From NCBI RefSeq assembly GCF_024223415.1, contig NZ_CP100500.1: a DNA stretch of 64,000 nt. The stretch is one strand, 5' to 3'. Source of the DNA: Escherichia coli (GTDB lineage Bacteria > Pseudomonadota > Gammaproteobacteria > Enterobacterales > Enterobacteriaceae). Positions 1 through 64,000 of this stretch are shown piece by piece. Numbering within the stretch: the stretch's first letter is position 1; each line of letters opens with the position of its first letter. The translations under genes and the position numbers were made by a program. The notes beneath the pieces were generated by a model that worked only from the letters and a program-made list of their open reading frames with translations, did no database searches and was not told the DNA's origin.

Positions 1-1559
1 GCGCAGGCTCAGGCAACGTTGTTAATTACGATCCCTCCAACGTGATTATGCTCACCGGACGCGCCTCCGTTGTGGAGCGGCTGACGGAAGTGATCCAGCG
101 TGTGGATCACGCGGGTAATCGCACTGAAGAGGTGATCCCGCTGGATAACGCCTCGGCTTCGGAAATCGCCCGCGTGCTGGAAAGCCTGACTAAAAACAGC
201 GGCGAGAACCAGCCTGCGACGCTGAAATCTCAAATTGTCGCCGACGAACGCACCAACAGTGTGATTGTCAGTGGTGACCCGGCCACGCGGGACAAAATGC
301 GCCGTCTGATCCGTCGGCTGGACTCAGAAATGGAGCGCAGCGGCAACAGCCAGGTTTTCTATCTCAAATACAGCAAAGCGGAAGATCTGGTCGATGTGCT
401 GAAGCAGGTCAGCGGCACGCTCACGGCGGCTAAAGAAGAGGCGGAAGGCACCGTCGGTAGCGGGCGTGAGGTTGTCTCCATCGCCGCCAGCAAACACAGT
501 AATGCCCTGATTGTTACTGCGCCGCAGGACATCATGCAGTCGCTGCAAAGCGTGATTGAACAACTGGATATTCGCCGTGCTCAGGTGCACGTCGAGGCGT
601 TGATCGTGGAAGTTGCCGAAGGTAGCAATATCAATTTCGGCGTGCAGTGGGCGTCGAAAGATGCCGGATTAATGCAGTTTGCTAACGGTACGCAGATCCC
701 TATTGGTACGCTGGGGGCAGCCATTTCTCAGGCGAAACCGCAGAAAGGCTCGACGGTGATCAGTGAAAACGGCGCTACCACCATTAATCCGGATACCAAC
801 GGCGATCTCTCCACGCTCGCCCAGCTTCTTTCCGGCTTTAGCGGTACGGCGGTTGGTGTGGTGAAAGGCGACTGGATGGCGCTGGTGCAGGCGGTTAAAA
901 ACGACTCCAGCTCTAACGTGCTCTCCACGCCGAGCATCACCACGCTGGACAACCAGGAAGCCTTCTTCATGGTGGGTCAGGACGTTCCGGTATTAACCGG
1001 CTCTACCGTTGGCTCCAATAACAGCAATCCTTTCAATACAGTAGAAAGGAAAAAAGTCGGCATCATGCTGAAAGTCACGCCGCAGATTAACGAAGGTAAC
1101 GCGGTACAGATGGTGATTGAGCAGGAAGTCTCGAAGGTGGAAGGACAGACCAGCCTCGACGTGGTGTTTGGTGAGCGCAAACTGAAAACCACCGTACTGG
1201 CTAACGATGGCGAGCTGATCGTGCTTGGCGGTCTGATGGACGACCAGGCGGGAGAAAGTGTGGCGAAAGTGCCGTTACTGGGCGATATCCCATTGATTGG
1301 TAACCTGTTTAAATCGACGGCGGATAAAAAAGAAAAACGTAACCTGATGGTGTTTATCCGCCCGACCATTCTGCGTGACGGTATGGCGGCAGACGGCGTG
1401 TCGCAGCGCAAATATAACTATATGCGCGCCGAGCAGATCTATCGCGATGAACAAGGCTTAAGCCTGATGCCGCACACCGCGCAGCCGGTACTGCCAGCGC
1501 AAAACCAGGCCTTACCGCCGGAAGTACGCGCGTTCCTCAATGCCGGGAGAACGCGTTAA
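1..1559 (+). CDS. gspD: Type II secretion secretin GspD, C-terminal part (5'-partial; reading frame open from nt 3)
   Basis: Frame open from window edge; translation ...[19 protein letters not shown]...[27 protein letters not shown]...[13 protein letters not shown] matches secretin C-domain pattern; followed by gspE-M in canonical order. Confidence 0.9.
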
Positions 1560-3052
1560 TGGTGCCTGTAGCACAGGAAACCACCGCTAACACCGTGCGT
1601 CTGCCCTACAGTTTCAGCCGTCGGTTTAGCCTGGTGGCATGGTGCGAAGCGTCGCTGGAGATCCTCCATGTTCATCCGTTGTCGCTCTCTGTTTTGCAGG
1701 AGCTACAGCGGGGGCTGAACGCGCCCTTTACGCTGCGGCAAATCGACGAGGCCGAATTTGAACAGCGGCTGAATGCGGTCTGGCAGCGGGACTCTTCCGA
1801 GGCTCGCCAGCTGATGGAAGATCTCGGTTCTGCTGAGGACTTTTTTACCCTCGCGGAAGAACTGCCAGAAACGGAAGATCTGCTGGAAAGTGATGACGAT
1901 GCGCCGATCATCAAACTGATCAACGCCATGCTGGCAGAGGCAATCAAAGAAGGCGCTTCGGATATCCACATCGAGACGTTTGAAAAGAGTCTGGTGATCC
2001 GTTTTCGCGTTGACGGCACATTACATGAAATGCTACGCCCTGGGCGCAAACTGGCCTCGCTGCTGGTATCGCGTATTAAGGTGATGGCACGGCTGGATAT
2101 CGCCGAAAAGCGCGTACCGCAGGATGGACGTATTGCGCTGCTGCTGGGCGGCCGGGCGATTGACGTGCGTGTCTCCACCATGCCTTCCGCCTGGGGTGAG
2201 CGCGTGGTGCTGCGACTGCTGGACAAAAATCAGGCCCGCCTGACGCTGGAGCGTCTGGGGTTGAGTCAGCAACTGACCGCGCAGTTGCGCCAGCTGTTAC
2301 ACAAACCGCACGGCATCTTTCTGGTGACGGGGCCGACGGGTTCCGGCAAAAGCACCACGCTGTATGCCGGATTGCAGGAGCTGAACAACCACTCGCGCAA
2401 CATTCTCACGGTTGAAGACCCCATCGAATACATGATTGAAGGGATAGGTCAGACGCAGGTTAACACTCGCGTCGGCATGACCTTCGCCCGTGGCCTGCGC
2501 GCGATTTTGCGTCAGGACCCGGATGTGGTGATGGTCGGTGAAATCCGCGATACCGAAACCGCAGAAATCGCTGTTCAGGCGTCGCTTACCGGGCATCTGG
2601 TGCTTTCCACGCTGCATACCAACACGGCGGTGGGGGCGATCACGCGTTTGCAGGATATGGGCGTGGAGCCTTTCCTGCTCTCTTCCAGTCTGACGGGCGT
2701 GATGGCGCAGCGACTGGTCCGCACGCTGTGCCCCGACTGCCGCCAGCCCGCGCCTGCCACTGACGAAGAAAAACGCCTGCTGGGAATTACCGACGTGCGT
2801 ACCGTCACTCTGTACCATCCGCAGGGCTGCCCCGCCTGTAATCACAAAGGTTTCCGCGGACGTACTGCCATCCATGAGCTGATCGTGGTAGACGCCACAT
2901 TGCGTGATTTGATCCACCGTCAGGCCGGGGAACTGGAGCTGGAACGTTATGTCCGGCAACACTCTGCGGGTATCCGCAGCAACGGCATTGAGAAAGTGCT
3001 CGCCGGAGAAACCTCTCTCGATGAAGTTCTGCGGGTAACCATGGAGGCGTAA
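1559..3052 (+). CDS. gspE: Type II secretion ATPase GspE
   Basis: 497 aa; Walker [10 protein letters not shown], Asp box, tetracysteine CPDC...CPAC near C-terminus; start overlaps gspD stop. Confidence 0.93.
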
Positions 3053-4275
3053 TGGCACTGTTTTACTATCAGGCGCTGGAGCGTAATGGTCGCAAAACCA
3101 AAGGCATGATTGAGGCGGATTCCGCACGTCATGCCCGTCAGCTATTGCGCGGTAAAGATCTCATTCCTGTGCATATTGAAACGCGGATGAATGCATCGGC
3201 AGGGGGAATGTTGCAGCGTCGGCGGCACGCACATCGTCGCGTGGCGGCGGCAGATCTGGCGCTGTTCACGCGCCAGCTGGCAACGCTGGTACAGGCAGCA
3301 ATGCCGCTTGAAACCTGCTTACAGGCGGTCAGTGAGCAAAGTGAAAAACTGCATGTGAAAAGCCTCGGAATGGCGCTGCGCAGCCGGATTCAGGAAGGTT
3401 ATACCCTGTCGGACAGCCTGCGCGAACATCCCCGCGTCTTTGATTCTCTGTTTTGTTCGATGGTTGCTGCCGGAGAAAAATCCGGGCATCTCGACGTGGT
3501 GCTTAATCGCCTGGCGGATTACACCGAACAGCGACAGCGCCTGAAATCACGTCTATTGCAGGCCATGCTCTATCCGCTGGTTCTGCTGGTGGTGGCAACG
3601 GGCGTGGTCACTATTTTGCTGACGGCAGTGGTGCCGAAAATCATCGAACAGTTCGATCACCTCGGACACGCGCTGCCCGCCACCACCCGCGCGCTTATCG
3701 CCATGAGTGACGCGTTACAGGCCAGCGGCGTTTACTGGCTGGCGGGATTGCTGGCGCTTCTGGTGTTGGGGCAACGGCTACTCAAAAATCCTGCGATGCG
3801 CCTGCGCTGGGATAAAACCTTGCTGCGCCTGCCTGTGACGGGGCGTGTTGCGCGCGGGCTGAATACGGCGCGGTTTTCCCGCACATTAAGCATTCTCACC
3901 GCCAGCAGTGTTCCGCTACTGGAAGGCATTCAGACCGCTGCCGCTGTGTCGGCAAATCGCTATGTCGAGCAACAACTGCTGCTGGCGGCAGATCGCGTCC
4001 GCGAAGGAAGCAGTCTGCGCGCCGCGCTGGCGGAGTTGCGCCTGTTCCCCCCGATGATGCTGTACATGATCGCCTCCGGCGAACAGAGCGGTGAACTGGA
4101 AACCATGCTTGAACAGGCCGCAGTTAACCAGGAGCGGGAATTTGATACCCAGGTGGGGCTGGCGTTAGGGCTGTTTGAGCCGGCGCTGGTGGTGATGATG
4201 GCGGGCGTGGTGCTGTTTATCGTCATCGCCATCCTCGAGCCGATGCTGCAACTGAACAATATGGTTGGAATGTAA
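3052..4275 (+). CDS. gspF: Type II secretion inner-membrane platform protein GspF
   Basis: 407 aa polytopic membrane protein immediately after gspE; typical size and position. Confidence 0.9.
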   Translation: MALFYYQALERNGRKTKGMIEADSARHARQLLRGKDLIPVHIETRMNASAGGMLQRRRHAHRRVAAADLALFTRQLATLVQAAMPLETCLQAVSEQSEKLHVKSLGMALRSRIQEGYTLSDSLREHPRVFDSLFCSMVAAGEKSGHLDVVLNRLADYTEQRQRLKSRLLQAMLYPLVLLVVATGVVTILLTAVVPKIIEQFDHLGHALPATTRALIAMSDALQASGVYWLAGLLALLVLGQRLLKNPAMRLRWDKTLLRLPVTGRVARGLNTARFSRTLSILTASSVPLLEGIQTAAAVSANRYVEQQLLLAADRVREGSSLRAALAELRLFPPMMLYMIASGEQSGELETMLEQAAVNQEREFDTQVGLALGLFEPALVVMMAGVVLFIVIAILEPMLQLNNMVGM

Positions 4276-4291
4276 TTTACGGAGTTATCAC

Positions 4292-4747
4292 ATGAATTCG
4301 TTATCCCGCACACAAAAACCACGGGCAGGTTTTACCCTGCTGGAAGTGATGGTGGTGATTGTTATTCTTGGCGTCCTGGCAAGTCTGGTGGTGCCTAACC
4401 TGTTGGGCAATAAAGAGAAAGCGGATCGGCAAAAAGCCATCAGCGATATCGTGGCGCTGGAAAACGCACTGGATATGTACCGACTGGATAACGGGCGTTA
4501 TCCAACTACCGAGCAGGGGCTTGAGGCGCTGATCCAGCAGCCAGCCAATATGGCGGATTCCCGCAACTACCGTACCGGTGGGTACATTAAACGACTGCCA
4601 AAAGATCCGTGGGGCAATGATTATCAGTATCTCAGCCCGGGTGAAAAAGGACTGTTTGATGTTTACACCCTGGGGGCGGATGGTCAGGAAAATGGGGAAG
4701 GTGCTGGCGCAGATATCGGTAACTGGAATTTGCAGGAGTTTCAGTAA
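4292..4747 (+). CDS. gspG: Major pseudopilin GspG (ORF track start 4265; ATG at 4292 preferred)
   Basis: Prepilin-type leader plus hydrophobic N-terminus ...GFTLLEVMVVIVILGVLASLVVP; ~150 aa. Confidence 0.88.
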   Translation: MNSLSRTQKPRAGFTLLEVMVVIVILGVLASLVVPNLLGNKEKADRQKAISDIVALENALDMYRLDNGRYPTTEQGLEALIQQPANMADSRNYRTGGYIKRLPKDPWGNDYQYLSPGEKGLFDVYTLGADGQENGEGAGADIGNWNLQEFQ

Positions 4748-4750
4748 GCA

Positions 4751-5314
4751 GTGCCTGAACGCGGATTCACACTTCTGGAAATCATGCTGGTGATTTTCCT
4801 TATCGGCCTTGCCAGTGCGGGCGTGGTACAGACTTTTGCGACCGATTCTGAATCGCCCGCGAAAAAAGCGGCGCAGGATTTTCTGACTCGCTTTGCGCAG
4901 TTTAAAGACAGGGCAGTGATCGAAGGGCAGACACTCGGTGTACTAATCGACCCGCCGGGATACCAGTTTATGCAACGTCGTCAGGGGCAGTGGTTGCCCG
5001 TTTCTGCGACCCGGTTATCGGCACAGGTTACGGTGCCGAAACAGGTGCAGATGCTGTTACAACCCGGAAGTGATATCTGGCAGAAGGAATATGCGCTGGA
5101 GCTGCAACGTCGTCGCCTGACGCTGCACGATATTGAACTGGAGTTGCAAAAAGAGGCGAAAAAGAAGACGCCGCAGATCCGTTTTTCGCCTTTTGAACCC
5201 GCCACGCCGTTTACGCTGCGCTTCTACTCAGCGGCGCAAAACGCATGTTGGGCGGTAAAACTGGCACACGATGGCGCGTTATCCCTCAGTCAATGTGATG
5301 AGAGGATGCCATGA
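4751..5314 (+). CDS. gspH: Minor pseudopilin GspH
   Basis: N-terminal RGFTLLEIMLVIFLIGL prepilin motif; operon position. Confidence 0.82.
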   Translation: MPERGFTLLEIMLVIFLIGLASAGVVQTFATDSESPAKKAAQDFLTRFAQFKDRAVIEGQTLGVLIDPPGYQFMQRRQGQWLPVSATRLSAQVTVPKQVQMLLQPGSDIWQKEYALELQRRRLTLHDIELELQKEAKKKTPQIRFSPFEPATPFTLRFYSAAQNACWAVKLAHDGALSLSQCDERMP

Positions 5315-5682
5315 AGCGCGGATTTACCTTGCTGGAAGTGATGCTCGCACTGGCGATTTTTGCGCTGGCTGCCACGGCGGTGTTACAGATTGCCAGCGGT
5401 GCGCTGAGTAATCAGCACGTTCTTGAGGAGAAAACGGTAGCAGGCTGGGTGGCTGAAAACCAGACCGCGCTGCTCTACCTGATGACCCGTGAACAACGGG
5501 CGGTCAGGCATCAGGGCGAGAGCGACATGGCAGGAAACCGCTGGTACTGGCGAACCACACCGCTGAATACAGGTAACGCGCTGCTCCAGGCGGTGGATAT
5601 TGAAGTCAGCCGTCACGAAGACTTTTCGTCGGTAATTCAGTCACGACGCGCCTGGTTTAGCGCCGTGGGAGGCCAACAGTGA
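5311..5682 (+). CDS. gspI: Minor pseudopilin GspI
   Basis: N-terminal KRGFTLLEVMLALAIFALA prepilin motif; 123 aa; overlaps neighbours by 4 nt. Confidence 0.82.
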   Translation: MKRGFTLLEVMLALAIFALAATAVLQIASGALSNQHVLEEKTVAGWVAENQTALLYLMTREQRAVRHQGESDMAGNRWYWRTTPLNTGNALLQAVDIEVSRHEDFSSVIQSRRAWFSAVGGQQ

Positions 5683-6284
5683 GAAGGGCTCGCGCTGGTT
5701 TCACGTTACTGGAAATGCTGGTGGCAATTGCCATTTTTGCCTCGCTGGCACTGATGGCGCAGCAGGTGACTAACGGCGTCACGCGCGTGAATAGCGCCGT
5801 CACCGGACACGATCAAAAACTAAACCTCATGCAGCAAACGATGAGTTTTCTGACCCACGATCTGACCCAAATGATGCCGCGTCCGGTAAGAGGCGATCAG
5901 GGCCAGCGTGAATCAGCGTTACTGGCGGGCGCTGGCGTGCTGGCGTCTGAGAGTGAAGGAATGCGCTTTGTACGCGGCGGCGTGGTTAATCCGTTGATGC
6001 GTCTGCCGCGCAGTAATCTGCTCACCGTCGGTTACCGCATTCATGACGGTTATCTCGAACGGTTAGCCTGGCCGCTGACCGACGCAGCAGGCAGCGTGAA
6101 GCCAACAACGCAAAAGTTGATTCCGGCGGATTCGCTCCGTTTGCAGTTCTACGACGGCACACGCTGGCAGGAGAGCTGGTCATCACTTCAGGCGATCCCA
6201 GTGGCGGTACGCATGACCCTGCACTCGCCGCAATGGGGCGAGATTGAACGCATCTGGTTGTTACGCGGGCCGCAATTATCATGA
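5679..6284 (+). CDS. gspJ: Minor pseudopilin GspJ
   Basis: N-terminal AGFTLLEMLVAIAIFASLAL prepilin motif; 201 aa. Confidence 0.82.
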   Translation: MRRARAGFTLLEMLVAIAIFASLALMAQQVTNGVTRVNSAVTGHDQKLNLMQQTMSFLTHDLTQMMPRPVRGDQGQRESALLAGAGVLASESEGMRFVRGGVVNPLMRLPRSNLLTVGYRIHDGYLERLAWPLTDAAGSVKPTTQKLIPADSLRLQFYDGTRWQESWSSLQAIPVAVRMTLHSPQWGEIERIWLLRGPQLS

Positions 6285-7258
6285 TCAGCTCACCACCAAA
6301 ACGCGGAATGGCACTGGTTGTGGTGCTGGTATTACTGGCAGTTATGATGCTGGTGACTATCACGCTTTCCGGGCGGATGCAGCAACAACTTGGGCGAACC
6401 CGCAGCCAGCAGGAGTACCAGCAGGCGCTGTGGTATAGCGCCAGTGCAGAAAGTCTGGCGTTGAGCGCACTCAGTCTGAGCCTGAAAAATGAAAAGCGCG
6501 TGCATCTGGCACAGCCGTGGGCTTCCGGCCCTCGTTTTTTCCCACTGCCGCAGGGGCAAATCGCCGTCACTCTGCGTGACGCACAGACGTGCTTTAACCT
6601 GAATGTCCTCGCTCAGCCGACGACGGCGTCGCGTCCGCTCGCGTTACAACAACTGATTGCCCTGATCTCGCGCCTCGATGTGCCTGCTTATCGGGCCGAA
6701 CTGATAGCCGAAAGCCTGTGGGAGTTTATTGATGAAGACCGCAGCGTGCAGACGCGTCTGGGCCGTGAAGACAGCGAATATCTCGCCCGCTCGGTGCCTT
6801 TCTACGCCGCCAATCAACCGCTGGCCGATATCAGCGAGATGCGCGTGGTGCAGGGAATGGACGCCGGGCTTTATCAAAAACTGAAACCGCTGGTCTGTGC
6901 GCTGCCGATGACCCGCCAGCAAATCAACATCAATACTTTAGACGTCACGCAAAGTGTGATTCTTGAGGCGCTGTTTGACCCGTGGTTAAGCCCTGTTCAG
7001 GCGCGGGCGTTATTACAACAACGTCCGGCGAAGGGCTGGGAAGATGTCGATCAGTTTCTTGCACAGCCGCTACTTGCTGACGTCGATGAGCGTACTAAAA
7101 AACAGCTAAAAACCGTCCTGAGCGTGGACAGCAATTACTTCTGGCTGCGTTCAGATATCACCGTGAATGAGATTGAACTGACGATGAATTCGTTAATTGT
7201 CCGCATGGGCCCACAGCACTTTTCTGTTCTCTGGCATCAGACAGGAGAAAGTGAGTGA
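6281..7258 (+). CDS. gspK: Minor pseudopilin GspK
   Basis: 325 aa, N-terminal hydrophobic segment, operon position after gspJ. Confidence 0.8.
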   Translation: MISSPPKRGMALVVVLVLLAVMMLVTITLSGRMQQQLGRTRSQQEYQQALWYSASAESLALSALSLSLKNEKRVHLAQPWASGPRFFPLPQGQIAVTLRDAQTCFNLNVLAQPTTASRPLALQQLIALISRLDVPAYRAELIAESLWEFIDEDRSVQTRLGREDSEYLARSVPFYAANQPLADISEMRVVQGMDAGLYQKLKPLVCALPMTRQQININTLDVTQSVILEALFDPWLSPVQARALLQQRPAKGWEDVDQFLAQPLLADVDERTKKQLKTVLSVDSNYFWLRSDITVNEIELTMNSLIVRMGPQHFSVLWHQTGESE

Positions 7259-8433
7259 GTTCCATCCTTGAGATTTTTTTCCCACTTTGCGCCGCTAATC
7301 CCATCCGTTGGCAGCGCCGTACTCCCGACGTGGAGCACGGTATCTGGCCTGACGTTGCTGACGAACGTCTCCAACAATGGCTGCAAACTGATGCGATTCG
7401 ACTCTACATTCCCGGCGAATGGATCAGCATCTGGCAGGTTGAACTGCCTGATGTCCCTCGCAAGCAGATACCAACTATTCTGCCCGCCTTACTGGAAGAA
7501 GAGCTGAACCAGGATATCGATGAACTGCATTTCGCCCCGTTGAAAATCGACCAGCAACTGGCAACCGTGGCAGTGATTCACCAACAGCATATGCGCAACA
7601 TTGCGCAGTGGTTGCAGGAAAACGGCATCACCCGCGCTACCGTCGCGCCAGACTGGATGTCTATTCCTTGTGGATTTATGGCTGGCGATGCGCAACGGGT
7701 TATCTGCCGCATCGATGAATGCCGGGGATGGAGCGCCGGGCGGGCGCTGGCTCCGGTCATGTTCCGCGCCCAGCTAAATGAGCAGGATTTACCGCTTTCG
7801 CTAACGGTAGTCGGCATTGCACCGGAAGAGCTATCAGCATGGGCTGGCGCAGATGCTGAACGCCTGACCGTTACGGCTCTGCCCGCCATTACCACTTATG
7901 GCGAACCGGAAGGGAACCTGCTAACAGGGCCGTGGCAGCCTCGCGTCAGCTACCGAAAACAGTGGGCGCGCTGGCGGGTGATGATTCTGCCGATATTGCT
8001 GATTCTGGTTGCGCTGGCAGTGGAACGGGGCGTGACGTTATGGAGCGTCAGCGAACAGGTGACGCAAAGCCGCGACCAGGCGGAGAAACAGTTCTTAACG
8101 TTGTTCCCAGAGCAGAAGCGGATTGTGAATTTACGCTCTCAGGTGACGATGGCGCTGAAAAAATATCGCCCACAGGCCGACGATACCCGGCTGCTCGCCG
8201 AGTTGTCAGCGATAGCAAGCACCCTGAAATCAGCGTCACTTTCCGACATCGAGATGCGTGGTTTCACCTTTGATCAAAAACGCCAGACGCTTCACCTCCA
8301 GTTGCGGGCAGCAAACTTTGCCAGTTTCGACAAACTGCGTAGTGCACTGGCAACCGATTATGTTGTGCAACAGGACGCGTTACAGAAAGAGGGTGATGCG
8401 GTTTCCGGCGGCGTAACGTTGCGGAGGAAATAA
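7255..8433 (+). CDS. gspL: Type II secretion protein GspL
   Basis: 392 aa, single internal TM segment (RWRVMILPILLILVALAV), operon position. Confidence 0.78.
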   Translation: MSSILEIFFPLCAANPIRWQRRTPDVEHGIWPDVADERLQQWLQTDAIRLYIPGEWISIWQVELPDVPRKQIPTILPALLEEELNQDIDELHFAPLKIDQQLATVAVIHQQHMRNIAQWLQENGITRATVAPDWMSIPCGFMAGDAQRVICRIDECRGWSAGRALAPVMFRAQLNEQDLPLSLTVVGIAPEELSAWAGADAERLTVTALPAITTYGEPEGNLLTGPWQPRVSYRKQWARWRVMILPILLILVALAVERGVTLWSVSEQVTQSRDQAEKQFLTLFPEQKRIVNLRSQVTMALKKYRPQADDTRLLAELSAIASTLKSASLSDIEMRGFTFDQKRQTLHLQLRAANFASFDKLRSALATDYVVQQDALQKEGDAVSGGVTLRRK

Positions 8434-8434
8434 C

Positions 8435-8971
8435 ATGTTACGCGATAATTTTATTCACTATTTTCAGCAATGGCGTGAACGCCAGTTAAGCCGTGGCGAA
8501 CACTGGCTGGCACAACACCTGGCGGGGCGTTCGCCGCGTGAAAAGGGCATGTTACTGGCAGCGGTGGTGTTCCTGTTTAGCGTCGGATATTACGTCCTCA
8601 TCTGGCAGCCGTTGAGCGAACGGATAGAACAACAGGAGACGATGTTGCAGCAGCTGGTGGCAATGAACACCCGACTGAAGAACGCCGCGCCGGATATTAT
8701 TGCAGCGCGAAAATCTGCCACAACAACGCCTGCGCAGGTATCGCGGGTCATCAGCGATAGTGCTTCTGCGCACTCAGTGGTTATCAAGCGGATAGCCGAG
8801 CGCGGGGAGAATATTCAGGTCTGGATAGAACCTGTGGTGTTTAATGATCTGCTGATCTGGTTAAACGCACTGGATGAAAAATATGCGCTGCGGGTAACAC
8901 AAATTGATGTCAGTGCTGCTGAGAAGCTTGGGATGGTGAATGTGCAGCGGCTGGAGTTTGGACGGGGGTAA
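8435..8971 (+). CDS. gspM: Type II secretion protein GspM
   Basis: 178 aa, N-terminal TM (LLAAVVFLFSVGYYVLIW), last gene of operon. Confidence 0.78.
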   Translation: MLRDNFIHYFQQWRERQLSRGEHWLAQHLAGRSPREKGMLLAAVVFLFSVGYYVLIWQPLSERIEQQETMLQQLVAMNTRLKNAAPDIIAARKSATTTPAQVSRVISDSASAHSVVIKRIAERGENIQVWIEPVVFNDLLIWLNALDEKYALRVTQIDVSAAEKLGMVNVQRLEFGRG

Positions 8972-9077
8972 AGTATCAGGAGATTAATATCAATAAAATT
9001 ACTCTCGTTAACGTGGCGAGAGTAATTCACCCAGACTTTATAAGCTAATTTTTTTCGTGAAGGTTATTGTCAGATCC

Positions 9078-9110
9078 AAAAGCAAAAACCCGCCTTGTGG
9101 GCGGGTTCTT
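9078..9110. terminator. Bidirectional rho-independent terminator hairpin (cccgcc-ttgtg-ggcggg flanked by T-runs on both strands)
   Basis: GC stem 9089-9105 with ttctt downstream on + strand and tttttgctttt downstream on - strand; lies between gspM stop and the tRNA-Phe 3' fragment. Confidence 0.55.
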
Positions 9111-9119
9111 AAGAATTAG

Positions 9120-9139
9120 TGGTGCCCGGACTCGGAATC
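9120..9139 (-). repeat. 20-nt fragment identical to the 3' end of tRNA-Phe (GATTCCGAGTCCGGGCACCA); candidate island attachment-site repeat
   Basis: Reverse complement of tggtgcccggactcggaatc equals the tRNA-Phe acceptor/T-arm 3' end including CCA; upstream tRNA body is absent. Confidence 0.7.
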
Positions 9140-9326
9140 ATATCCACGATTAACATACTGTTTGTTATTGGTTTTGTTGCGATTTCTTGTAAACAGCGCC
9201 CCCACTAAAGCCCCCATAAAAAATCGCTTTGGTTTTGTGAGGGTTATCACGAAAAATCAATGTTAAGTGGAGGGCTTCGTTATGTGTGGAGTTATGACCC
9301 TGGCCCAAAATCAGTGCAGTGCTAAA

Positions 9327-10200
9327 TCAGAGATCTTCGTCTTTCCGGAGACTTCGGATGAATTCAGCCGGAGTCATGTCATTTAATGATGAATGCGTCC
9401 TTTCATGATTGTATTCCCTGCGCCAGCTGTCGAGTTTGTCCTGCGCATCTTCCAGTGACAGGAACCAGTGAATGTTCAGACACTCATCCCGTAGACTGCC
9501 GTTAAATGATTCAATAAACGGGTTATCTGTCGGCTTCCCGGGGCGCGAGAAGTCCATGGTCACTCCGTGTTCATACGCCCATTTATCCAGACTTTTTGAG
9601 ATAAACTCGCTGCCGTTATCTGTCTGAATACGTACCGGCAGGCGCTTACCCGGCACCCGCAACCCTTCCATCACACCGACCACATCCTCGCCTTTCAGCG
9701 ACTTTCCGGCATGGATCGCCAGACACTCCCGACTAAAATTATCGACTACAGTCAGCGCCCGGAAACGCCGTCCGTTAAACAGATTATCCGACACGAAATC
9801 CATATTCCAGCACTGATCGACACCGGTCAGGATGGGACGCTGTTGGCGATGTGCTGCACTGACATGCCTGCACGGACGTTTTCTCCGCAGGTTAAGTCCT
9901 TCCAGACAATAAATCCGGTGTGTTTTCTTGTGGTTAACAGGCCAGCCTTCCTGCCGTAACTGGATATGAATACGCGGGCAACCGTAGCGGATCCGGGTTT
10001 CCGCTATCTCCCTGATGCGCAGGGTTATCGCCCGATCATCTCGCCGACTCTGCCAGTGGTAAACGGTTCTGCTCTGTATCAGCAGTCCACATCCCCGTCG
10101 GACACTGATACGGTAAGCTTCCCGCAGAAAATGTACCGCCTGACGCTTCTGAGCCGGCCTCAGAACTTTTGTTTCAGTACCTCCTGCAACATCTCCTTAT
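9327..10200 (-). pseudogene. IS3-family transposase OrfB (DDE integrase core), disrupted by a frameshift near 9960
   Basis: Manual translation: one frame gives ...ITLRIREIAETRIRYGCPRIHIQ then stops; a second frame resumes LRQEGWPVNHKKTHRIYCLEGLNLRRKRP...MDFVSDNLFNGRRFRALTVVDNFSRE...TDNGSEF...; continuity needs a 1-nt shift. Confidence 0.65.
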
Positions 10201-10426
10201 CCAGACTCAGATCAGCCACCAGTTTCTTCAGCCGCTGATTTTCATCCTCCAGTTGCCGCAGACGCCGCAGTTCCGTCACGCCCAGACCGGCAAATTTCTT
10301 CTTCCAGTTGTAAAAGGTGGCCTCAGAAATACCCATCTTTCTGCAGACTTCCCCGACGCGGGTGCCGGTTTCGGCCTGTTTCAGCGCAAACGCAATCTGT
10401 TCTTCGGTATAACGGGTCTTTTTCAT
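10160..10426 (-). CDS. IS3-family transposase OrfA (HTH, leucine-zipper region)
   Basis: MKKTRYTEEQIAFALKQAETGTRVGEVCRKMGISEATFYNWKKKF... typical IS3-family OrfA. Confidence 0.85.
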   Translation of the reverse strand: MKKTRYTEEQIAFALKQAETGTRVGEVCRKMGISEATFYNWKKKFAGLGVTELRRLRQLEDENQRLKKLVADLSLDKEMLQEVLKQKF

Positions 10427-10554
10427 GGTAATAAGCCTCTCTGTGAGCAGGAAGAAAGACCGGAGACTTCAGTTTAGACTGGTACTGTTTTCAGGGGGGA
10501 GATCAGTTAGGTTCACACATAACGAATTCTAAAAACACCGCCCTAAATTTTCCG

Positions 10555-12786
10555 CTAGTTCTCTACCATCAACCGGGCAAGCTTGGCAAAAATCGAACAC
10601 TTGCTGCTTTCACCGCTCCTGAGCATATCCAGGGTAAAGCTATTGAGATAAACGCCAGTTAACGGGTGGCTAAATACATCTACGGCTTTGCCTTGGGCAT
10701 CCCATATCAGCAGATTTTCCACCAGGTTAGGCCGTGCAATAGTAGGATTTGTAGGCTGGGCATCGCTTACCAGAACAAATACACCATTCTCATGCGGTTG
10801 CAGATAAATATGGTGATGCTTCATCTTTTGCGCTTTGGTCAGCGAGTCGTATTTCGAGCGGCCAGGTGATATCAGATAGGGCAGTACGTTTTGATCCGGT
10901 TTTGCAGAGCGGGTGATGGCGTACCCGTTAAATTTATCCCCTTTACGCTCTGCCAGAGTTTTTTCTTGTTCCTGATAAGCGTATGAATCGACGATATTAA
11001 ATTGCGCCGGGCCAATCAGGCGCGGTACGCGGGAGCTGTTGTAGGTGGTAAGCAGGACATCTGCTGTGTGGTCGTAGAGATAGAAGCTTTTGTCGAATAA
11101 TTTCTTTAATCGTCCCAGAGAGGGGGGATCAACAGACAGATAGTCTAATTTACCTTCAGCGATCCCGGTATCAACCACCCTAAGTTGGCCGTGTTCTATT
11201 TTTAGTTCGACATATCCAAGCAGGGGGAGATAGCTTTTCGTTTTGCGTACTGCATAGGCGGTATAGTGCCCGTCCGCCAAATCTGGTAGTGGGATGTGAT
11301 GCTGATTGAGTAAGCTCTCTTTGAACCATAGCTCGGTTTTTGTTCGGCGAACCTTACTGTTAAGTAAGGTAACTGCTGACTTGAGACGACTGTGAGGCTT
11401 CGTAAGATCGATTTCGTATTGAGTAGGGTTGCTTGTCAATTGTTCATTAATAAAATCAATCGCATCCAACAACTTGTGATCAATATTCATACCCTGTAAG
11501 ACTACGGGCAGAGGTTGCTGATTTAGCCACCCTTGCAAACGATCTAGTTTAAGCTGGGTATAAGTATCCCAATTGAGTTCGGGTTGTTTTCGGGCGTCGG
11601 CAAAGGCCGCATAGAAATCATTGTACTCAACAGATTCATTATCTTGCTGGCGGATGCTGTTGCTCCGCTCTTCATCTACTGCATTGAGTACCAGAATAGA
11701 TGTACTGGCAGGCAGCTCAGAAAAGCCGGTTTGCTGAGAATGTTTAAGCGACGCCAGAGGCCAGAGTTGATACCCGGGGAACTGGATGGCTAATGTGTCA
11801 AAGAAATAAGCTTCTTGCGTGGCGCTAAATTCGACGCCGTTATTAACCACCAACAGCGTATTAGTCAGTTGTTGATCGAGGTCGGTAGCGAACTGATTGA
11901 CCTCGTGGGTGGCCTGAAATGCGATAGGCTGATGCGGGATCTCTAGTTCACTGAGCCGCTCGCAGGCGGCATTCATGACCACGTTATAGGTATAGGCCTG
12001 GCATTCACCATAGCCGCTGCGCTCACGAAAAAAGTCCAGTTTGCTATCCCGGGCATCGAGTTTGCGCCGGGCTTTGAGCCGACGATTATCGATGTTAAAC
12101 CACACGCAGGTATCGTCCAGAGAGAGATGCAATTCATCCTCCGGTTCGACCAGAAATTTTCGTTTGTGCAGGGTAAAGGCGAGTTCGTTATATTCTGATG
12201 CATAAATGTCGAGTTCGAATGCCTCCATCACTCCAGTGCCGCTTTTCTGCGTGACGGGCTGACTCAGGCGAGCGTTGAGATAGAACGTAGAGTTGAAGTA
12301 GGTTGGCGGTACCGAAAAGCGCTCGCTGGCTTGTTCCAGCATTACCATTTTCAAATGCAGACTGAACAATCCCTGAATCAGGCGAGATAAATCATAATTT
12401 TCAGCTGTGAGTCGCTGGCAAAGCGTTTCAATGCGTTCTGCCAAAGTCCGATGCGCTAGGCTGTTCGGTGCAGCAGCAGGCGCCAGGAAAAAAAAGACGT
12501 GATGGTAATTGGGTAAGCAATGCAGCTCATATTTTACTTCCTGTCCGGCCTCAAGCCCAAGCTTCTGCCGCACGCAAGTTTTTACCTCCTGATGAATTCG
12601 CGCATAGTAATCAGCGGATTTTTCTTTTCGCTCTTTAGTAAAGTGCTGAACCATAAAGTCTATCGTATAGATATTAGATACCGGGGCCAATAGACGCTGG
12701 ATTGTTGTCAGCTGATCTTCTTCAAGCTTGATCAAATTGGTACGGGCAATCGGAGTATCCGTCAGCTCATTCAGATTAGGGATCAT
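10555..12786 (-). CDS. Hypothetical 743-aa protein, last gene of the five-gene operon; no recognisable catalytic motif
   Basis: Long uninterrupted ORF; ATG overlaps stop of upstream gene in ATGA arrangement; no Walker, HKD, HNH or methyltransferase motifs seen by eye. Confidence 0.6.
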   Translation of the reverse strand: MIPNLNELTDTPIARTNLIKLEEDQLTTIQRLLAPVSNIYTIDFMVQHFTKERKEKSADYYARIHQEVKTCVRQKLGLEAGQEVKYELHCLPNYHHVFFFLAPAAAPNSLAHRTLAERIETLCQRLTAENYDLSRLIQGLFSLHLKMVMLEQASERFSVPPTYFNSTFYLNARLSQPVTQKSGTGVMEAFELDIYASEYNELAFTLHKRKFLVEPEDELHLSLDDTCVWFNIDNRRLKARRKLDARDSKLDFFRERSGYGECQAYTYNVVMNAACERLSELEIPHQPIAFQATHEVNQFATDLDQQLTNTLLVVNNGVEFSATQEAYFFDTLAIQFPGYQLWPLASLKHSQQTGFSELPASTSILVLNAVDEERSNSIRQQDNESVEYNDFYAAFADARKQPELNWDTYTQLKLDRLQGWLNQQPLPVVLQGMNIDHKLLDAIDFINEQLTSNPTQYEIDLTKPHSRLKSAVTLLNSKVRRTKTELWFKESLLNQHHIPLPDLADGHYTAYAVRKTKSYLPLLGYVELKIEHGQLRVVDTGIAEGKLDYLSVDPPSLGRLKKLFDKSFYLYDHTADVLLTTYNSSRVPRLIGPAQFNIVDSYAYQEQEKTLAERKGDKFNGYAITRSAKPDQNVLPYLISPGRSKYDSLTKAQKMKHHHIYLQPHENGVFVLVSDAQPTNPTIARPNLVENLLIWDAQGKAVDVFSHPLTGVYLNSFTLDMLRSGESSKCSIFAKLARLMVEN

Positions 12787-15700
12787 GATACTTTTCCTTT
12801 AGTCGGCAACTTTTCTACACCCAGCAGGGTTAGTAACATTGGGTTTATATCCAATGTCATGCGCAGTTTCGAGTTTTCCTGAGCGCGTCCGCTCTCTCGA
12901 TTTTTGGGCTGATAATACTGGTAGTCAGTTTGCAACAGGTTGAGGTAGTGGATCGTGTGATCCACATTATCCTGCCACATCAGATTATTAGGGTTCTGGC
13001 TGTAGGCGACGTTCAGATAGATAAATCGAATACGTTCATAACGGCCTGCCAGCGCCGTCTGGAGCTGTTTCTGCCCCTCAGTATCCGCCTTTTGGCTGGC
13101 GATATTACGGATCTGGCGAATCTTGTTGTCGCTTTTCTCAAGCGTTTCTTCTGCCCGCGTCAAATCGTCCAACTGTGTCGCCCAGCGCTTAACGTCGATG
13201 CAGAGCAGGTCGTCGCCCACTTCAATAAAGCGGTCAAAAAACTCATAGACCAGCGGTTCAAGGCGTTCAAACACCTGCTGGTCGGAGAGTGGGGTAACAC
13301 CATAACTTTTTAGCACTTTATCGAAGAGATATTCACCGACATTGCCTTTGAGCAACGGAACTAGCCTGGGGTTGGGTACCCATTTTTTGAATGCCTTTTC
13401 CTGGATGTTGTCACATTCACGAATCAACTCGCCGACCAGGTTGCCGGGGGTAAAATCGACATCGTTTCTATACTGCGGAAAGAGGGTGAGCTCTGGCCGG
13501 TACTCTCTTGCGCCGCCAGCGAAATCCGACAGGGCGGAATAATCTCTGTGGGCAAGTCCATCCGGGCCGCGTTTGTGGCAAAGTAAAATCGTTTGATTCC
13601 CTTGCTGACGATCGATAAACAGAGCGTCGTGAACAGATTGCATTTGTCGATTGGCGGTATACAAGGGATTAGCCTGGAGTTTTGCCAGCCAGCGCTGGGG
13701 ATCGGTAAAGGAGTCAGGATCGCGGAATAAATTACATATCTCGAGATAATCGAGATTGCCAGCGCGTACCTTATTAATCCAGTCGGTTTTAAGGACACGT
13801 TTGTGAATTTCATCGATGCGGCGACCATTCGCGACGATAGCTTGCTCAAACGTCAGTCGCTGTTCCGCATTATTGAATGACTGGCCCTGACTCAGCTTTT
13901 CGCACTCCTCCATGAGTCGGTGGTTAAGCAAAGACATACTTTCTGATACCACCTCGTTACCGCTATCTTCACTAAGAGCGGCGAACTGAAATGCAACATT
14001 ACGGAACACATCGCGGGGTAAAAAGATTTCTGTTTTCAATAGAGTGTCGCGACGCTCGACTCGCCCTACGGCCTGCACGACGACTTTGAATAAGCTCATA
14101 TCATGTTCGGCCATTAACAGGCGATAGTTTTCGCCGTGGGCGAAATTAACGTTGAAATCGGCCAGCTTGTGGACGGTAATATCGTCATCGGCGTAGTGTT
14201 TAAGCACGGTAACGTAGTTAGGTAATGTATTGAGGTTGCCGCTGTTGTCCTTTACTTCGCTGTAAAACGAGGAGTTGATGAGCACTAAGCGCTCAAAATC
14301 GACATCCAGACGTGGTGCATTGATATCATTAATATCGCCGTCATGGTATTTAACAAAGTAGTTGAGGCCGGTACCCGCACTTTTATAACTGCTCATAAAT
14401 ACCAGTACGGTATTGCTGTTCTGGAGATAGGTTTCTTGCCTGATATCTTCGACATTAGCCAGTGGTGAATCGAAAAAGACCAAATGGACGGTGTGACGCC
14501 CTTTGAATGGGGTAAAGGTCAGGATCTGGTCATGTTTCTTACCGTTATCCGTTTTTTCATCGCACCGGGAGTGCATACCGTACTGCTGACGCCAGGTTGT
14601 CTGGTGCGTGCGCCAGGCGCTGATAAAGGCCCGCTTAAACGTCCCTGAAAGTGACAGAATCAGGCTGTTTTTACCCTCCCAGGCGGCAAGCAGTAACGCT
14701 TCCAGTTCCCGCTGGCACTGACGCCGTTTATAGGTATTTTTCAGGTCGTATTCCAGCGGTTTCTTCAGCGCGTCGAAAAAGTTGTCATACGTCCTGCGAT
14801 AGATTTCACAATTTTGGTAGATATCGGTCAATTTTAACTGCTTATCATCGAACACCCTGAAGTCTACGTTGCGGATACTGGCCCTCAACCCGCGTAATGC
14901 CTTAAGCGTATCGATATCTGCCTTTTCGCGTTCAACGACCCGGTAGCCAAGGTCGCGGCTATAGTGCGCCAGGAAGTGACGATTGAAGTTACCGTTTTTG
15001 GTGTGGCTAAAACCGCTGGTGGCGCTAAGCCCAATTACTTTATTGTGCGTGCCGGTTAATAAACGCAGCAGCATGGCTTCAGGCAACTCTTGTACCAGAT
15101 CCATCTCGAACGCCAGAATAATTGTGCGCTCGGCTCCCCTGTTCACGTAATTGAGTTCAGCTATCGGCGTCATCGTGAATACGGTTTTGGGTTGCAGGTA
15201 AGTGTAGAAATGATCAATCAACAAGTTTTTATCGGTGGTGCGATCGAAGATATGTCGCACCACGCCGGCTACGTTATTGGCTGCGTCAACAAACTGGCCC
15301 AAAGGCGTATTCTGGCTGCTGGAGTTGTCCTGGCCACCATTCTTTACCCAGCGCTTAAAGTGCCGGTTGGTGATTTCAGAACAGGCGGCGAGGATGACGG
15401 AGACCAACTGGAACAGATCGTGCAGAGTGGGGTTGGTGTCATTGGCATCATTTTCGACTTCGTAATACAGTTCGGTGCGCGTTATGTCGCCTTCGCTGTT
15501 GCGCATGCGAATGCGTTTCAGCCCTTCTTCATTGACGTACATTTTGGGGTTAAAGCTGAATACGTTGCGGGTGATTGAGATGATGCGTTCGGCGGCGTCG
15601 CCGTTGACTTCAAATGCCCCTAACTGGTCACGAAACATCTCCAGGATCGATCCCAGCCTTGTACCGGGGGATAGTTCGCACTTTTCCGCCAGTAAATTGC

Positions 15701-17498
15701 GCAGAGTAGTGATGAATTTGACCATCTCTTGCTCAAAGGTCGTTTGCGCTTCTTTGGGCTTGTTTCGGCGTTCTAAGCTGAGTACCGCGTTGTGAATACG
15801 TCCTGCGACGGAAATAACGTGCGCCAGGTTATTTTCCTGTGTGATTAGCTTTACATGGCATGTTTCTTCAAGGCGAGTGTAGGCTTCATGTAGTTCATCA
15901 ATGATCACCGTAAAACGAATATTTTTCTGGCGAAAAGGACAATCTGGATTGCGTCTGAAGTGTTCGTCGCGAAGATAGGTAACCTGCCCGGTATGACCGG
16001 CTGCCGCAACGGTGCTAATCTGTGGATCTTTGGGAGTCAGCTTACCGCCAATCAGCAAGTCGAAACCTACGGACTCAAAACGCACACCTTCGCCTCGCTG
16101 ACGAGGCGCCAGTCGGTAAGTTGATGTGTCGAACTTATTCGTGGTCATTAATAGCACTGACGGGCGGTACTGGCAAACTTCGAAAGGCAATACCTGTTTG
16201 ATAAGCTCGAAATAGACTTCGTGTACGCTTATCTTAGGTTCAAGCTTTCCTGGTTTTCGTGCTGTCTCCGCGTTTTGCATTCGCTCTTGCCGCGCCTGGA
16301 GCCCGCGACGAATGTACTCTTTAATGGAAGCTTTTTCACTATCTGGTCCAAATAGTAATTTACAGGCTGACTCAATCGTATTGCGGATACTGTGACGGCA
16401 GTTTTTTAGCTGTTCTTCGAGAATTTCTCTTTCGTAGTTGGTATCCTGAGAACCGTATGTTGTCAGCTTTTTTAACTGCTCTTCACAGCGATCAATTTGT
16501 AAGACATGATAATTGAGCGAACGAATAGCGCCGCCGATATATTTGCTGCCTTTCGCCCCTTCGTACCACTGAATATAGCTGTCGCGGTTTTTCAGACCAG
16601 AGGCCCAGTCCATAAAGTCGAGGTCGGCAACATCCTTACGGGAGAGAACGCAAATGAACTCGCCGCTAGCGGCCAGAATTTTCTCTTTCTGACTGCTGTC
16701 CAGGTCGATTTGTGATTTTTGCGGTGACATGAATAGCAGGTTGGTAAAGCCACCTTCAGGAAACAGATCGTCTGACTTTTGGGTTTTGGCGAAGCGCTCC
16801 AGATATTCGACATACCCTTGGATCACGCCATAGCTTTTGCCGAACCCCGTGCCGTCGGAACTGAAGATGACCTCAGCGCCATCACGTTCATGCACGTGGT
16901 AAAGTTGAGAGACTTGGGCGCGACAGGCGTTAATCTCTTTAATCAGCGTTATGTCAGGAATTTGCCTAGAGATGAGATCTTGCAGATTATTATTGATATT
17001 TTTCTCTCCAACACGCTCACACTTGCGGTAACTATTGATGGTTATTTGGCCGCTGTCGATCAGAATCTTTTCCACCTGTATGGGGGCAAGATGCAAGGCT
17101 GTCGCGATTTCATTGATAGTATTGGACAGTGGTTCGTGTGGATTGCTAATCGTGAAGTGGTTTAGTGCTGCCGCAACGGTATCTGGATGCAATGCTTTTC
17201 TGAGGGTGGGAAAGGTGAGGCTGTAATCGTATAGCGCCAAATCATTGCTTATCAGGCAGCGAAACAGTTGTTTAGTGGGATCGCCACCAGGACGGCTGGC
17301 AAATCCCAAGATTTTTGCCTGTTCGAGGCGATAAAGCAATGCTGCGGCATCGCGGTCAGGTGAGTCAAATGCATCGTGGAGCTGCTGGCTAAATGGCATT
17401 GTGGCATTCAGCCGGTTATGGCTGACCAGCGCGGAAAAGAGCTGACGCACCAAGGTTAGCAGCTTACAATCTTCCTCTATAGTCCAGCTTTTTCTCAT
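12783..17498 (-). CDS. Large SF2-type helicase-like ATPase (~1571 aa from preferred start; ORF track start 17534) with unusually long inter-motif insertions
   Basis: Walker A DGTGFGKSYG, Walker B IIDELHE, motif III LSATSG, motif VI QAVGRVERR spread over ~930 aa; strong SD (AAGGGGAAGAAGA) before ATG at 17498, 11 nt after upstream stop. Confidence 0.6.
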   Translation of the reverse strand: MRKSWTIEEDCKLLTLVRQLFSALVSHNRLNATMPFSQQLHDAFDSPDRDAAALLYRLEQAKILGFASRPGGDPTKQLFRCLISNDLALYDYSLTFPTLRKALHPDTVAAALNHFTISNPHEPLSNTINEIATALHLAPIQVEKILIDSGQITINSYRKCERVGEKNINNNLQDLISRQIPDITLIKEINACRAQVSQLYHVHERDGAEVIFSSDGTGFGKSYGVIQGYVEYLERFAKTQKSDDLFPEGGFTNLLFMSPQKSQIDLDSSQKEKILAASGEFICVLSRKDVADLDFMDWASGLKNRDSYIQWYEGAKGSKYIGGAIRSLNYHVLQIDRCEEQLKKLTTYGSQDTNYEREILEEQLKNCRHSIRNTIESACKLLFGPDSEKASIKEYIRRGLQARQERMQNAETARKPGKLEPKISVHEVYFELIKQVLPFEVCQYRPSVLLMTTNKFDTSTYRLAPRQRGEGVRFESVGFDLLIGGKLTPKDPQISTVAAAGHTGQVTYLRDEHFRRNPDCPFRQKNIRFTVIIDELHEAYTRLEETCHVKLITQENNLAHVISVAGRIHNAVLSLERRNKPKEAQTTFEQEMVKFITTLRNLLAEKCELSPGTRLGSILEMFRDQLGAFEVNGDAAERIISITRNVFSFNPKMYVNEEGLKRIRMRNSEGDITRTELYYEVENDANDTNPTLHDLFQLVSVILAACSEITNRHFKRWVKNGGQDNSSSQNTPLGQFVDAANNVAGVVRHIFDRTTDKNLLIDHFYTYLQPKTVFTMTPIAELNYVNRGAERTIILAFEMDLVQELPEAMLLRLLTGTHNKVIGLSATSGFSHTKNGNFNRHFLAHYSRDLGYRVVEREKADIDTLKALRGLRASIRNVDFRVFDDKQLKLTDIYQNCEIYRRTYDNFFDALKKPLEYDLKNTYKRRQCQRELEALLLAAWEGKNSLILSLSGTFKRAFISAWRTHQTTWRQQYGMHSRCDEKTDNGKKHDQILTFTPFKGRHTVHLVFFDSPLANVEDIRQETYLQNSNTVLVFMSSYKSAGTGLNYFVKYHDGDINDINAPRLDVDFERLVLINSSFYSEVKDNSGNLNTLPNYVTVLKHYADDDITVHKLADFNVNFAHGENYRLLMAEHDMSLFKVVVQAVGRVERRDTLLKTEIFLPRDVFRNVAFQFAALSEDSGNEVVSESMSLLNHRLMEECEKLSQGQSFNNAEQRLTFEQAIVANGRRIDEIHKRVLKTDWINKVRAGNLDYLEICNLFRDPDSFTDPQRWLAKLQANPLYTANRQMQSVHDALFIDRQQGNQTILLCHKRGPDGLAHRDYSALSDFAGGAREYRPELTLFPQYRNDVDFTPGNLVGELIRECDNIQEKAFKKWVPNPRLVPLLKGNVGEYLFDKVLKSYGVTPLSDQQVFERLEPLVYEFFDRFIEVGDDLLCIDVKRWATQLDDLTRAEETLEKSDNKIRQIRNIASQKADTEGQKQLQTALAGRYERIRFIYLNVAYSQNPNNLMWQDNVDHTIHYLNLLQTDYQYYQPKNRESGRAQENSKLRMTLDINPMLLTLLGVEKLPTKGKVS

Positions 17499-17509
17499 TC
17501 TTCTTCCCC

Positions 17510-19708
17510 TTAATATAAATGCCCCTGCAACCACTCCGTCACGCGTTCAATATTAAAAGCACGTAATCCATATTCCTGCGTCAGCAACGTCTCGGGTAAA
17601 TACTCATCATATTTTTCGAGGCACTTTTCAACGATGCTTTCGGCAAGACGGGATTCGTAAGGTAGCCCTTCCTGAAGTGCGCTGAATAACGCTTGTTTAA
17701 CCTCCGAGACCGTAGTTTTTTCTACTTCAACCACACCAGCAAATGAGCCCGCCTTGAAACCGCGTTGGATAAGTAATGCCGACAACGTGTTTACGGTTTG
17801 ATCGCCTAGCCAGGGAAGAATGTAGACATGCTGTCTCTGCTGAATAAAACATTCCGAAGCCAGATTATTGTTGCGAAAACAGTGCAGCCCTTCATCAAAC
17901 AGGTTTTTGGCCGTGGTATCGGCAAAATCGGCCTTGCGATTGCCAACGGTGATGCGGTAGTCGCCTTCCCGATAAATAGTGAGCATTTCTTGGCGGACGA
18001 CATCATGAATGGACATCCCTTGTCCGCCAAATAACGGCGGCTGCCCACCCTTTGTCGCCTCGACATAAATAACTTTTTTATCACTATCGATATCGGTTAC
18101 CTTCCAGCGTCGACCGCCGAAAATAATGTGTTGATCAGGCATCAGTGGGGAATCAACGGGAATGGAGCCCAGTGTTTTGCTCCCCGCCACAATGCGAAAC
18201 TCTTCCGGCGTGCTGAACACGGCGTAGAAGGTGTATTGATTTACCTGACGTTCGCCCTCGACGCCCAGAACCAGTTCGCCGCTTGAGAGCTGGGTCAGAA
18301 ACTGGTGCTCCCCCATATGTTTCAATAACGTTTTGAAGTCATAGATCCGGACTTTCTGAAATGGCCCTTGCAGGCATAGCTGTGACCAGATCTGATCCGC
18401 ACGCACGCCTCCCCACTGCGCCACGATCGCCAGGATCTGATGGAACAGGGTGGAATAGTGCATCTGCCGGGTATCAGCTGGCTCAAACCATTTGTTGCCG
18501 ATAAGTAAGCGGATCATGGCCAGCGACTGAACAAGCTGAAGCCTGAGCTGGTCGACAATGCCTGATGTTGGCGTCAGTTCATGTTCGGCAATCAGCATTC
18601 TCAATACGGCAGGCGAGTCGCGCCGACCGGAGCGTCCCATTCGCTGACGCAGGCTGGCTACGGAATGGGGGGCGGTAACTTGCACAACGGAGCTGACTTT
18701 ACCGATGTCGATGCCAAGCTCTAACGTCATCGTACAGATGGCGGTGGTGGGTAAGTTGCCTTGTTGAAGCCTCTGTTCCAGCGTTTCACGCAGATCTCTG
18801 GACAGAGATCCGTGATGGGGAAAGAACTCATTGGGAACGATGCTCGCTTCACTGAGATCGCTAAGCGTGGCGGCAATGCTTTCGGTCCGTTTGCGACTAT
18901 TAGCGAACACCAGATGGGAATCACCACGACAGAGGCGAAAGATATCATGGCAGATTTGCGTCTCTGCCGACGGTGGAGATTGCTGGCCCGAGGTGGTCAG
19001 CGGTTCCAGATAACCTTTCACCTGTACTTTTAGCGTGGCGTGAGTCTGACTGTCGGTAATAATGTCACAGGGCAGACGTTGATTTGGCCGCAGAGATAAC
19101 GGCACCTGTTCCAGTTCCCCCAGCGTTGCGCTGAGTGCGACTCGGGGGACTGGATTGTTGATTCTTCCCAGCAGGTGATCGACTCGATTTAACAGAGAGA
19201 GAAGCTGCATACCCCGCTCAGAACCGATGAAAGCATGGAATTCATCAATGGCGATATATGCCAGTGGCGCGAAAGCCTGCTTTAACCATCCCGCATTGCG
19301 GATCAGCATCGCTTCCAGCGATTCCGGGGTGATAAGCAAAATACCGGCAGGATTCTTCTTTGCTTTCAGCTTTTTGCTCTGCGCAACATCACCATGCCAG
19401 GGCGTGACCGGCATCTCCAACGCATCACCGAGGTTTTCCAGCCTTCGATACTGATCGTTAATCAGGGCCTTAAGCGGGCTGATGTATAAAATGCCAAAGC
19501 CGCCCTGAATATCCGCAATGGCAGAACAGGCGGGCAGGAAAAACGCTTCTGTTTTACCTGCGGCAGTCGCGGCGCTGATCAGAACATCCCGATCGCCCGC
19601 TAATATCGGTGAAACGGATTTTTTTTGCAGTTCCCTGAGATCGGCCCATCCCTGCCGGTATATCCACTTCTGTATCCGTGGATCCAGCCGCTGGTATTCG
19701 TTCATCAT
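17510..19708 (-). CDS. DEAD/DEAH-box (Lhr-like) helicase; SngC-like
   Basis: Motif I AATAAGKTEA, motif II DEFH, SAT motif, motif VI RQRMGRSGRR; ATGA overlap with upstream ATPase gene. Confidence 0.65.
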   Translation of the reverse strand: MMNEYQRLDPRIQKWIYRQGWADLRELQKKSVSPILAGDRDVLISAATAAGKTEAFFLPACSAIADIQGGFGILYISPLKALINDQYRRLENLGDALEMPVTPWHGDVAQSKKLKAKKNPAGILLITPESLEAMLIRNAGWLKQAFAPLAYIAIDEFHAFIGSERGMQLLSLLNRVDHLLGRINNPVPRVALSATLGELEQVPLSLRPNQRLPCDIITDSQTHATLKVQVKGYLEPLTTSGQQSPPSAETQICHDIFRLCRGDSHLVFANSRKRTESIAATLSDLSEASIVPNEFFPHHGSLSRDLRETLEQRLQQGNLPTTAICTMTLELGIDIGKVSSVVQVTAPHSVASLRQRMGRSGRRDSPAVLRMLIAEHELTPTSGIVDQLRLQLVQSLAMIRLLIGNKWFEPADTRQMHYSTLFHQILAIVAQWGGVRADQIWSQLCLQGPFQKVRIYDFKTLLKHMGEHQFLTQLSSGELVLGVEGERQVNQYTFYAVFSTPEEFRIVAGSKTLGSIPVDSPLMPDQHIIFGGRRWKVTDIDSDKKVIYVEATKGGQPPLFGGQGMSIHDVVRQEMLTIYREGDYRITVGNRKADFADTTAKNLFDEGLHCFRNNNLASECFIQQRQHVYILPWLGDQTVNTLSALLIQRGFKAGSFAGVVEVEKTTVSEVKQALFSALQEGLPYESRLAESIVEKCLEKYDEYLPETLLTQEYGLRAFNIERVTEWLQGHLY

Positions 19709-21021
19709 AATCTGAAGTCGGCCAGACCGTCCTCATCGGCATCTTCTGCCGATGTTATTTCATCCATATCACTGGGTTTTTCTTCCGCGATCGCGACACC
19801 GGCGATTAACTGTGACCACTGAATGGATGGGTTTTGTTCCAGCACGGCCAGCATATCCAGGAAGGCTTTAATCGTGTTTCGTGGCGTACGGAAATAGGCA
19901 TCGCCAATAGTGTTGCTACAGTGGCGTAAAAATGCCGTCAGAGCATCATCAGGAACCAGATACTTATCCGCATCGCCGCCGGAATAAACGTGACGAAGGT
20001 TTTTCAACAGAATATAGAGTTCTTCCGGCGTCAGGCTGGCTAAGTGCAGGGAAGGGGACGAATAATCAATGACACCAGCCCGCTGAGCGAAGCTATTTTC
20101 CGCCAGTCGGGACTGGAGCGCTTCGTAGCTGTACAACCCCTTGCGCGGATCGAACAGGAATTCTGGCGTACCGCCAAGTAAAAAACCGATATATTCAGCC
20201 GTCCCTTGCAGGCAGTCATTCAGAATACGCAGTATCTGTTCATAGTTGGCAACGCGGGCCTGAGTGTTACTGAGCTTATACAGATTGACCATCTCATCCA
20301 GATTCACCAGCAGACCCGCGTATCCGGCCTGACGGACAAACAGGCTCATCAGCTTTAGCGAATCGTAGAAAGAGGCATCAGAAATAATGGTGCGCACACC
20401 CAGATCGTTACGGGCGTCGGTTTTCGTGGTGTATTCACCTCTTAGCCAGCGGATGGCATTTGATTTCAATGTCTCATTATCCTGCTCGTGGCCCTGCCAG
20501 TAACATTCAATGACTTTGGCGAAATCGTAACCGCCAACCATATCAGACAGGGCGGCGAGCTTTTGGTGAATAATCGTCGGAACTGACACATTTGTACTTT
20601 CTGCTTCTTTTCTGGCTTCCGTGATAAAGCGCTCAACCACGCTTAATAATGCGTTTCCATCCGGCTTATTTCGGGTGGATAGATTTTTCATTAGCTCGGA
20701 GTAGAGGTTACGCGCCTGCCCACCCGTCGCGTGGATGCGCCTGTCCGGGGATAAATCGGCGCTGATTGTCACCAGCTTTTTTTCTAGCGCAATTGAGCGC
20801 ACAACGCTTAAAAAGAATGTCTTACCTGAGCCATATTCCCCAATAATCAGCCGGAGTCCTGCGCCGCCATCAGCGATACGCTCAATATCCTGATACAGCG
20901 CTTTTATTTCGTTGACCCGGCCAACCTGAATGTGCTGAATACCAATTTTAGGCGTAACACCTGACTTCAGTGACTGAATAATAGCGTCTCTTTCTTTGAG
21001 ACGAATACGAATGCCAGACAT
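19705..21021 (-). CDS. P-loop ATPase (438 aa); SngB-like
   Basis: Walker A GEYGSGKTF, Walker B-like LLVNLDEM; 3 nt after stop of TerB-domain gene. Confidence 0.6.
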   Translation of the reverse strand: MSGIRIRLKERDAIIQSLKSGVTPKIGIQHIQVGRVNEIKALYQDIERIADGGAGLRLIIGEYGSGKTFFLSVVRSIALEKKLVTISADLSPDRRIHATGGQARNLYSELMKNLSTRNKPDGNALLSVVERFITEARKEAESTNVSVPTIIHQKLAALSDMVGGYDFAKVIECYWQGHEQDNETLKSNAIRWLRGEYTTKTDARNDLGVRTIISDASFYDSLKLMSLFVRQAGYAGLLVNLDEMVNLYKLSNTQARVANYEQILRILNDCLQGTAEYIGFLLGGTPEFLFDPRKGLYSYEALQSRLAENSFAQRAGVIDYSSPSLHLASLTPEELYILLKNLRHVYSGGDADKYLVPDDALTAFLRHCSNTIGDAYFRTPRNTIKAFLDMLAVLEQNPSIQWSQLIAGVAIAEEKPSDMDEITSAEDADEDGLADFRL

Positions 21022-21024
21022 AAA

Positions 21025-23352
21025 TTATCCTTTGAGTTCTTGTGCAATTTCCAGGTCAACGTAAATATCATCGTCATCATCAAGCACCGGGGCGTCAACC
21101 TGTTCGAAAGACCAGTCATTAATTGCTTCAATCGCGCCGCTTAGCATCAAATTAAACTGCTGGCATAGCTCAGCGACTTCGTTTCGCGCCCAGCGTTCTT
21201 TTTCCTGCAAACGTTGGTAAAGTTGATGATGTGCTTCATCAAGACCTGCGCCAGCGTGTGGCGGGATCTCCGCTGGGGATTCGTCTGCGGGTTCATCTTC
21301 GGTGAAGATGGTGTTCAGTAACTGGCGTACGTCCGTTGTGTCGGATTCATGACGGGCAAGGATCCGTTCATCAAGAGAAAACGCGCCGCTCGTCGCTGAT
21401 GGGGTTTGTAACGTAGCTGTCGGAGTTGTTTCTGCGGTTGACAGTCGGTGGATATCGCTGGTAACGGCACTGCTGTCCAGACCGAGGCTGGCGTAGATTT
21501 TTTCCAGTTGTTTGATTTCAGCCGGATCGATTTTTCCATCTGCGCAGGCGACGCTGATAATCACGTTGCCAATAGTGGATTTATCTTTATCGCTGAGTTG
21601 CTCAATTTTACCTTTCAGACCAGCCTGATTTGCAGGCGTATTGAGCCGCCAGGTGAGGTAGGCGTGCAGCGAACGTTTTTCTGTTGGCGACAGCGCATCG
21701 TTATGATTAATCGTTTTCTCCAGCGCGGCCTGTTCAGCAACATCCACGCGCTTGTCCATTTGTGCAATCATGGCACCCAACCGAAGCGCCACAGAGACTG
21801 ACGTAAATTCCGCCGACGGTACGTAGAATTCCGCATGCCCTTCAGGAAATAAAACAAGATGACCTTCTGGATCCGGTCTGACAAGGTGATAGCGCATATC
21901 CGGCGCAATGCCGTAGCCTGCTCGCCGGGCGAAATTTTGCATCAGCTCGGCTTCTTTCTTATTAATCTTATCCGGTACAGGCATACCCAGTCTGGCCCAG
22001 AAATCAGCCACTGTCGCCAGTCCTGAATGTTCACGGATTTTCTCATCTGCCCAGTGTTTAAATTCAGCAAATAGACGTTCTGCATCTTCGGTCAGTATTT
22101 CATCGGGAAGCAGCATGATGGCGGCGACATCACTTGGTGAGGCATCTTTTTTACCGAGATAGCGACTGTAGGCATCCAGCGCGTTGATACAGGATTCTGC
22201 AACAGAAATTAATTTCTGAACTGGGGCTTTTAAAACGCTGGGATCGGGAAGATCCATCTGTTTTTTTACCTGAAGTTCCCGAAGCGTACCACTGGCGGGG
22301 GTATAGCTTAAATACAACCGTGTTTTATTGGGTTTGACGACAATACCGTCACCGTATTTTTGAGTATAACGCTGTTTGAATAATGCGGAAAATTCAGCAT
22401 GACATCGACGGGCAGGCGTGCGCAGGGTGTAATCAGGAAAATAGTATATCCATGCCAGTGCCAGAGCGGCACAAATAGGTTGTCCTTTATCGACCACAGT
22501 CGCTAGATTTAATCTGAACAGTAATGAACTCCTCGATGAGAAATATTCGTTTTCGGTATATATAGAAAGCAACTTCGGTCGGAGAACGATCATCATTTCC
22601 AGCAACTGCGTTGCATAATGCCGGAAGGAACCGCTTGCCTGAAATACGGTTCTCAGGCGCGATATCTCTTCGAATAATGCTTTGAATTCATCGTCAGAAA
22701 TGGCTTCTTGTGTGCCATCGGCCAGTACGCGGCGTTCTAGACCGTAAAAATAGATAAAAACATAGCCAACGGGGCAGCTCGCATCGCTGCGATCGCTTGC
22801 CAGCCAGTCAAGATAGGCGCCACGGCAGCGAGGGGAGAGTGTGGCAAAGCTGGGCCAGTATCCCAGTGACTCATCATAATAATGCCGTGAACCAGGCTCG
22901 ATGGGAAAAGCGTCATTAACCAGCGAAGCGTCGGAGTCATCGTTATAAAGATATCCATATTCTCCTGATGAATGTGTTTTTAACCGCCCGCCGAAATAAA
23001 AATAACCGTGATTAATGACGACATTTTGAATGGTGATGCTTTCTCCCGGTTTGACCCATCGCGCTGGAGTGGTATTGCTACGGGCGGCGTTTTCTCGTGA
23101 CGGCTGGCGGCTGGTGCTGTATTCAACCGTCTGCCCGTTCACAAAAGTAAAGGTTGCCAGTTCGTCATCATCGGAGGCCTGAGAATGCATATTTGTCATG
23201 CTGTTATCTGGCTTATTGAGAGATTTCTGTCGAGATGAATGATTTATTTTGGTGATGATTTTGTTGTTTACTCTGGGGGGCGGCGATTTTTTCTTTTTGG
23301 AAAACAGAAGCCAGATAACCGCCAGCATAATAACAAATATCCAGAAGCCCAT
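21025..23352 (-). CDS. Membrane-anchored TerB-domain protein (775 aa); SngA-like
   Basis: N-terminal TM helix (GFWIFVIMLAVIWLLF) followed by lysine run; C-terminal segment VIISVACADGKIDPAEIKQLEKIYASLGLD resembles TerB-type motif. Confidence 0.55.
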   Translation of the reverse strand: MGFWIFVIMLAVIWLLFSKKKKSPPPRVNNKIITKINHSSRQKSLNKPDNSMTNMHSQASDDDELATFTFVNGQTVEYSTSRQPSRENAARSNTTPARWVKPGESITIQNVVINHGYFYFGGRLKTHSSGEYGYLYNDDSDASLVNDAFPIEPGSRHYYDESLGYWPSFATLSPRCRGAYLDWLASDRSDASCPVGYVFIYFYGLERRVLADGTQEAISDDEFKALFEEISRLRTVFQASGSFRHYATQLLEMMIVLRPKLLSIYTENEYFSSRSSLLFRLNLATVVDKGQPICAALALAWIYYFPDYTLRTPARRCHAEFSALFKQRYTQKYGDGIVVKPNKTRLYLSYTPASGTLRELQVKKQMDLPDPSVLKAPVQKLISVAESCINALDAYSRYLGKKDASPSDVAAIMLLPDEILTEDAERLFAEFKHWADEKIREHSGLATVADFWARLGMPVPDKINKKEAELMQNFARRAGYGIAPDMRYHLVRPDPEGHLVLFPEGHAEFYVPSAEFTSVSVALRLGAMIAQMDKRVDVAEQAALEKTINHNDALSPTEKRSLHAYLTWRLNTPANQAGLKGKIEQLSDKDKSTIGNVIISVACADGKIDPAEIKQLEKIYASLGLDSSAVTSDIHRLSTAETTPTATLQTPSATSGAFSLDERILARHESDTTDVRQLLNTIFTEDEPADESPAEIPPHAGAGLDEAHHQLYQRLQEKERWARNEVAELCQQFNLMLSGAIEAINDWSFEQVDAPVLDDDDDIYVDLEIAQELKG

Positions 23353-23535
23353 TCCTTGCCCTTAATCGCTGATAACGCTTCCCGGCATTGTTCTACGATA
23401 GGCAAAGGCGGTAAGCATAAAACTGGAAGAGAGATCGTAAAATGATACCGCGAATGGGCTAGAGTACAAGCATAAAAACCCTATTATTCAAAAGGATTAT
23501 GTCATATGGCTGGGGGAGCAATTGGCAGGACCAGG

Positions 23536-24603
23536 TTATACCTCTGAATCACGCATAAAACGATTGATTTCATCTTGCGCATGACGAAGACGATCGGCAA
23601 TGTCAGCAAATCTGTCAGGCTGATGAAAGAACATTCCCCCTTCCACCGCCGTTTGATGATCCCCGGCGATCGCTGCGAACCGTTCAGCATCGTCAGGCAA
23701 CAGTTGCAGGTTTCCGACAATCACCTGAGTAAAATCCACACCCGGCACAGACCAGCGACGTTGCTTCATCTCGACCACATTGCGCATGGCTTCCAGCGTT
23801 TCATAGGGGCTGGCAAAATGATTACTCAGCAGACAATCCACATCATACCAATGGCGTGCCAGTCGGGCCGGATTTGGCGCTTTGGTTTGCGTGCAGAACT
23901 GGTGCAGCGCCGTCAGCTTTTCCCAAAGAATATAACCGGTGTCATAAGCGTTTACGGTCGCGGTGGGTAACTGGAGTGTATCCATGCCTGCGATCCCGGA
24001 CAGATAGCTTACAACAGGCATCAGATCGGTTGGCTTGCCACGATTTCGTCCGCCAAATTCCAGCAGAATATGATCGCGCTGATAGGCCATACTGTCTTCT
24101 TTCACCCGTGGGAAATAGATATCGACTTTTTCGCCACCACTGTCGGGTTCCATTTTTGCTTCAAGGCCCGGAATTTCATAAGTCTGAAAGCGTTGGTTTA
24201 ACCGTTCTGCCAGCGCGTTTGTCCATTCTGTTAAGCGCTCTTGCTGCTGCTCTCTGAACCGGCGATTCTGGCTGTTATTTAGCGTGCTTTGCTCCCATGC
24301 CTGCTGTTCTTCCTCTTCTGAGTGGCCTGCCAGATCGGCCCAGTGAACAGAAAGATCGATATCTTCAGAAAAACGCTCAATCACGTTCCAGCATTTGCTT
24401 AACGCCGTTCCACCTTTAAACGCGACAGATAAACCTCCCAGCAGCTCCTCATTAAAAAGTAACCGAAGGATCTCCGTTACCCAGAGATCCTTTTCCAGAA
24501 AGCTGGCTCCCAGCCCGGAGGGATGCTGCTGCGCCGCGTAAGAGAGGATTTCCTGAAGCTCGCGACGTTGTGATGCGCTCCGGTAGTAATCAAAAATGTC
24601 CAT
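23536..24603 (-). CDS. AbiEii-family nucleotidyltransferase toxin (ORF track start 24642; ATG at 24603 overlaps antitoxin stop)
   Basis: FKGGTALSKCWNVIERFSEDIDLSV motif characteristic of AbiEii/DUF1814 nucleotidyltransferases; ATGA overlap with upstream gene. Confidence 0.78.
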   Translation of the reverse strand: MDIFDYYRSASQRRELQEILSYAAQQHPSGLGASFLEKDLWVTEILRLLFNEELLGGLSVAFKGGTALSKCWNVIERFSEDIDLSVHWADLAGHSEEEEQQAWEQSTLNNSQNRRFREQQQERLTEWTNALAERLNQRFQTYEIPGLEAKMEPDSGGEKVDIYFPRVKEDSMAYQRDHILLEFGGRNRGKPTDLMPVVSYLSGIAGMDTLQLPTATVNAYDTGYILWEKLTALHQFCTQTKAPNPARLARHWYDVDCLLSNHFASPYETLEAMRNVVEMKQRRWSVPGVDFTQVIVGNLQLLPDDAERFAAIAGDHQTAVEGGMFFHQPDRFADIADRLRHAQDEINRFMRDSEV

Positions 24604-25262
24604 CAGAGCGCCTTTTGCAACGTTATCAGCTGCGAGCGCCACGCGTGAAGCGCAGGCTCATTCATCAACTTTCCGGCAATCTGCCGTGCTTTAGCGGACG
24701 GGATGCTCAGCCGATGAAAAGCATTCTTCAGCGTTTCCAATGGGGTATGTTGCTGATCCAGACTCAGCAAACCGCGCATCAGCTCTCCTTCAGGCCGGTT
24801 CAGCCAACGTAACCGACTTGCTGATTTATGCTGGATCCGTACCCGCTCATTGCCGACGCGGAATTCTCGCGTAGGGCCGTTTGACCAGTAGATGCGTTTA
24901 ACTGGCGCCTGCGTTTGCAGCCCCAGCCGGTAAGCGGCTTCCAGCCCCTGAAGGGTGATTTTGTAACCACGCTCTTTTGCCCATGCGGCGGCAACGGCAT
25001 TGGCGCTGGCAACAACGTTAACAGAGGGGATGTTTTTCAACGGCTTTGGCCGGGAGTAGAAACCGCGTTCAACCCGGACCAGCAGGCCTTCTTTGACCAG
25101 ACGGCTCATTGCCTGTTGTACCGACGCACGGCTTCCCAGCGAGTAAAACCCGCTGATGGAAAAGGGGATGCCACGCTTCATGCGGTGAACCCGCTGGCGG
25201 GCCAGAGCGGCAACAGACATTGATTCTCCTGTACTGACGTTTTCATTGATATGTATTTTCAT
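24603..25262 (-). CDS. AbiEi-like antitoxin / transcriptional regulator (type IV TA)
   Basis: 219 aa immediately upstream of and overlapping AbiEii; N-terminal wHTH-like region ...SRLVKEGLLVRVERGFYSRP. Confidence 0.65.
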   Translation of the reverse strand: MKIHINENVSTGESMSVAALARQRVHRMKRGIPFSISGFYSLGSRASVQQAMSRLVKEGLLVRVERGFYSRPKPLKNIPSVNVVASANAVAAAWAKERGYKITLQGLEAAYRLGLQTQAPVKRIYWSNGPTREFRVGNERVRIQHKSASRLRWLNRPEGELMRGLLSLDQQHTPLETLKNAFHRLSIPSAKARQIAGKLMNEPALHAWRSQLITLQKAL

Positions 25263-25418
25263 TATATCCCTTGTGTAGCAAGGAGTCTAACCTAAAAAAT
25301 GTCAGTAATATTCATTCTATGACAATGTTTAAAATGGCAGATATCAGTGAGGTAGCTTGCTGTAGGAAATTCCGACGATAAAATACCCACATACAGCAGG
25401 CGGTGATAAGGATATAGC

Positions 25419-27614
25419 ATGAGCATTCTCTCCATCCACGGCGTTCGCAGTTATCAGGGCGAAAGGCCAGTGGAGTTCGACTTGAGTAAGTATGTCACTC
25501 TTATCTATGGACAAAACGGCTCAGGAAAATCAACCGTTTCTGGTTACTTTTATAAGCATGGTCGTCCAGATTACAGCCAGTGCAGCCTGCGACCTCCACT
25601 GGATATGAACTACCTGGTGTTTAATCAGGAGTATGTAGACGATATTTTCAGCCAACCTTCTCAGCCGGGCATTTTCACTTTAAATAGTGAAAATGCAGAA
25701 ATTAAAACTGAAATAGATGCTCTGGAAGCGGAGAGTAAAGTTTTGTTTGCCCGGCGTGATGCTTTGGACGTGCAAAAACGCGACGTTGAGGGCATGGAAG
25801 AAAGTATTAAAAATGGCTCCGCAAAACAGATTTATAGTTCTACCGCAGAAATCAGAAAAACAGATTTATGGGATTTGATGTCTGGAACTAAACAGACCGA
25901 CAAACTTTTTCAGACCATCCTTGAACACACTGAAGTCGAAGATACTTCGACGCAGGAATTAACCGAAGAACTACACCGACTTGAAGCCAGTAAAGGCAAC
26001 CCTTACGCTTTGCTCGAAGCATTGCCAGCATCCCCTTTGAATGACAATGATATTGCGCTATTGATGCAACCTCTTATTCCAGCAGGTGATAGCCGTCTTG
26101 CTGCCGCAATTAACCAATTGGGCAACATTGACTGGGTGAGGAATGGACAGCAGTGGCTGAGTGATGACATTTGCCCATTTTGTCAAACGCCGATAGATGC
26201 CCGGCAACTTCAACAGGAAATCACTGCCCTTTTTGATACCTCATGGGAAGCTGCGATGGACCAGTTGCGGGAACTTCAGGCGCGATATCAATTCTGGCAC
26301 GATAAACCCGAACATATGCGGCAGTTAATAAAAACGTGTCCGTTAGTTGATCAGGAACATCCTGTTTATCTCTATCTACTTGAACTGGAGCAGGCGTATC
26401 AAAGAAATAAATTGCATATCGATGAGAAATTGACATCACCCTCTGCGTCGATTGCTGTTGAGGATCTTTCTGCTCTGGCTGGCAATGTCTCTGTGCAGAT
26501 AGCCAGTATTAATACAATAATAAGCGAACATAACCGAAAGGCTGAAAATTATCAGACTGAACGGGTTAGACTGAAACAGAGACTACTCAGTCATATCCGA
26601 AAACTGGCTACCGATACGATAATTAACCATGATGAACAACTAGCAGAACTTGCTGAAAAATTGGCAAAATTAACGGTGTCTCGGGATGAAATTACGGCCC
26701 AGCTTGATACGCTGAACGCAATTATTCGCGGTAAATCCAGCCTGATCGTCAATACGCAGGAAACGATTGAACGTATTAATCACAGCTTGGATAGCCTTGG
26801 AATCACTGGATTCCGCATTGCTCCCTATGACGATCGGGATGATTATCGTCTGGTGAGGGAAGGTGAGAACAGCGATACGCCTGTTTTTAGTAGTCTGAGT
26901 GAAGGGGAAAAGACGCTGATTGCTTTTCTCTATTTTCTGGAGACTTGCACAGGGAGAAAAAGTCGTGATGACAATGACCAACGAAAACGTTTAATTGTCA
27001 TTGATGATCCTATATCCAGCCTGTCGCAAAACTATGTTTTTGAAATAGCATCGTTGATCCAGCATCAGGTTATACGTGCCAGAATTGGTGAGAAAGTGAT
27101 TATTCTGACGCACAGCCTGTTTTTCTTTCAGGAGTTACTGCTTTCTGCGGAACGGAAGAAAAGGGCAGCGGGTTCTTGCCCACCAGAATGGACGCTTTAT
27201 CGGGTATCCAAATCCTTACATAGTTCTGCTTCCCTTGTTTCCGAAAAAGAATTACTGAACGACTATCAGGCACTCTGGTATGTCTTACGCCACGCCCAAA
27301 AAGATGACATTGCCAGTGTGGTGATCCCAAATACGATGCGGCAAATCCTTGAATACTATTTTGGTTTTTCGGGGAAAAGTGAGACGCTTCACCGGGCGCT
27401 TGAAACACTGGCGAGCGGGCCTGAAGGTGAACCTGGTTTCCGTATATTTGCTCGTTATCTAAATCGACATTCTCACCAGGATGCCCGCAATATCTCTCTT
27501 CATGAGGGGGCTTCGGTTGAACGCTATCTTACCTGGTTTAAGAAAGTATTCGAGGCGGCAAAGGATGAAGAGCATTACACATCAATGATGGAAAAGACGA
27601 CACAAACGACCTGA
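25419..27614 (+). CDS. ABC-type (SMC/RecF-like) ATPase, candidate RloC/PrrC-like anticodon-nuclease family defence protein
   Basis: Walker A GQNGSGKST at N-terminus, Walker B/D-loop LIVIDDPISSLS and H-loop ILTHS ~500 aa later, CPFC (CxxC) in the intervening predicted coiled coil, ~170-aa C-terminal domain. Confidence 0.45.
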   Translation: MSILSIHGVRSYQGERPVEFDLSKYVTLIYGQNGSGKSTVSGYFYKHGRPDYSQCSLRPPLDMNYLVFNQEYVDDIFSQPSQPGIFTLNSENAEIKTEIDALEAESKVLFARRDALDVQKRDVEGMEESIKNGSAKQIYSSTAEIRKTDLWDLMSGTKQTDKLFQTILEHTEVEDTSTQELTEELHRLEASKGNPYALLEALPASPLNDNDIALLMQPLIPAGDSRLAAAINQLGNIDWVRNGQQWLSDDICPFCQTPIDARQLQQEITALFDTSWEAAMDQLRELQARYQFWHDKPEHMRQLIKTCPLVDQEHPVYLYLLELEQAYQRNKLHIDEKLTSPSASIAVEDLSALAGNVSVQIASINTIISEHNRKAENYQTERVRLKQRLLSHIRKLATDTIINHDEQLAELAEKLAKLTVSRDEITAQLDTLNAIIRGKSSLIVNTQETIERINHSLDSLGITGFRIAPYDDRDDYRLVREGENSDTPVFSSLSEGEKTLIAFLYFLETCTGRKSRDDNDQRKRLIVIDDPISSLSQNYVFEIASLIQHQVIRARIGEKVIILTHSLFFFQELLLSAERKKRAAGSCPPEWTLYRVSKSLHSSASLVSEKELLNDYQALWYVLRHAQKDDIASVVIPNTMRQILEYYFGFSGKSETLHRALETLASGPEGEPGFRIFARYLNRHSHQDARNISLHEGASVERYLTWFKKVFEAAKDEEHYTSMMEKTTQTT

Positions 27615-29132
27615 TTAACAACAGAAGAGGACCATCACCCCGGGATTAACCGTTAGCAGTTCGGCAAAGAGCGCATGTGCTGGCACACGTGCTCCCAGCG
27701 ACCAAAACGGAAACGCAGATACTGGTGAACCAGCACAGTTTTCTGTTTCATACCGGGCTCCTTTCTTTCGACGCCGACAAGCTGTCGGCGAGCCCCGTAC
27801 ACCTCGTACGAGCGTGACTATCGTGTAGAGGCTAAGGATCCCGGGGGATGGCTTCCGCTATCGTAGGCGATTTCATTTGATGATTCAATCTTTGCTTTGG
27901 ATAACAATTAATTGAGATGGTCGTATTTTAGTATTAGCACTGTATGTCTTAGCTATAGTGCTGCTGAAATGACCAATTCGGGAACCGTGATGGTTTCCTG
28001 GAAACTCTCTTGCTTATTTTACGATGCTGGCCGATTATCACAAAACGTTGCTTAAACGCTGATTGGATATGGTGCTTTGTGGCAGTCATTCGCTTGTCTG
28101 ACGTTGCCATGGCTTACATTTGATGTAGCCAATGTAGAAGCCGCTTGGTGAATTGTTCTATGACATGGTCTACTACTTCGTTGTGGAAAATGAAGATGCG
28201 GTACCGGGTATGTACCATTGATGGTGAGAGGCTTATCGACGAATGGACCGTACGATATTGCTTGGCTGGAAAGGTGTGTGAAGCATTGTAGATTTACATT
28301 CACAAAATCGCGAGAAAATCTACAAACAACTCTATTTCCAGAAAAATGAGTTTCCCCTTTCTGCGCCAGAAATAAAGGCGTAATCTCCCTCCTGCACTAT
28401 GTTGTCGTGGACAACTCCCTTGCTTCATGGTCTGCAAGAAGCCCCTGATTTATCAGGATGACCAGCCCTTTCTACCGGTACGACCTCCGCAATACCGGAA
28501 CGCGAAAGCGTTTGAGGCTAAGAGTACATACACATGAACGGCTCCATCGTCATCGCTTAACGGCAACAGCCTTCACCGGCTGAACGGCCTCTCTTTGCCG
28601 GAATTTTCCTGGCCCACTTATACCCTGCTGATAACCAGCGCCTTTTTACATGACGGGCTGCGGCCTGCATTGCCGAAGGCTTTGCTGCCGCGTGACCGTC
28701 ATCCTGCACCAGAGTGTTAATTTTCAGACCCTGCGCCAGACCAGGGCGTCAGTCGCTCACGCGCAGTGAGAGACTGACGCCCGCAGAAATTTCCATCTGC
28801 ACCAGTCATATCAACTGTTCCAGCCACAGGCGAGCTTCTGACGTCGCTTTTCAGCATTTATCTCAACCATTCATTCACAAAAGGAGAACATGAGCCAGTA
28901 CCGGAGGAGGACCACCAGGACGGTCCGGGGGATGACCAGCTCACGCTGGCGGCTGCTCTGAGAGCACAACCGATACCCCGCAAAACCTCAACAGCCGTCG
29001 CCCCGGCGCTCAGGTACTGCTCGCAGCCCCGACAAAAATCAGGGGCTATCGGCCTACGCGCCGGGGAAAGCTGTATCCGTTGTTTGTTGTGGTTTTGTGA
29101 AAATCAGGAGCGAGAGAAGAGGAAAACGTAAA

Positions 29133-30014
29133 ATGGGTATGCTGGAAAGAGAGATGAAAAACCTGGCGCGGCAGGCTGGCGGGTCGCACAAGACTGTCCA
29201 TGACCGTATCGCCATGGCAGGACGTTTCTGCGAACGCCTGATGGAACTGAACGTTCAGATACGCTATGTCCACCATTTAAAGGCGAAGCATATTGAGGCG
29301 TATATTCAGATGCGGCTGGCGCAGGGGATTCAGAAAAATACGCTGCATAACGAAACGGCGGCTATCCGTAAAATCCTGACGCAGGCCGGGCGCGAAAAGC
29401 TGGCGCAGAGTGAACGGATATCGAATAAATCGCTGGGGCTGGCTGGCGTATCCCGCAATGGTACGCGGAAAGCCATCACGCCGGAATATTATCAACAGAT
29501 GGCAGAGGCTGCCCGGCTGAAAGATGCGGGGCTGGCGGCGGCGCTGGAACTGACGCGGCTGATGGGGCTACGCTCTCAGGAGGCAGTACGCTGTTCCGGT
29601 TCGCTGAAAACCTGGCGCGAAGCACTGGAGAAAGGTGATACCCGGCTAACCGTGGTACTCGGTACCAAAGGTGGACGGCCCCGTGACACGATTATTCAGG
29701 ATACTGGCGCAGTTAAACAGGCGCTGGATAAGGCCATCGTGGTGGCAGAACGGCGCAACGGCAGGCTGATTGATGCGGCGAGCCTTAAACAGGCAATGAA
29801 ATACTGGCGCAACCAGACTTTGCGTATGGGGCTGACGGGCAAATACTCCCCGCACTCACTGCGCTACGCCTGGGCGCAGGACGATATCTGCCGGTATCTG
29901 GCGCAGGGGTTCAGCGAAAAAGAAGCGCTGGCGATGGTGGCAATGGACCTAGGGCATGGCGACGGGCGTGGTCGCTGGGTGAAGCAGGTGTATGCACGGA
30001 ATGATGAAGCGTGA
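29133..30014 (+). CDS. Small tyrosine recombinase-like protein (ORF track start 29097 is GTG)
   Basis: C-terminal catalytic-like residues: ...GLRSQE..., TVVLGTKGGRPRD, HSLRYAWAQ (HxLR), MDLGHGDGRGRWVKQVYAR (LGH...Y); SD-like gaggaaaa upstream of ATG 29133. Confidence 0.5.
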   Translation: MGMLEREMKNLARQAGGSHKTVHDRIAMAGRFCERLMELNVQIRYVHHLKAKHIEAYIQMRLAQGIQKNTLHNETAAIRKILTQAGREKLAQSERISNKSLGLAGVSRNGTRKAITPEYYQQMAEAARLKDAGLAAALELTRLMGLRSQEAVRCSGSLKTWREALEKGDTRLTVVLGTKGGRPRDTIIQDTGAVKQALDKAIVVAERRNGRLIDAASLKQAMKYWRNQTLRMGLTGKYSPHSLRYAWAQDDICRYLAQGFSEKEALAMVAMDLGHGDGRGRWVKQVYARNDEA

Positions 30015-30195
30015 TTTTTTGCTGGCGCAGCGAAAGGAAAAAGGCCAAAGGGTAAAGGTGGGTTAAGGGTAACAGCTCCTTACCGGAAAGGGCCAAAGGG
30101 TTGGGACTGGCGCAGATCGACGTCTATCCACGGATATCTGGCGCAAATAAAAAGCAGATCCCTGATGCAGTGGATCTGCTTTCCGGCATTGTCCG

Positions 30196-31502
30196 TTAGC
30201 TGGCGCAGGCCGCCTGAATCTGCCTGTCATACCGATACGGCGGGATAAATTTCTGCCGACAGGCGTCGAGATAATCCGACCACCACTGCATCATCTGTGT
30301 GCGCTCGTCGAGGTGCTCCGCCTTGTGGATATACGCGGCACGAACGTGATTACGCTCCTGATGGCTCATTTGTCGCTCCACGGCGTCTTTTGACCAGCGC
30401 CCGGACTCGATCAGCGCACTACAGGCCATCGTGCGGAAACCGTGACCGCAAACATCTGCCTGTGTGTTGTAGCCCATAACCCGCAGTGCTTTGTTGATGG
30501 TGTTTTCGCTCATCGGCTTACGCGGATCGTGGTCGCCGGGAAACAGTAACTCACTACTGCCGGACAACAGTTTTAACTGTTTGAGTATTGTCACCGCCTG
30601 CGCTGACAACGGCACCAGATGCTGCATCTTCATCTTTGCGCCGCGATTTGAATAACGCACGCCCGGAATCGGCTCCCGCTCCGCCGGGATGGTCCACATT
30701 GCGCCATCCAGATTGATCTCCGTCCAGCGGGCAAAACGTAGCTCGCTGGAACGGATAAAGATCAGCAGATTAAGCTGTACCGCCAGACGGGTTAACAGCC
30801 TGCCGGAATAGCCTTCAATACGCTCCAGCATCTCCGGTATTTTCTCCAGCGGCAGGGCGGGGTAGTGGTTTTTGGGCGGCGGTGCGATAGCCCCGGTCAG
30901 ATCGTTCGCCGGATTGCTGTCGATTATCCCCTCCTGCACCGCGTAACGCATGATTGCCGTGGTGCGCTGCTGAATCCGTGCAGCGGTCTCCAGCGTACCT
31001 TTTCGTTCCGCCACCCGCAGCGGGATCAGCAGATCGGCAGTTTTCAAATCAGAGACCGGAATTTGCCGATCAGTGGAAAAACATGCAGCTCCAGCGAGCG
31101 CAGGACTTTGGCGGCATGGGCTTCATTCCAGCGGATATTGCCCGCTACCCACTTACGGGCGATATCTTCAAAGGTGTTGCCGCTTTTACGTGCAAACTTC
31201 TCCTGCTGTTTTTTCACGCCGGGATCGCTGCCTGCGCTCAATACCGAGCGGGCATCCTCGCGCAGCTTGCGGGCATTTGCCAGAGAAACGGCCGGGTAAG
31301 CACCAAACGCCAGCTTCTTCTCTTTACCGCCGAAGCGGTACTTGAGGTGCCAGAGTTTAGATCCGTTGGGCTTTATCAGCAGGTACAGACCCTGCGCATC
31401 GCTGAGTTTCCAGGATTTATCAAGCGGCTTTGCATTACGGATGGCGGTATCGGTGAGGGACATAGTGGGGCTCCATAGTTTATCGAACCGACGGGCCCCC
31501 AA
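30196..31502 (-). pseudogene. P4-type tyrosine integrase split by a frameshift near 31045-31060
   Basis: N-terminal ORF (31044..31502) ...LKYRFGGKEKKLAFGAYPAVSLANARKLR...VFPLIGK; C-terminal ORF (30196..31047) ...ADLLIPLRVAERKGTLETAARIQQR...HGFRTMACSALIESG...; the two pieces are in different frames. Confidence 0.8.
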
Positions 31503-31625
31503 TTAAGCCCCCAAAAACTATGGATGTCAAAAAATCTGGCAGTACCTGTTGGTACTCCAGACTCTTTGTAACTAACTGATTTTTTGATGTTTCAGGACTC
31601 ATAGAGACGCCATGAAACTAAATAG

Positions 31626-31647
31626 TGGTGCCGGACTCGGAATCGAA
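31626..31647 (-). repeat. 22-nt fragment matching the tRNA-Phe 3' end with one base deleted; second copy of the attachment-site repeat
   Basis: Reverse complement TTCGATTCCGAGTCCGG-CACCA; same orientation as the copy at 9120..9139; ~125 nt beyond the integrase start. Confidence 0.65.
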
Positions 31648-31757
31648 TATTTCATTTATCATATTGATATTTGTGTGATTTATTTGGTTTGATTAAAAAT
31701 GTACCCTCATTTGTACCCGTAGTCCCTTTTGATATTGAAAGGGAATCACACTCGGGA

Positions 31758-32600
31758 TCAGGCTGAGAGCACAGAAAGAAAGTGCTTGGCTATTATATCG
31801 TTAATTCTGTCAATCAGTTCCAGCCTTTTGAAAGTGATGTGTGCAGATCCCTTCTTAAAATATTTAATGATGAACATCTCGTCTTCATAGCGCTCTTTAC
31901 CCTGAACGGACTGGATGTGACCATCCAGACGAATAGTGATGTTTTCCCGGTTGTCGGGGATGGGGGTGCCGCTGAACAGATGTAGCATTCTTTCCAGGTC
32001 GGCGAGTCGGTCAGTCTCTTGTCCGGTGATAAGATGAAATCCCCACCGGTCCCATCTCACCAGATTGTTGATAATGATTTTACTTCCAAATTTACAGGGA
32101 GAGTTGGTTTTATAATTCCAGCTCAGTTCCCTGAAGACGTTAATCACTCCCCGCTTAAACACCTCATCCTTGTTCTGGTGCAGTTGTTCAAATGTGCTCA
32201 GAATGTTCGCTTCGCTGATTTCCGGAAAATTATCGTACTCCAGTGACCGGTACCATGTATCACGGGCCTGTGCATCCATTAATGACAGCATCCCGGAACG
32301 TTGCATCAGGTCACGCCAGATTTCACGGTCAAGGTTGCGGGTAATGGCTTTCATTATGGTTTCCGGTTTCTCAGTCAGCCAGCAACCACAGCGAAAATCC
32401 TGTTTCATGGCCCAGTCCGGGGCGGTTTTATCTCCAATACTTTCTGTCATTGCTGAGATTTCTGTCAGTTGCCGGATAAGTGTGTCGATTTGCATCAGTG
32501 TGGTCTTTCGTACAGCCAGAATGTGTCCGATTGAGGTGGAACAGATAACGTCCGTATGCCCGTTGACCACTTCAGGACGGGAGATTGTGATACCTGACAT
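31758..32600 (-). CDS. Hypothetical protein, distal gene of the CP4-like module
   Basis: 280-aa ORF co-directional with the CbtA/CbeA cluster. Confidence 0.5.
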   Translation of the reverse strand: MSGITISRPEVVNGHTDVICSTSIGHILAVRKTTLMQIDTLIRQLTEISAMTESIGDKTAPDWAMKQDFRCGCWLTEKPETIMKAITRNLDREIWRDLMQRSGMLSLMDAQARDTWYRSLEYDNFPEISEANILSTFEQLHQNKDEVFKRGVINVFRELSWNYKTNSPCKFGSKIIINNLVRWDRWGFHLITGQETDRLADLERMLHLFSGTPIPDNRENITIRLDGHIQSVQGKERYEDEMFIIKYFKKGSAHITFKRLELIDRINDIIAKHFLSVLSA

Positions 32601-32684
32601 AATCGTTTTTCCTTTTTGCCGATAAATGAAAACGTCAGCCCTGTTCAGGCTGGCGTCAGTGGAGTGAAGTATAGTGAGTGAGAC

Positions 32685-33038
32685 TCACGCGCTCAGGTGA
32701 ATGAGTTGCAGGTGACGCAGGGTACGGACATCTTCCCTGGCCTGTTCGATACAGGGCAACAATGCTGCCGAATCCGTTTTATCCTCATTGTTGTCAAAGA
32801 TAATCCCCGATTCGCAGTCGGATATTGTCCTGCAGCCACGCAATGTTGTAAACGGTGGTGGAGTGCAGGTTGACTGCTGGTCAGGGTCGTCCACCACGCG
32901 GAGTGAATAACCGTATTCAGCGACCTTGTTAATCAGTTCAGTGAGCTCAACACCATCAATGTCAACGACAATTCGCCCTATATTCAGTGCCTGTACGTTA
33001 ACGCTGTCTGCTTCCAATGTCAGGGCCAGTTTCATCAT
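32685..33038 (-). CDS. YeeW-like small protein
   Basis: 117 aa, starts MMKLALTLEADSVNVQALN..., directly follows and overlaps the CbtA-like toxin gene. Confidence 0.55.
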   Translation of the reverse strand: MMKLALTLEADSVNVQALNIGRIVVDIDGVELTELINKVAEYGYSLRVVDDPDQQSTCTPPPFTTLRGCRTISDCESGIIFDNNEDKTDSAALLPCIEQAREDVRTLRHLQLIHLSA

Positions 33039-33409
33039 TTCGCCTCCGGATACTTACCCAGGGTAATGTTATTTACCGTTCTGTAATTGTCGCGGGTCAT
33101 CAGGCCGGTCGCCCTGCGAGCCCGGAGGATATCGATGCTGTTTATTAACTGAGAGCGGGTACAGGTGCTGAATCCCGGCTGGTCGGTACGCACCAGCGCG
33201 TATTTTTCCACGAGAAAGTTCACCGCATCACACAGTGAAATGCCAGCCTCAATATGCTGCTCAATCACACGTTCATCGGCAAACGGTGTGTCATGCAGTG
33301 TGAGGCCGTAATGCTGGTCCAGCAGCCGGGTCAGCAGTATCTGCCAGATTTCAAGCGGAGACGGGCGTGAACTGGCCGCTTGCTTGGGTAATACAGGTAA
33401 TGTTTTCAT
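33035..33409 (-). CDS. cbtA: CbtA (YeeV)-family cytoskeleton-targeting toxin
   Basis: MKTLPVLP.QAASSRPSP.EIWQILL.RLLDQHYGLTL.DTPFADERVIEQHIEAGISLCDAVNFLVEKYALVRTDQPGF recalled as YeeV/CbtA. Confidence 0.85.
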   Translation of the reverse strand: MKTLPVLPKQAASSRPSPLEIWQILLTRLLDQHYGLTLHDTPFADERVIEQHIEAGISLCDAVNFLVEKYALVRTDQPGFSTCTRSQLINSIDILRARRATGLMTRDNYRTVNNITLGKYPEAK

Positions 33410-33454
33410 TTTAAGTTCTCAGTAATGGGGGAGATAAAGGTGAGATATTCGGGA

Positions 33455-33817
33455 TTATGCTGTTGTTGCGGGAACTGCTGGTGTCGGATAAACAGCCATA
33501 TAAACGTAGCCACAACTGCCGAGGGTGTCGGCTTCGCAGGTCAGCCCTTTTGCATACAGCGTGACGGTATGCTGATGACGGGGACTGAGTTCACCGCTGG
33601 TGAGCATTAATTCCAGTTGTTTCATCAGCAGCGGAAAGGCCTGGTCCGGATGGTATGCATCTGCGTCGCTGAAGCGGCCTCTGATACCGGCGCGGTCGGC
33701 AAGGTAATGCAACCGGTTACCCTCCTGCACCAGACAGGCCCCGAAACAGGGCGTCACGGTGCAGGGTAGTCCCCACCAGGGGCGGTCGTGATTGTCGTCG
33801 GGGAGTGTGTCTGACAC
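33455..33817 (-). CDS. cbeA: CbeA (YeeU)-family antitoxin
   Basis: MSDTLP...DNHDRPWWGLPCTVTPCFGA.LVQEGNRLHYLADRAGIRG... recalled as YeeU/CbeA; precedes toxin gene. Confidence 0.85.
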   Translation of the reverse strand: MSDTLPDDNHDRPWWGLPCTVTPCFGACLVQEGNRLHYLADRAGIRGRFSDADAYHPDQAFPLLMKQLELMLTSGELSPRHQHTVTLYAKGLTCEADTLGSCGYVYMAVYPTPAVPATTA

Positions 33818-33892
33818 GATAAAGTCCTCACAGAAAATCGGTTAAGAATGGTCCGGTAGTGGCGATAATTCTGCTCATCAGAATGCCCTGAC

Positions 33893-34114
33893 TCAGTTCA
33901 GGGTGACACTCATCAGGCGGACATACGGGCCAAAACTGTCCTTACGGCGTTCTGCAAATACAGCCAGCACACCGGGAATATCCTGCACTTCACGACCGGT
34001 ATACGCCTCAGCACTGCCGTGCCAGCGGTATTTACCGGTACAGAACGGAAAAAGACGGGATGTCGGATGTTGTTGGTGAATACGCATGGCTTCACCACGG
34101 GTGATAATTTTCAT
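33893..34114 (-). CDS. YeeT-like (DUF987) protein
   Basis: 73-aa ORF between RadC-like gene and antitoxin, as in CP4-type elements. Confidence 0.55.
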   Translation of the reverse strand: MKIITRGEAMRIHQQHPTSRLFPFCTGKYRWHGSAEAYTGREVQDIPGVLAVFAERRKDSFGPYVRLMSVTLN

Positions 34115-34176
34115 AATGGGATACCTCTGAAGACAGAAGATAAAAGTGAAAACAGGTGTGATGTGGTTGTGACGGG

Positions 34177-34668
34177 TTAAAGCAGACCATGTTCGGCAAA
34201 GGAGAAAACCTGGCTGCCACCGACTATCAGATGGTCCGGCACCCGGATATCCACCAGGCCCAGTGCCTGTACCAGACGTTCCGTGATAAGGCGGTCTGCC
34301 TTGCTGGGTGTGACTTCACCGGACGGGTGATTGTGCGCCAGCACCACGGCAGCGGCATTGTGGTACAGGGCGCGTTTAATCACTTCCCGGGGATGGACTT
34401 CCGTGCGGTTGATGGTGCCGGTGAAGAGGGTTTCACCGGCAATCAGCTGATTCTGGTTATTCAGATACAGCACCCGGAATTCTTCACGCTCCAGTCCCGC
34501 CATGTTCAGAATCAGCCATTCCCGTGCCGCACGGGTGGAGGTGAAGGCCACGCCGGGTTCATGAAGATGGCGGTCCAGGGCTTTCAGGGCCCGCTGAATG
34601 AGGCTGCGCTCGCCGGGCGTCATCGCTCCGGGCAGAAAGGAAAGCTGCTGCATTGTCCCTGCCTCCAT
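34177..34668 (-). CDS. RadC-like JAB-domain protein (YeeS/YfjY family)
   Basis: HNHPSG..P.PS.AD JAMM motif (VLAHNHPSGEVTPSKADRLITERL). Confidence 0.85.
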   Translation of the reverse strand: MEAGTMQQLSFLPGAMTPGERSLIQRALKALDRHLHEPGVAFTSTRAAREWLILNMAGLEREEFRVLYLNNQNQLIAGETLFTGTINRTEVHPREVIKRALYHNAAAVVLAHNHPSGEVTPSKADRLITERLVQALGLVDIRVPDHLIVGGSQVFSFAEHGLL

Positions 34669-35178
34669 TCAGTCGATAATGCGCATAATGGCGCTGCATT
34701 CCGGATGCTGCAGGGCGTAATCCCGCAGCCGGTAATAATGGACCGTCATGGCATAACACTCCGTACGACAGGCATGATGACTGTACGTCATCAGACAGGC
34801 AGCAATGCCGGCGGCTTCCGGGCTCATTTCAGCGCGGTTACCGTTCATGGCATTGAACAGTACCCATGTTTCGTCATCATCGTCATCCGGTTCGGGTGCC
34901 ATAAATGCCCCGCCATTGTTCAGGGTGTACAGATTCCAGATACCACCGCAGTAGTCTTCGCACAGACGGTCCATCCAGCCGAAGACACGGGGCTCCAGGG
35001 CCACCCACTGTGGAATGAGGCCAAAGTGCTGCGGCCAGAAGCTGATGCGCTGTTCATCAGGGACTATGGTGGCAACCAGTTGAGACTGGTTATTCCCTGA
35101 TGCAACGGTTACGGAAACAGAAGGTGTGGTGGAATTATGCGAAGAGGTTGTCATGAGATTATTCCTTATAAAAAGCAA
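34669..35178 (-). CDS. Antirestriction protein (ArdB/KlcA/YfjX family)
   Basis: 169 aa; sequence resembles the YfjX/YafX antirestriction family of CP4 elements; acidic DDDDDE stretch. Confidence 0.65.
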   Translation of the reverse strand: MLFIRNNLMTTSSHNSTTPSVSVTVASGNNQSQLVATIVPDEQRISFWPQHFGLIPQWVALEPRVFGWMDRLCEDYCGGIWNLYTLNNGGAFMAPEPDDDDDETWVLFNAMNGNRAEMSPEAAGIAACLMTYSHHACRTECYAMTVHYYRLRDYALQHPECSAIMRIID

Positions 35179-35245
35179 ATGAATGGAAGAATGCCTGGGG
35201 ACTGGTACAGACGTGAGTCAGGGCTGCACTTTCAGGGAAACAGCA

Positions 35246-36064
35246 TCAGCGCAGGCTCTCCAGCAGCGTTTCTGCCATCACCCACAATGCGCGGTTGAGC
35301 CTAATGTCCGTGTCGATGCTGTGAATGGCACGGGTGTGGATACGTTTTCCTTTAGCGCTGCGACCGGAAATCCCGCCTTTCAGCATATTCTCCTGGATGG
35401 TCTGATATGCACTCCACAGGTCCTTACCGTAATCCTCCCTGCGTCGTGGCGTCAGAATGTCGGCGGTGGTGACCGGCTGATGTTCGTCACCATAACGGTA
35501 AGTCAGTGCCGCCTGTGCCAGCGCCTGACGTGCCGGTGGCGGCAGGACCAGAGACTGCATGGCATCACGCTTTTCCTCAATCCGGTCAAAAACGCCCACT
35601 ACCTCGTAAGCCCCTTCAATGACTCTGTCCACCACATTTCCCCGGTGGGGCACACGGACTTCCCCCAGAGACTGACCGCAGACGCAGCCGTTCTGGCAGA
35701 CGAATCTGAAGTAACCCGGCAGCATCTGGTAGCTGGAGGTACCGTCATGGGAGTTGAGCAGAATAATTTCAGGGACATGTTGTCCGGTTATCTCCCCGGC
35801 CCGCCGCAGACGCAGCATGTGTCTGGTGTATCCCCGGCGGCCCGGGTCGCGCACGCGGGTCTGGCAGGCGAAGAATGGCTGAAAACCTTCCCGCTGCAGG
35901 CTTTCCAGTACGGTGATGGTGGGAATGTACGCATAGCGTTCACTGCGGGAGGTATGCCGATCTTCCCCAAAAATACTGGGTACATAGTGCATCAGTTCTT
36001 CATGTGTCAGCGGACGGTCACGGCGTATCTGGTTTACATGACCAAAACGACTTGCTAATCGCAT
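35246..36064 (-). CDS. DUF932-family protein (YfjQ/YafZ-like)
   Basis: 272 aa; position and sequence pattern typical of CP4-type islands. Confidence 0.6.
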   Translation of the reverse strand: MRLASRFGHVNQIRRDRPLTHEELMHYVPSIFGEDRHTSRSERYAYIPTITVLESLQREGFQPFFACQTRVRDPGRRGYTRHMLRLRRAGEITGQHVPEIILLNSHDGTSSYQMLPGYFRFVCQNGCVCGQSLGEVRVPHRGNVVDRVIEGAYEVVGVFDRIEEKRDAMQSLVLPPPARQALAQAALTYRYGDEHQPVTTADILTPRRREDYGKDLWSAYQTIQENMLKGGISGRSAKGKRIHTRAIHSIDTDIRLNRALWVMAETLLESLR

Positions 36065-36393
36065 GATTTGCTCCTTATGAATGAGTTAGCGGTATAAATG
36101 AAAAAGCCGCGTCTCCCGGAGAAGACGCGGCCTGACCGATGAAATGAATGACGTTTATTGTCTGAGAAGCCCTTCACTGGCGAGCCACGCATTAAGTTGT
36201 TTGCCGGCATCGTATTCAAAATTCCAGCACCGCCAGCGCAACTGACATTCAGCATTGTGGATAACCAGCCGGAAATGCGTTCCCTGGTCATTTTCGATAA
36301 ACACATTGCGATAAGCTGTTGTGATGGCAACCGCCTGCTCTCGAGAGAAAGGGCCTTCGGGCAATAAAACAGGGTGACAGTCCGACATACCGG

Positions 36394-37071
36394 CTATTTT
36401 CCGATAAATTCAACGCTGGCACCGGTGGCATTACCGTCAGCACCAACCGTGACGGTCACTTTGTCGTACGCACGGTCTTCAGGATTGAACACTTCAAACT
36501 CAACCTTATTGCCTTTTACTTCGTAAGAGCCAAAATCAGCGGTTTCTGTTGTTTCCTCGTCATATTCCCGGGCGTATGCCTGCCGGGCAGCCTGCAGGAC
36601 GGAATCTTTATTAATGGCGGGTGTCTGTTTCGGGGAAAAATCGGCAAGTGATGTGACAAATTTCGGACAGACCTTCAGCATATCACCGCGGGTGAATTCC
36701 ATTCGTACACCAAATGCCTGTAAAACGGACACATCACGCTCTGCTATGGAGTGAACGGCTTTTTTGACCATTTCCGGCGCCTGTCCGACTTCCACCTCAA
36801 CAGCCCTGAATCCTGTCTGCTGATTACACATTTGTGATGTGGGGATCAGGTTACCGTTAATATTGATACGGCTGCCCAGGAGCGTCTGTACACCATTCGG
36901 GCATCCCTGCATCAGGCCGGTAATACCAATCGTGCCATTTTTCAGCATTACCAGCGCCTGACCATCTTCCGTCATGGTCTGACACCAGCCGTTTTTGACA
37001 GCCCAGTTGCCGGCGGAGGCGGAGAATGATGCCACAGTGAACAGCAGGGGAAAAAGAATTCTGGTATTCAT
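36394..37071 (-). CDS. Hypothetical exported protein (signal peptide)
   Basis: N-terminal [20 protein letters not shown] signal-like segment; 225 aa. Confidence 0.5.
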
Positions 37072-37189
37072 GACTGACCTCTGAAATTAAAGAGCGTGTT
37101 ATTGATAATGACAGACGGTATACGGCAGTGGTTACCGTAATCCGTTGTCGTGTAAAGGTATACGGTTGCCACGGGGGACTCCGGGGCGC

Positions 37190-38074
37190 TCAGAACAGGT
37201 GATCCCACAGTGTGACCAGCAGGTGGATAATGCGGTCCCGGGTTTTGCGCAGAAGCTGTAACATCCAGGCCGGAAAACTGAAACGGGCAACGGCGTCGTC
37301 AAAACTTTTCCCGATGGTTTCACCAAAAGTCTGTTGTGCGTGTTTCCGGGCCTGTTCAGAGCGGTTTTCCCCCCGGATATGTGAATAAACCGCACTGGTT
37401 GCCTGTGGTGGCAGTGCGTGGATCATCAGCGACACAAACGCCGGAAGGTTCCAGCCGACAGGTGCGGCAACGGAGAGTACCGGAAATGATGAAGGGAACA
37501 GGGTTGCCACCCGGGCTGTCACCGTCGCCAGTGAGAGCGCCTGCTGACGGGACGGGCATTTTTCTGTGTCGTTCCATTCTTCAGCAGGAAACACGCGATC
37601 GGCATGGCTGAGAACAAACAGAAAACGCGAGGGATCTGCACCTTCATTCAGTAAAAACTGATGCATGGCAATATCAGCAGCATACGCACGTTCATCAGCC
37701 CGCAGGATCCAGATAATCAGATCCAGTTCGGGCAGTAACTGACTGTAAAGTGCCCGGTATTCCTGATCATGCTGTGGTGTTTCGCCAGTGCCGGGCAGAT
37801 CGACCAGCGTCATTCTTCGTTCACCGGGCTGAAAGGTAAGACGATGAGCCTGACGGGTGCAGCCGTTCAGCGGATGCGTGGCGCAGACACGGGACTGAAA
37901 AATGGCATTGCACAGGCTGCTTTTTCCGGCACCGGATTTACCCATAATGCCAATAACGGGTTCGTACTGAATGACGCTGCGAAGATGTTCAAGGATTTTC
38001 TGGCGAATTTCTTCAGGAAGAAAGGTCAGATGTGACTTTACGTGTGCGGAGAGGGAAGAATGGCTGAATGACAT
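37190..38074 (-). CDS. GTPase of the YeeP/YkfA/YfjP family (50S ribosome-binding GTPase-like)
   Basis: G1 motif GIMGKSGAGKSSL, DLPG switch region; first gene of the CP4-like module. Confidence 0.8.
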   Translation of the reverse strand: MSFSHSSLSAHVKSHLTFLPEEIRQKILEHLRSVIQYEPVIGIMGKSGAGKSSLCNAIFQSRVCATHPLNGCTRQAHRLTFQPGERRMTLVDLPGTGETPQHDQEYRALYSQLLPELDLIIWILRADERAYAADIAMHQFLLNEGADPSRFLFVLSHADRVFPAEEWNDTEKCPSRQQALSLATVTARVATLFPSSFPVLSVAAPVGWNLPAFVSLMIHALPPQATSAVYSHIRGENRSEQARKHAQQTFGETIGKSFDDAVARFSFPAWMLQLLRKTRDRIIHLLVTLWDHLF

Positions 38075-38174
38075 ACCGTTATCCTGTTGATTTCACTGAA
38101 CCGGATCACATTAATCCGGCCTATCAGTCAGGTAATATGGACGTGAAAATTTTTCCATTGACGGGAAGAAGAGT

Positions 38175-39323
38175 ATGGCTAAAAACAAAGGTATCTGTCG
38201 GAATAAAAAATGCAGCAATCCTGTTTCAGAATTTGATGAGGCAAATGCCCTGAGGTTATGTGATGATCATTATCAGTTATGGAAACGAAATAAAGAGAAC
38301 CGTCGGGTCAGGAATATTTGTCGTATAATCAGTAAATATGACAAAAGTCTGGACCGGGAGATATTTGACAGAGTAATAGATGCTGCAAGAAATCAAACGG
38401 GAAAGAGAATTGTTGAGGACGCAAAAATATTACATCAATTGCGCAATTCAAAGCAAGTAAGAAAAAGTCTTCATAATGGAGTACTCCGGTCACGGGAATG
38501 GCTCAATACACAGGAGTTACTGAGAAGAAAAAATATATCTGTTACAGGTGACTCATTTAAATCTTACATAAAGGATATTGTCAGATTATATTGCTATAAG
38601 TTTCTCTACAGCAGAGAATATCTTAATGAAAACGCATACAAAAAACAATATCAGAGAGTTATTAACCCCAGAGAATTTAATGTTCCGATACTTCAACTTG
38701 AAGTTGCATGGATCAATAATAATTGCCGTTCAAGTGATTCAAGCTCTGATATTATCATCCTTCCCAGGATGATAAGAAGAATGGTTGTATTTAATGATAC
38801 GAAGATAAATAAACAATTAGAGGAAATGTTGGGGGGGATAGCACGAAAAAAAGTCGCAGTAAGGAATAAAGGCGGTCTCTATACCAGAATAAAAAAAGAA
38901 AATGATTTTCGTTCTATGGATAGATTTATGGTGGAAATCGAAAATATCATAAGACCTGAAATATTTCCGACATCAATTTACCCGCCTTTTTCACTTTCAT
39001 TTATCGAGAGAGAATTGCCACTACTGAATCTGGCGCACTCACAGTACAAAAGAGCAATAAGTAAAAAAGTGGCGAATTCAATTTTTTATACTTTGCGAAA
39101 AACTCACGTGGCATTATGGCTGCATCTTGAAATGTTTGCTCTTGTGGCATTCATCAAACTGTATACAGGAAAAGGGTTTGAATTCATGAAAAACATGTGT
39201 GTATTTATAGATTATGATAAAGGGATAATAAAATCCACGCATGAAGAACTGCTGAGTGAAATTAAGTGTAACATTCAGTTGAATTTAAAGGTGAATCCTG
39301 ATAATTTTCCTGAATTAATATAA
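38175..39323 (+). CDS. Hypothetical lysine-rich protein in very AT-rich DNA; N-terminal Cys/His cluster
   Basis: 382-aa ORF, N-terminus MAKNKGICRNKKCSNP...LCDDHYQLW; SD-like ggaag upstream; codon usage clearly foreign. Confidence 0.5.
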   Translation: MAKNKGICRNKKCSNPVSEFDEANALRLCDDHYQLWKRNKENRRVRNICRIISKYDKSLDREIFDRVIDAARNQTGKRIVEDAKILHQLRNSKQVRKSLHNGVLRSREWLNTQELLRRKNISVTGDSFKSYIKDIVRLYCYKFLYSREYLNENAYKKQYQRVINPREFNVPILQLEVAWINNNCRSSDSSSDIIILPRMIRRMVVFNDTKINKQLEEMLGGIARKKVAVRNKGGLYTRIKKENDFRSMDRFMVEIENIIRPEIFPTSIYPPFSLSFIERELPLLNLAHSQYKRAISKKVANSIFYTLRKTHVALWLHLEMFALVAFIKLYTGKGFEFMKNMCVFIDYDKGIIKSTHEELLSEIKCNIQLNLKVNPDNFPELI

Positions 39324-39904
39324 ATATACAATTCATGCTTTAGTAAAAATATATTGTTGTATGATGTTCAGGATGATGGTTTTAAATGGTGTTTATGATG
39401 TGAAAATATTAAATTTATATTACATTTTAATTATCGACAAAAAACACATAAAGAAATCTAAAGGGAATGAGCGTCAAATGAGCTGATATAGCGCCAGTTT
39501 GGTATGGTCATGTGATTTGATGATTAAAGCTTACGGATAATAACACTCCTCTGTGAGCCATATAAATGAGCATGCCATAATCGTCAGTTCAGAGATAAAA
39601 CTGACTGAATGATCTTATGTTATAGTAAGCAGTGTTTACCGGATACGATGACTTATCTCTCTCACATCATATGGATTCACTTTCATGGGGTAAAGCGATG
39701 GGACTACAGACGCTGATTATGATGGTTTGCTGTAAAGTTAGCACAAGTTTTTGCTGTACAGAATACGGAGTAAGAAAAATAATTCCAGAGTAAATCTGCT
39801 CTGCTTTTGAACAGAAAAGATTCATGCTTACCGTGAAAAACTGAAACCAACATTCAGTCTGCATGGATGTCTTAAGATGTTGAGAATGTCGGATATGGTA
39901 TTAT

Positions 39905-40060
39905 ATACACCTTTTCCATTAGGTCCTTTTATGTTTTCATTAAGTCGTTTTGTATGTATTCCTCCAGTGATTCATTAGTGCCTGTTTACGCATTTACACA
40001 CTTTTCCCATTAATCTCCTTTAAATGTGTTTCATTACGCATTGCTGTACACATTTTTGAA
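39905..40060. repeat. Two imperfect direct copies of a ~55-60-bp AT-rich unit
   Basis: acaccttttccattaggtccttttatgttttcattaagtcgttttgtatgtattcc vs acacacttttcccattaatctcctttaaatgtgtttcattacgcattgctgtacacattttt. Confidence 0.4.
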
Positions 40061-40981
40061 CTGATACACATCCAAGTTAGTAAACCTGTCAGTTCTGATT
40101 TTACGTTAACTAAATCAGTTTAATGCTGCTGTAAAACAATCCTTCCTGTTTAAGCAATCAATCTGCTATTCGATTTTACTGATGTGACGTTTAACCTTTC
40201 CTGAGCTTTGGTTGTTTGTGGTTTTTGGTTTGTGTTTCGACGTTAAGCTGAGAAAAGTATCTTTACGCTAAATCAACCCGAACTTTCCTGAGGTGATCTG
40301 ACGTTCTTTTCGATGTGCTTACGACGATTCTGTTAAACGACTTTCTGGATGTTTTGATAACAATCAGATTGAGGCATTAACGATTCCTGACGTTTTGCTT
40401 TTTCATGTAAGGTCATTGTTTTCGTCATGATGTGGTTTTTCTTCTTGCATTGCGAAAGTGTGATGATTGGTTTTGGTTTTTTGATTCAGATGAGATTTAC
40501 GTTATCGATGGTTAATCGTTTTTATGGTGAGTAGTGAAACGTAACATTTTCGGGATGAGAAAATCGATTCTGATGGTGATGGGGATGATCGTGTTACGGC
40601 GTTATCTGTAAACAGGTTTTAAACGTGTCATTCGCATTCGTGATTGAGTTGTGTGATTAAGCTGTAGGTTTTGGCGTTGTTGTTGATTTGCATTGCCAGG
40701 AAGCGTTCTGGTTGCGTTTCTGGTGTTTTGTTCGAATGTTCTGTGGATCCTTTTCCCTTCAGGCTTTTCTCGTCGTCCATGTCGTTTTTAAATCCATTCA
40801 TGCTGTTGTTGCGTGTTTTGCTGCTGTGTGCAGGATTATCTTTTCGTTCCGGGATGGTTTGTTCCGTTTCAATCACTCTTAATCAGAGAGTTGTAGCATT
40901 GCTTAATGACATGATGCCGTAAAGTTTTACCGCGGTGATTAATGATGTGAAGTCAATCCAAATCAACGGAGATCTCTCATC

Positions 40982-41713
40982 ATGAATCAACCAATACACA
41001 ATGCTTACTGGTTATCCCGTTTTGACAGCCTTCTCGACAGTGCCCTGTCGCAGCACCGTGCCGTCTCGTTAATCCGGGTGGATTTACGTTTCCCTGAGTA
41101 TATGCCTGTCACCATCATGGATCCCGATCCGGATTCAGCGGTGATTTCTCGTTTTTTCGAATCCCTGAAAGCCAAAATCCAGGCTTACCAGCGGAAAAAA
41201 CGACGTGCCAACAAGCGTGTGCGTGCAACCACTCTGCGTTATTTCTGGTGTCGGGAGTTTGGCAAGGAAAAAGGCAGGAAACATTATCACGTGATATTGC
41301 TGCTCAACAAAGATACCTGGTGCTCGCCAGGGGATTTCAGCGAACCATCTTCGCTGGCGACGATGATCCTGGAGGCATGGTGCAGCGCCCTGCATCTTGA
41401 GGCCTGGCAAGGCGATGGCCTGGTCCATTTTTCCAGGTGGACGCCTTCCCGTAAACCAGCATCGTCTGATGCTCGCCCTTCTTCCGATGACACGCCTTTG
41501 TCGGGTGGATGTTCTGATACCAGGAAGGCTTCAGAAAAAAAGCCGGGTGAAGCCGCTGTTCTCTGGATCAAGCGTGGTGATGTGGAAGCGCTGCAGAAAG
41601 CCCGGAACAGAGCCAGTTATCTCGTGAAATATGAGACGAAGCAGCATGACGGTTCCGGGCAACGTAATTATGGTTGCAGTCGTGGGCCGGGGCGTCTGCT
41701 GGATGGCAGGTGA
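40982..41713 (+). CDS. YagK/YfjJ-family protein (inovirus Gp2-like)
   Basis: 243 aa; ...SLIRVDLRFPEY...KHYHVILLLNKD... pattern recalled from CP4-element yagK/yfjJ genes. Confidence 0.55.
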   Translation: MNQPIHNAYWLSRFDSLLDSALSQHRAVSLIRVDLRFPEYMPVTIMDPDPDSAVISRFFESLKAKIQAYQRKKRRANKRVRATTLRYFWCREFGKEKGRKHYHVILLLNKDTWCSPGDFSEPSSLATMILEAWCSALHLEAWQGDGLVHFSRWTPSRKPASSDARPSSDDTPLSGGCSDTRKASEKKPGEAAVLWIKRGDVEALQKARNRASYLVKYETKQHDGSGQRNYGCSRGPGRLLDGR

Positions 41714-42069
41714 GCCCTGTAAAACGACATCCGGTGCCTGAGCTTATGCTACAGGACGTTGGCTGACGCCCTTAGCTCGTTTTCTGAAAAAGTCGTCCTG
41801 AAGTCATGCAACGGTATTTTTCTCTGCTTTCGCTCCTGGAAACACTCCGTCGGTAAAACCTTACTGTCCTGCTTAATGATGTGAACCGAAGTCAACGGAG
41901 ATCATTCATTCTGAACCTGCATCCGGTGTTCTGTCCCTTGTCGGTTACCTGATCTTCCCGTTCTGCCGCGGTTTTTCACTTATTCCATCAACCCCATACG
42001 CAAGCCATAACACGTCAGCGCATCCACGGGCAGGACGCGTTGTGGGCTGCGTATAACGGAACATATCTT

Positions 42070-42642
42070 ATGAATGCTATCCCTTATTTCGACTATAGCA
42101 TGGCGCCCTTCTGGCCATCTTATCAGAACAAAATCATCGGCGTTCTCAACCGTGTGTTGCGCGAGCAGTCCTGCTCCCGAATACGGCGGATCCTGCTTCG
42201 TCTGCCGGGGGAACATGGCAACATCTTCAGCGACAGAAAAACCTGGTTCGGTATGGCCTTTATCGAAACCGTCAGTGCGCTGATGAATGCAACACCCGGA
42301 CGTGACCTCTGCTGGCTCCTGACTCGTCATCCTGAAAAACCGGAATACCACGTGGTGCTGTGCGTCAGACAGGAGTATTTCGACGGCCCTGAACTGGATC
42401 GGCTGATTCTGGATGCCTGGAGCAACGTACTGGGCTTCGCGTCACCGGGTGAAGCGGCACCGTACCAGAAACAGATAACCCGGGATGTGGTGCTGGACAG
42501 TTGTTCACCGGACTGCGAAGAGAGACTCAAAGAGCTGATATGGGCGTTCAGTGATTTCGCCCGCGATCATCGTGGTGTGCGCGATCCGGAAGCCCGTTAC
42601 CTCGCCGGTAATCCCTGGTATCCCGTAGCAGGCCAGCTCTGA
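42070..42642 (+). CDS. Second YagK/YfjJ-family paralog (ORF track start 42040 is TTG; ATG 42070 preferred)
   Basis: Starts MNAIPYFDY... parallel to MNQPIHNAY... of the first paralog; ...RILLRLPGEHG...EYHVVLCVRQEY... Confidence 0.5.
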   Translation: MNAIPYFDYSMAPFWPSYQNKIIGVLNRVLREQSCSRIRRILLRLPGEHGNIFSDRKTWFGMAFIETVSALMNATPGRDLCWLLTRHPEKPEYHVVLCVRQEYFDGPELDRLILDAWSNVLGFASPGEAAPYQKQITRDVVLDSCSPDCEERLKELIWAFSDFARDHRGVRDPEARYLAGNPWYPVAGQL

Positions 42643-42710
42643 AAGCTCAGCTCAGCAGATTCACCCGCATTTGCCCAACATTCATAAATCTCACAGAGGA
42701 CATTCTGACC

Positions 42711-42947
42711 ATGTTGACCTCAATGACAGGTCACGACAGCGTATTGCTGCGTGCCGACGATCCCCTGATCGACATGAACTACATCACCAGCTTCACTGGT
42801 ATGACCGACAAATGGTTTTACAAGCTGATCAGTGAAGGCCATTTCCCTAAACCCATCAAACTGGGGCGCAGCAGCCGCTGGTACAAAAGTGAAGTGGAGC
42901 AGTGGATGCAGCAACGAATCGAGGCATCACGAGGGGCAGCAGCATGA
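42711..42947 (+). CDS. alpA: AlpA-family prophage regulatory protein (HTH)
   Basis: 78 aa; ...LIDMNYITSFTGMTDKWFYKLISEGHFPKPIKLGRSSRWYKSEVEQWM typical AlpA. Confidence 0.8.
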   Translation: MLTSMTGHDSVLLRADDPLIDMNYITSFTGMTDKWFYKLISEGHFPKPIKLGRSSRWYKSEVEQWMQQRIEASRGAAA

Positions 42948-43060
42948 AACGTGTTGTAATGCCGGTACGCTGGCAATGTGCAAAATACCAGCGTTGGTAT
43001 TGTGGAAGCCGGCCCTGTCCCTGGTGCTGGCGACACTCCCGCTCATCTTTCTGCTGACAC
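42944..43060 (+). CDS. Candidate 38-codon Cys/Trp-rich small ORF translationally coupled to alpA
   Basis: ATG overlaps alpA stop (ATGA); translation MKRVVMPVRWQCAKYQRWYCGSRPCPWCWRHSRSSFC; below ORF-track size cutoff. Confidence 0.3.
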
Positions 43061-44882
43061 CCTCTGGTCAGCCAGCGGACTATCGTCCTTTCCTGACCGA
43101 TTCGTCATTCCATTCTTATTGATTATAACTGGCATTACACCGGTGCCGGCGTGCTTTTCTGTAGATCTGCACCGGTTTAACAAAATTCGACAAGGTTTGA
43201 AGGAGTATTCTGTGCAAATAAGCGAGGCCCTAATTTCAGAACCGGGGAAAATCCAGCGTTTTGTTCAGCAGGCGGTGGACCACTAGCCGCGTCTGCTGGC
43301 AGTCCACTTCACGCTTGATTCGGCTGAAGGGAATATTGACGAGGGGCAGATTCATGCATTCTGTACTGCCTTTTACCGACAGGTGCACGAGCGTATTACT
43401 GAACGTAATCACACGGCCAGCCCATCCTCGCCGGTGGTATTACGCTGGTTGCGGGAACAACATGGAGGAGCAACAATACGATGCCTGTTGCTGTTCAGCC
43501 AGGAGCTTTTCTGCCATCCGCGAGCCAGTGTGACAGTTGATGAAGAATGTTCACAACTGGTGGATTTACTACAACAGACTTGGCAGGTGATAAGCGCTGG
43601 CGGACAATGCCGGGTGGAAAAGCGTTTTCAGGTCGTCCGGGGTGATACATCTGGCCAGTATGTTGCGTTAAAAACAGTCGCATTGTCTCTGGGGTTACCG
43701 GTTGTGATCGCCATTACCCATCGTCCGGTACAGCGCTGTACATTGATTACAGCTCAGTGAATCAGCGCAGTTGTGCAGTCAACGAGGTTTTCTGGCTTTT
43801 CGTCGGTCATTCAGCATCATTAAACGGGTCTCTGCCTCTTTCTGTTCCTGTGGTGTCACTTCCCCGCACGGCTGACCGTTCAGGTTGTAACGGGCGCCAC
43901 CTGCTATTAACGCACGGTAATAGCGCGGAGACTGCACATAAGACGCCACTGCTGCATGTAATGTACCAGCGCCAAACGCCAGTTCTCGGATGGCGATATC
44001 CTGTATCAGGTCGTCAGGTATCCCCACTTTAAGTGGTTTTGTTTTTTTCCCGGTTGAATGACTCAGGCCAGAGTTCCACAAGACGAATAATGCGCTTACG
44101 GTTTTTGCTCTGGCGTTTTGTCATGTCGCCACGGTGTTTTATCAGCAGGTTTCTGTTTATCGTTCAACTGTGGTATCTGGTCACCGGCCTTCATTTTGTA
44201 TGCTGTGTCCGTTTTATTCTGCAGCGGCGTTGCCGGTGATTTACTGAAAATACCCTGCGGTTTACGGTTAATGGTCAGAGTTACCATCAATTTTGTTACC
44301 TCGCGCTGTCAATGGAAGTAGTACCTCATCCGATATCTGAAAATGTTTTCCGGTGGATGTTACAGCGAATTTCATGTAAGACATGTTGTTGTCGGTATTG
44401 TTCAGTACTGTGCGTTGTGAGCGTATTCGTTATCAGACAGAGGGGCAGGGAACAAACGTCAGAGGTTAAGGATATCCGGGAACAAATGGCGTAAACGGAC
44501 ATCTCAGTGCCTGAGAAACAGTACAGGTCAGGCCATCATGGCCTGCAAACAGAGCCCTGGCGACCCCGTGGCCGAAAACGAAACAATAACCCGCGCGCAG
44601 TGCGAGGAATCCGGATGTGAAGCAATCAGCAGGTAATATTAATGGCAGGACCAGCAGGTTCTTTAAACAAACGAACATGCTGTAATTGATATTTTGCTTA
44701 TTGTATTTTCTTTTTAGTTATTAAATTAATTTATTTACGAAAAATTTTCTGCAGATACAGGATGGGAATTCAGGGTGTCATCACGCCTTATGATGACACC
44801 CTTCCCCTGGTTGTGGAAAACCGAAGGATATATCAGGTTCAGCAACAAAATCAGTGAGCTGAAAGATACCAGTCCCCCAGCT

Positions 44883-45902
44883 TCAGCAGCTTTCACGTAA
44901 ACATAAACAGGGCTCAATGAATATCTGATTGCTCCAGTTACCTTCTTTAATTCGTTCCAGCAAAACATTTCCTGCTTCCAGACCAATTTTCCTGTGAGGA
45001 ACGGCCATTGTTGTTAATGATGGTTGGCAAACTTTGCTGACGTCACTGTCACCAAATCCTACTACGGCGAGCTCGTCTGGAACTTTGATCCGTCTTCGTT
45101 GACATTCATAGAGAACACCGCAGGCTAACTCATCTGACACACATACCAGGGCATCCAGTTCCGGCCATGCGAGCAAAAATTCCGGTAGTTGTGATGCTCC
45201 GGTGGAAAAAACAGGTGGCAGAGCAGCGTTAATAACACGGTTGGGAGACATATGATGGCGTAACATAGCTTTATACCATCCCTGTAAATGCTGCTGAAAG
45301 ATCCACTGTTCCTGGTTAGCGCATAGCAAACCGATATTCTGATAACCACGTTGTACCAGCATATCCGTCAGCTCGAACATTGCTGCAACATTATCAATAC
45401 CAATGTTGATATCTATCGGATCAGTACGAATGGCACCGATTTCTATAACAGGAATCGAGGCATTTTTGAGCAAGTGACGCACGGTACTATTATGCTCAAC
45501 ACTAAGCAAAATTGCTGCAGCGATATTAGAAGCCAGCAGGGTTTCCAGCAGTTTTTCTTCTTGTTCCAGACGATGGCGTGACTCAGCCAGGATTATTTGA
45601 TACCCCGCTGGTTGTAGCACATGTTGCAGCCCGGCAAACATTTCCGTGCATCCCGCTTCAGCCAGGTTTGGCACGACCATTGCGATCGTGTGTGAAGATG
45701 CCGATGCCAGTGCGCTTGCAGTGAGGTTGGGCATATACCCTAATTCATTAACTGCGGCTTCAATCTTCTCCCGCAATTTATCTGAAACTTGTTCGGGAGT
45801 GCGTAACGCTCTGGATACAGTCATTGTGCCAACTCCCGCGAGTTGCGCGACATCAGCAATAGTGACTTTACCTGTACTACGACGTTTTCGGGTTATTGCC
45901 AT
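44883..45902 (-). CDS. LacI-family transcriptional regulator
   Basis: N-terminal HTH VTIADVAQLAGVGTMTVSRAL plus periplasmic-binding-like sugar-binding domain; divergent from the PTS operon. Confidence 0.8.
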   Translation of the reverse strand: MAITRKRRSTGKVTIADVAQLAGVGTMTVSRALRTPEQVSDKLREKIEAAVNELGYMPNLTASALASASSHTIAMVVPNLAEAGCTEMFAGLQHVLQPAGYQIILAESRHRLEQEEKLLETLLASNIAAAILLSVEHNSTVRHLLKNASIPVIEIGAIRTDPIDINIGIDNVAAMFELTDMLVQRGYQNIGLLCANQEQWIFQQHLQGWYKAMLRHHMSPNRVINAALPPVFSTGASQLPEFLLAWPELDALVCVSDELACGVLYECQRRRIKVPDELAVVGFGDSDVSKVCQPSLTTMAVPHRKIGLEAGNVLLERIKEGNWSNQIFIEPCLCLRESC

Positions 45903-46153
45903 ACAAAATCCTGCTCAGCGACTACATATGGAGATCTTTTATTACTTATCATCAACGGCTTCCTGCACTGCCAGTAGCAGAGTATACCTCTTAATATCTG
46001 CCATAAGTCTGGATTTAATCAGTGAAATCTATTTTGATAGCGCTATCACAAATTCGAACAATACCTCCTGATAGCGCTATCTTTGTGATATTGATCGCAG
46101 ATATACCGTCGTTACTTGAATACATTCTGGTCATATAAATAAGAAATTAGGGG

Positions 46154-46603
46154 GTGGGAGTGCTTAATATCTGGCTTTCTGATTCAACAATCGCATTACG
46201 AAAGAATGCCGCAACCTGGCAGCAGGCATTAGATATCTGTGCCAGACCGTTACTGGATGCAGAGATAATTACGACGGATTATCTCAGTGCGATAAAGACA
46301 CAACATGAAAAACTGGGGCCTTATTATGTCCTGGCACCCGGGCTGGCCATGCCGCATGCCCGACCAGAAGAAGGGGCAAAAGGATTAGGTTTATCATTAT
46401 TAAAACTTGAAGAAGGTGTCAGTTTTCATACAGAGGAATTTGATCCTGTAGATGTTATCATTTTACTTGCCGCACCAGACAAACACAGTCATATCGAAAT
46501 GATATCTGCACTGGCTGAGTTATTCTCCAGCGAAAAAGATTTACATGAATTGCATCAGGCTTGCAATGTGGAGGAAATAAAAAAGATAATTTCACGGTTC
46601 TGA
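46154..46603 (+). CDS. PTS EIIA component, ascorbate (L-Asc) family
   Basis: ...GPYYVLAPGLAMPHARPEEGAKGLGLSLL... resembles UlaC/SgaA-type EIIA. Confidence 0.72.
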   Translation: MGVLNIWLSDSTIALRKNAATWQQALDICARPLLDAEIITTDYLSAIKTQHEKLGPYYVLAPGLAMPHARPEEGAKGLGLSLLKLEEGVSFHTEEFDPVDVIILLAAPDKHSHIEMISALAELFSSEKDLHELHQACNVEEIKKIISRF

Positions 46604-46681
46604 TTACATTATAAATTCAGTCTTTTCACAACATTGCGCCGTTGCGTGATGGGACTTCTTCAACTTAAAATGGTGAATATA

Positions 46682-46954
46682 ATGAAAATTATGGCTATTT
46701 GTGGCTCAGGGCTTGGTAGTAGTTTTATGGTCGAAATGAATATTAAAAAAGTTCTGAAAAAAATGGATATAGAGGCGGAAGTGGAACATTCCGATCTCTC
46801 ATCAGCAACGCCAGGGGCTGCCGATTTATTTGTGATGGCCAAAGATATTGCTGCCAGTGCCAGCGTACCGGAAAGTCAGTTGGTGGTTATCAACAACATC
46901 ATTGATATTAATGAACTCGAAACGCAACTGCGTAACTGGTTAGCAAAACAATAA
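46682..46954 (+). CDS. PTS EIIB component, ascorbate family (ORF track start 46634)
   Basis: MKIMAICGSGLGSSFM... phosphorylatable Cys motif typical of UlaB-type EIIB. Confidence 0.72.
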   Translation: MKIMAICGSGLGSSFMVEMNIKKVLKKMDIEAEVEHSDLSSATPGAADLFVMAKDIAASASVPESQLVVINNIIDINELETQLRNWLAKQ

Positions 46955-46970
46955 CCTTAATTGAAGCGAG

Positions 46971-48365
46971 GTGGATATGTTTATCCTTGAAACGCTGAAT
47001 TTTGTTGTTGATATACTTAAAGTGCCCGCGATACTGGTCGGCTTGATTGCCTTAATTGGTCTGGTTGCCCAGAAAAAATCTTTTTCAGATGTTGTTAAAG
47101 GTACAATTAAAACTATTCTCGGCTTTATTGTACTGGGCGGTGGTGCCACTGTTTTGGTTGGTTCGTTAAATCCTCTTGGGAGTATGTTTGAACATGCCTT
47201 TAATATTCAGGGCATCATTCCGAATAATGAGGCTATTGTTTCTATTGCGCTGGAAAAATATGGCGCATCGACGGCCCTTATTATGGCATTTGGTATGGTG
47301 GCGAATATTATTGTTGCCCGCTTTACCCGCCTTAAATATATCTTCCTGACCGGACACCACACATTTTACATGGCCTGCATGATTGGTGTGATTCTGACAG
47401 TGGCTGGTTTTGAAGGTATATCACTGGTCTTTACCGGTTCTCTTATTCTGGGACTTGTGATGGCATTTTTCCCGGCATTAGCACAACGCTATATGAAGCG
47501 TATTACGGGGAATGATGACATTGCTTTTGGTCACTTTGGCACTCTGGGATATGTACTTTCTGGCTGGATTGGCAGCGTGTGCGGTAAAGGTTCCCGCTCC
47601 ACCGAAGAGATGAATTTGCCCAAAAATCTGAGCTTCCTGCGCGACAGTTCCATCTCTATTTCTCTTACGATGATGGTGATTTATCTGATCATGGCGATCA
47701 GTGCTGGTCGTGAGTTCGTTGAAAGCCAGTTCAGTGGTGGTCAAAACTACCTTGTCTACGCCATCATAATGGCCATCACCTTCGCTGCTGGTGTATTTAT
47801 TATTCTGCAAGGCGTGCGTTTAATCCTTGCTGAAATAGTTCCGGCATTTACCGGGTTTTCAGAAAAGCTGGTGCCGAATGCCCGTCCGGCCCTCGATTGC
47901 CCGGTTGTGTATCCGTATGCGCCAAACGCAGTGTTAGTTGGTTTCTTGTTTAGCTTTTTTGGCGGTCTGGTAGGGCTATTTTTGTTGGGACAGATGAAAC
48001 TGGTGTTGATTCTTCCGGGTGTCGTTCCTCACTTTTTTACCGGGGCGGCTGCTGGCGTATTTGGTAACGCTACGGGGGGACGTCGTGGCGCAATGATTGG
48101 TGCTTTTGCGAATGGCTTATTGATTACCTTCCTGCCTGTACTGTTATTGCCGGTTCTTGGGGCGATAGGCTTTGCTAATACGACCTTTTCCGATGCAGAT
48201 TTTGGTGCTGTCGGCATCGTCCTCGGAAACCTGGCACGTTATCTCTCACCTTTTGCCATCACCGGACTTGTAGTAGCGCTATTTGTGCTGCTGGTTGCCT
48301 GGAACATTTTCGCCAGTAACAAAATCGCTGCCAAAGCGCAGAAGAAGAGTGGAGCCAAATCATGA
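46971..48365 (+). CDS. PTS EIIC permease, ascorbate family
   Basis: 464 aa polytopic membrane protein; ...VKGTIKTILGFIVLGGGA... and ...ILQGVRLILAEIVPAF... resemble UlaA/SgaT. Confidence 0.82.
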   Translation: MDMFILETLNFVVDILKVPAILVGLIALIGLVAQKKSFSDVVKGTIKTILGFIVLGGGATVLVGSLNPLGSMFEHAFNIQGIIPNNEAIVSIALEKYGASTALIMAFGMVANIIVARFTRLKYIFLTGHHTFYMACMIGVILTVAGFEGISLVFTGSLILGLVMAFFPALAQRYMKRITGNDDIAFGHFGTLGYVLSGWIGSVCGKGSRSTEEMNLPKNLSFLRDSSISISLTMMVIYLIMAISAGREFVESQFSGGQNYLVYAIIMAITFAAGVFIILQGVRLILAEIVPAFTGFSEKLVPNARPALDCPVVYPYAPNAVLVGFLFSFFGGLVGLFLLGQMKLVLILPGVVPHFFTGAAAGVFGNATGGRRGAMIGAFANGLLITFLPVLLLPVLGAIGFANTTFSDADFGAVGIVLGNLARYLSPFAITGLVVALFVLLVAWNIFASNKIAAKAQKKSGAKS

Positions 48366-49192
48366 ATGTTAAAGAATTGACTCAATTTGCACGGGATATA
48401 CGTATCCAGACGCTTAAATCATTAACTCATCTCGGCTTCGGTCATTATGGTGGCAGCATGTCGGTTGTGGAAACGCTGGCAGTGCTTTATGGCGCTGTAA
48501 TGAAAATTGATCCTGCTGCTCCCGACTGGCCTGAGCGTGACTATTTTATCCTGTCCAAAGGACATGCCGGACCTGCTCTCTACAGTACTCTGGCGCTGAA
48601 AGGCTACTTTCCACTGGAAGAATTAAGCACCTTAAATCAGAACGGAACCCGCTTACCAAGTCATCCGGATCGGCTAAAAACGTGTGGTGTTGATAGCACC
48701 ACAGGATCGCTGGGGCAGGGGATATCCATTGCCGGAGGGATGGCGCTGTCGCATAAACTGGCGGGGCGCAAGAATCGGGTTTTTTGTATTGTCGGCGATG
48801 GCGAACTTAATGAAGGCCAATGTTGGGAAGCTTTCCAGTTTATCGCGCATCATCGTTTGAATAACCTCACTGTGTTTGTGGACTGGAACAAACAGCAGCT
48901 TGATGGTCAACTGGATGAAATTATTAATCCATTTGATTTGGAAGGAAAATTCCGGGCTTTCGGTTTTGATGTCGTGACAGTGAAGGGCGATGATATTGAG
49001 GGCTTGTTGAATGTAGTTAAACCTGTCCTGCCAGCTGAGGCCAGACCGAGAGTGGTCATTCTCGATAGCATTAAAGGGCAGGGGGTGCCGTGTCTCGAGC
49101 AACTCAGTAATTCTCATCACTTACGCCTCACAGAAGAGATGAAGGGGACGCTAAACGAAACAATTCGCCAACTGGAGGCTATGCATGATTAA
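48362..49192 (+). CDS. Transketolase, N-terminal (TPP-binding) subunit
   Basis: ...GHYGGSMSVVETLAVLY...SKGHAGPALY...GSLGQGISIAGGMAL... Confidence 0.85.
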   Translation: MNVKELTQFARDIRIQTLKSLTHLGFGHYGGSMSVVETLAVLYGAVMKIDPAAPDWPERDYFILSKGHAGPALYSTLALKGYFPLEELSTLNQNGTRLPSHPDRLKTCGVDSTTGSLGQGISIAGGMALSHKLAGRKNRVFCIVGDGELNEGQCWEAFQFIAHHRLNNLTVFVDWNKQQLDGQLDEIINPFDLEGKFRAFGFDVVTVKGDDIEGLLNVVKPVLPAEARPRVVILDSIKGQGVPCLEQLSNSHHLRLTEEMKGTLNETIRQLEAMHD

Positions 49193-50138
49193 TCTCGCAC
49201 CGGCAGGACAAAAAGACAGCATTGAAATGCGCAAAGTTTATGCAGATTTTATCGCGCAACAGAGTAAAAACGTCAGTTCTGTCATTGCTCTTGAGGCTGA
49301 TTTAATGAGTTCCATGGCAATGGACAGCGTGGCGCAGGATTATCCAGATCACGTCATTAATTGCGGCATTATGGAAGCCAATGTTATCGGCACAGCTGCA
49401 GGGCTGGCCTTAACCGGGCGCAAGCCATTCGTGCATACCTTTACCGCATTTGCCAGTCGTCGCTGTTTTGATCAACTCTTTATGTCGCTTGATTACCAGG
49501 GCGCTAACGTCAAAGTTATAGCTTCTGATGCGGGTGTTGCTGCTTGCCACAATGGCGGAACACATATGTCATTTGAAGATATGGGAATTGTGCGCGGGCT
49601 GGCGCATTCGGTGGTGATGGAGATGACAGATGCCGTAATGTTCAGCGATATCTTGCGTCAACTCGTTGCACTGGAAGGATTTTATTGGATTCGTACCATT
49701 CGGAAGCAAGCAGCGAGTATTTACGCACCAGGTACAACCTTTACAATTGGCAAAGGGCAGGTATTACGTGAAGGTACGGATGTCACCTTAATTGCTAATG
49801 GCATTATGGTGGTGGAAGCCCTGGAGGCCGCACGTCAACTTGAGCTGGCTGGGGTAAGTGTAGCGGTGATTGATATGTTTACGCTCAAACCCGTTGATCG
49901 GATGTTAATTAAAAATTATGCCGAAAAAACAGGACGGATCGTAACATGTGAAAACCATAGTATTCATAATGGATTAGGTTCAGCGGTTGCTGAAGTGCTT
50001 GTAGAAACTTGTCCTGTGCCCATGCGTCGGGTGGGGGTTAAAGAGCGGTATGGCCAGGTTGGAACTCAGGACTTTTTACAGAGAGAGTACGGGTTAACCG
50101 CGCAAGATATTGTGGCGGCAGCCAGAGAGCTATTGTAA
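49185..50138 (+). CDS. Transketolase, C-terminal (pyrimidine-binding) subunit
   Basis: 317 aa, overlaps N-terminal subunit gene; ...IGTAAGLALTGRKPFVHTFTAF... pattern. Confidence 0.85.
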   Translation: MINLAPAGQKDSIEMRKVYADFIAQQSKNVSSVIALEADLMSSMAMDSVAQDYPDHVINCGIMEANVIGTAAGLALTGRKPFVHTFTAFASRRCFDQLFMSLDYQGANVKVIASDAGVAACHNGGTHMSFEDMGIVRGLAHSVVMEMTDAVMFSDILRQLVALEGFYWIRTIRKQAASIYAPGTTFTIGKGQVLREGTDVTLIANGIMVVEALEAARQLELAGVSVAVIDMFTLKPVDRMLIKNYAEKTGRIVTCENHSIHNGLGSAVAEVLVETCPVPMRRVGVKERYGQVGTQDFLQREYGLTAQDIVAAARELL

Positions 50139-50239
50139 TTCATGGAGTTTGTTTACCATTCTGTTTTTCTTAAAAGTGAGTGTCTGTGCGGTCACTAAAC
50201 TCGGTAATAAAGCAGTTCATTGCAGGATAAGAAGCGTTT

Positions 50240-50520
50240 GGTTGTGTCGTTTTACCGTAAGAACCGACCGCCGTATGTAGCCATTAAGCCAGTATTGGTA
50301 ACGTAGGTGCCCACCTTTTCAAACTGGTGGACGCCTGTTATGGAGCAAAAACATTATCCGCAGAACCCCGCAGATCATTTTCAAATGAGTTAAACTTCAA
50401 ATGGTTAAACTGGTTTTGCAACCAGGAGCCTCTGTTGCCCGTATTGCCCGGGAACACGATATCAATGATAACCTCCTGTTCAAATGGCTCAGACTCTGGC
50501 AGAACGTAAGGTAAAGGGAG
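50240..50520 (+). mobile_element. Truncated IS66-family remnant (terminus plus partial tnpA)
   Basis: accgccgtatgtagcc motif shared with the IS66 terminus at ~63490; out-of-frame fragment ...QPGASVARIAREHDINDNLLFKWLRLWQN resembles IS66 TnpA. Confidence 0.5.

Positions 50521-64000: not shown

Follow-up and report, generated by a model that had tools for sequence, protein, structure and literature searches.

Two short fragments of a tRNA-Phe gene lie about 22.5 kb apart beside the T2SS operon in the 64,000-nt stretch of Escherichia coli DNA analysed here (GCF_024223415.1 NZ_CP100500.1; the window), raising the question of whether the DNA between them entered as a discrete element and what became of the tRNA gene. 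The first-pass annotation had reported a 20-nt and a 22-nt match to the 3' end of tRNA-Phe in the same orientation, and sequence matching together with an alignment to K-12 pheV reproduced both exactly (Table 1). We searched the full 64 kb with ARAGORN and found no tRNA gene, in agreement with the earlier statement that the fragments have no tRNA body upstream, and there is no further copy of the tRNA-Phe 3' end in the window besides those at 9120 and 31626. Each repeat is preceded by TAG (9117-9119 and 31623-31625), the 3 nt by which the repeat runs past the tRNA at pheV; with it, the distal repeat amounts to 23 bp at pheV. The window and K-12 are identical from yghD through the terminator to the 20 nt, after which K-12 continues into the tRNA body and the window diverges. 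The hairpin that had been read as the native tRNA terminator is real and is pheV's own, and it still adjoins yghD/gspM in the window. K-12 MG1655, in which yghD, the terminator and pheV are contiguous, provides the unoccupied site that the first-pass annotation had proposed as a check, and its flank is collinear up to the 20 nt.

Table 1. Coordinates of the features of the two islands and their borders, counted from the first nucleotide of the window.
Feature	Position	Strand	Description or basis
pheV native rho-independent terminator	9083-9111	-	Terminator scan; identical to K-12 yghD-pheV intergenic region
Distal direct repeat, island 1	9120-9139	+	TGGTGCCCGGACTCGGAATC; last 20 nt of tRNA-Phe, reverse complement, perfect
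IS3-family element	9295-10505	-	Alignment with IS-free variants; RefSeq annotation
apsB	10555-12786	-	743 aa; predicted Argonaute-like partner of ApsAB antiplasmid system
apsA	12783-17498	-	1571 aa; predicted helicase-nuclease of ApsAB system
sngC (Shango)	17510-19708	-	PADLOC full-length, 1.2e-273
sngB (Shango)	19705-21021	-	PADLOC full-length, 4.1e-187
sngA (Shango)	21025-23352	-	PADLOC full-length, 4.6e-97
abiEii	23536-24603	-	PADLOC AbiEii, 2.4e-193
abiEi	24603-25220	-	PADLOC AbiEi, 5.8e-46
Variable cargo slot	25266-28294	.	Breakpoints from blastn
PDC-S06/AAA_13 (RloC/PrrC-like) ATPase gene, in variable slot	25419-27614	+	PADLOC; Pfam AAA_13, 8.9e-104
EFASI RNA motif, Rfam RF02957	28890-29023	+	112.7 bits against gathering threshold 51.2, E = 5e-23, full-length model
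Tyrosine recombinase, intact, 293 aa	29133-30014	+	Pfam Phage_int_SAM_2 (4.4e-34) and Integrase_1 (2.7e-58)
P4-type integrase pseudogene, island 1	30196-31463	-	Translations; DNA alignment with intact R32_14_1F ortholog
Proximal repeat	31626-31647	+	TGGTGCCGGACTCGGAATCGAA; last 23 nt of tRNA-Phe minus one C, reverse complement
Second island, distal part	31648-64000	.	GI-pheV: CP4-44-like 'yee' module, PTS and transketolase genes, IS elements

We compared the interval between the repeats (island 1) with a set of 5,426 complete E. coli genomes, in which the best match across the 31.6-kb junction was 94.5%. Island 1 is the sole occupant beside intact pheV-yqgA-speC in KV7, where ARAGORN confirmed pheV and the proximal repeat is the intact tRNA gene itself. 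This single-island state, with tRNA-Phe at the island end, was found in nine genomes in all (KV7 and, by annotation, eight more). The island is followed by a CP4-like GI-pheV, as in the window, in eight genomes and by an SPI-7-type ICE in three. The order in EC1515 is island 1, attR, a CP4-like/BREX island, an intact integrase, pheV and yqgA, with pheV ~59.6 kb from yghD, and NCTC9112 carries island 1, a 49-nt pheV remnant and an SPI-7-type ICE. These site states, and foremost the EC1515 array, bear out the tandem integration that had been proposed from the window. A 93% variant of the island is present at pheU in DETEC-S792, between cadC and dicD, and shares with the window both the 20-nt repeat (1 mismatch) and the island terminus (ATATCCACGATTAACAT...); repeat and terminus are likewise found at pheV in R32_14_1F. 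The same element at a second copy of the target gene marks the integration as site-specific. With its flanking repeats, a P4-family integrase gene, an empty site in K-12 and a second target at pheU, the interval 9120-31647 is a tRNA-integrated genomic island of ~21.3 kb without the later IS3 (a 22.5-kb block with it). The GC content of the island is 44-53%, a mild difference from ~56% in the gsp operon, and since this is near the E. coli average, the island would not stand out by composition alone. From the window to EC1515 the island has diverged about as far as its flank (~0.7%), suggesting that the present distribution may reflect vertical descent or flanking homologous recombination more than repeated integration.

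The P4-type integrase pseudogene has the orientation of pheV and adjoins the tRNA-proximal repeat. We located its lesion to a single 1-nt deletion near 31057-31059, where the window has GG (+ strand) and relatives have GGG. The R32_14_1F ortholog is intact (419 aa) and shows the P4 architecture of Arm-DNA-bind_3, Phage_int_M and Phage_integrase domains (Pfam); it shares 61% amino acid identity with the pheV-adjacent integrase of EC1515. The 1-nt deletion is common to the window and KV7, and the copy at pheU carries a 40-bp deletion of its own. The integrase is frameshifted according to RefSeq in all pheV copies whose annotation was read (NCTC9112, EC1515 and KV7). At the other end of the island, the IS3-family element entered secondarily, as a simple insertion, into the hairpin of the terminator behind apsB and is flanked by a GTTA target duplication (9291-9294 and 10506-10509); its junction is common to 19 genomes, and it contains a match to the Rfam family isrN (10025-10161).

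The gene list that the first-pass annotation had given for the interval agrees with the RefSeq annotation and PADLOC, and what it called a five-gene operon resolves into Shango and ApsAB, two published defence systems that adjoin each other. The 17510-23352 segment (- strand) is predicted to be Shango (SngABC), with a TerB-N protein, an ATPase and a helicase encoded in one operon. The 1571-aa and 743-aa proteins had no match in Pfam, PADLOC or NCBIfam, and we identified them as ApsA and ApsB through the literature and not through an HMM library. The ApsB protein agrees with CNR36C9 ApsB at every residue of the N-terminal part that is published (385/385) and contains Y409-x3-K413 ... QG, and the ApsA protein matches the published part of CNR36C9 ApsA at 382/385 residues, with GFGKS218, DELH534, SAT825, QAVGRVER1142 and DVK1435 corresponding to the reported ApsA motifs at an offset of at most 2 residues. 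The SF2 helicase motifs and C-terminal PD-(D/E)XK of the one protein, the MID-like Y-x3-K...QG...K of the other and the adjacency of the genes identify the pair, at the level of prediction, as ApsAB. The abiEii and abiEi genes overlap by the boundary base 24603 and form an AbiE toxin-antitoxin/abortive-infection pair, AbiEi being the antitoxin/regulator and AbiEii the nucleotidyltransferase toxin. The variable slot, occupied in the window by the ATPase gene, holds an Old-family nuclease, an Ash-family gene and an HTH repressor in R32_14_1F (RefSeq, PHROGs) and an Old-family nuclease and an HTH-domain gene in DETEC-S792 (RefSeq); it is this slot, with other contents in the window, that carries the regulator genes of both variants.

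A second recombinase gene, of the Integrase_1 family, lies downstream of an EFASI RNA motif; a scan with Rfam (E <= 1) for a STAXI motif upstream of EFASI found none. The two form a module of ~28328-30014 that is intact in the window, unlike the P4-type integrase. It recurs at thrW and aspV with 92-94% nucleotide identity, occupying the end nearest the tRNA in islands that otherwise have nothing in common with this one, and it is also present in the pheU variant of island 1. It is conceivable, and in our view improbable, that the module is a portable second recombination system that resolves or stabilises tandem arrays or keeps 'dead' islands mobile, and not a passive passenger. A search for an excisionase gene was negative: in the R32_14_1F variant the small genes have matches in transcription-regulator families alone (PHROGs), and the window has no recognisable candidate.

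The right-hand repeat differs from the left in its affiliation. It is, letter for letter, the canonical and commonest GI-pheV attR, TTCGATTCCGAGTCCGG-CACCA (reverse complement), listed in Table 1 of Nhu et al. 2024 (PMC11537424). In H22, which is without island 1, the same C-deleted repeat accompanies the CP4-like module. It is therefore as much the end-mark of the younger island as the border of the older one. The earlier claim that two copies of the tRNA-Phe 3' end bound island 1 thus stands in full for the left copy, while the right copy is a border but equally the attR of a younger GI-pheV. The DNA to the right has the distal organization of a canonical GI-pheV, in that the attR is followed by yee-type genes. 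It is also collinear with the selC island of APEC E19035 from 31778 onward; we rejected a selC island displaced to pheV, as its last 130 bp and its attR have the pheV form and no such repeat is present at the selC locus. The integrase of the second island and pheV would lie beyond the window, which ends inside this island, and in EC1515 an intact integrase and pheV close the corresponding island. From such relatives we infer that pheV has probably been displaced rightward out of the window.

Taken together, island 1 is very probably an integrative defence island that entered the 3' end of pheV and was later pushed away from the tRNA by a second island. Integration would have occurred by site-specific recombination, presumably catalysed by the island's own P4-family tyrosine integrase, and would have duplicated the 3'-terminal 20 nt of the tRNA, with the copy at 9120-9139 staying beside the pheV terminator. 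In this lineage the integrase would then have lost one base and the IS3 would have landed behind apsB. A common GI-pheV with a CP4-44-like 'yee' module would later have integrated into the regenerated pheV, shifting the tRNA rightward beyond the end of the window and leaving an imperfect 23-bp attR at 31626-31647 directly against the integrase of the old island. Island 1 would now be a fixed passenger carrying ApsAB for plasmid elimination and Shango, AbiE and the PDC-S06/RloC-like ATPase for phage defence. Both the order of these events and the role of the P4-type enzyme as the original integrase are what we infer from the arrangement.

The simplest alternative is that the short matches are chance occurrences or remnants unrelated to integration and that the interval is not a discrete element. 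The repeats are merely 20-22 nt and one is imperfect, but the 20-mer (up to 3 mismatches) occurs once in the window against 0.00 expected from shuffles, and the 15-mer core (up to 2 mismatches) occurs solely at the two repeat sites against 0.12 expected, which counts against the possibility, raised in the first-pass annotation, that the matches are common chance motifs. With the left copy continuing the K-12 flank base for base, and the interval present or absent as a unit and recurring at pheU with the same ends, chance is ruled out as the origin of the repeats and the whole reading is practically impossible. The segment from 9120 to pheV could instead be a composite GI-pheV that arrived whole, with the 31626 copy as an internal scar. 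We find this improbable: GI-pheV is modular and highly variable, large blocks of it move by homologous recombination (PMC11537424), and the divergence of flank and island is alike between the window and EC1515, yet island 1 occurs alone at an intact pheV (nine genomes) and with an SPI-7-type ICE as its partner (three genomes), and the CP4-like module with the same attR exists without island 1. The array appears to have been built in two steps, although the lineage of this strain may have received it ready-made, as one block, by recombination.

Two further alternatives concern the order and the present state of the array. If the GI-pheV had been resident before island 1, the latter would have entered its distal attR and not the tRNA gene; with 22 of the 23 target nucleotides retained, this attR could act as a secondary site, and the position of the missing C fits either order. 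We judge the reversed order very improbable, however, because the same inactivated integrase recurs in the pheV copies examined and the same IS3 junction in 19 genomes, while the dead-integrase copy is found beside intact pheV, GI-pheV and ICE; in that state island 1 could not have integrated repeatedly into different contexts. Continued mobility of island 1 seems doubtful. It would require the neighbouring GI-pheV integrase or the Integrase_1-family recombinase to act in trans on the three sites, excising island 1, island 2 or both. The three similarly oriented tRNA-Phe-derived sites share 19-22 nt, both P4-type integrases (61% identical) target tRNA-Phe, and the second recombinase gene is intact; against this, the window variant has no recognisable excisionase gene, and at 61% identity a common arm-site specificity is questionable. 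Early entry of island 1 into pheV, followed by a GI-pheV, remains our preferred reading.

Tandem accretion at pheV and this family of islands are both already published, making the locus an ordinary, described kind of E. coli island, and the result matters little beyond correct annotation: two islands stacked one against the other, and not a single one, occupy the DNA beside this strain's T2SS operon. The locus can serve as a clean worked example of stepwise pheV accretion, with empty, single, tandem-with-island and tandem-with-ICE states and a copy at pheU. A near-identical ApsAB allele eliminates ColE1-type plasmids, so the strain may be a poor host for some plasmids, which would be relevant to cloning and to the carriage of resistance plasmids.

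Tandem integration at one tRNA gene takes place when a newcomer enters the regenerated tRNA and leaves a partial copy between the elements, as exemplified by the SPI-7-family ICEs at pheU/pheV. NCTC9112 shows this pattern exactly, with its 49-nt repeat to the right of island 1; in the window, by contrast, a CP4-like GI-pheV, which is non-conjugative and has a 23-bp attR, takes the part of the newcomer. Island 1 also resembles P4-like satellites in its P4-family integrase, its tRNA 3'-end target, its defence cargo and its exchangeable slot, and an Ash-like gene is present in the R32_14_1F variant as well. We rejected identity with such a satellite on gene content: the annotation of the three island variants lists neither a primase (alpha) nor sid, delta, psu or cos-linked genes, and the HMM searches of their genes gave none of the primase, sid, delta or psu genes. 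The closest likeness in cargo is to the ApsAB islands of Zongo et al. 2024 (PMC11096173), with apsA at 99.2% and apsB at 100% over the published 385 residues; the apsAB alleles of CNR36C9 (ST219) were shown to eliminate a ColE1 plasmid (PMC11096173). The prototype apsAB island of ST38 is at a tRNA-Leu gene and is without Shango or AbiE, whereas island 1 is at tRNA-Phe; the legend to Fig. 8b of that paper, for its part, mentions island families that combine apsAB with SngABC and AbiEi/AbiEii, the insertion tRNA being marked (PMC11096173).

In site and layout island 1 is like GI-pheV (PMC11537424), which uses the same site and has a P4-type integrase beside the tRNA and a pheV 3'-end repeat at the far border. 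It differs in having its own divergent integrase (61% amino acid identity, R32_14_1F ortholog against EC1515), a 20-nt repeat without the deletion, defence genes in place of virulence modules and a position distal to the canonical GI-pheV. As 98% of intP4 genes show >94% nucleotide conservation (PMC11537424) and the integrase comparison here gave 61% amino acid identity, we rejected island 1 as a canonical GI-pheV (intP4.1-4.5). Nhu et al. 2024 likewise described separately acquired DNA beyond an attR, the LEE in strain 12009 (PMC11537424).

Both tRNA-Phe 3'-end repeats reported by the first-pass annotation were located at their proposed positions and in the same orientation, and each is the reverse complement of the E. 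coli tRNA-Phe 3' end. Neither pattern has a further copy in the window and shuffled sequence yields essentially none, so that chance is ruled out and the repeats are real. ARAGORN found no tRNA in the whole 64-kb window, in agreement with the claim that the repeats lack an adjoining tRNA body. The window covers the E. coli pheV locus: its alignment with K-12 MG1655 is base-for-base identical from yghD through the terminator and the 20-nt repeat, past which K-12 runs on as the body of pheV and the window diverges. The native tRNA 3' flank was thus correctly said to remain beside gspM. The T2SS-beta operon gspD-gspM is complete in the window, with only yghD, yghE and yghF remnants in K-12.

Features of the pheV locus (window coordinates unless a compared locus of another genome, L008, L012 or L013, is named)
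Feature	Coordinates	Strand	Remarks
T2SS-beta genes gspD to yghD/gspM	1-8971		
Terminator beside yghD	9083-9111	-	
Left (distal) repeat	9120-9139	+	TGGTGCCCGGACTCGGAATC
IS3 element	9295-10505		GTTA duplication on both sides; inside hairpin behind apsB
Swap slot	25266-28294		PDC-S06/AAA_13 ATPase in window; both flanks conserved
EFASI/Integrase_1 module (~1.7 kb)	28328-30014; L008 12001-13695; L012 7001-8725; L013 7001-8735		
EFASI RNA	28890-29023		Rfam, full-length
P4-type integrase pseudogene	30196-31463	-	Co-oriented with pheV; adjoins proximal repeat
Right (proximal) repeat	31626-31647	+	TGGTGCCGGACTCGGAATCGAA

Four states of the site were found across 5,426 complete E. coli genomes, a set without the window's own genome. 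K-12 provides the empty, unoccupied state (yghD-terminator-pheV). KV7 carries the defence island of window 9120-31647 (island 1) singly, at 99.95% identity over the part compared, with the same left repeat on one side and an intact pheV, then yqgA-speC, on the other; RefSeq annotates tRNA-Phe at the end of island 1 in nine genomes, KV7 included. A tandem with a CP4-like island is present in eight genomes that match across the junction, as in the window, and the order in EC1515 is island 1, C-deleted repeat, CP4-like module with BREX, intact integrase, pheV and yqgA. The tandem partner in NCTC9112 is a SPI-7-type ICE, in the order island 1, 49-nt pheV remnant and ICE genes, and two UCPROB strains were placed in this state from their match pattern. 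The NCTC9112 ICE (locus L001 31626-50000) has dnaB-PI, ParB, STY4528-family and topoisomerase III genes; it integrated at the same tRNA, and the 49-nt repeat on the right-hand side of island 1 is what it left behind. A rightward displacement of the intact tRNA had been predicted, and this holds in relatives (yghD to pheV is ~59.6 kb in EC1515), the window strain's own pheV lying outside the window.

DETEC-S792 carries a 93%-identical variant of island 1 at pheU, between cadC and dicD, with a border (TGGTGCCCAGACTCGGAATC) that adjoins pheU's own terminator and with the same island terminus (ATATCCACGATTAACAT...). Another variant, with an intact integrase, is at pheV in R32_14_1F. The site states and these two variants show that the interval 9120-31647 is one element targeting tRNA-Phe genes. 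The proposal of an island bounded by tRNA-Phe repeats is borne out by the empty, single and tandem states and by the pheU variant.

The commonest attR of GI-pheV has been published as TTCGATTCCGAGTCCGG-CACCA (Table 1, Nhu et al. 2024, PMC11537424), and its reverse complement is exactly the right repeat of the window. The repeat minus one C is present in the window, EC1515 and H22, and H22 has the CP4-like module without island 1; in KV7 the tRNA itself forms the repeat, which accounts for its CCC at this point. The attR identity and the H22 copy show that the right repeat is the canonical end-mark of the younger right-hand island, and it also serves the older island as its proximal border. The tandem integration suggested from the CP4-like module is supported by the EC1515 array and by this attR. 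The right-hand island (window 31778-63477) also aligns collinearly, at 87-99% identity, with a selC/yicL island of APEC E19035 (locus L006 4208-34882), pheV-type sequence being confined to the terminal 130 bp and the attR; one island body therefore stands behind different tRNA genes. In H22 (locus L005 2930-3030), a near-copy of the pheV terminator precedes the canonical attR, and to its left a kps capsule cluster and an IS110 fragment take the place of yghD, so that the capsule region separates the T2SS operon from the old tRNA flank.

An integrase adjacent to and co-oriented with the tRNA is the classical arrangement. The P4-type integrase of island 1 was confirmed as frameshifted: translation gave two frames with a single shift, and alignment with relatives showed that one nucleotide is missing from a C/G run around 31057-31059. 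In R32_14_1F the orthologous gene is intact and encodes Arm-DNA-bind_3, Phage_int_M and Phage_integrase domains. RefSeq calls the gene frameshifted in NCTC9112, EC1515 and KV7; the 1-nt deletion is common to the window and KV7, and the pheU copy carries a different deletion, of 40 bp. The IS3 junction beside yghD is common to nineteen genomes. The shared lesions imply that island 1 had already become immobile in the common ancestor of the copies that share them, so that the differing right-hand neighbours must have reached pheV later. We infer the order of events to be island 1 first and its right-hand partners later. One base was lost from a CCC/GGG run three times at this locus, in attR (31632-31633), the R32_14_1F distal repeat (locus L011 653-671) and the integrase, probably by homopolymer slippage. 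Within the IS3 element, the Rfam isrN family (Hfq-binding sRNA) scores above gathering at 10025-10161, on the strand opposite the transposase.

PADLOC identified SngA, SngB and SngC (Shango), AbiEi, AbiEii and a PDC-S06 ATPase. The ATPase, described earlier as 'RloC-like', matches Pfam AAA_13 at full length and has a C-terminus resembling PrrC, which fits that description. The two proteins encoded downstream of sngC (1571 and 743 aa) gave no matches in Pfam, PADLOC or NCBIfam; they are the ApsA and ApsB proteins described by Zongo et al. 2024 (PMC11096173). The ApsA helicase/nuclease motifs and the ApsB Y-x3-K413 motif are at the published positions, and over the first 385 residues ApsA and ApsB are identical at 382/385 and 385/385 positions to the CNR36C9 alleles, which eliminate a ColE1 plasmid (PMC11096173). 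Given these identifications, the supposed five-gene operon consists of two adjoining defence systems, Shango and ApsAB. Other genomes carry apsAB alone (window 10557-17657) or Shango and AbiE alone (window 17515-25259), each at ~92.8% identity. The apsAB-only matches run on into sngC, covering ~147 bp of its 3' end, which hints that these islands might derive by deletion from the Shango-apsAB arrangement. In both R32_14_1F and DETEC-S792 the swap slot holds an Old-family nuclease, accompanied in the former by an Ash-like gene and an HTH repressor and in the latter by an HTH-domain gene.

The sole loose thread of the locus is the EFASI/Integrase_1 module, in which an intact gene for a 293-aa Phage_int_SAM_2 + Integrase_1 recombinase lies directly downstream of the EFASI RNA. 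EFASI is associated with integrase genes and its function is given as unknown (Rfam description quoted in PMC12370729). The module occurs in >360 other E. coli genomes at 92-94% nucleotide identity; in the three contexts opened it sits at the tRNA-proximal end of otherwise unrelated islands, at thrW with dnd/dpt cargo and at aspV with T6SS cargo. The recombinase gene is intact in the window, A34 and DETEC-S792, and frameshifted in Ecol_316, E01 and R32_14_1F.

pheV is a well-studied integration hotspot, and island 1 shows the terminal tRNA repeats, the tRNA-adjacent integrase gene, the empty site in K-12 and the second tRNA-Phe location typical of a P4-integrase tRNA island. Its identity as a P4 satellite was rejected on gene content. 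Island 1 is distinct from canonical GI-pheV because of its divergent integrase (61% identity between the R32_14_1F ortholog and the pheV-adjacent integrase of EC1515). For GI-pheV, a 23-bp attR, the modular 'yee' module and, past an attR, DNA of independent acquisition have been described (PMC11537424), and the legend of Fig. 8b in PMC11096173 describes island families with apsAB, SngABC and AbiE at tRNA genes, the CNR36C9 island included. The observation and interpretation of the first-pass annotation were correct; all components are of already published kinds, and the locus is a textbook tandem accretion at pheV, in which a canonical GI-pheV stands next to an older, immobilised ApsAB/Shango/AbiE defence island.

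Follow-up and report, generated by a model that had tools for sequence, protein, structure and literature searches.

A single complete insertion sequence (IS) of the IS3 family lies just beyond the phage-defence gene array of a pheV-integrated genomic island in Escherichia coli, and it very probably arrived there by normal transposition into a GTTA target in the loop of a 13-bp hairpin, deleted nothing, and has since been carried as a quiescent passenger. The window analysed here is a 64,000-nt stretch of contig NZ_CP100500.1 (RefSeq assembly GCF_024223415.1). The element is an ordinary IS3-family insertion that is already annotated, and re-examining it serves mainly to correct the record: the transposase shows no degeneration, none of the defence genes beside it is truncated, and the two-gene cassette next to the IS has the same stop codon whether or not the IS is present. 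Two small points may be of specialist interest, namely an antisense segment of the IS that matches the Salmonella RNA IsrN, and the position of the insertion in the loop of the region's strongest perfect hairpin.

Boundaries, termini and target-site duplication

The IS occupies positions 9295 to 10505 on the minus strand (1211 bp), limits that are supported by alignment with plasmid copies, by a target-site duplication and by an empty site in a related genome. More than 900 plasmid copies from Klebsiella, Salmonella and other hosts could be aligned with it, matching its positions 1-1211 end to end, with a best identity of 93.6%. Read in the orientation of the IS, the element begins and ends 5'-TGATC...GGTCA-3', and its termini (TGATCTCC... 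and ...GGGTCA) form imperfect TG...CA inverted repeats that align over approximately 50 nt in a pairwise alignment. The left terminal inverted repeat (IRL; 10456 to 10505, minus strand) carries the outer TG, an end that is conserved in relatives, while the right repeat (IRR; 9295 to 9344, minus strand) carries the outer CA. Directly repeated copies of GTTA flank the element at positions 9291 to 9294 and 10506 to 10509. The IS has the same orientation as the gene array, is separated by 49 nt (10506 to 10554) from the stop codon of the 743-aa gene with which the array ends, and is present in the window as one copy.

The preliminary description of this DNA correctly recognised an IS3-family element that uses a programmed orfA/orfB frameshift and abuts the five-gene array at its 3' end (orfB is in the -1 frame, and element and array are both on the minus strand), and the target-site duplication that it proposed to look for is indeed present as the 4-bp GTTA at both IS ends. 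Its limits of 9300 to 10496 locate the element approximately, but the plasmid alignments, the GTTA repeat and a 1215-bp gap in the comparison presented below place the exact ends at 9295 and 10505. Likewise, the spacing from the stop codon, previously put at about 60 nt, measures 49 nt. The 13-bp inverted repeat found outside the IS (9276-9288 and 10514-10526) was considered as the ends of a longer element and rejected, because its arms lie next to each other as a simple hairpin in the IS-free locus and because the plasmid copies match only positions 9295-10505.

Genomic island context

The window is chromosomal E. coli DNA and carries the type II secretion (T2SS-beta) genes gspD to gspL and yghD (42-8971, plus strand). 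Homology to K-12-type chromosomes stops at position 9139, inside pheV, and the segment from 9120 to 9139 (minus strand) therefore repeats the last 20 nt of this tRNA-Phe gene and is the att repeat at which the genomic island has its distal end. Between this repeat and the IS lie 155 bp of island DNA. No complete tRNA gene is found in the window, which implies that the island extends over more than 55 kb. The pheV intrinsic terminator (9083 to 9111, minus strand) has been retained, and no other canonical terminator lies downstream of the array on that strand.

The array itself is encoded on the minus strand and runs towards the IS. Read leftwards on this strand, the island end carries AbiEi/AbiEii (25262-23536, minus strand), upstream of the array, followed by SngA (TerB-domain protein; 23352-21025; PADLOC 4.6e-97), SngB (ATPase; 21021-19705; PADLOC 4.1e-187) and SngC (helicase; 19708-17510; PADLOC 1.2e-273), whose genes are adjacent and thus constitute a Shango defence system. 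Next comes a large gene (17498/17534-12783) that encodes 1571 or 1583 aa according to which start codon is used and matches no model, and then the last gene of the array (10555 to 12786; 2232 nt, 743 aa), which is not truncated and belongs to no known family. Searches of Pfam and PADLOC (both to E = 10), NCBIfam and PDB sequences yielded no family for either of these two proteins.

A third, unrelated genomic context bears on how these genes are grouped. FDAARGOS_1259 has the two large genes next to an integrase remnant, with no Shango genes; both end at the same codon as in the window, the shared sequence reaches no further than the stop codon, and the hairpin after it is another one. Hence, the array described previously as a five-gene operon does comprise five tightly spaced genes, but it is a juxtaposition of Shango (SngABC) and an independent two-gene cassette. 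With no recognisable family for either product, this cassette is a more unusual object than the IS beside it.

Comparison with an IS-free locus

The two flanks of the IS were joined without the element and used as a search query. One uninterrupted match was obtained, in E. coli R32_14_1F (NZ_CP074749), at 90.8% identity. This genome carries the same yghD/pheV-remnant junction and the same five genes plus AbiE, but no IS. The window and R32_14_1F are collinear, with a single gap of 1215 bp that corresponds to the IS and its 4-bp duplication. The empty site reads GGAGTCAGGTT in R32_14_1F, as compared to GGAGTTA-[IS]-GTTAGGTT in the window, and a single GTCA is found in R32_14_1F where the window has the GTTA duplication. 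The last gene of the array has the same length in R32_14_1F (2232 nt, 743 aa) and the same C-terminus (...KLARLMVEN*), and a second IS-free locus agrees in both respects.

These data are consistent with normal transposition into a GTTA that lay 49 nt past the defence-gene array, with 155 bp remaining to the distal island end; nothing was deleted and no gene was truncated. It had been proposed that the insertion might have removed further genes or the terminator of the operon. As nothing is missing relative to the IS-free R32_14_1F, where the array ends at the same position without an IS, the flanks are collinear and the last of the same five genes is full-length, a loss of genes is contradicted. 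A lost terminator fares no better, the pheV terminator at 9111-9083 being the only canonical one downstream in IS-bearing and IS-free loci alike.

The split hairpin and the neighbouring gene array

What the insertion did change is a hairpin. Its two arms, TTCGTTATGTGTG (9276 to 9288) and CACACATAACGAA (10514 to 10526), are now separated by the IS, whereas in the IS-free locus they form an intact structure. The reconstructed hairpin starts 29 nt past the stop codon and has a perfect 13-bp stem of about -17 kcal/mol and a 10-nt loop that holds the target GTTA. R32_14_1F, approximately 9% diverged, retains it with 12 of the 13 pairs. The hairpin does not have the features of a rho-independent terminator, as only 5 of its 13 pairs are G-C and it is followed by GCCCUCCACUU rather than by a U-tract; terminator prediction on the IS-free locus does not call it, whereas both loci yield a call for the pheV terminator. 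The hairpin belongs to the island backbone and not to the gene cassette, as the third context shares no homology past the stop codon. It occurs once in the window, with no sign of being a repeated element there, and searches of Rfam for a known RNA family in the hairpin or the 3' region returned sub-threshold matches only.

The distance from the stop codon to the pheV terminator has increased from approximately 230 nt to approximately 1440 nt as a result of the insertion. Since the IS is co-oriented with the array, any read-through transcription from the array would enter the IS and orfA in the sense direction. A consensus scan found no outward promoter-like site in the IS that faces the array. 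The single promoter-like site that was found (9433-9405, minus strand) points instead to the att remnant and the pheV terminator, and transcription leaving the IS on the side opposite the array would run into these two features and into no gene.

It is against this background that a disruptive effect of the insertion, by removal of a terminator or of downstream genes, or by altered defence-gene expression through loss of the 3' hairpin or antisense transcription from the IS, must be judged improbable. Such an effect could draw on the splitting of a perfect hairpin close to the stop codon that is preserved in a diverged IS-free locus, and on the fact that some IS407-group elements carry outward promoters (PMC3281130). 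It is opposed by the completeness of the flanking sequence and of the last array gene, by the lack of a U-tract and of a terminator call for the hairpin, and by its assignment to the island backbone. In addition, no plus-strand promoter-like site faces the array, and the isrN-like antisense unit described below has a terminator-like site of its own within the IS. The suggestion that outward IS transcription affects the operon is thus not supported for this element, which lies downstream of the array and in the same orientation. If the insertion took place as we propose, its local consequence would be limited to a split hairpin in the 3' untranslated region and a longer distance to the pheV terminator, and we assume from the sequence that it is neutral for the array. 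There is nevertheless a possibility that the split hairpin, having been conserved in a locus of approximately 9% divergence, could be relevant to mRNA 3'-end formation or stability.

Choice of the target site

The location of the insertion in the loop of this hairpin raises the question of whether the element seeks out hairpins or cruciforms in DNA, such that its position reflects structure-specific targeting and not chance. In the 62.8-kb window without the IS, no perfect hairpin other than the reconstructed target has a stem of at least 13 bp, and a random insertion would fall into a hairpin loop closed by a stem of at least 10 bp with a probability of approximately 0.001. These figures, however, describe a single event that was noticed after the fact, and sites that survive to be sequenced are biased towards intergenic, non-essential positions. 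A survey of 35 genome loci with the IRL pattern and of 15 more copies, taken from plasmids and from a single E. coli chromosome, recovered retained duplications in only two relatives, CCGG on a Salmonella IncC plasmid and AAAA in E. coli CI5, neither of which lies in a hairpin, and the other sites examined show no comparable palindrome. It should be noted that most surveyed copies lack duplications, are truncated, or lie at contig ends, so that the survey has little power as a test of targeting. On balance, we regard structure-specific targeting as very unlikely.

A broader model can be built on the same observation, in which extruded palindromes at transcription-unit 3' ends are the preferred targets of this IS lineage, the transposase mRNA of the IS, co-oriented behind the array with the hairpin destroyed, is fed by read-through from the array, and an isrN-type antisense RNA provides buffering. 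Were it true, IS activity would be coupled to the expression of phage-defence genes, but we consider this model to have only a very slight chance of being correct.

An intact transposase gene with one predicted programmed frameshift

The coding capacity of the IS is that of a complete IS3-family element. The first reading frame, orfA (10160 to 10426, minus strand), encodes 88 aa with an HTH_Tnp_1 DNA-binding domain (Pfam match across residues 1-71, 86 bits) followed by a leucine-rich heptad stretch. The orfB frame (9327 to 10196, minus strand), which is -1 relative to orfA, consists of 289 open codons, compared to 294 in intact relatives, and encodes complete HTH_21, rve and rve_3 domains. The 366-aa OrfAB fusion contains the catalytic DDE triad (D210, D270 and E306) in DD(35)E spacing, 35 residues separating the second D from the E. 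It matches the NCBIfam model NF033516 (transpos_IS3) with 310.9 bits, against a cut-off of 160, over profile positions 1-368 of 369. The RefSeq/PGAP annotation agrees, as WP_087888794.1 is an intact CDS with a single programmed frameshift and no pseudogene flag.

Translation of all three minus-strand frames was used to evaluate an additional frameshift reported near position 9960. No such frameshift exists: the -1 frame is continuous from 10196 to its stop at 9327 and passes through 9960 (...IHIQLRQEGWPVNHKK...). In the absence of a second frameshift, the transposase is intact. The error is likely to have had two sources. First, spurious antisense open reading frames on the plus strand (9711-9959 and 9966-10238) break at 9960. 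Second, the orfB frame contains no ATG, GTG or TTG before 9803, and a list of open reading frames that requires start codons therefore shows only 158 aa of it (9327-9803). That the IS is a decaying copy, rendered an immobile pseudogene by a non-programmed frameshift in orfB, can be dismissed as next to impossible, for the truncated minus-strand entry in that list, the plus-strand breaks and the single-copy state of the IS in each genome carrying it are outweighed by an open frame of nearly the length found in relatives, an almost full-length profile match with complete catalytic domains, and an annotation free of any pseudogene flag.

Synthesis of the transposase would depend on one programmed event. 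The predicted -1 slip site, A_AAG (10166 to 10169, minus strand), lies in the context CTG AAA CAA AAG TTC TGA and is followed directly on its 3' side by a 7-bp stem-loop, UUCUGAG-GCCGG-CUCAGAA (10147 to 10165, minus strand), a putative stimulator of frameshifting. A_AAG is a minimal site for -1 shifting, used by IS1222 and, in extended form, by IS3 (PMC5009743). It is kept in all relatives compared, and Klebsiella copies have the full A_AAA_AAG heptamer at the same spot. The stem-loop is also conserved in relatives, and the region containing slip site and stem-loop folds better than shuffled controls (z = -3.1). Ordinary translation of orfA would yield OrfA, the HTH protein, whereas a single programmed -1 frameshift at A_AAG, aided by the hairpin that follows, would yield the OrfAB transposase with its DD(35)E motif. 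We infer this mode of expression from the arrangement of the frames and the signals between them. The sequence of the A_AAG-hairpin cassette is CTGAAACAAAAGTTCTGAGGCCGGCTCAGAA.

An isrN-type segment on the opposite strand

The opposite strand of the IS contains a full-length match to the Rfam family isrN (RF01396) at positions 10025 to 10161 (plus strand), in antisense orientation opposite the 3'-terminal part of orfA and the beginning of orfB. The covariance model is matched over positions 1-143 of 143 with 72.2 bits, above the gathering score of 44 (E = 1e-15), and all six IS relatives tested (6/6) have a match as well. The frameshift-region palindrome and a run of T residues (10166-10175), read together on the plus strand, score as an intrinsic terminator (10147-10175). 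These features suggest that an isrN-type antisense RNA gene may be present, with a terminator that would be the complement of the frameshift hairpin and slip site. Some caution is warranted, since the match falls within protein-coding sequence and its conservation may only reflect that of orfB. Furthermore, the Rfam alignment contains many non-canonical pairs here, and a simple consensus scan found no promoter-like site upstream of 10025. Expression of an isrN-type RNA from the IS in this strain is accordingly offered as a prediction.

Distribution and apparent quiescence

Among 5,426 complete E. coli genomes, this IS variant (at least 99.8% identical) is present in 19, with one copy each and always at this locus. 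The 19 strains come from human, pig, chicken, mink and waste water. The remaining E. coli matches in this set are to the Klebsiella-plasmid form, at 90.8%, or are more distant. All close (at least 99%) versions of the island end carry the IS, and the sole IS-free version is the diverged one; the insertion is thus fixed in one E. coli island lineage, and old enough to have become so. With its presence in 19 of the 5,426 genomes, the IS may be used as a lineage marker for the pheV island. As it has left no second copy, the element behaves as a quiescent passenger, and its single-copy state in all 19 genomes could mean that it is inactive despite intact reading frames. A simple scan of the IRL detected no sigma-70-like promoter for the transposase.

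Relationship to known elements

No specific IS name is assigned to the element in PGAP, PLSDB or NCBIfam, where it appears only as IS3 family. Its OrfA begins with MKK.R.TEEQI..LK.AE.G..V.E.CRK.GIS, a pattern typical of the IS407 subgroup. By size, by the 4-bp duplication and by this similarity of OrfA, the element is most like members of that subgroup and may belong to it. IS407-group elements measure 1.2-1.27 kb and mostly generate 4-bp repeats (PMC3281130), and the 1211 bp and 4 bp observed here agree with the expected range of approximately 1.1-1.4 kb and a 4-bp duplication.

The closest relatives are the IS of Klebsiella virulence/IncFIB plasmids and Salmonella plasmids, which are also 1210-1211 bp in length and share the ends, gene layout, frameshift position, hairpin and isrN match. 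They are 90-93.6% identical to the present IS in DNA and up to 97.5% identical in OrfAB, and are represented in RefSeq as 'IS3 family transposase' by WP_108703685.1 (Klebsiella michiganensis NZ_CP029143), WP_104895297.1 and WP_088348988.1. The E. coli chromosomal variant is distinguished from these plasmid copies by a DNA identity of at most 93.6% and by its slip sequence, which is A_CAA_AAG as opposed to A_AAA_AAG in Klebsiella. Among named elements in the collections searched, the nearest is ISYpe1 of Yersinia pestis (annotated by PGAP as 'IS3-like element ISYpe1 family transposase'), with 77.7% amino acid identity over the whole OrfAB and the same two-piece frameshifted layout, yet it is too divergent to be regarded as the same IS. 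Further named relatives include ISSisp1 (53%), ISSen4 (44%), IS1400 (42%), ISKpn20 (37%) and ISXac2 (36%).

More generally, the element resembles IS3, IS911 and IS2 in encoding OrfA and a -1 OrfAB fusion, in its DDE transposase and in its TG...CA ends. Those elements belong to other subgroups and generate 3- or 5-bp duplications. The likeness to IS1222 lies in -1 frameshifting on A_AAG (PMC5009743). Transposition of the present element would be expected to proceed as in the IS3 family, for which one account outlines a figure-of-eight followed by a minicircle (PMC3219604).

With respect to target choice, the point of comparison is provided by IS1397 and ISKpn1. These are IS3-family elements that insert into REP/PU hairpins, a systematic specificity for a repeated genomic palindrome. 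The present insertion is similar in that it lies in the loop of a palindrome, but it differs in that the hairpin is unique in the window and relatives of the element do not have hairpin targets.

Finally, the isrN match invites comparison with the IsrN of Salmonella Typhimurium. This RNA is 143 nt long, overlaps the transposase gene STM2765 at its 3' end and appears in stationary phase, and the level of STM2765 mRNA rises when it is over-expressed (PMC2330248). The match in the E. coli IS is full-length and has the same convergent placement over the 3' end of orfA. In LT2, IsrN has been described as an island-encoded small RNA located between two annotated genes, whereas the match here is part of an intact IS and runs entirely antisense, opposite the beginning of orfB. 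The 'island sRNA' IsrN of Salmonella would correspond to a segment that this IS lineage conserves in antisense over the frameshift region.

DNA flanking the right end in relatives of the IS

Among relatives of the IS3-family element (9295-10505, minus strand), one and the same sequence of about 50 bp (...GGGATCTCAAAAAATGCATGGAACTAAAACGGGTCTATTTACA) lies directly outside the right terminal inverted repeat (IRR); it recurs in six or more distinct contexts (related loci L005, L007, L016, L020, L030, L033, L051, L052 and L054). This abutting sequence resembles a Tn3-family terminal repeat (…GTGGAACGAAAAC…). Because the same sequence repeatedly abuts the IRR, and because at two of the loci (L005 and L007) a gene annotated as 'transposase' comes after it, these data suggest that the IS lineage is recurrently associated with the end of another transposon. 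The sequence is absent from the window. At three other loci (L006, L008 and L029), the IRR region of about 50 bp is tandemly duplicated immediately outside the element, and most plasmid copies of the IS relatives are missing target duplications, a pattern suggesting that the right end is often rearranged.

The isrN segment within the IS

The Rfam family isrN is described as an Hfq-binding sRNA encoded on a Salmonella island. The matching segment lies inside the IS (10025-10175, plus strand), is a conserved antisense segment of the IS lineage, and covers the frameshift region that joins the transposase frames orfA and orfB. The terminator predicted for this segment is formed by the strand complementary to the frameshift hairpin plus slip site.

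Island boundary at pheV

The 3' end of pheV is present as a 20-nt copy (the att repeat, 9120-9139); with the pheV terminator that follows it (9083-9111), this copy marks the distal boundary of a pheV-integrated island of more than 55 kb. A search for tRNA genes across the window found none, which means that the integrase and an intact pheV have to be located outside it. A 44-aa ORF (MITLTKPKRFFMGALVGALF...; 9116-9250, minus strand) crosses the att repeat from the island end. Its core (GGGGGCTTTAGTGGGGGCGCTG) is kept in the IS-free locus of E. coli R32_14_1F, PGAP leaves the ORF unannotated, and it is probably spurious.

Defence and candidate defence genes of the island

Two large, translationally coupled genes (10555-17534, minus strand), encoding products of 1571 or 1583 aa and of 743 aa, lie between the Shango system and the island end. 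No match to either product was found in Pfam, PADLOC (both also at E = 10), NCBIfam or the PDB sequences. By-eye inspection of the larger protein noted helicase-like motifs (GTGFGKS, DELHE and SATSG). Since the pair stands alone in E. coli FDAARGOS_1259, with Shango absent and an integrase remnant adjoining, it looks like an independent candidate defence cassette.

Several defence systems cluster at 17510-27614, namely Shango SngA/B/C (23352-17510, minus strand), AbiEi/AbiEii (25262-23536, minus strand) and a candidate PDC-S06 AAA-ATPase (25419-27614, plus strand). In the IS-free relative R32_14_1F, the position held here by PDC-S06 is instead occupied by an 'ATP-dependent nuclease'.

Follow-up and report, generated by a model that had tools for sequence, protein, structure and literature searches.

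Gene content and boundaries of the island

The window, a 64,000-nt stretch of Escherichia coli DNA (contig NZ_CP100500.1), contains five intact open reading frames of 775, 438, 732, 1571, and 743 amino acids, all on the minus strand and named sngA, sngB, sngC, apsA, and apsB in reading order (Table 1). Direct reading of the sequence gave a 3-nt gap between sngA and sngB (TAA-TTT-ATG) and ATGA overlaps at the sngB-sngC and apsA-apsB junctions; with the sngC-apsA spacer as the longest gap, the tight coupling of the five genes described in a sequence-only reading of this DNA was confirmed by both the ORF coordinates and the junctions. Each ORF has full-length, highly significant homologues, and therefore, the arrangement is not due to chance. 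A scan of the region found no terminator-like site at any of the four junctions, and the numbers of promoter-like and terminator-like sites in the region equaled the shuffled expectation.

Table 1 Features of the island in window coordinates
Feature	Position	Strand	Evidence or remark
Island boundary, exact 20-nt copy of the tRNA-Phe 3' end (att-type repeat)	9120..9139		
IS3-family element	about 9293..10504		RefSeq IS3 transposase; 50 nt beyond the apsB stop codon
apsB, Argonaute-like, 743 aa, MID-like pocket	10555..12786	-	Identical to WP_021577946.1
apsA, SF2 helicase/PD-(D/E)xK nuclease, 1571 aa	12783..17498	-	RefSeq ATG start; 91.4% identity to ApsA of locus L004
sngC-apsA spacer, 11 nt, purine-rich, SD-like	17499..17509	-	TAA-GGGGAAGAAGA-ATG
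sngC, DEAD/DEAH-box helicase, BrxHI/Lhr-like, 732 aa	17510..19708	-	PADLOC SngC 1.2e-273, residues 3-728
sngB, ATPase, BrxD-like, 438 aa	19705..21021	-	PADLOC SngB 4.1e-187, BrxD 1.3e-41
sngA, TerB-domain protein, 775 aa, hydrophobic N-terminal segment	21025..23352	-	PADLOC SngA 4.6e-97
abiEii-sngA intergenic region	23353..23535	-	Conserved TTGTAC-N16-TATCAT-like element
abiEii (AbiEii)	23536..24603	-	PADLOC 2.4e-193; toxin-antitoxin/abortive-infection pair with AbiEi
abiEi (AbiEi)	24603..25262	-	PADLOC 7.2e-46
Candidate single-gene defence ATPase PDC-S06, 731 aa	25419..27614	+	PADLOC PDC-S06 3.3e-242
Island boundary, 22-nt copy of the tRNA-Phe 3' end with 1-nt deletion	31626..31647		

The AbiE pair expected next to the block is indeed there. 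The gene beyond it had been taken for an RloC-like ATPase; an ABC-type ATPase is present, but its best match is PDC-S06, and its C-terminal third has a weaker match to PrrC (3.9e-16 in PADLOC). An IS3 element had been placed about 60 nt past the last stop codon and was found somewhat closer; it is absent from the equivalent point in locus L006. As to the proposed tRNA-Phe island, neither ARAGORN nor Rfam detected an intact tRNA-Phe gene in the window, but the association with tRNA-Phe holds, with copies of its 3' end bracketing the island on both sides. Collinearity with strain SCU-316 stops at the copy at 31626..31647, beyond which lies a second island; SCU-316, otherwise identical, has an intact tRNA-Phe gene at this very position.

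Two known defence modules

Judged by their profile matches, genes 1 to 3 are canonical Shango (SngABC), as had been suggested. SngA contains the Pfam domains TerB_N (6e-44), TerB (2.6e-9), and TerB_C (3.4e-28), the PADLOC matches of SngB and SngC are near full length, and the genes are contiguous and co-directional with sngA. The similarity of SngB to the NCBIfam BrxD model (137.7 bits) is under the model cut-off of 350. The order of TerB protein, ATPase, and DEAD/DEAH helicase, all co-directional, is that of the described Shango systems (Millman et al. 2022; Johnson et al. 2023, PMC10250203), and the sole difference here is the start of apsA 11 nt after the last gene. Three-gene Shango operons other than the present one protect against phage by themselves (PMC10250203; 10.1101/2022.05.11.491447).

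By accession, identity, and motif content, genes 4 and 5 encode ApsA and ApsB, which make up the anti-plasmid system described by Zongo et al. (Nat Commun 2024, PMC11096173), and the earlier view that they lie outside any named system and extend Shango has to be abandoned. Supplementary Data 8 of that study lists WP_021577946.1 as "ApsB-like" and WP_250130477.1, which represents the 1583-aa ApsA cluster and is 91.5% identical to the prototype ApsA, as "apsA-like"; 1583 aa is also the length of the mechanical apsA ORF of the window, which extends upstream to a GTG at 17534. Locus L004 is of the prototype type, as the part of the ApsA N terminus given in the supplement matches its ApsA and its ApsB is WP_001550530.1. 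The window pair is 91.4% (ApsA) and 91.5% (ApsB) identical to the pair of this locus.

ApsA carries the helicase motifs G218-F-G-K221-S, D534-E-L-H, S825-A-T, and Q1142-AVGRVER (Q1142-R1149) and the nuclease residues E1389, D1422, and D1435-V-K1437, all of which are invariant in alignments of 12 close and 45 diverse homologues (the latter with 15 to 51% identity). Their positions are the published ones with an offset of +2 after a 2-aa indel; in the prototype, the nuclease motif is at D1420...D1433-V-K1435 (PMC11096173). In ApsB, residues Y409, K413, Q431-G432, K489, and the C-terminal N743 are invariant in an alignment of 18 homologues. The prototype from E. coli ST38 thus shares with the window pair the two-gene architecture, the ATGA overlap, and identical helicase, nuclease, and MID-like motifs; its ApsA of 1569 aa makes the present protein an allelic variant. 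The two differ in setting: the prototype is in a tRNA-Leu island behind nothing but a sngC scar, whereas the window copy is at the tRNA-Phe (pheV) island behind an intact Shango.

Predicted function of ApsAB and relation to DdmDE and Argonautes

ApsAB of ST38 destabilizes plasmids, for which both genes are needed, and it drove the chromosomal integration of blaOXA-48; expressed from pBAD in MG1655, it is functional, as is a homologue with 92/92% identity (PMC11096173). Plasmid loss by an orthologue requires K221 and E533 of ApsA and K413 of ApsB and, in part, the nuclease lysine, and the elimination of the plasmid by ApsA is attributed to likely degradation (PMC11096173). By homology to the ST38 system, the MID-like pocket of ApsB (Y409/K413/Q431/K489) would bind a 5' end, presumably for guide-based recognition of plasmid DNA, and ApsA would eliminate the plasmid with its ATP-dependent SF2 helicase (K221, E535) and its C-terminal PD-(D/E)xK nuclease (D1422, D1435, K1437). 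The scheme would be analogous to the handover from DNA-guided DdmE to the helicase-nuclease DdmD in Vibrio cholerae; for ApsAB, the kind of guide and the way in which targets are recognized are inferred. An active anti-plasmid system is probably present in strains that have the island, and such activity would bear on the dynamics of plasmid-borne resistance.

The modeled fold of ApsB is Argonaute-like. In a Foldseek search with the AF2 model (pLDDT 69.9, pTM 0.61, with low confidence for residues 580-730), the best PDB matches were DdmE (8u3k_E at 3e-9 and a probability of 1.0, 9bgk_E, and 9ezy_B), followed by TtAgo, and nearly all of the top 46 (E <= 1e-3) are DdmE or Argonaute/PIWI by description; the global TM-score against DdmE is, however, only 0.24-0.27 at 9% identity. 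The ApsA model had a pLDDT of 49, which is too poor for a meaningful fold search. DdmD has about 1190 aa, so that ApsA is about 380 aa longer.

With DdmDE (PDB 8u3k, 9bgk, 9ezy), ApsAB would have in common the logic of an Argonaute-like partner and a helicase-nuclease that eliminate plasmids. The families of ApsA and DdmD are linked through PSI-BLAST intermediates (PMC11096173), a link that was not reproduced when ApsA HMM profiles built from 12 and 45 family sequences were run against PDB sequences: no DdmD chain was found at E <= 1-10. Likewise, the ApsB profile retrieved no DdmE chain from the PDB sequences. ApsB and DdmE are reported to superimpose with an RMSD of 30.6 and to have differing motifs, and DdmE lacks the Y-K-Q-K MID-like pocket of ApsB (PMC11096173). 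With long prokaryotic Argonautes such as TtAgo, ApsB shares the multi-lobed fold (Foldseek E values of 1e-8 to 1e-6) and the Y/K/Q/K motif for 5'-end binding. However, ApsB has not conserved the PIWI RNase H fold or the PAZ domain (PMC11096173), and a Pfam search found no domain in it at all, PIWI and PAZ included. Unlike in long Argonautes, nuclease activity would come in trans, from ApsA.

Two systems in tandem

In sum, we read the block as a tandem of two defence systems, each autonomous and previously described, within an integrative island of about 22.5 kb with tRNA-Phe 3'-end repeats, with a probability of about 93%. Both modules are named systems, and the block as a whole is already known. 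Their co-location is published as well: according to the legend of Fig. 8b, some apsAB islands also encode the SngABC Shango and AbiEi/AbiEii (PMC11096173). As a discovery lead, the block therefore fails.

A new, unnamed helicase-based defence system made up of genes 4 and 5, the view of the sequence-only reading, would fit the profile searches, since these gave nothing for genes 4 and 5 in PADLOC 2.0, NCBIfam 20.0, Pfam, PHROGs, or the PDB sequences. However, the profile libraries have no model of the family, the proteins are catalogued as apsA-like and ApsB-like, and mutagenesis and plasmid-loss assays exist for the prototype (whose ApsA is 91.5% identical to that of the window) and for the 92/92% homologue (PMC11096173). 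This literature match rules out the idea of an unnamed system, to which we assign next to no probability. Screening by HMMs only would wrongly flag ApsA and ApsB as novel because the first four of these collections lack a model; the pair was resolved only by the literature and the accession table of PMC11096173 and makes a useful calibration case. More can be said for an "extended Shango", one integrated five-gene system in which ApsA and ApsB would serve as effectors or accessory subunits, working together with SngABC or depending on it. All gaps are 11 nt or less and the spacer is SD-like, the sngC-apsA junction of 10-11 nt is kept in Escherichia, Erwinia, Brenneria, and Budvicia, the identity of all five proteins declines in the same order, and sngC remnants lie upstream of every stand-alone enterobacterial apsAB locus examined. 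But linkage is not obligatory: among 5426 complete E. coli genomes, 148 have apsAB, 32 the present Shango type, and 21 both, so that about 127 of the 148 apsAB loci are without adjacent Shango and 11 of the 32 Shango loci without apsAB, some of the latter in the same pheV island. Moreover, homologues of ApsAB with 36-75% identity have unrelated neighbors (PDC-M21, a WYL regulator in a Tn7-like element, PDC-M26A, and PDC-S33), and Shango was never adjacent to the distant pairs examined. Each module also suffices by itself, ApsAB for plasmid elimination in MG1655, with a sngC scar of only about 180 nt at the ST38 locus, and three-gene Shango for phage defence. A single integrated system is therefore improbable, and co-transcription of the five genes would reflect shared island ancestry and not functional dependence.

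Equally improbable is that this apsAB copy is silent or in decay and carried along as a passenger, for instance, through polar effects of IS3 or a lost 3' context. The IS3 element just downstream of apsB would fit, as would the frequent disruption of apsAB by IS elements elsewhere, with IS21, IS1, and IS3 insertions within the apsAB match in genomes H32, H36, H44, and H67, and its disruption by IS elements under plasmid selection. Against it, the IS3 element is outside the coding region, both ORFs are full length with every catalytic residue intact, and conservation of the block reaches 99.9-100% across 19 genomes of diverse host origin.

A possible common history and shared promoter

Two modules in tandem may nevertheless share a past. 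All "stand-alone" enterobacterial apsAB loci examined, including the ST38 prototype type, have a decayed 3' remnant of sngC, which the text consulted in PMC11096173 does not mention. The 10-11-nt spacer to apsA is found wherever both modules occur and is also retained behind the remnant. With the junction conserved in four genera, these remnants indicate an association that is older and tighter than random co-location in an island.

The abiEii-sngA intergenic region is conserved in Shango loci and was kept upstream of stand-alone apsAB in loci L001, L007, and L012. It is presumed to be the promoter of Shango and possibly of all five genes, although a scan at 9/12 matches called no consensus promoter upstream of sngA or inside the 3' end of sngC. 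The short gaps, the junctions free of terminators, and the deletion scars make it probable that a single transcript starts upstream of sngA and covers all five genes. Together, the sngC remnants and the kept upstream region point to an ancestral AbiE-Shango-ApsAB island, possibly with a shared promoter. It is imaginable, though rather unlikely in our estimate, that ApsAB of the Enterobacterales arose and spread as the 3' end of one AbiE-Shango-ApsAB unit transcribed from the Shango promoter, and that the stand-alone loci, the ST38 prototype included, are Shango-deletion derivatives that kept the promoter region and/or the 3' fragment of sngC. If so, the genes of intact five-gene loci would share their regulation and might act together, with a single control governing defence against phages and plasmids alike. 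As a small addition to the published picture, the deletion scars suggest a possible position of the native apsAB promoter and a common history of Shango and ApsAB.

The locus combines two systems that are already known, Shango and ApsAB, and the best reading of the five-gene block is that of two independent systems in tandem, a view that we base on the distribution of the modules and on the published autonomy of each of them.

Organization and conservation of the five-gene block

The five long open reading frames are packed on the minus strand, and their coordinates and junctions agree exactly with the sequence-only reading. Successive genes, read on the coding strand, are joined by TAA-TTT-ATG, an ATGA overlap, TAA-GGGGAAGAAGA-ATG, and another ATGA overlap. 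Two start codons are available to apsA. The ATG at 17498, which is the RefSeq choice, is preceded by GGGGAAGAAGA and is kept in all homologs; a GTG upstream of it, at 17534, would overlap sngC by 25 nt and corresponds to the 1583-aa protein deposited under WP_250130477.1. The alignment favors the ATG as the start. The DNA belongs to E. coli: the 13.1-kb block is 99.9 to 100% identical in 19 complete genomes and ~93% identical in 2 further genomes. Strains with the block include NCTC9112, KV7, and SCU-316.

Features of the island in the window and sngC remnants in comparison loci (L numbers)
Feature	Coordinates	Strand	Remarks
sngA (gene 1)	21025-23352	minus	long ORF
sngB (gene 2)	19705-21021	minus	long ORF
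sngC (gene 3)	17510-19708	minus	long ORF
apsA (gene 4)	12783-17498 (ATG) or 12783-17534 (GTG)	minus	long ORF
apsB (gene 5)	10555-12786	minus	long ORF
tRNA-Phe 3'-end copy, first island end	9120-9139		20/20 nt
IS3 element	~9293-10504		
isrN	10025-10161	+	Rfam 72.2 bits, above gathering score; within IS3 element
PDC-S06 candidate single-gene system	25419-27614	+	731-aa ATPase; PADLOC 3e-242; C-terminal third PrrC-like
EFASI RNA	28890-29023	+	Rfam 112.7 bits, above gathering score; just upstream of integrase-domain ORF
Integrase-domain ORF	29097-30014		
tRNA-Phe 3'-end copy, second island end	31626-31647		22 nt, 1-nt deletion
sngC remnant, L001 and L010 (leuX/fim type)			157 nt
sngC remnant, L004 (ST38 prototype type)			~180 nt
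sngC remnant, Citrobacter, Enterobacter, Mangrovibacter, Yersinia proxima			~400 + 160-200 nt
sngC remnant, Xenorhabdus			618 nt
Remnant-bearing regions	L001:18944-19487; L004:16935-17106; L007:4405-5294; L012:4393-5291; L014:~4700-5306		versus window 17499-18146 and 23362-23705

Identity of the two modules

Judged by their sequences, genes 1 to 3 are a canonical Shango operon. PADLOC models match over almost the entire proteins (4.6e-97 for SngA, 4.1e-187 for SngB, and 1.2e-273 for SngC), with BrxD and BrxHI as weaker relatives in the same search, and SngA has the Pfam domains TerB_N, TerB, and TerB_C. Three-gene Shango operons alone provide phage defense in P. aeruginosa, and Shango operons are known from E. 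coli islands (PMC10250203; 10.1101/2022.05.11.491447).

Genes 4 and 5 had been taken for an unnamed extension of Shango, which is wrong: the literature, an accession table, and shared motifs identify them as ApsAB. Neither gene had a significant match in PADLOC or NCBIfam, Pfam returned nothing for gene 5 or for the halves of gene 4 taken separately, and PHROGs and PDB sequences gave no match with single sequences or profiles. Taken by themselves, these empty profile searches suggested novelty, an idea overturned by the literature. Inspection and alignment of gene 4 show a Walker A motif (GTGFGKS), DELH, SAT, and QAVGRVER, as well as an E...D...DVK nuclease signature at its C terminus. The match in the literature is the anti-plasmid system ApsAB of E. 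coli ST38, which combines the helicase/nuclease ApsA with ApsB, an Argonaute-like protein of a new type (Zongo et al., Nat Commun 2024; PMC11096173). The published landmarks of ApsA (218-GFGKS-222, 532-DELH-535, 823-SAT-825, 1140-QAVGRVER-1147, and D1420...D1433-V-K1435) and of ApsB (Y409, K413, Q431, K489, and N743) (PMC11096173) are invariant columns in our alignments of gene 4 and gene 5 homologs; the window ApsA is offset from the published positions by +2 because of a 2-aa indel. Supplementary Data 8 of the same paper lists WP_250130477.1 as "apsA-like" (1583 aa, starting MVAGAFILRGRRMRKSW, 91.53% identical to ApsA) and, as the gene downstream of it, WP_021577946.1 as "ApsB-like" (PMC11096173). 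The former is the GTG-start version of gene 4, and the latter is the RefSeq accession of gene 5 in the sibling strain SCU-316 (100% identical). Over the part shown in the supplement, the prototype ApsA agrees with the locus of the L004 type, to whose pair the window proteins are 91.4% (ApsA) and 91.5% (ApsB) identical.

The AlphaFold2 model of ApsB (pLDDT 69.9, pTM 0.61; C-terminal 150 residues poorly predicted) has DdmE as its top PDB matches (8u3k_E at 3e-9, 9bgk_E, and 9ezy_B), followed by the Argonaute of T. thermophilus and other Argonautes. For ApsA residues 196 to 1395, a 12-sequence alignment gave a low-confidence model (pLDDT 49, pTM 0.34) that returned only noise in Foldseek (E > 2) and was set aside. 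An exhaustive HMMER search of 1.84 billion proteins recovered only 135 representatives of ApsA, a small family in which the catalytic residues of helicase and nuclease do not vary among 45 members at 15 to 51% identity. Against the PDB, a profile of these 45 sequences found as its best match the Walker A region of Cas3 at an E value of only ~0.3, with no link to DdmD, and searches with two family members of ~1200 aa found no match. The published ApsA-DdmD link was thus not reproduced with HMM profiles, and therefore, the relationship to DdmDE rests on PSI-BLAST (PMC11096173) and on the structural match of ApsB to DdmE.

Distribution of the modules and remnants of Shango

Of 5426 complete E. 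coli genomes, 148 have apsAB, 32 have this family of Shango alleles, and 21 have the entire block. Without Shango, apsAB occupies the leuX island region beside nanCMS/fim in L001 and L002 and another type of island in L004 and L005; Shango without apsAB lies in the same pheV island, together with AbiE and the ATPase. Outside E. coli, 12 loci came from a survey with a single genome for each species; Erwinia mallotivora, Budvicia aquatica, and Brenneria sp. have full Shango plus ApsAB with the same 10- to 11-nt junction. The ApsA-ApsB pair is kept in homologs at 36 to 75% identity (Pontibacterium and metagenomic contigs), and the neighbors differ: PDC-M21, a WYL/BrxR-like regulator in a Tn7-like element, a PDC-M26A/McrBC-like pair, or PDC-S33.

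In pheV islands without apsAB, sngC is followed by a convergent Mks/Wadjet-like cluster (L025:2363-8763 and L026:2354-8754) with, among others, a 1221-aa ATP-binding protein, MksE, and a DUF7281 protein. Such Wadjet/Mks-like systems are likewise of the anti-plasmid type, and the slot after sngC is thus filled by a different module in these two loci. In Citrobacter sp. FP75, apsAB is followed by a DISARM-like neighbor (L007:12484-20276), namely, a DrmD-like SNF2 helicase and a 1643-aa type IIG RM/DrmMI-like methyltransferase; the Enterobacter and Mangrovibacter loci have SngC-like matches at the same positions.

Every enterobacterial stand-alone apsAB locus examined retains homology to the sngC 3' end, stop codon and 11-nt spacer included, with frameshifts or stop codons disrupting the remnant coding sequence. 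A BrxHI-type helicase of a BREX-like system was considered for the gene upstream of apsA in Citrobacter, Enterobacter, and Mangrovibacter, and we reject this reading: 5 stop codons interrupt the stretch, which aligns to sngC at the DNA level. In L001, L007, and L012, a homolog of the abiEii-sngA intergenic region (window 23362-23502) is retained as well; for the last two loci, the homology reaches 23705 and takes in the 3' end of abiEii. This intergenic homology stops ~10 nt before the sngA start. The simplest history would start from an ancestral island with AbiE, Shango, and ApsAB; a deletion would then have removed the coding DNA of Shango, so that apsAB came to lie behind what had been the Shango upstream region. 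Some apsAB islands are described as encoding SngABC and AbiEi/AbiEii too (legend to Fig. 8b in PMC11096173), and therefore, the juxtaposition of Shango and ApsAB is already published. We found no mention of the sngC remnants, putative deletion scars, in the published text consulted, and they are an addition.

Pattern scans revealed no terminator-like sites at the four junctions, promoter- and terminator-like sites across the block were as numerous as in shuffled sequence, and no minus-strand promoter was called upstream of apsA or sngA. A conserved TTGTAC-N16-TATCAT-like element, below the scan threshold, was read from an alignment (A5) of the abiEii-sngA intergenic region. The putative deletion history fits, but does not prove, a model in which the Shango promoter would also drive apsAB where all five genes are intact.

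Published activity of ApsAB

ApsAB destabilizes IncL, p15A, ColE1, and pMB1 plasmids, lowers the conjugation frequency of pOXA-48, and actively eliminates ColE1 within hours; both genes are required (PMC11096173). The substitutions K221A and E533A in ApsA and K413A in ApsB each abolish activity, and K1435A in ApsA lowers it in part (PMC11096173). The system is active from pBAD in MG1655, as is a 92/92% homolog, and had no activity against eight phages (PMC11096173).

In six matched E. coli genomes (H32, H36, H44, H67, H69, and H70), apsAB is truncated or interrupted by IS3, IS21, or IS1, which echoes the inactivation of apsAB under plasmid selection (PMC11096173).

Island context

Direct repeats of the tRNA-Phe 3' end flank the ~22.5-kb island. 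Neither ARAGORN nor Rfam detects a tRNA gene in the island, and the window holds no intact one. The description as a tRNA-Phe island is retained because of these att-type repeats and the sibling genome SCU-316, which has an intact tRNA-Phe at the site equivalent to the second repeat. The order is IS3, ApsAB, Shango, AbiE, PDC-S06, the EFASI RNA motif, the integrase-domain gene, and a frameshifted P4-type integrase, and the PDC-S06 ATPase adjoins AbiE in all island versions examined. Past 31647, collinearity with SCU-316 is lost and another island begins (31648-64000), which in the best-matching genomes carries PTS ascorbate/maltose transporters, a YadA-like adhesin, and ireA-type genes. A low-GC stretch (GC ~0.35) lies at ~38-41 kb in this second island.

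Follow-up and report, generated by a model that had tools for sequence, protein, structure and literature searches.

The window, that is, the whole 64-kb stretch of DNA analysed here, contains an E. coli chromosomal defence island that adjoins the gsp/yghD locus (Table 1). The island carries four defence systems, namely ApsAB, Shango, AbiE and the candidate system PDC-S06. An IS3-family transposase marks one of its edges, and no tRNA gene was found in the whole window. In the part of the island that lies beyond the CP4-type genes, a low-GC block (35%) was observed at 38001-40000 and a strongly positive GC skew at 46001-54000.

Table 1. Position of the genes, motifs and predicted domains in the window.
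Feature	Position	Strand	Evidence or remark
IS3-family transposase, programmed frameshift	9327-10426		Between yghD (end of the gsp operon) and apsB; annotation of the identical NZ_CP084096.1 stretch
apsB, 743-aa Argonaute-like partner, WP_021577946.1	10555-12786	minus	4-bp overlap between its start and the apsA stop
ApsB MID-like motif, Y409-x3-K413 ... Q431-G432 ... K489	11320-11562	minus	Putative guide 5'-end pocket
apsA, 1571-aa predicted helicase-nuclease	12783-17498	minus	PGAP: hypothetical protein WP_001232428.1
Predicted PD-(D/E)xK active-site stretch, E1389, E1419, D1422, D1435, K1437	13188-13334	minus	Conservation; AlphaFold2 (AF2)
Helicase motif VI, QAVGRVERR, aa 1142-1150	14049-14075	minus	Q1142, G1145, R1146 and R1149 invariant
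SAGTGLN, aa 1040-1046, second RecA-like domain	14361-14381	minus	G1044 invariant; A1041 and N1046 at least 90% conserved
Helicase motif III, SATSG, aa 825-829	15012-15026	minus	S825, A826 and T827 invariant
Helicase motif II / Walker B, IIDELHE, DExH	15885-15905	minus	D534 and E535 invariant
Helicase motif I / Walker A, DGTGFGKSYG, aa 215-224	16827-16856	minus	G220 and K221 invariant
N-terminal extension of ApsA, aa 1-205, mainly helical with short strand pairs	16884-17498	minus	AF2 model
sngC (Shango)	17510-19708	minus	PADLOC SngC, 1.2e-273
sngB (Shango)	19705-21021	minus	PADLOC SngB, 4.1e-187
sngA (Shango)	21025-23352	minus	PADLOC SngA, 4.6e-97
AbiEi/AbiEii toxin-antitoxin pair	23536-25262	minus	PADLOC
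731-aa AAA ATPase, candidate system PDC-S06	25419-27614	plus, divergent	PADLOC, E 3e-242

The ATG start codon of apsA is preceded by AAGGGGA, a strong ribosome binding site, and the ORF finder also listed an in-frame GTG 36 nt upstream, from which a 1583-aa version would be made. The gene is identical across many complete E. coli genomes, and the 7-kb apsAB stretch was found in 148 of the 5426 complete genomes of this species. Both apsA and apsB are still "hypothetical" for PGAP and are unmatched in Pfam, NCBIfam, PHROGs and PADLOC 2.0.0; ApsA alone gave no match in any of these four resources, nor in PDB sequences.

An initial annotation of this DNA had described the apsA product as a giant SF2-type ATPase with unusually spaced helicase motifs. 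The four motifs were found where it had placed them, starting at residues 215 (motif I), 532 (motif II), 825 (motif III) and 1142 (motif VI). The gaps between them amount to 317, 293 and 317 aa, so that motifs I to VI span about 935 aa, with 214 aa before motif I and 421 aa after motif VI. The 11 residues of these motifs that are listed as invariant in Table 1 are kept in alignments of 48 and of 86 homologues, some of which share only about 16% identity, and two further residues outside the four motifs, E807 and D1067, are invariant in the same alignments. The spacing is a trait of the family, with median distances of 315 (I-II), 290 (II-III) and 318 aa (III-VI). Judging from its position, SAGTGLN would be a motif V-like element. 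ApsA thus has the motifs I, II (DExH), III (SAT) and VI (QxxGRxxR) and the two RecA-like domains of an SF2 helicase.

The initial annotation had also allowed for a fusion artefact. The lack of any match to ApsA itself in Pfam, NCBIfam, PADLOC, PHROGs and PDB sequences could indeed be taken as a sign that the long ORF is such an artefact or that its motifs are chance matches. However, a profile search of 1.84 billion representative proteins gave 155 clusters (counted at 50% identity) at E up to 0.001 and 75 at E up to 1e-30, and most of the best 45 among the 155 are 1283-1690 aa long. Since ordinary SF2 helicases vastly outnumber 155 clusters, the profile did not draw them in. Over 100 homologues, drawn from many genera, are full-length, the same gene recurs unchanged in complete E. 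coli genomes, and the AF2 model described below is a confident one. Invariant motif residues and family-wide spacing exclude both chance and fusion, and this explanation can be dismissed: the giant ORF is genuine.

A word-index search gave 52 ApsA clusters of about 1300-1595 aa from Gammaproteobacteria. The 48-sequence alignment was too divergent for pattern scanning; a pattern tuned to close relatives detected 31 loci in one genome per species of 100,044 species, and zero apsA relatives in 2.9 million viral contigs. Wherever apsA is complete and enough downstream DNA is available, an apsB homologue follows it directly. This census covered 30-odd loci from other genera and metagenomes, including branches at 16-21% identity. 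A word-index search with the ApsB alignment gave no new relatives. In an Aequorivita (Bacteroidota) metagenome-assembled genome (locus L038, 2-2038), an apsA-like ORF covers only about residues 225-848 and is followed by no apsB-like gene; it may be a decayed copy. In Vibrio toranzoniae (locus L009, 8984-9907), a divergent gene for a BrxR/WYL-type regulator is located just upstream of apsA. Divergent upstream regulators of this type are typical of regulated defence systems.

The structure of ApsA residues 1-1200 was predicted with AF2 from the 48-sequence alignment (pLDDT 87.6, pTM 0.79). In 47 homologues, between 26 and 257 aa precede Walker A, and the Pseudomonas branch has almost no N-terminal extension. 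In the model, motifs I and II are separated by an all-helical segment and motifs II and III by a mixed one; the motifs are pushed apart by large segments in all three intervals (I-II, II-III and III-VI). In the family alignment, cysteine stays below 50% in every column between motifs I and II, and the sole column of residues 1-1200 with at least 50% cysteine is position 607, so a four-cysteine Fe-S cluster of the XPD/DinG type was not found in ApsA. The model nevertheless predicts that ApsA is an XPD/DinG-type SF2 helicase, with DdmD as its nearest fold.

According to the initial annotation, no PD-(D/E)xK motif was visible in the terminal extensions. This was wrong, as the C-terminal extension has GNVGE1389 ... 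YE1419FFD1422 ... ID1435VK1437. The five numbered residues are kept in all 22 rows of the C-terminal alignment, and their columns are near-invariant in the 48-sequence alignment. In order to model this region, ApsA 1151-1571, a Gly-Ser linker and ApsB were folded as one chain (pLDDT 85.9). The nuclease residues sit on a helix, a strand and a strand with pLDDT above 90, the elements near the site being H227-248, E273-277 and E280-287 in the numbering of this chimera. Per-member Pfam scans gave sub-threshold NERD matches in three family members, and ResIII was likewise only sub-threshold. From the conserved residues and the modelled strands, the C-terminus of ApsA is a predicted PD-(D/E)xK nuclease. 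The proposal that inserted domains carry the effector function was not borne out, as the conserved effector is this C-terminal nuclease and no insertion.

As for ApsB, residues D407, Y409, K413, Q431, G432 and K489 are shared by all of 18 partner sequences, with identities as low as 16%, and the C-terminal N743 is at least 90% conserved. The MID-like residues lie on a stretch of helix, strand and helix predicted with pLDDT above 90. On the basis of the alignment, the putative MID-like motif Y-x3-K...QG...K is the only strongly conserved feature of the protein. Pfam at E up to 10 returned only a spurious leader peptide, with no Piwi, PAZ or MID match, and ApsB had no PADLOC match. None of the PDB sequences, including DdmE and prokaryotic Argonautes (pAgos), was matched by ApsB as a single query or by the 18-member profile. 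The PIWI, MID and PAZ domains of a prokaryotic Argonaute were thus not detectable in the ApsB sequence.

The features of both proteins agree with those of ApsAB, the antiplasmid system of E. coli ST38 (Zongo et al. 2024, Nat Commun 15:4093, PMC11096173). The published sites of ApsA are 218-GFGKS-222, 532-DELH-535, 823-SAT-825, 1140-QAVGRVER-1147 and D1420...D1433-V-K1435, and those of ApsB are Y409, K413, Q431, K489 and the C-terminal N743 (PMC11096173). One protein cluster (P0004, 1569 aa, 1171 member sequences) fits all the published ApsA coordinates. The window ApsA is 94% identical to it and has a 2-aa insertion at 421-422 that shifts the numbering by +2 downstream; its helicase and nuclease residues fall at the published positions. 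The downstream protein has the expected length of about 740 aa, Y-x3-K...QG...K and the C-terminal Asn, and its published residues carry identical numbers. The 94% identity, the matching coordinates and the matching ApsB residues identify the ORF as ApsA and its partner as ApsB. The giant ATPase therefore belongs to an already known family that was experimentally characterised in 2024. Since the two genes are unlabelled in current resources, automated scans keep rediscovering them. Taken as a whole, the explanation that the ORF is apsA, that it forms the antiplasmid system ApsAB with apsB, and that the mechanism is by analogy DdmDE-like, is very probably correct.

The ST38 locus has the same two genes, in an island type with SngABC and AbiEi/AbiEii as given in the legend of Fig. 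8b of that paper. It differs in location: tRNA-Leu is the insertion site of the ST38 island, whereas the window allele adjoins the gsp/yghD locus, behind Shango. In the Shango-less E. coli strain KE50, apsAB adjoins nanCMS.

For the ST38 allele, both apsA and apsB are needed for plasmid destabilisation, which affects IncL, p15A, ColE1 and pMB1 plasmids, and ApsAB also lowers the conjugation frequency of pOXA-48 plasmids (PMC11096173). A ColE1 plasmid was eliminated within hours of induction, and in MG1655 the two genes expressed from pBAD were sufficient by themselves to eliminate it (PMC11096173). Activity was abolished by the ApsA mutations K221A (Walker A) and E533A (Walker B, E535 in the window allele) and by ApsB K413A, while the nuclease mutation K1435A (K1437 in the window allele) had a partial effect and weakened it (PMC11096173). 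The alleles assayed, i.e. ST38, a 92/92% variant and a 28/25% variant, were all active (PMC11096173). Frequent inactivation of apsAB by insertion sequences was also reported (Zongo et al., PMC11096173). In strain JNEC-KY204 (NZ_AP045180.1, 814688-823003), an IS3-family transposase lies in the apsAB stretch, which is longer by about 1.3 kb, and this fits that report. According to the same paper, ApsAB removes resistance plasmids and in this way drives carbapenemase genes of epidemic E. coli lineages into the chromosome (PMC11096173).

The earlier idea of a stand-alone anti-phage helicase, whose inserted domains would sense infection, has to be judged against these data. The surrounding defence island with AbiE, Shango and PDC-S06 is compatible with it, as is the BrxR/WYL regulator upstream in a Vibrio locus. 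However, the apsB partner is always present and both genes are required (PMC11096173), the conserved effector is the C-terminal nuclease rather than an insertion, and ApsAB had no effect on eight phages, namely lambda, T4, P1, 186, CLB_P2, LF82_P8, T5 and T7 (PMC11096173). A phage-sensing helicase acting alone is therefore extremely improbable. From the initial annotation, the SF2-type ATPase stands, and the sensor or effector role of the inserts is not supported; the protein is no orphan.

The neighbourhood of Shango raises another question. The sngC stop and the start of apsA are only 11 bp apart (17499-17509), and neither a terminator nor a promoter was predicted in this gap on the minus strand; from these two features, apsAB is probably co-transcribed with Shango in the window island. 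The arrangement recurs in Erwinia, Brenneria and Budvicia (loci L016, L017 and L018), and Shango also adjoins apsAB, in divergent orientation, in Pseudomonas sp. UFMG81 (L033). Moreover, Shango-less E. coli islands (hits H17-H22 and KE50) retain about 155-280 bp of the sngC 3' end upstream of apsA, corresponding to 17510-17780 in the window and lying at about 9600-9753 in the KE50 locus (L048). This remnant suggests either an ancestral Shango that was deleted or a recombination breakpoint inside sngC. All these observations could be read as ApsA and ApsB being accessory parts of Shango, in a five-gene operon sngABC-apsAB acting as one unit. However, just 6 of the loci retrieved have Shango beside apsAB, and the cassette occurs without it in Photorhabdus, other Pseudomonas, Vibrio, Oceanisphaera, Neptuniibacter and metagenomic branches. 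The sngC-apsA junction was found in about 21 of the 157 E. coli genomes having the apsA 5' end, and about 136 of the 157 have the cassette without Shango. Neither ApsA nor ApsB matches a PADLOC Shango model, and defence genes often cluster without functional coupling. The clearance of a ColE1 plasmid by apsAB alone from pBAD in MG1655 (PMC11096173) also argues against a single unit, which we regard as very unlikely. Since the partner is always present and Shango is adjacent in few loci, the functional unit is the two-gene cassette.

A looser connection, which has a small chance of being right, is that in this island type apsAB forms the tail of the Shango operon, the two systems being perhaps ancestrally linked and cooperating, and that, separately, the N-terminal extension of ApsA sets target or partner specificity. 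Cooperation, if true, could mean for example that Shango acts against phages and ApsAB against plasmids under one regulator, or that the helicases work on a shared DNA intermediate.

For the ApsAB antiplasmid system itself, a mechanism can be proposed by analogy. In DdmDE, the helicase-nuclease is loaded on the non-target strand by a DNA-guided Argonaute and degrades DNA as it travels 5' to 3'. Similarly, the MID-like pocket of ApsB would accommodate a short nucleic-acid guide with a 5' phosphate, and the guide-loaded protein would recognise complementary plasmid DNA. It might then recruit or load ApsA onto the displaced strand. ApsA would use ATP to translocate, in the 5' to 3' direction if it resembles DdmD and DinG in this respect, and the plasmid would finally be degraded by the nuclease at the ApsA C-terminus.

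Several known systems share parts of this organisation. A pPIWI-RE-type system, in which a PIWI protein is combined with a DinG helicase and a restriction-endonuclease-fold nuclease, was considered and rejected; ApsB had no pPIWI-RE Pfam match, and the ApsAB paper explains the locus. Like inactive long-B pAgos, ApsB would be a guide-binding module without its own nuclease that relies on a separate effector nuclease, and the Y-x3-K...Q...K motif is common to both. ApsB differs from them in having no Pfam Piwi, PAZ or MID match and no PDB sequence match, and its authors described the resemblance to pAgos as only a loose structural one (PMC11096173). Compared with XPD, Rad3 and DinG, ApsA lacks the conserved four-cysteine Fe-S site and has longer segments (about 935 aa from motif I to VI); it also differs in its nuclease fusion and in its dependence on a partner protein.

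ApsB has no detectable sequence similarity to DdmE. The predicted ApsB structure differs from that of DdmE and shows no recognisable PIWI or PAZ, and the MID-like motif that defines ApsB is absent from DdmE (PMC11096173). Recognisable homology to DdmD and DdmE in both protein sequences, which would place the pair within DdmDE, was thus not found. The references for this comparison were the Vibrio cholerae and Lactobacillus casei proteins (structures 8u0w and 9ix4). Against PDB sequences, the ApsA family profiles gave only noise (polyphosphate kinase, apolipoprotein, coiled coils) and no direct DdmD match. A profile of distant ApsA relatives matched L. casei DdmD with an E-value of 2.2e-9, through four colinear stretches that comprise Walker A, SAT, motif VI and the nuclease. 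Two of these relatives (P0204 and P0223) did not bridge to DdmD as single queries, whereas their family profile did.

DdmD is a DinG/XPD-like SF2 enzyme with the INS and Arch domains inserted in its first RecA domain, without an Fe-S cluster and with a C-terminal PD-(D/E)xK nuclease formed by E1059, E1082, D1085, D1100 and K1102 (bioRxiv 10.1101/2024.05.10.593530). DdmD is autoinhibited by dimerisation and translocates 5' to 3', whereas translocation of ApsA is proposed by analogy only. ApsA is about 380 aa longer, with bigger inserted segments and a variable N-terminal extension of about 200 aa, which has no counterpart in DdmD. To the published account of ApsAB, the present analysis adds DdmD as the nearest fold to the ApsA core, the family census and the annotation gap. 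ApsA appears to follow the same plan as DdmD, with segments that fill the intervals I-II and II-III, no conserved cysteine cluster and a common E...ExxD...DxK nuclease pattern. The DdmD structures, which were unavailable to the authors of the ApsAB study, would thus account for the wide motif spacing of ApsA as an XPD/DinG-type architecture.

Follow-up and report, generated by a model that had tools for sequence, protein, structure and literature searches.

Does the overlapping minus-strand gene pair that stands among known defence genes in this window (the whole 64,000-nucleotide stretch of Escherichia coli DNA analysed) encode a toxin-antitoxin system, where do its two genes begin, and is it a unit of its own or part of a neighbouring system? 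Judged from sequence, structural models and analogy, the pair is very probably an intact, self-contained bicistronic toxin-antitoxin module (abortive-infection type) of the AbiE/MenAT family, with its function assigned by homology. It is an ordinary, already database-recognised pair, an uncharacterised member of a known family.

Identity of the gene pair

Both open reading frames of the earlier sequence-only reading are present on the minus strand with the outer coordinates it gave, and its assignment to an AbiEi/AbiEii-type toxin-antitoxin pair was borne out by Pfam and PADLOC profiles, which match both proteins. For the toxin, the Pfam model AbiEii (PF08843) scored 131.4 bits against a cut-off of 22.5 over profile positions 3-237 of 238 (E=6.6e-38), and the PADLOC AbiEii model PDLC02315 matched over its full length (E=2.4e-193); for the antitoxin, the Pfam match was DUF6088 (E=2.7e-18) and PADLOC returned AbiEi (E=7.2e-46). 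With such E-values for both proteins a chance match is excluded. The RefSeq product names are "AbiEii/AbiGii toxin family protein" and "DUF6088 family protein", and NCBIfam holds a model for neither. The toxin frame is intact and is a normal coding sequence in the E. coli records listed, and both genes show purifying selection (dN/dS 0.17 in the toxin gene, 0.05 in the antitoxin gene). An Rfam scan of positions 23200-25500 (E<=1) returned no RNA family, so a type III RNA antitoxin, a known sRNA or a riboswitch is not indicated. Plus-strand antisense reading frames at 23575-23970, 23856-24257 and 24915-25223 were unsupported and treated as spurious.

The toxin

From its sequence and its model, the product of the downstream gene is a DUF1814 pol-beta-type nucleotidyltransferase in which catalytic motifs I and II are intact. 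The AbiEii signature is in place as had been noticed, with KGGTAL at residues 63-68 and RFSEDIDL at residues 77-84. Motif I is formed by G64-G65 and motif II by R77-F-S79-E-D81-I-D83, and together these fit the pattern hG[G/S]-x15-DhD (G64-G65, 15 residues, D81-I-D83) plus the family-specific R77, the pattern, the motif II Arg and motifs III and IV being defined in PMC3985639; the motif I and II residues are invariant in 48 homologues. E182 is a candidate third acidic residue. By pattern inspection, motif III reads K229-L-T-A-L-H-Q-F, with the Lys kept and no Arg at +7, and motif IV is the variant R250-H-W-Y-D254, in which His replaces the first Asp of +DxxD; both stretches are invariant across the toxin subfamily.

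The AF2 model of the toxin (pLDDT 90.8) was matched by Foldseek to MenT4 (6Y56, E=3.9e-6) and MenT3 (6Y5U, E=2e-5), both with prob 1.00 and with target-normalised TM values of 0.55-0.64. Similarly, a toxin profile searched against PDB sequences found MenT4 at E=0.0018 with FKGGT...RFSxDxDxS aligned, while the other single-sequence and profile searches of toxin and antitoxin against PDB sequences gave nothing significant. A helical insertion of ~55 residues (roughly 88-145) that follows motif II is absent from MenT3/4, so the substrate of the toxin could differ. Ser79 is invariant in the 48 homologues and stands two residues ahead of the first catalytic Asp, in the model on the loop that joins helix 64-72 to strand 82-86. 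The regulatory phospho-acceptors T65 of Streptococcus agalactiae AbiEii (D67/D69) and S78 of MenT3 (D80/D82) have the same offset, and T65 of apo AbiEii has been described at the corresponding loop location.

The antitoxin

Regarding the upstream gene, sequence and model point to a two-domain AbiEi-like protein, with a winged helix-turn-helix (wHTH), an AbiEi-type C-terminal core and a weak match to Rv2827c. The profile searches upheld its AbiEi-like character overall, and PADLOC AbiEi profiles align over residues 15-196, but the AbiEi_4 winged-helix model suggested for checking it scored 22 bits, just short of the 25-bit Pfam cut-off, and the Pfam assignment is DUF6088. Among 50 members of the antitoxin family, 44 matched AbiEi_4 at E<=0.01 (best 9e-7). 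The AbiEi-like wHTH was found: the N-terminal part of the AlphaFold model has a helix-helix-helix-hairpin topology, and the predicted winged helix comprises residues ~1-57 with the recognition helix at 31-43.

The antitoxin model is moderate (pLDDT 78, pTM 0.57), and its best Foldseek match, with prob 0.90 and E=7.4e-3 and a TM of only 0.29 from this moderate model, is Rv2827c (1ZEL), the M. tuberculosis homologue of AbiEi and cognate partner of MenT4. The next matches are adenylyltransferases and CCA-adding enzymes; a match spectrum of this type has already been published for genuine AbiEi (PMC7319586), and the nucleotidyltransferase-like matches of the C-terminal domain were for that reason rejected as a novelty. 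A search of the antitoxin sequence against solved structures returned no significant match. The most conserved loop of the protein is formed by residues 99-108 (LGLQTQAPVK).

Gene starts and junction

The toxin begins at the ATG at 24603, the start also picked by PGAP, and homologues are mostly 345-359 aa long, with a few calls reaching 416 aa; an extension to a GTG at 24642 was rejected, since homologues begin at the M-D/N/S-I-F position in the alignment. The antitoxin had been read as a frame of 219 aa starting at 25262, which is 14 codons too long, the ATG at 25220 being its most likely start. This start is favoured because PGAP gives the same length of 205 aa, because homologues are mostly 205-207 aa long, and because it is preceded by a strong AGGAG Shine-Dalgarno sequence that is kept in an E. 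coli variant, Salmonella and Budvicia. Furthermore, the best-scoring promoter-like -10 overlaps the ATG at 25262, the 14-codon stretch holds an in-frame TAA both in Budvicia and in a near-identical locus of Salmonella, where the toxin is 95% identical, and 5 of its 14 amino acids differ in a pair of E. coli variants that share 97.6% identity in the mature proteins. The ATG at 25262 was thus rejected on the -10 overlap, the homologue lengths and the in-frame stops in orthologous regions, and the surplus stretch is most likely untranslated promoter and 5'-UTR sequence.

Regarding the junction, the toxin ATG does overlap the antitoxin stop codon, but the 4-nt ATGA overlap proposed earlier is wrong: the sequence reads CTGATGG (24606-24600) and only one base, 24603, is common to both codons. 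A TGATG or TAATG junction was found in 10 of the 11 loci compared, the Shewanella homologue having ATGA. As read from the sequence, this arrangement is compatible with translational coupling.

Table 1. Features of the minus-strand gene pair and its upstream region (window coordinates)
Feature	Position	Strand	Details
abiEii-like toxin gene	23536..24603	-	355 aa; DUF1814 nucleotidyltransferase (Pfam, PADLOC, AF2, Foldseek)
TGATG junction	24601..24605	-	antitoxin TGA 24605-24603, toxin ATG 24603-24601
AbiEi-like antitoxin gene	24603..25220	-	205 aa; Pfam DUF6088; start most likely
Surplus codons (14) of the 219-aa frame	25221..25262	-	in-frame stops elsewhere, divergence, -10 overlap
Shine-Dalgarno AGGAG	25226..25230	-	25230-25226; 5 nt before the antitoxin ATG 25220
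Downstream arm of the predicted operator	25232..25243	-	AAAACGTCAGTA; core GTCAG 25238-25234
Predicted sigma-70 promoter of the abiE operon	25261..25289	-	-35 TAGACT 25289-25284, 17-nt spacer, -10 TATAAT 25266-25261
Upstream arm of the predicted operator	25296..25307	-	TACTGACATTTT; core CTGAC 25305-25301

Predicted promoter and operator

The predicted promoter has 10 of 12 consensus matches in a promoter scan and is a consensus match only. It is bracketed by the two arms of an inverted repeat (I1) that are 92% complementary, TACTGACATTTT lying just upstream of the -35 and AAAACGTCAGTA between the predicted transcription start and the Shine-Dalgarno sequence. The motif CTGAC-N61/62-GTCAG is exact in nine of ten loci and has one mismatch in the tenth (9 genera, proteins ~55% identical), the arm-to-arm spacing is 66-67 bp throughout, a -10-like hexamer stands at the equivalent position relative to the arms in all ten, and the chance expectation of the repeat is about 1e-4 per locus. 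The arms co-vary, being TACTGAC/GTCAGTA in the window and in Budvicia, one mismatch off this in the other E. coli variant and Klebsiella, and ATCCTGAC/GTCAGGAT in marine taxa; the upstream arm is kept between the E. coli variants, unlike the intergenic DNA around it, which diverges. Conservation of the spacing in ten loci from nine genera suggests that the repeat is an autoregulatory operator, by analogy with the IR1/IR2 operator of AbiEi (PMC3985639). Characterised AbiEi operators have spacers of 3 bp or 13 bp, unlike the 67 bp here. An RNA stem formed by the repeat was rejected, since the upstream arm precedes the -35 and -10 and the arm mismatches are A·C, not G·U.

Genomic context and distribution

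The defence-island context suggested in the sequence-only reading holds: the Shango genes SngA/B/C lie downstream in the same orientation, with the TerB/SngA gene 183 bp past the toxin stop, and the gene for the AAA_13 ATPase PDC-S06 is divergent, sharing with the antitoxin the 198-bp intergenic region in which the antitoxin promoter lies. The island is the E. coli pheV genomic island, which is mobile and carries an integrase remnant. The locus is present in 33 of 5426 complete E. coli genomes. A small AU-rich hairpin with a U-run lies past the toxin and is not kept in the second E. coli variant.

It could be supposed that the pair is an accessory or regulatory part of the Shango operon or of the divergent PDC-S06 gene, and that the wHTH protein acts in the manner of BrxR. 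The pair does sit between Shango and PDC-S06 in all 33 E. coli genomes, it shares its upstream region with the latter, and a terminator scan of the 183-bp gap between toxin and TerB gene found none, the fold of the gap being no better than that of shuffled sequence (z=0.47). However, in Salmonella the near-identical pair precedes a Wadjet system on the opposite strand, with homology ending just past the toxin stop, and in other genomes its neighbours are unrelated and include Wadjet, BREX, DISARM-like genes, Hachiman, an OLD-family nuclease, Tn7-like genes and T4SS genes. Both operator arms, moreover, lie inside the abiE promoter, and the repeat accompanies the cassette from locus to locus. 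An accessory role is thus very improbable, an obligatory linkage to Shango was rejected on the unrelated neighbours in Salmonella and other genera, and the AbiE pair is, on comparative sequence evidence, an autonomous cassette that moves independently between defence islands.

Many of the homologues are from marine Gammaproteobacteria. Budvicia has a toxin truncated to 40 aa and a surviving orphan antitoxin, the converse never having been found, and the toxins of Lonsdalea and Photorhabdus are shortened to 252-268 aa. Such orphan and degraded versions could suggest that the E. coli locus is likewise a decaying, non-functional remnant, which is extremely improbable given that both reading frames are full length against their homologues, that the catalytic residues are all intact, that dN/dS is 0.05-0.17 and that promoter, Shine-Dalgarno sequence and operator are conserved.

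A functional pair could instead serve in addiction, stabilising the pheV island against loss, and be without measurable activity against phages. Island stabilisation is common among toxin-antitoxin modules, and the island around the pair is mobile and has an integrase remnant. Furthermore, S. agalactiae AbiE gave no protection in E. coli against 32 coliphages, so that a defence role of the present pair cannot be assumed. On the other hand, most loci examined (at least six genera) adjoin recognised defence systems, a pattern typical of defence genes, lactococcal AbiE, RlegTA and SanaTA affect phages, and addiction and defence roles are not mutually exclusive. A role in addiction only is therefore a serious candidate but on balance rather unlikely.

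Comparison with characterised systems

The pair resembles the AbiE systems of S. agalactiae and Lactococcus (PMC3985639; 10.64898/2026.01.19.700257) in being bicistronic with the antitoxin first and a stop/start overlap, in its DUF1814 toxin with hG[G/S]x15DhD, the motif II R, the motif III K and the motif IV Asp, in the Ser/Thr two residues ahead of the first catalytic Asp, and in its two-domain wHTH antitoxin and promoter inverted repeats. It differs in having RHWYD rather than +DxxD as toxin motif IV, an antitoxin that is DUF6088 and sub-threshold for AbiEi_4, an overlap of 1 nt (TGATG) where AbiE has 4 nt, and operator arms 67 bp apart, core to core, around the promoter, whereas in S. agalactiae two 23-bp repeats are separated by 3 bp.

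Both partners find their best structural matches in Mycobacterium tuberculosis MenAT4 (Rv2827c-Rv2826c) and MenAT3 (Rv1044-Rv1045). Ser79 corresponds to S78 of MenT3, and RFSxDxDxS aligns with MenT4, although sequence identity to these pairs is only 13-16% and the E. coli toxin, at 355 aa, is far longer than the solved MenT3 and MenT4 (288-293 aa) and has the ~55-aa insertion. Rv2827c differs from the E. coli antitoxin in its 295 aa, its extended C-terminal domain and the four tandem repeats in its promoter.

Gram-negative pairs of the AbiE family with demonstrated toxicity and rescue are RlegTA, SanaTA and SdenTA, which are COG5340-DUF1814 pairs from shotgun cloning, and Serratia AbiE-1/2/3 (PMC7725324). 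Some of these affect phage T7, and tRNA pools are perturbed by the Serratia toxin. Several Pfam families are represented among the antitoxins of these pairs, AbiEi thus being heterogeneous, and, compared by description, none of them is reported as DUF6088. The same domain pairing as in E. coli is found in marine metagenomes, where "AbiEii/DUF6088" was listed as a novel toxin-antitoxin combination with 13 pairs counted (PMC12654330, Table 2); that survey gives counts only, without analysis of AbiEi homology, operator or mechanism.

Proposed mechanism

Regarding the mode of action, we infer toxicity, phosphorylation, tRNA targeting and phage defence for this pair from homology. By analogy with S. 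agalactiae AbiE, MenAT1/3 and Serratia AbiE, free toxin would add nucleotides to the 3' acceptor ends of tRNAs, and this modification would block translation and lead to a reversible growth arrest. The antitoxin would bind the toxin transiently, inserting a conserved loop (proposed: residues 99-108) at the active site, upon which the toxin would phosphorylate its own Ser79 and be switched off, following type VII logic. The wHTH of the antitoxin would also bind the two CTGAC half-sites 67 bp apart and repress the operon that encodes the antitoxin. Antitoxin supply or phosphorylation would then fall upon phage infection or upon loss of the island, and the toxin would be released.

The antitoxin might instead neutralise without inducing auto-phosphorylation, either as a classical type IV antitoxin (no contact, target protected) or as a type II antitoxin (stable stoichiometric sequestration). 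AbiE was first defined as type IV (PMC3985639), MenA1 is able to bind MenT1 in a stable complex, and the LGLQTQAP loop or the basic RPKPL loop (57-61) is chemically unlike the acidic D85-E86-I87 of S. agalactiae AbiEi. Against this, the phospho-acceptor position is an invariant Ser in 48 of 48 homologues, auto-phosphorylation has been shown or proposed for AbiEii, MenT1 and MenT3 and is predicted for RlegT and SanaT, and we regard neutralisation of either classical type as improbable. The type IV label that AbiE implies is giving way to type VII (bioRxiv 10.64898/2026.01.19.700257).

Within the auto-phosphorylation model, DUF6088 antitoxins may form a distinct AbiEi lineage with far half-sites, an LGLQTQAP trigger and a redirected toxin, a proposal that is tentative and that we ourselves consider doubtful. 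Two monomers may sit on half-sites 67 bp apart (about six helical turns) and may repress by drawing the entire core promoter into a loop or clamp, not by occupying adjacent repeats. The role of the classical acidic AbiEi loop as the trigger of Ser79 auto-phosphorylation may be taken over by the invariant LGLQTQAP loop, and the ~55-aa helical insertion, specific to the subfamily, may direct the toxin away from the tRNAs that MenT toxins target and towards another substrate.

Significance

The importance of the locus beyond annotation is limited: this stretch of the pheV island consists of stacked defence modules, among which the AbiE cassette is intact. A modest by-product is evidence that Pfam DUF6088, still a DUF in RefSeq and part of a pairing with AbiEii called a "novel combination" in a 2025 survey, is an AbiEi-type antitoxin family. 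Similarly modest is the conserved predicted operator motif with its defined spacing, which is directly testable. Finally, with the conserved Ser79 an enterobacterial and marine subfamily of AbiE would come under the type VII auto-phosphorylation model.

Gene boundaries and junction of the AbiE pair

A sequence-only reading had assigned the antitoxin 219 aa, starting at 25262. This start is very probably 14 codons over-long, because the protein has 205 aa in the PGAP annotation and homologs mostly have 205–207 aa, an AGGAG lies 5 nt upstream of the ATG at 25220, the best -10 hexamer TATAAT (25266–25261) overlaps the ATG at 25262, the 14-codon stretch is interrupted by an in-frame TAA in Budvicia and in Salmonella, whose locus is near-identical (95% identity in the toxin), and two E. 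coli variants with 97.6% identity over the mature antitoxin differ at 5 of the 14 residues. For the toxin, the extended start at GTG 24642 given by the ORF scan was rejected: PGAP uses the ATG at 24603, homologs are mostly 345–359 aa, and those aligned start M-(D/N/S)-I-F. The junction reads CTGATGG (24606–24600), and thus antitoxin stop and toxin start share the single base 24603; the overlap is TGATG and not the four-base ATGA described before. TGATG or TAATG was found in 10 of 11 homologous junctions, ATGA only in that of Shewanella.

Features of the AbiE locus and its surroundings in the window
Feature	Position	Strand	Details
Toxin ORF	23536–24603	minus	355 aa from ATG at 24603
Antitoxin ORF	TGA 24605–24603; likely start ATG 25220	minus	205 aa; upstream gene
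Sigma-70-like site	25289–25261	minus	TAGACT-17-TATAAT; best site in promoter scan
Upstream repeat arm	25307–25296	minus	TACTGACATTTT; 12-nt inverted repeat flanking predicted promoter
Downstream repeat arm	25243–25232	minus	AAAACGTCAGTA; 12-nt inverted repeat flanking predicted promoter
Shango	3' of toxin, 183-bp gap	same as pair	SngA (TerB) E = 4.6e-97; SngB E = 4e-187; SngC E = 1e-273
PDC-S06 AAA_13 ATPase	5' of antitoxin	divergent	E = 3e-242
Two large ORFs past Shango helicase gene	10555–17534	minus	1583 aa by ORF scan (PGAP 1571 aa); 743 aa
Integrase ORFs (split P4-type; second integrase)	30196–31502 and 29097–30014

Family and fold of the two proteins

The toxin carries the AbiEii signature reported from the sequence (KGGTAL at 63–68, RFSEDIDL at 77–84), and its family was confirmed by matches to Pfam AbiEii (PF08843; 131 bits, E = 6.6e-38) and, end to end, to PADLOC AbiEii PDLC02315 (E = 2.4e-193). 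Its AlphaFold model, from an alignment of 48 homologs, is confident (pLDDT 90.8, pTM 0.90), with MenT4 (Rv2826c, 6Y56) and MenT3/TglT (Rv1045) as best PDB matches, all at probability 1.00, and the family profile FKGGTalskcw...RFSeDiDlS aligns with FKGGTSLRKC...RFSTDLDFS of MenT4. By the motif definitions for Streptococcus agalactiae AbiEii (PMC3985639), motif I (G64-G65) and motif II (R77, D81, D83; x15 spacing) are intact and invariant in the family, the putative motif III keeps K229 without an Arg at +7, and the putative motif IV is R250-H-W-Y-D254 where +DxxD is expected; E182 (strand 178–185) may be the third acidic residue. Unlike MenT3, MenT4 and the Pfam profile, the toxin has an insertion of ~55 residues (roughly 88–145), modeled as two helices. 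This subfamily-specific, E/Q/R-rich segment (window 24339–24176) directly follows catalytic motif II.

The antitoxin belongs to Pfam family DUF6088 (67 bits). The AbiEi_4 winged helix-turn-helix (wHTH) model, named as a check in the sequence-only reading, scores 22 bits, just below the 25-bit threshold, while a winged helix is seen in the structural model; kinship with AbiEi is supported by AbiEi_4 matches at E ≤ 0.01 in 44 of 50 family members (best 9e-7) and by matches to 18 PADLOC AbiEi profiles (best E = 7.2e-46, residues 15–196 of the 219-aa ORF as scanned). Sequence searches of the PDB gave only marginal GntR-type wHTH matches. In the AlphaFold model, which is moderate (pLDDT 78), helix 3–15, recognition helix 31–43 and beta-hairpin 48–56 form a predicted winged helix, followed by an alpha/beta domain and a helical tail. 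The best Foldseek match is Rv2827c (1ZEL; probability 0.90, E = 7e-3), followed by ANT-type adenylyltransferases and CCA-adding enzymes. Rv2827c and Rv2826c, the top structural hits for antitoxin and toxin, are the two partners in a single M. tuberculosis system. Comparison of the two E. coli variants (~92% DNA identity) gave a dN/dS of 0.17 in the toxin gene and 0.05 in the antitoxin gene.

Predicted promoter and operator

Regions upstream of the DUF6088 gene were compared at ten loci (two E. coli variants, Klebsiella, Budvicia, Shewanella, Pseudoalteromonas, Neptunomonas, Cellvibrio, Saccharospirillum and Oceanobacter; proteins down to ~55% identical). CTGAC...GTCAG is present in nine, 66–67 bp core to core, and in Klebsiella the second core, equally spaced, reads GTCAC; all ten have a -10-like hexamer between the arms and the downstream arm 15–24 nt 5' of the start codon. 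The arms co-vary, being TACTGAC/GTCAGTA in the window and Budvicia, with one mismatch in the other E. coli variant and Klebsiella, and ATCCTGAC/GTCAGGAT in marine taxa; the pattern arises in shuffled upstream regions at a frequency of about 1e-4. Such a conserved inverted repeat is characteristic of an operator bound by a protein, here predicted from sequence, and characterized AbiEi proteins autoregulate via inverted repeats (PMC3985639, PMC7319586). In known AbiEi/Rv2827c operators the repeats are 23 bp long and 3 or 13 bp apart (PMC7319586), whereas the predicted arms here enclose the entire promoter. Most of the ten abiE promoters have an (A/T)CACAT-like block 6–9 nt 3' of the -10 hexamer (window 25246–25260 and its equivalents in the other loci), which may correspond to the transcription start or to an extra protein contact.

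Genomic context and distribution

Of 5426 complete E. coli genomes, 33 carry the locus, each as a single chromosomal copy; it lies in an island adjoining tRNA-Phe, yqgA and speC. Flanked by Shango downstream and the PDC-S06 AAA_13 ATPase upstream, the pair does therefore lie in a defence island, as had been proposed. No convincing terminator was found between toxin and sngA, and transcription may read through into Shango. The 'five-gene operon' of the sequence-only reading thus comprises Shango SngABC and two variable cargo genes, which come after the helicase gene with overlapping stops and starts, have no match in Pfam, PADLOC or NCBIfam and are replaced by an opposite-strand Wadjet-like cassette in the second E. 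coli variant.

Just 5' of the ATPase gene, window 25341–25418 is near-invariant between the E. coli variants, in contrast to the diverging DNA next to it on the abiE side. Within 25341–25418 lies an inverted repeat (GCTTGCTGTA / TACAGCAGGC, arms 27 nt apart) that could be a PDC-S06 regulatory element. The P4-type tyrosine integrase is split into ORFs of 152 aa (arm-binding) and 283 aa (catalytic) and is frameshifted in RefSeq relatives, and a second integrase has Integrase_1 and Phage_int_SAM_2 domains. ARAGORN found no tRNA in the whole window; in strain SCU-316 the integrase is followed by tRNA-Phe, in place of which the window has an adjoining DUF4942/CbtA-type island.

The pair is an autonomous cassette. 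Its neighbors are BREX and ScoMcrA-like nucleases in Klebsiella, DISARM-like genes in Enterobacter, Hachiman and BrxR in Pseudoalteromonas, an OLD-family nuclease in Budvicia, Tn7-like genes in Neptunomonas and T4SS genes in Oceanobacter. At the same chromosomal site in Salmonella the neighbor is Wadjet, on the opposite strand, and homology ends just past the toxin stop. In S. enterica CP022138 (7733–16939, by yqgA/speC) a 150-aa AAA_13 ATPase remnant precedes the AbiE pair, and Wadjet JetABCD comes after it in the place of Shango, which shows neighbor turnover around a retained AbiE cassette. Budvicia diplopodorum has an orphan antitoxin (8001–8740), with an intact DUF6088 gene (76% identical), predicted operator and SD, a toxin gene truncated to 40 codons, and a second, unrelated AbiEii gene ~7 kb away.

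Possible mechanism and novelty

Toxicity, NTP binding and autoregulation are known for S. agalactiae AbiE (PMC3985639), and MenT toxins add nucleotides to tRNA acceptor ends and undergo antitoxin-induced auto-phosphorylation (PMC7450476, PMC10435456, PMC11375011). A 2026 preprint (10.64898/2026.01.19.700257) reports that AbiEi makes AbiEii auto-phosphorylate at T65, and moves AbiE to the type VII class. By analogy with these systems we infer a similar mechanism for the pair. Ser79 (R-F-S-E-D-I-D), invariant in the toxin family, occupies the position of T65 and is modeled on the loop preceding the catalytic strand, as is T65 in apo AbiEii. In AbiEi and MenA3 the helix 5-strand 4 loop enters the toxin active site; the topologically equivalent loop 99–108 (LGLQTQAPVK), the most conserved segment of the antitoxin, may be its toxin-engaging loop. 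The genomic context makes a phage-defence role plausible; S. agalactiae AbiE did not protect against any of 32 coliphages.

Family, domain pairing and E. coli proteins are already in RefSeq and PADLOC (listed records name the toxin 'AbiEii/AbiGii toxin family protein' and the antitoxin 'DUF6088 family protein'), AbiEii/DUF6088 was listed without analysis as a novel toxin-antitoxin combination in a marine survey (PMC12654330), and no experimental work on any member of this subfamily was found in the searchable literature. The pair is therefore an uncharacterized member of a known family, mildly unusual in how far apart its predicted operator arms lie, in the extra segment of the toxin and in the variant form of motif IV.

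Follow-up and report, generated by a model that had tools for sequence, protein, structure and literature searches.

PrrC is an anticodon nuclease of about 400 amino acids that nicks 5' of the wobble base. The protein (EcoPrrC) fuses an ABC-type NTPase to a C-terminal nuclease with an Arg/Glu/His triad, has no coiled-coil/zinc-hook insert, and is always found within, and silenced by, a type I restriction-modification (R-M) locus (PMC3458546). RloC, as defined by Davidov & Kaufmann in 2008 (PMC2610378), combines ABC-ATPase motifs, a helical insert bearing CxxC, and a C-terminal nuclease motif, Arg-x3-Glu-x36-52-His, in which a Ser often precedes the His. The mechanism of the characterised RloC proteins has been described (PMC2610378, PMC3458546, PMC3874168); the DNA-dependent ATPase, the zinc-hook switch and the activation by double-strand breaks are known only for GkaRloC of Geobacillus kaustophilus and AbaRloC of Acinetobacter baylyi (PMC3458546, PMC3874168), which differ in their tRNA preference (PMC2610378, PMC3874168). 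RloC carries its own switch and thus spreads without an external silencer (PMC3458546). The literature that we searched contained no direct demonstration that an RloC protects against phage, and a 2025 paper states that RloC function 'remains unknown' (PMC12447246).

Other proteins share parts of this design. Rad50/SbcC likewise have an ABC head interrupted by helices that bear a CxxC zinc hook, and these are core repair genes whose products have much longer coiled coils, no RNase domain, and a separate nuclease (Mre11/SbcD). Lamassu LmuB, Septu PtuA, the retron I-A ATPase, PARIS AriA and OLD belong to systems that combine an ABC-ATPase sensor with a nuclease effector, several of the effectors being tRNases.

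We analysed a gene at positions 25419..27614 of a 64,000-nucleotide stretch of Escherichia coli DNA (the window; contig NZ_CP100500.1). At a probability of roughly 85%, its product is an RloC-family anticodon nuclease, that is, a single-polypeptide, self-regulated, translation-disabling enzyme carried as stand-alone cargo of a defence island at the pheV tRNA gene. The gene is a further member of the RloC family known since 2008 and not a new kind of system. The family is already in PADLOC as the single-gene entry PDC-S06, where its status is that of a candidate only; this label is free of mechanism, and it is the RloC literature that supplies one.

Family and predicted architecture

The reading frame (25419..27614, plus strand) starts with ATG, 6 nt downstream of a Shine-Dalgarno-like AAGGA, and encodes 731 residues (RefSeq WP_000025792.1, 'AAA family ATPase'), which align with homologues from residue 1. 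The Pfam AAA_13 model is matched from position 4 to its last, 713 (E 8.9e-104), and 827 representatives of 50%-identity clusters match at E<1e-30, nearly all of them 710-760 aa long and of the same architecture; the frame is therefore not a chance one. The PADLOC model PDLC04886 (PDC-S06) covers residues 2-726 (E 3.3e-242), while the PADLOC PrrC model is limited to residues 493-728 (E 3.9e-16). Among phage protein families, phrog_2801 matches over the full length (E 7.6e-156) and phrog_36021 over residues 613-728, in the C-terminal domain. Homologues in JGI, NCBI, UniProt and phage records bear the names 'wobble nucleotide-excising tRNase', 'anticodon nuclease' and 'translation-disabling ACNase'. 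None of the NCBIfam models reaches its own cut-off for this protein, which accounts for the generic RefSeq name. The sequence-only reading had proposed an RloC/PrrC-like ATPase of the AAA_15/AAA_21 type. The full-length AAA_13 and PDC-S06 matches and the PrrC match on the C-terminal third agree with the first part of this proposal; the Pfam family is AAA_13 and neither of the two named.

Translation of the window coordinates placed the 731-residue frame and every motif listed in that reading where it had put them. Conservation was assessed in an alignment of 141 sequences (the query and 140 full-length representatives of 50%-identity clusters) and in a second one of 22, and the defining motifs are invariant or nearly so in both. 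The counts that follow are from the larger alignment, and all features lie on the plus strand. In the Walker A motif GQNGSGKST (residues 31-39, 25509..25535), 140 of 141 sequences have G31, N33 and K37, and the remaining one has a gap there. The ABC signature LSEGEK (residues 493-498, 26895..26912) has S494, E495 and E497 throughout (141/141 each), as does the Walker B/D-loop RLIVIDDPISSLS (residues 524-536, 26988..27026; core VIDDPISSLS) for D529, D530, P531 and S534. The switch histidine of the H-loop, H565 in LTH (27105..27113), is equally invariant (141/141). The CxxC zinc-hook motif C252-P-F-C255 (26172..26183) retains C252, P253 and C255 in all 141 sequences and F254 in 137, and W239, which lies ahead of the hook, is found in every sequence (141/141).

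The C-terminal domain (residues ~607-731, 27237..27611) is predicted to be an anticodon nuclease of the HEPN type. Its putative catalytic motif reads R641-x3-E645-x40-S685-H686. The first half, R641-Q-I-L-E645 (27339..27353), agrees with the R-x3-E part of the triad described for RloC and PrrC (PMC2610378); R641 is invariant (141/141), and position 645 is Glu in 133 sequences and Asp in the other 8. S685 and the predicted catalytic histidine H686 are kept in 138 and 140 of the 141, respectively, so the anticodon-nuclease residues whose conservation was in question are indeed conserved. The R/H-rich patch ARYLNRHSHQDARNISLHE (residues 678-696, 27450..27506) had been proposed as a possible nuclease site. 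This holds for the Ser-His pair and for R679-YLNRHS-H686 (27453..27476), which lie inside the patch, but the Arg-x3-Glu half (R641, E645) is some 35 residues upstream of it. R679-x6-H686 satisfies the HEPN Rx4-6H motif (R679 in 135 of 141 sequences, R683 in 126), and PrrC and RloC have been assigned to the HEPN superfamily (PMC3710099); motif and published assignment together suggest that the domain is a HEPN member.

All three RloC-defining features, namely the ABC-ATPase motifs, the CxxC-bearing helical insert and Arg-x3-Glu-x36-52-His, are present in the 731-residue protein. By published residue positions, the order K37/C252/D529/R641/E645/H686 parallels K44/C291/D572/R692/E696/H737 of GkaRloC, in which K44 and D572 are the Walker residues (PMC3458546). 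The spacing of 40 between E645 and H686 equals that between E696 and H737 of GkaRloC (PMC2610378); in PrrC it is 31. PrrC shares the ATPase-nuclease fusion, the homologous C-terminal domain and the Arg/Glu/His triad, but its compact architecture is not matched by a protein of 731 residues with a 352-residue insert, nor does the gene have the R-M neighbour that PrrC always has. A link to the original RloC list is a protein of Yersinia pseudotuberculosis IP31758, 51% identical over 708 residues; Table S1 of PMC2610378 has the 728-aa IP31758 protein under #52 of its RloC orthologues, and #51 is a prophage protein of E. coli APEC O1. The database entry for the IP31758 protein has 710 aa because it begins at query residue 20. 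A full-length Campylobacter homologue (29% identity, E 3e-83), in which all motifs align, is encoded within a type I R-M locus, flanked by hsdS and hsdR, the 'restriction-linked orf' context from which the RloC family took its name. A search for GkaRloC with the lettering machine-read from Fig. S1 in the supplement of PMC2610378, an unreliable reading, gave no match at E<=1e-10.

The full-length AF2 model (pLDDT 89.7) predicts a beta-rich head made of residues 3-68 and 465-606, split by a helical, coiled-coil-type insert of 352 residues (89-440, 25683..26738). The insert is modelled with an outgoing helix (89-141), shorter helices, a CPFC hairpin and long returning helices (351-440), CPFC being placed close to the midpoint, in a short inter-helical beta-hairpin. 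Residues 142-350 around the hook are predicted as many short helices and not as a plain antiparallel coiled coil; the geometry of the hook may, for this reason, differ from that of Rad50. The C-terminal domain, of some 125 residues, is modelled as all-helical (pLDDT 89.5). The closest solved folds in Foldseek were Rad50 and SMC, Lamassu LmuB, Septu PtuA and retron ATPases, in each case over the ABC head only, with Rad50/SbcC as the best structural matches (E 7e-09). Sequence and profile searches found no RloC or PrrC structure in the PDB, the full-length queries giving Rad50/SMC N-termini only, and the profile of the C-terminal domain had no significant match there. Sensors of the LmuB, PtuA, retron I-A, AriA and OLD type are weak matches in both sequence and fold; their effectors are separate or of the TOPRIM/HNH kind, whereas the predicted effector here is a fused HEPN-type domain with no partner gene. 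Sequence and model together, then, show an ABC head interrupted by some 350 helical residues with the invariant CPFC, and behind it a helical C-terminal domain, about 125 residues long, that contains the catalytic residues known from RloC and PrrC.

Within the RloC family, this protein falls into a short clade of about 730 residues with the motif 'CPFCQ', and both biochemically studied enzymes are long forms, GkaRloC with 804 and AbaRloC with 826 residues, that is, 70-95 residues longer. This clade could respond to another trigger or cut another RNA target than the long enzymes do, for example by sensing a phage protein or a replication intermediate where the long enzymes sense host double-strand breaks, or by cleaving other tRNAs or mRNA. 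The bundle of short helices around the hook, with its invariant W239, is consistent with such a difference, as are the insert differing more than any other part between the E. coli alleles and the tRNA preferences of GkaRloC and AbaRloC having already diverged (PMC2610378, PMC3874168). An E. coli PDC-S06 protein is also among the high-scoring ESM-DefenseFinder proteins, as a possible true positive predicted by PADLOC; this mention may mean that DefenseFinder misses the protein. Against a different trigger or target, the catalytic residues and the Glu-to-His spacing are identical to those of GkaRloC, the original RloC list (PMC2610378) already included forms of 702-743 aa, and there is no sign of another sensor domain in the sequence. 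On balance we regard such a divergence as possible but doubtful. A tentative and somewhat less probable extension is that the short 'CPFCQ' clade constitutes a distinct sensor, in which the roughly 200 residues around W239 and CPFC may read a trigger other than double-strand breaks, and that its study could yield the first direct demonstration of phage protection by an RloC. The gene is native to E. coli, and such a demonstration might for that reason be feasible with defined phages and escape mutants.

Island setting, distribution and selection

Window positions 7000-31647 are 99.95% identical to the pheV (tRNA-Phe) island of E. coli strain KV7. The order in KV7 is tRNA-Phe, a frameshifted integrase gene, an integrase-domain gene, a 1.5-kb ORF-poor stretch and the rloC-type gene, followed by AbiEi/AbiEii, Shango SngA/B/C, two large hypothetical genes and an IS3. 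A search of the ORF-poor stretch, which lies downstream of the rloC-type gene, for structured RNAs and hidden genes found only an EFASI RNA beside the integrase-domain gene. The first 321 nt 3' of the stop codon are common to the other variant of the island, and homology breaks beyond them. In the window, AbiEi (24603..25262, minus strand) and AbiEii (23536..24642, minus strand) are divergent from the rloC-type gene, as had been noted, across a 156-bp intergenic region (25263..25418). No strong plus-strand sigma-70 promoter is predicted in this region, where the only promoter-like match is on the minus strand, on the abiEi side. Within 18 kb on either side of 25419-27614 there are no hsd genes, the neighbours being AbiEi/AbiEii, Shango and integrase genes.

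Of 5426 complete E. coli genomes, 31 carry the gene, on the chromosome in every case. Twenty carriers have it at >=99.9% identity, and the other 11 share the island but with an allele at 89%; AbiE and Shango adjoin both alleles. Elsewhere, orthologues and homologues at 38-85% identity stand alone among unrelated neighbours: on Enterobacteriaceae plasmids, in a Pectobacterium ICE, and between transposases in Pseudomonas. The closer orthologues (72-85% identity) have a TacAT-like pair as neighbour in Dickeya, are flanked by metabolic genes in Pragia, and belong to an integrase-bearing island beside smpB in Providencia. In none of these plasmid, Pectobacterium, Pseudomonas, Dickeya, Pragia and Providencia settings is AbiE or Shango near. 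Genes of 261-262 aa lie convergent with the homologues in Pectobacterium and Pseudomonas and were considered as a conserved downstream partner; they are mutually unrelated and missing from the window, and this candidate was rejected. The gene thus moves as a stand-alone unit, as RloC genes on mobile DNA usually do, and this distribution agrees with the published view that RloC brings its own switch. With orthologues found on their own in mobile elements that are unrelated to one another, the gene requires no partner, and its proximity to AbiE is incidental. The absence of an adjacent partner, claimed earlier for the window, extends across the orthologue settings. The term 'orphan' is apt in that the gene stands alone, but this is the normal state of RloC, which has an internal switch and is rarely beside R-M genes (PMC3458546).

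The rloC-type gene might still form one module with the divergent AbiEi/AbiEii toxin-antitoxin pair or with the neighbouring Shango, given the 156-bp divergent spacer to abiEi and the retention of AbiE and Shango beside both the 100% and the 89% allele. Both alleles, however, are in the same pheV island, so that the linkage reflects common island ancestry; AbiE and Shango are each complete alone; and neither accompanies the 72-85% orthologues or the distant plasmid and ICE forms. A module of this kind is very improbable, and we rejected a coupling on the ground that close orthologues are without such neighbours.

The gene might also be a decaying, non-functional passenger. Some strains carry broken copies, interrupted by IS1 in one (GPEC1446) and split into two ORFs in two others, the island integrase is frameshifted, and no strong promoter is predicted upstream. 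Between the two E. coli alleles, however, dN/dS is 0.136 overall at a dS of 0.40; it is at its minimum, 0.043, over the nuclease domain and peaks at 0.17-0.19 in the insert, which holds most of the amino-acid differences. The rloC-type gene is under purifying selection. The frame is intact, all catalytic residues are present, identity is 99.9-100% across 20 genomes, and low expression is expected for RloC genes (PMC2610378). Decay is accordingly a highly unlikely account of this copy.

Finally, a housekeeping or repair ATPase of the Rad50/SbcC/RecN type, an SMC-like protein acting on DNA with no RNase role, is scarcely credible and effectively refuted: the N-terminal head resembles Rad50/SMC in sequence and fold, and the 'SbcC-like' phrog_77 matches in part (E 8e-18), but NCBIfam Rad50, MukB, RecF and SMC models score 15-23 bits against cut-offs of 172-1087 (Rad50, 21 against 1087), no SbcD/Mre11-type gene lies near 25419-27614, the gene is confined to those 31 of 5426 genomes and a tRNA-linked island, and the conserved PrrC-homologous C-terminal domain is missing from Rad50 and SbcC (PMC2610378). 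Best homology to a housekeeping SbcC, RecN or Rad50 protein, which would have spoken against the sequence-only reading, is thus not what was found.

Predicted function and significance

As an RloC-family anticodon nuclease, the gene product probably stops translation on sensing phage or DNA damage, judging from its characterised relatives. By analogy with the Geobacillus and Acinetobacter enzymes, the Rad50-like part would be an internal switch. In GkaRloC and AbaRloC the zinc-hook joints hold the nuclease silent, and DNA-end binding and ATP hydrolysis turn it on upon DNA breaks; the same may apply here. The active nuclease would be expected to cleave selected tRNAs (those for Lys, Glu or Gln in the enzymes studied) both 5' and 3' of the wobble nucleotide, a loss that phage tRNA repair enzymes could be expected to find hard to reverse. 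Translation would then halt, the infected or genotoxically stressed cell would stall, and the spread of the phage would be limited.

That RloC is a tRNase and excises the wobble nucleotide has been known since 2008, while its natural trigger and anti-phage role are mostly inferred; the enzymes studied so far are two long forms from non-model hosts, and the structure of the nuclease domain is unsolved. An intact, E. coli-native allele under purifying selection, in a defence island beside AbiE and Shango, would be a convenient model for these questions. It would lend itself to work on phage protection, on the trigger, on which tRNAs are cut, and on the means by which phages may respond, phage tRNAs and repair enzymes among them. 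For the annotation of the gene, 'AAA family ATPase' gives way to a specific predicted function.

Immediate surroundings of rloC

The predicted RloC-type anticodon nuclease gene rloC (window 25419-27614, plus strand) shares a spacer with an AbiEi (DUF6088)/AbiEii nucleotidyltransferase toxin-antitoxin pair located on the minus strand at window 23536-25262. This common spacer contains a strong promoter-like site, TAGACT-17-TATAAT. The longest open reading frames (ORFs) of AbiEi and AbiEii overlap by 40 nt, whereas in the RefSeq annotation the two genes are directly adjacent. On its other side, rloC is followed by an ORF-poor stretch of 1.3 kb (window 27615-28890). Over its first 321 nt this stretch shares 97% identity with the variant of the island in strain RM14723, after which the homology breaks and RM14723 has instead a gene for a 156-aa hypothetical protein and a small HTH gene. 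The rloC gene itself is less conserved than these adjoining 321 nt, with 89% identity between the two variants.

A homologue of RloC is also found on one Enterobacteriaceae plasmid (locus L004), where a CBASS-like SMODS and S_4TM pair (L004 coordinates 3694-5625) lies immediately upstream of it. The adjacency of this pair to the RloC homologue points to a small hotspot of defence genes next to the integrase of that plasmid.

The integrase end of the island

An EFASI RNA (Rfam RF02957) was matched over the full length of the model at window 28890-29023 on the plus strand (112.7 bits, E 1.5e-23), just upstream of an integrase-domain ORF (window 29097-30014). The P4-type tyrosine integrase on the minus strand (window 30196-31502) is split over two ORFs, and its copy in the matching pheV island of strain KV7 is frameshifted according to RefSeq. 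The match to the KV7 island stops at window 31647, inside tRNA-Phe (31625-31647); ARAGORN found no tRNA in the whole window. Because the identity to KV7 ends within tRNA-Phe and ARAGORN returned no tRNA, a partial tRNA-Phe repeat seems to stand here, with a second inserted element after it. Two elements in this arrangement would form a tandem island at the pheV locus. Part of the second insertion, window 38001-41000, is markedly AT-rich (GC 0.34-0.39, compared to approximately 0.50 elsewhere) and is likely to be separately acquired DNA.

Shango and the two ORFs beyond it

PADLOC identified a complete Shango system on the minus strand at window 17510-23352 (E 5e-97 to 2e-273), consisting of the TerB-domain protein SngA (775 aa), the ATPase SngB (438 aa) and the helicase SngC (732 aa). 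Directly downstream of sngC in the same pheV island are two co-directional ORFs of 1583 aa (window 12783-17534, minus strand) and 743 aa (window 10555-12786, minus strand), each named "hypothetical protein" by RefSeq. Neither protein was matched by PADLOC or NCBIfam, and Pfam gave no domain in the 743-aa protein. The two ORFs may represent an uncharacterised defence pair.
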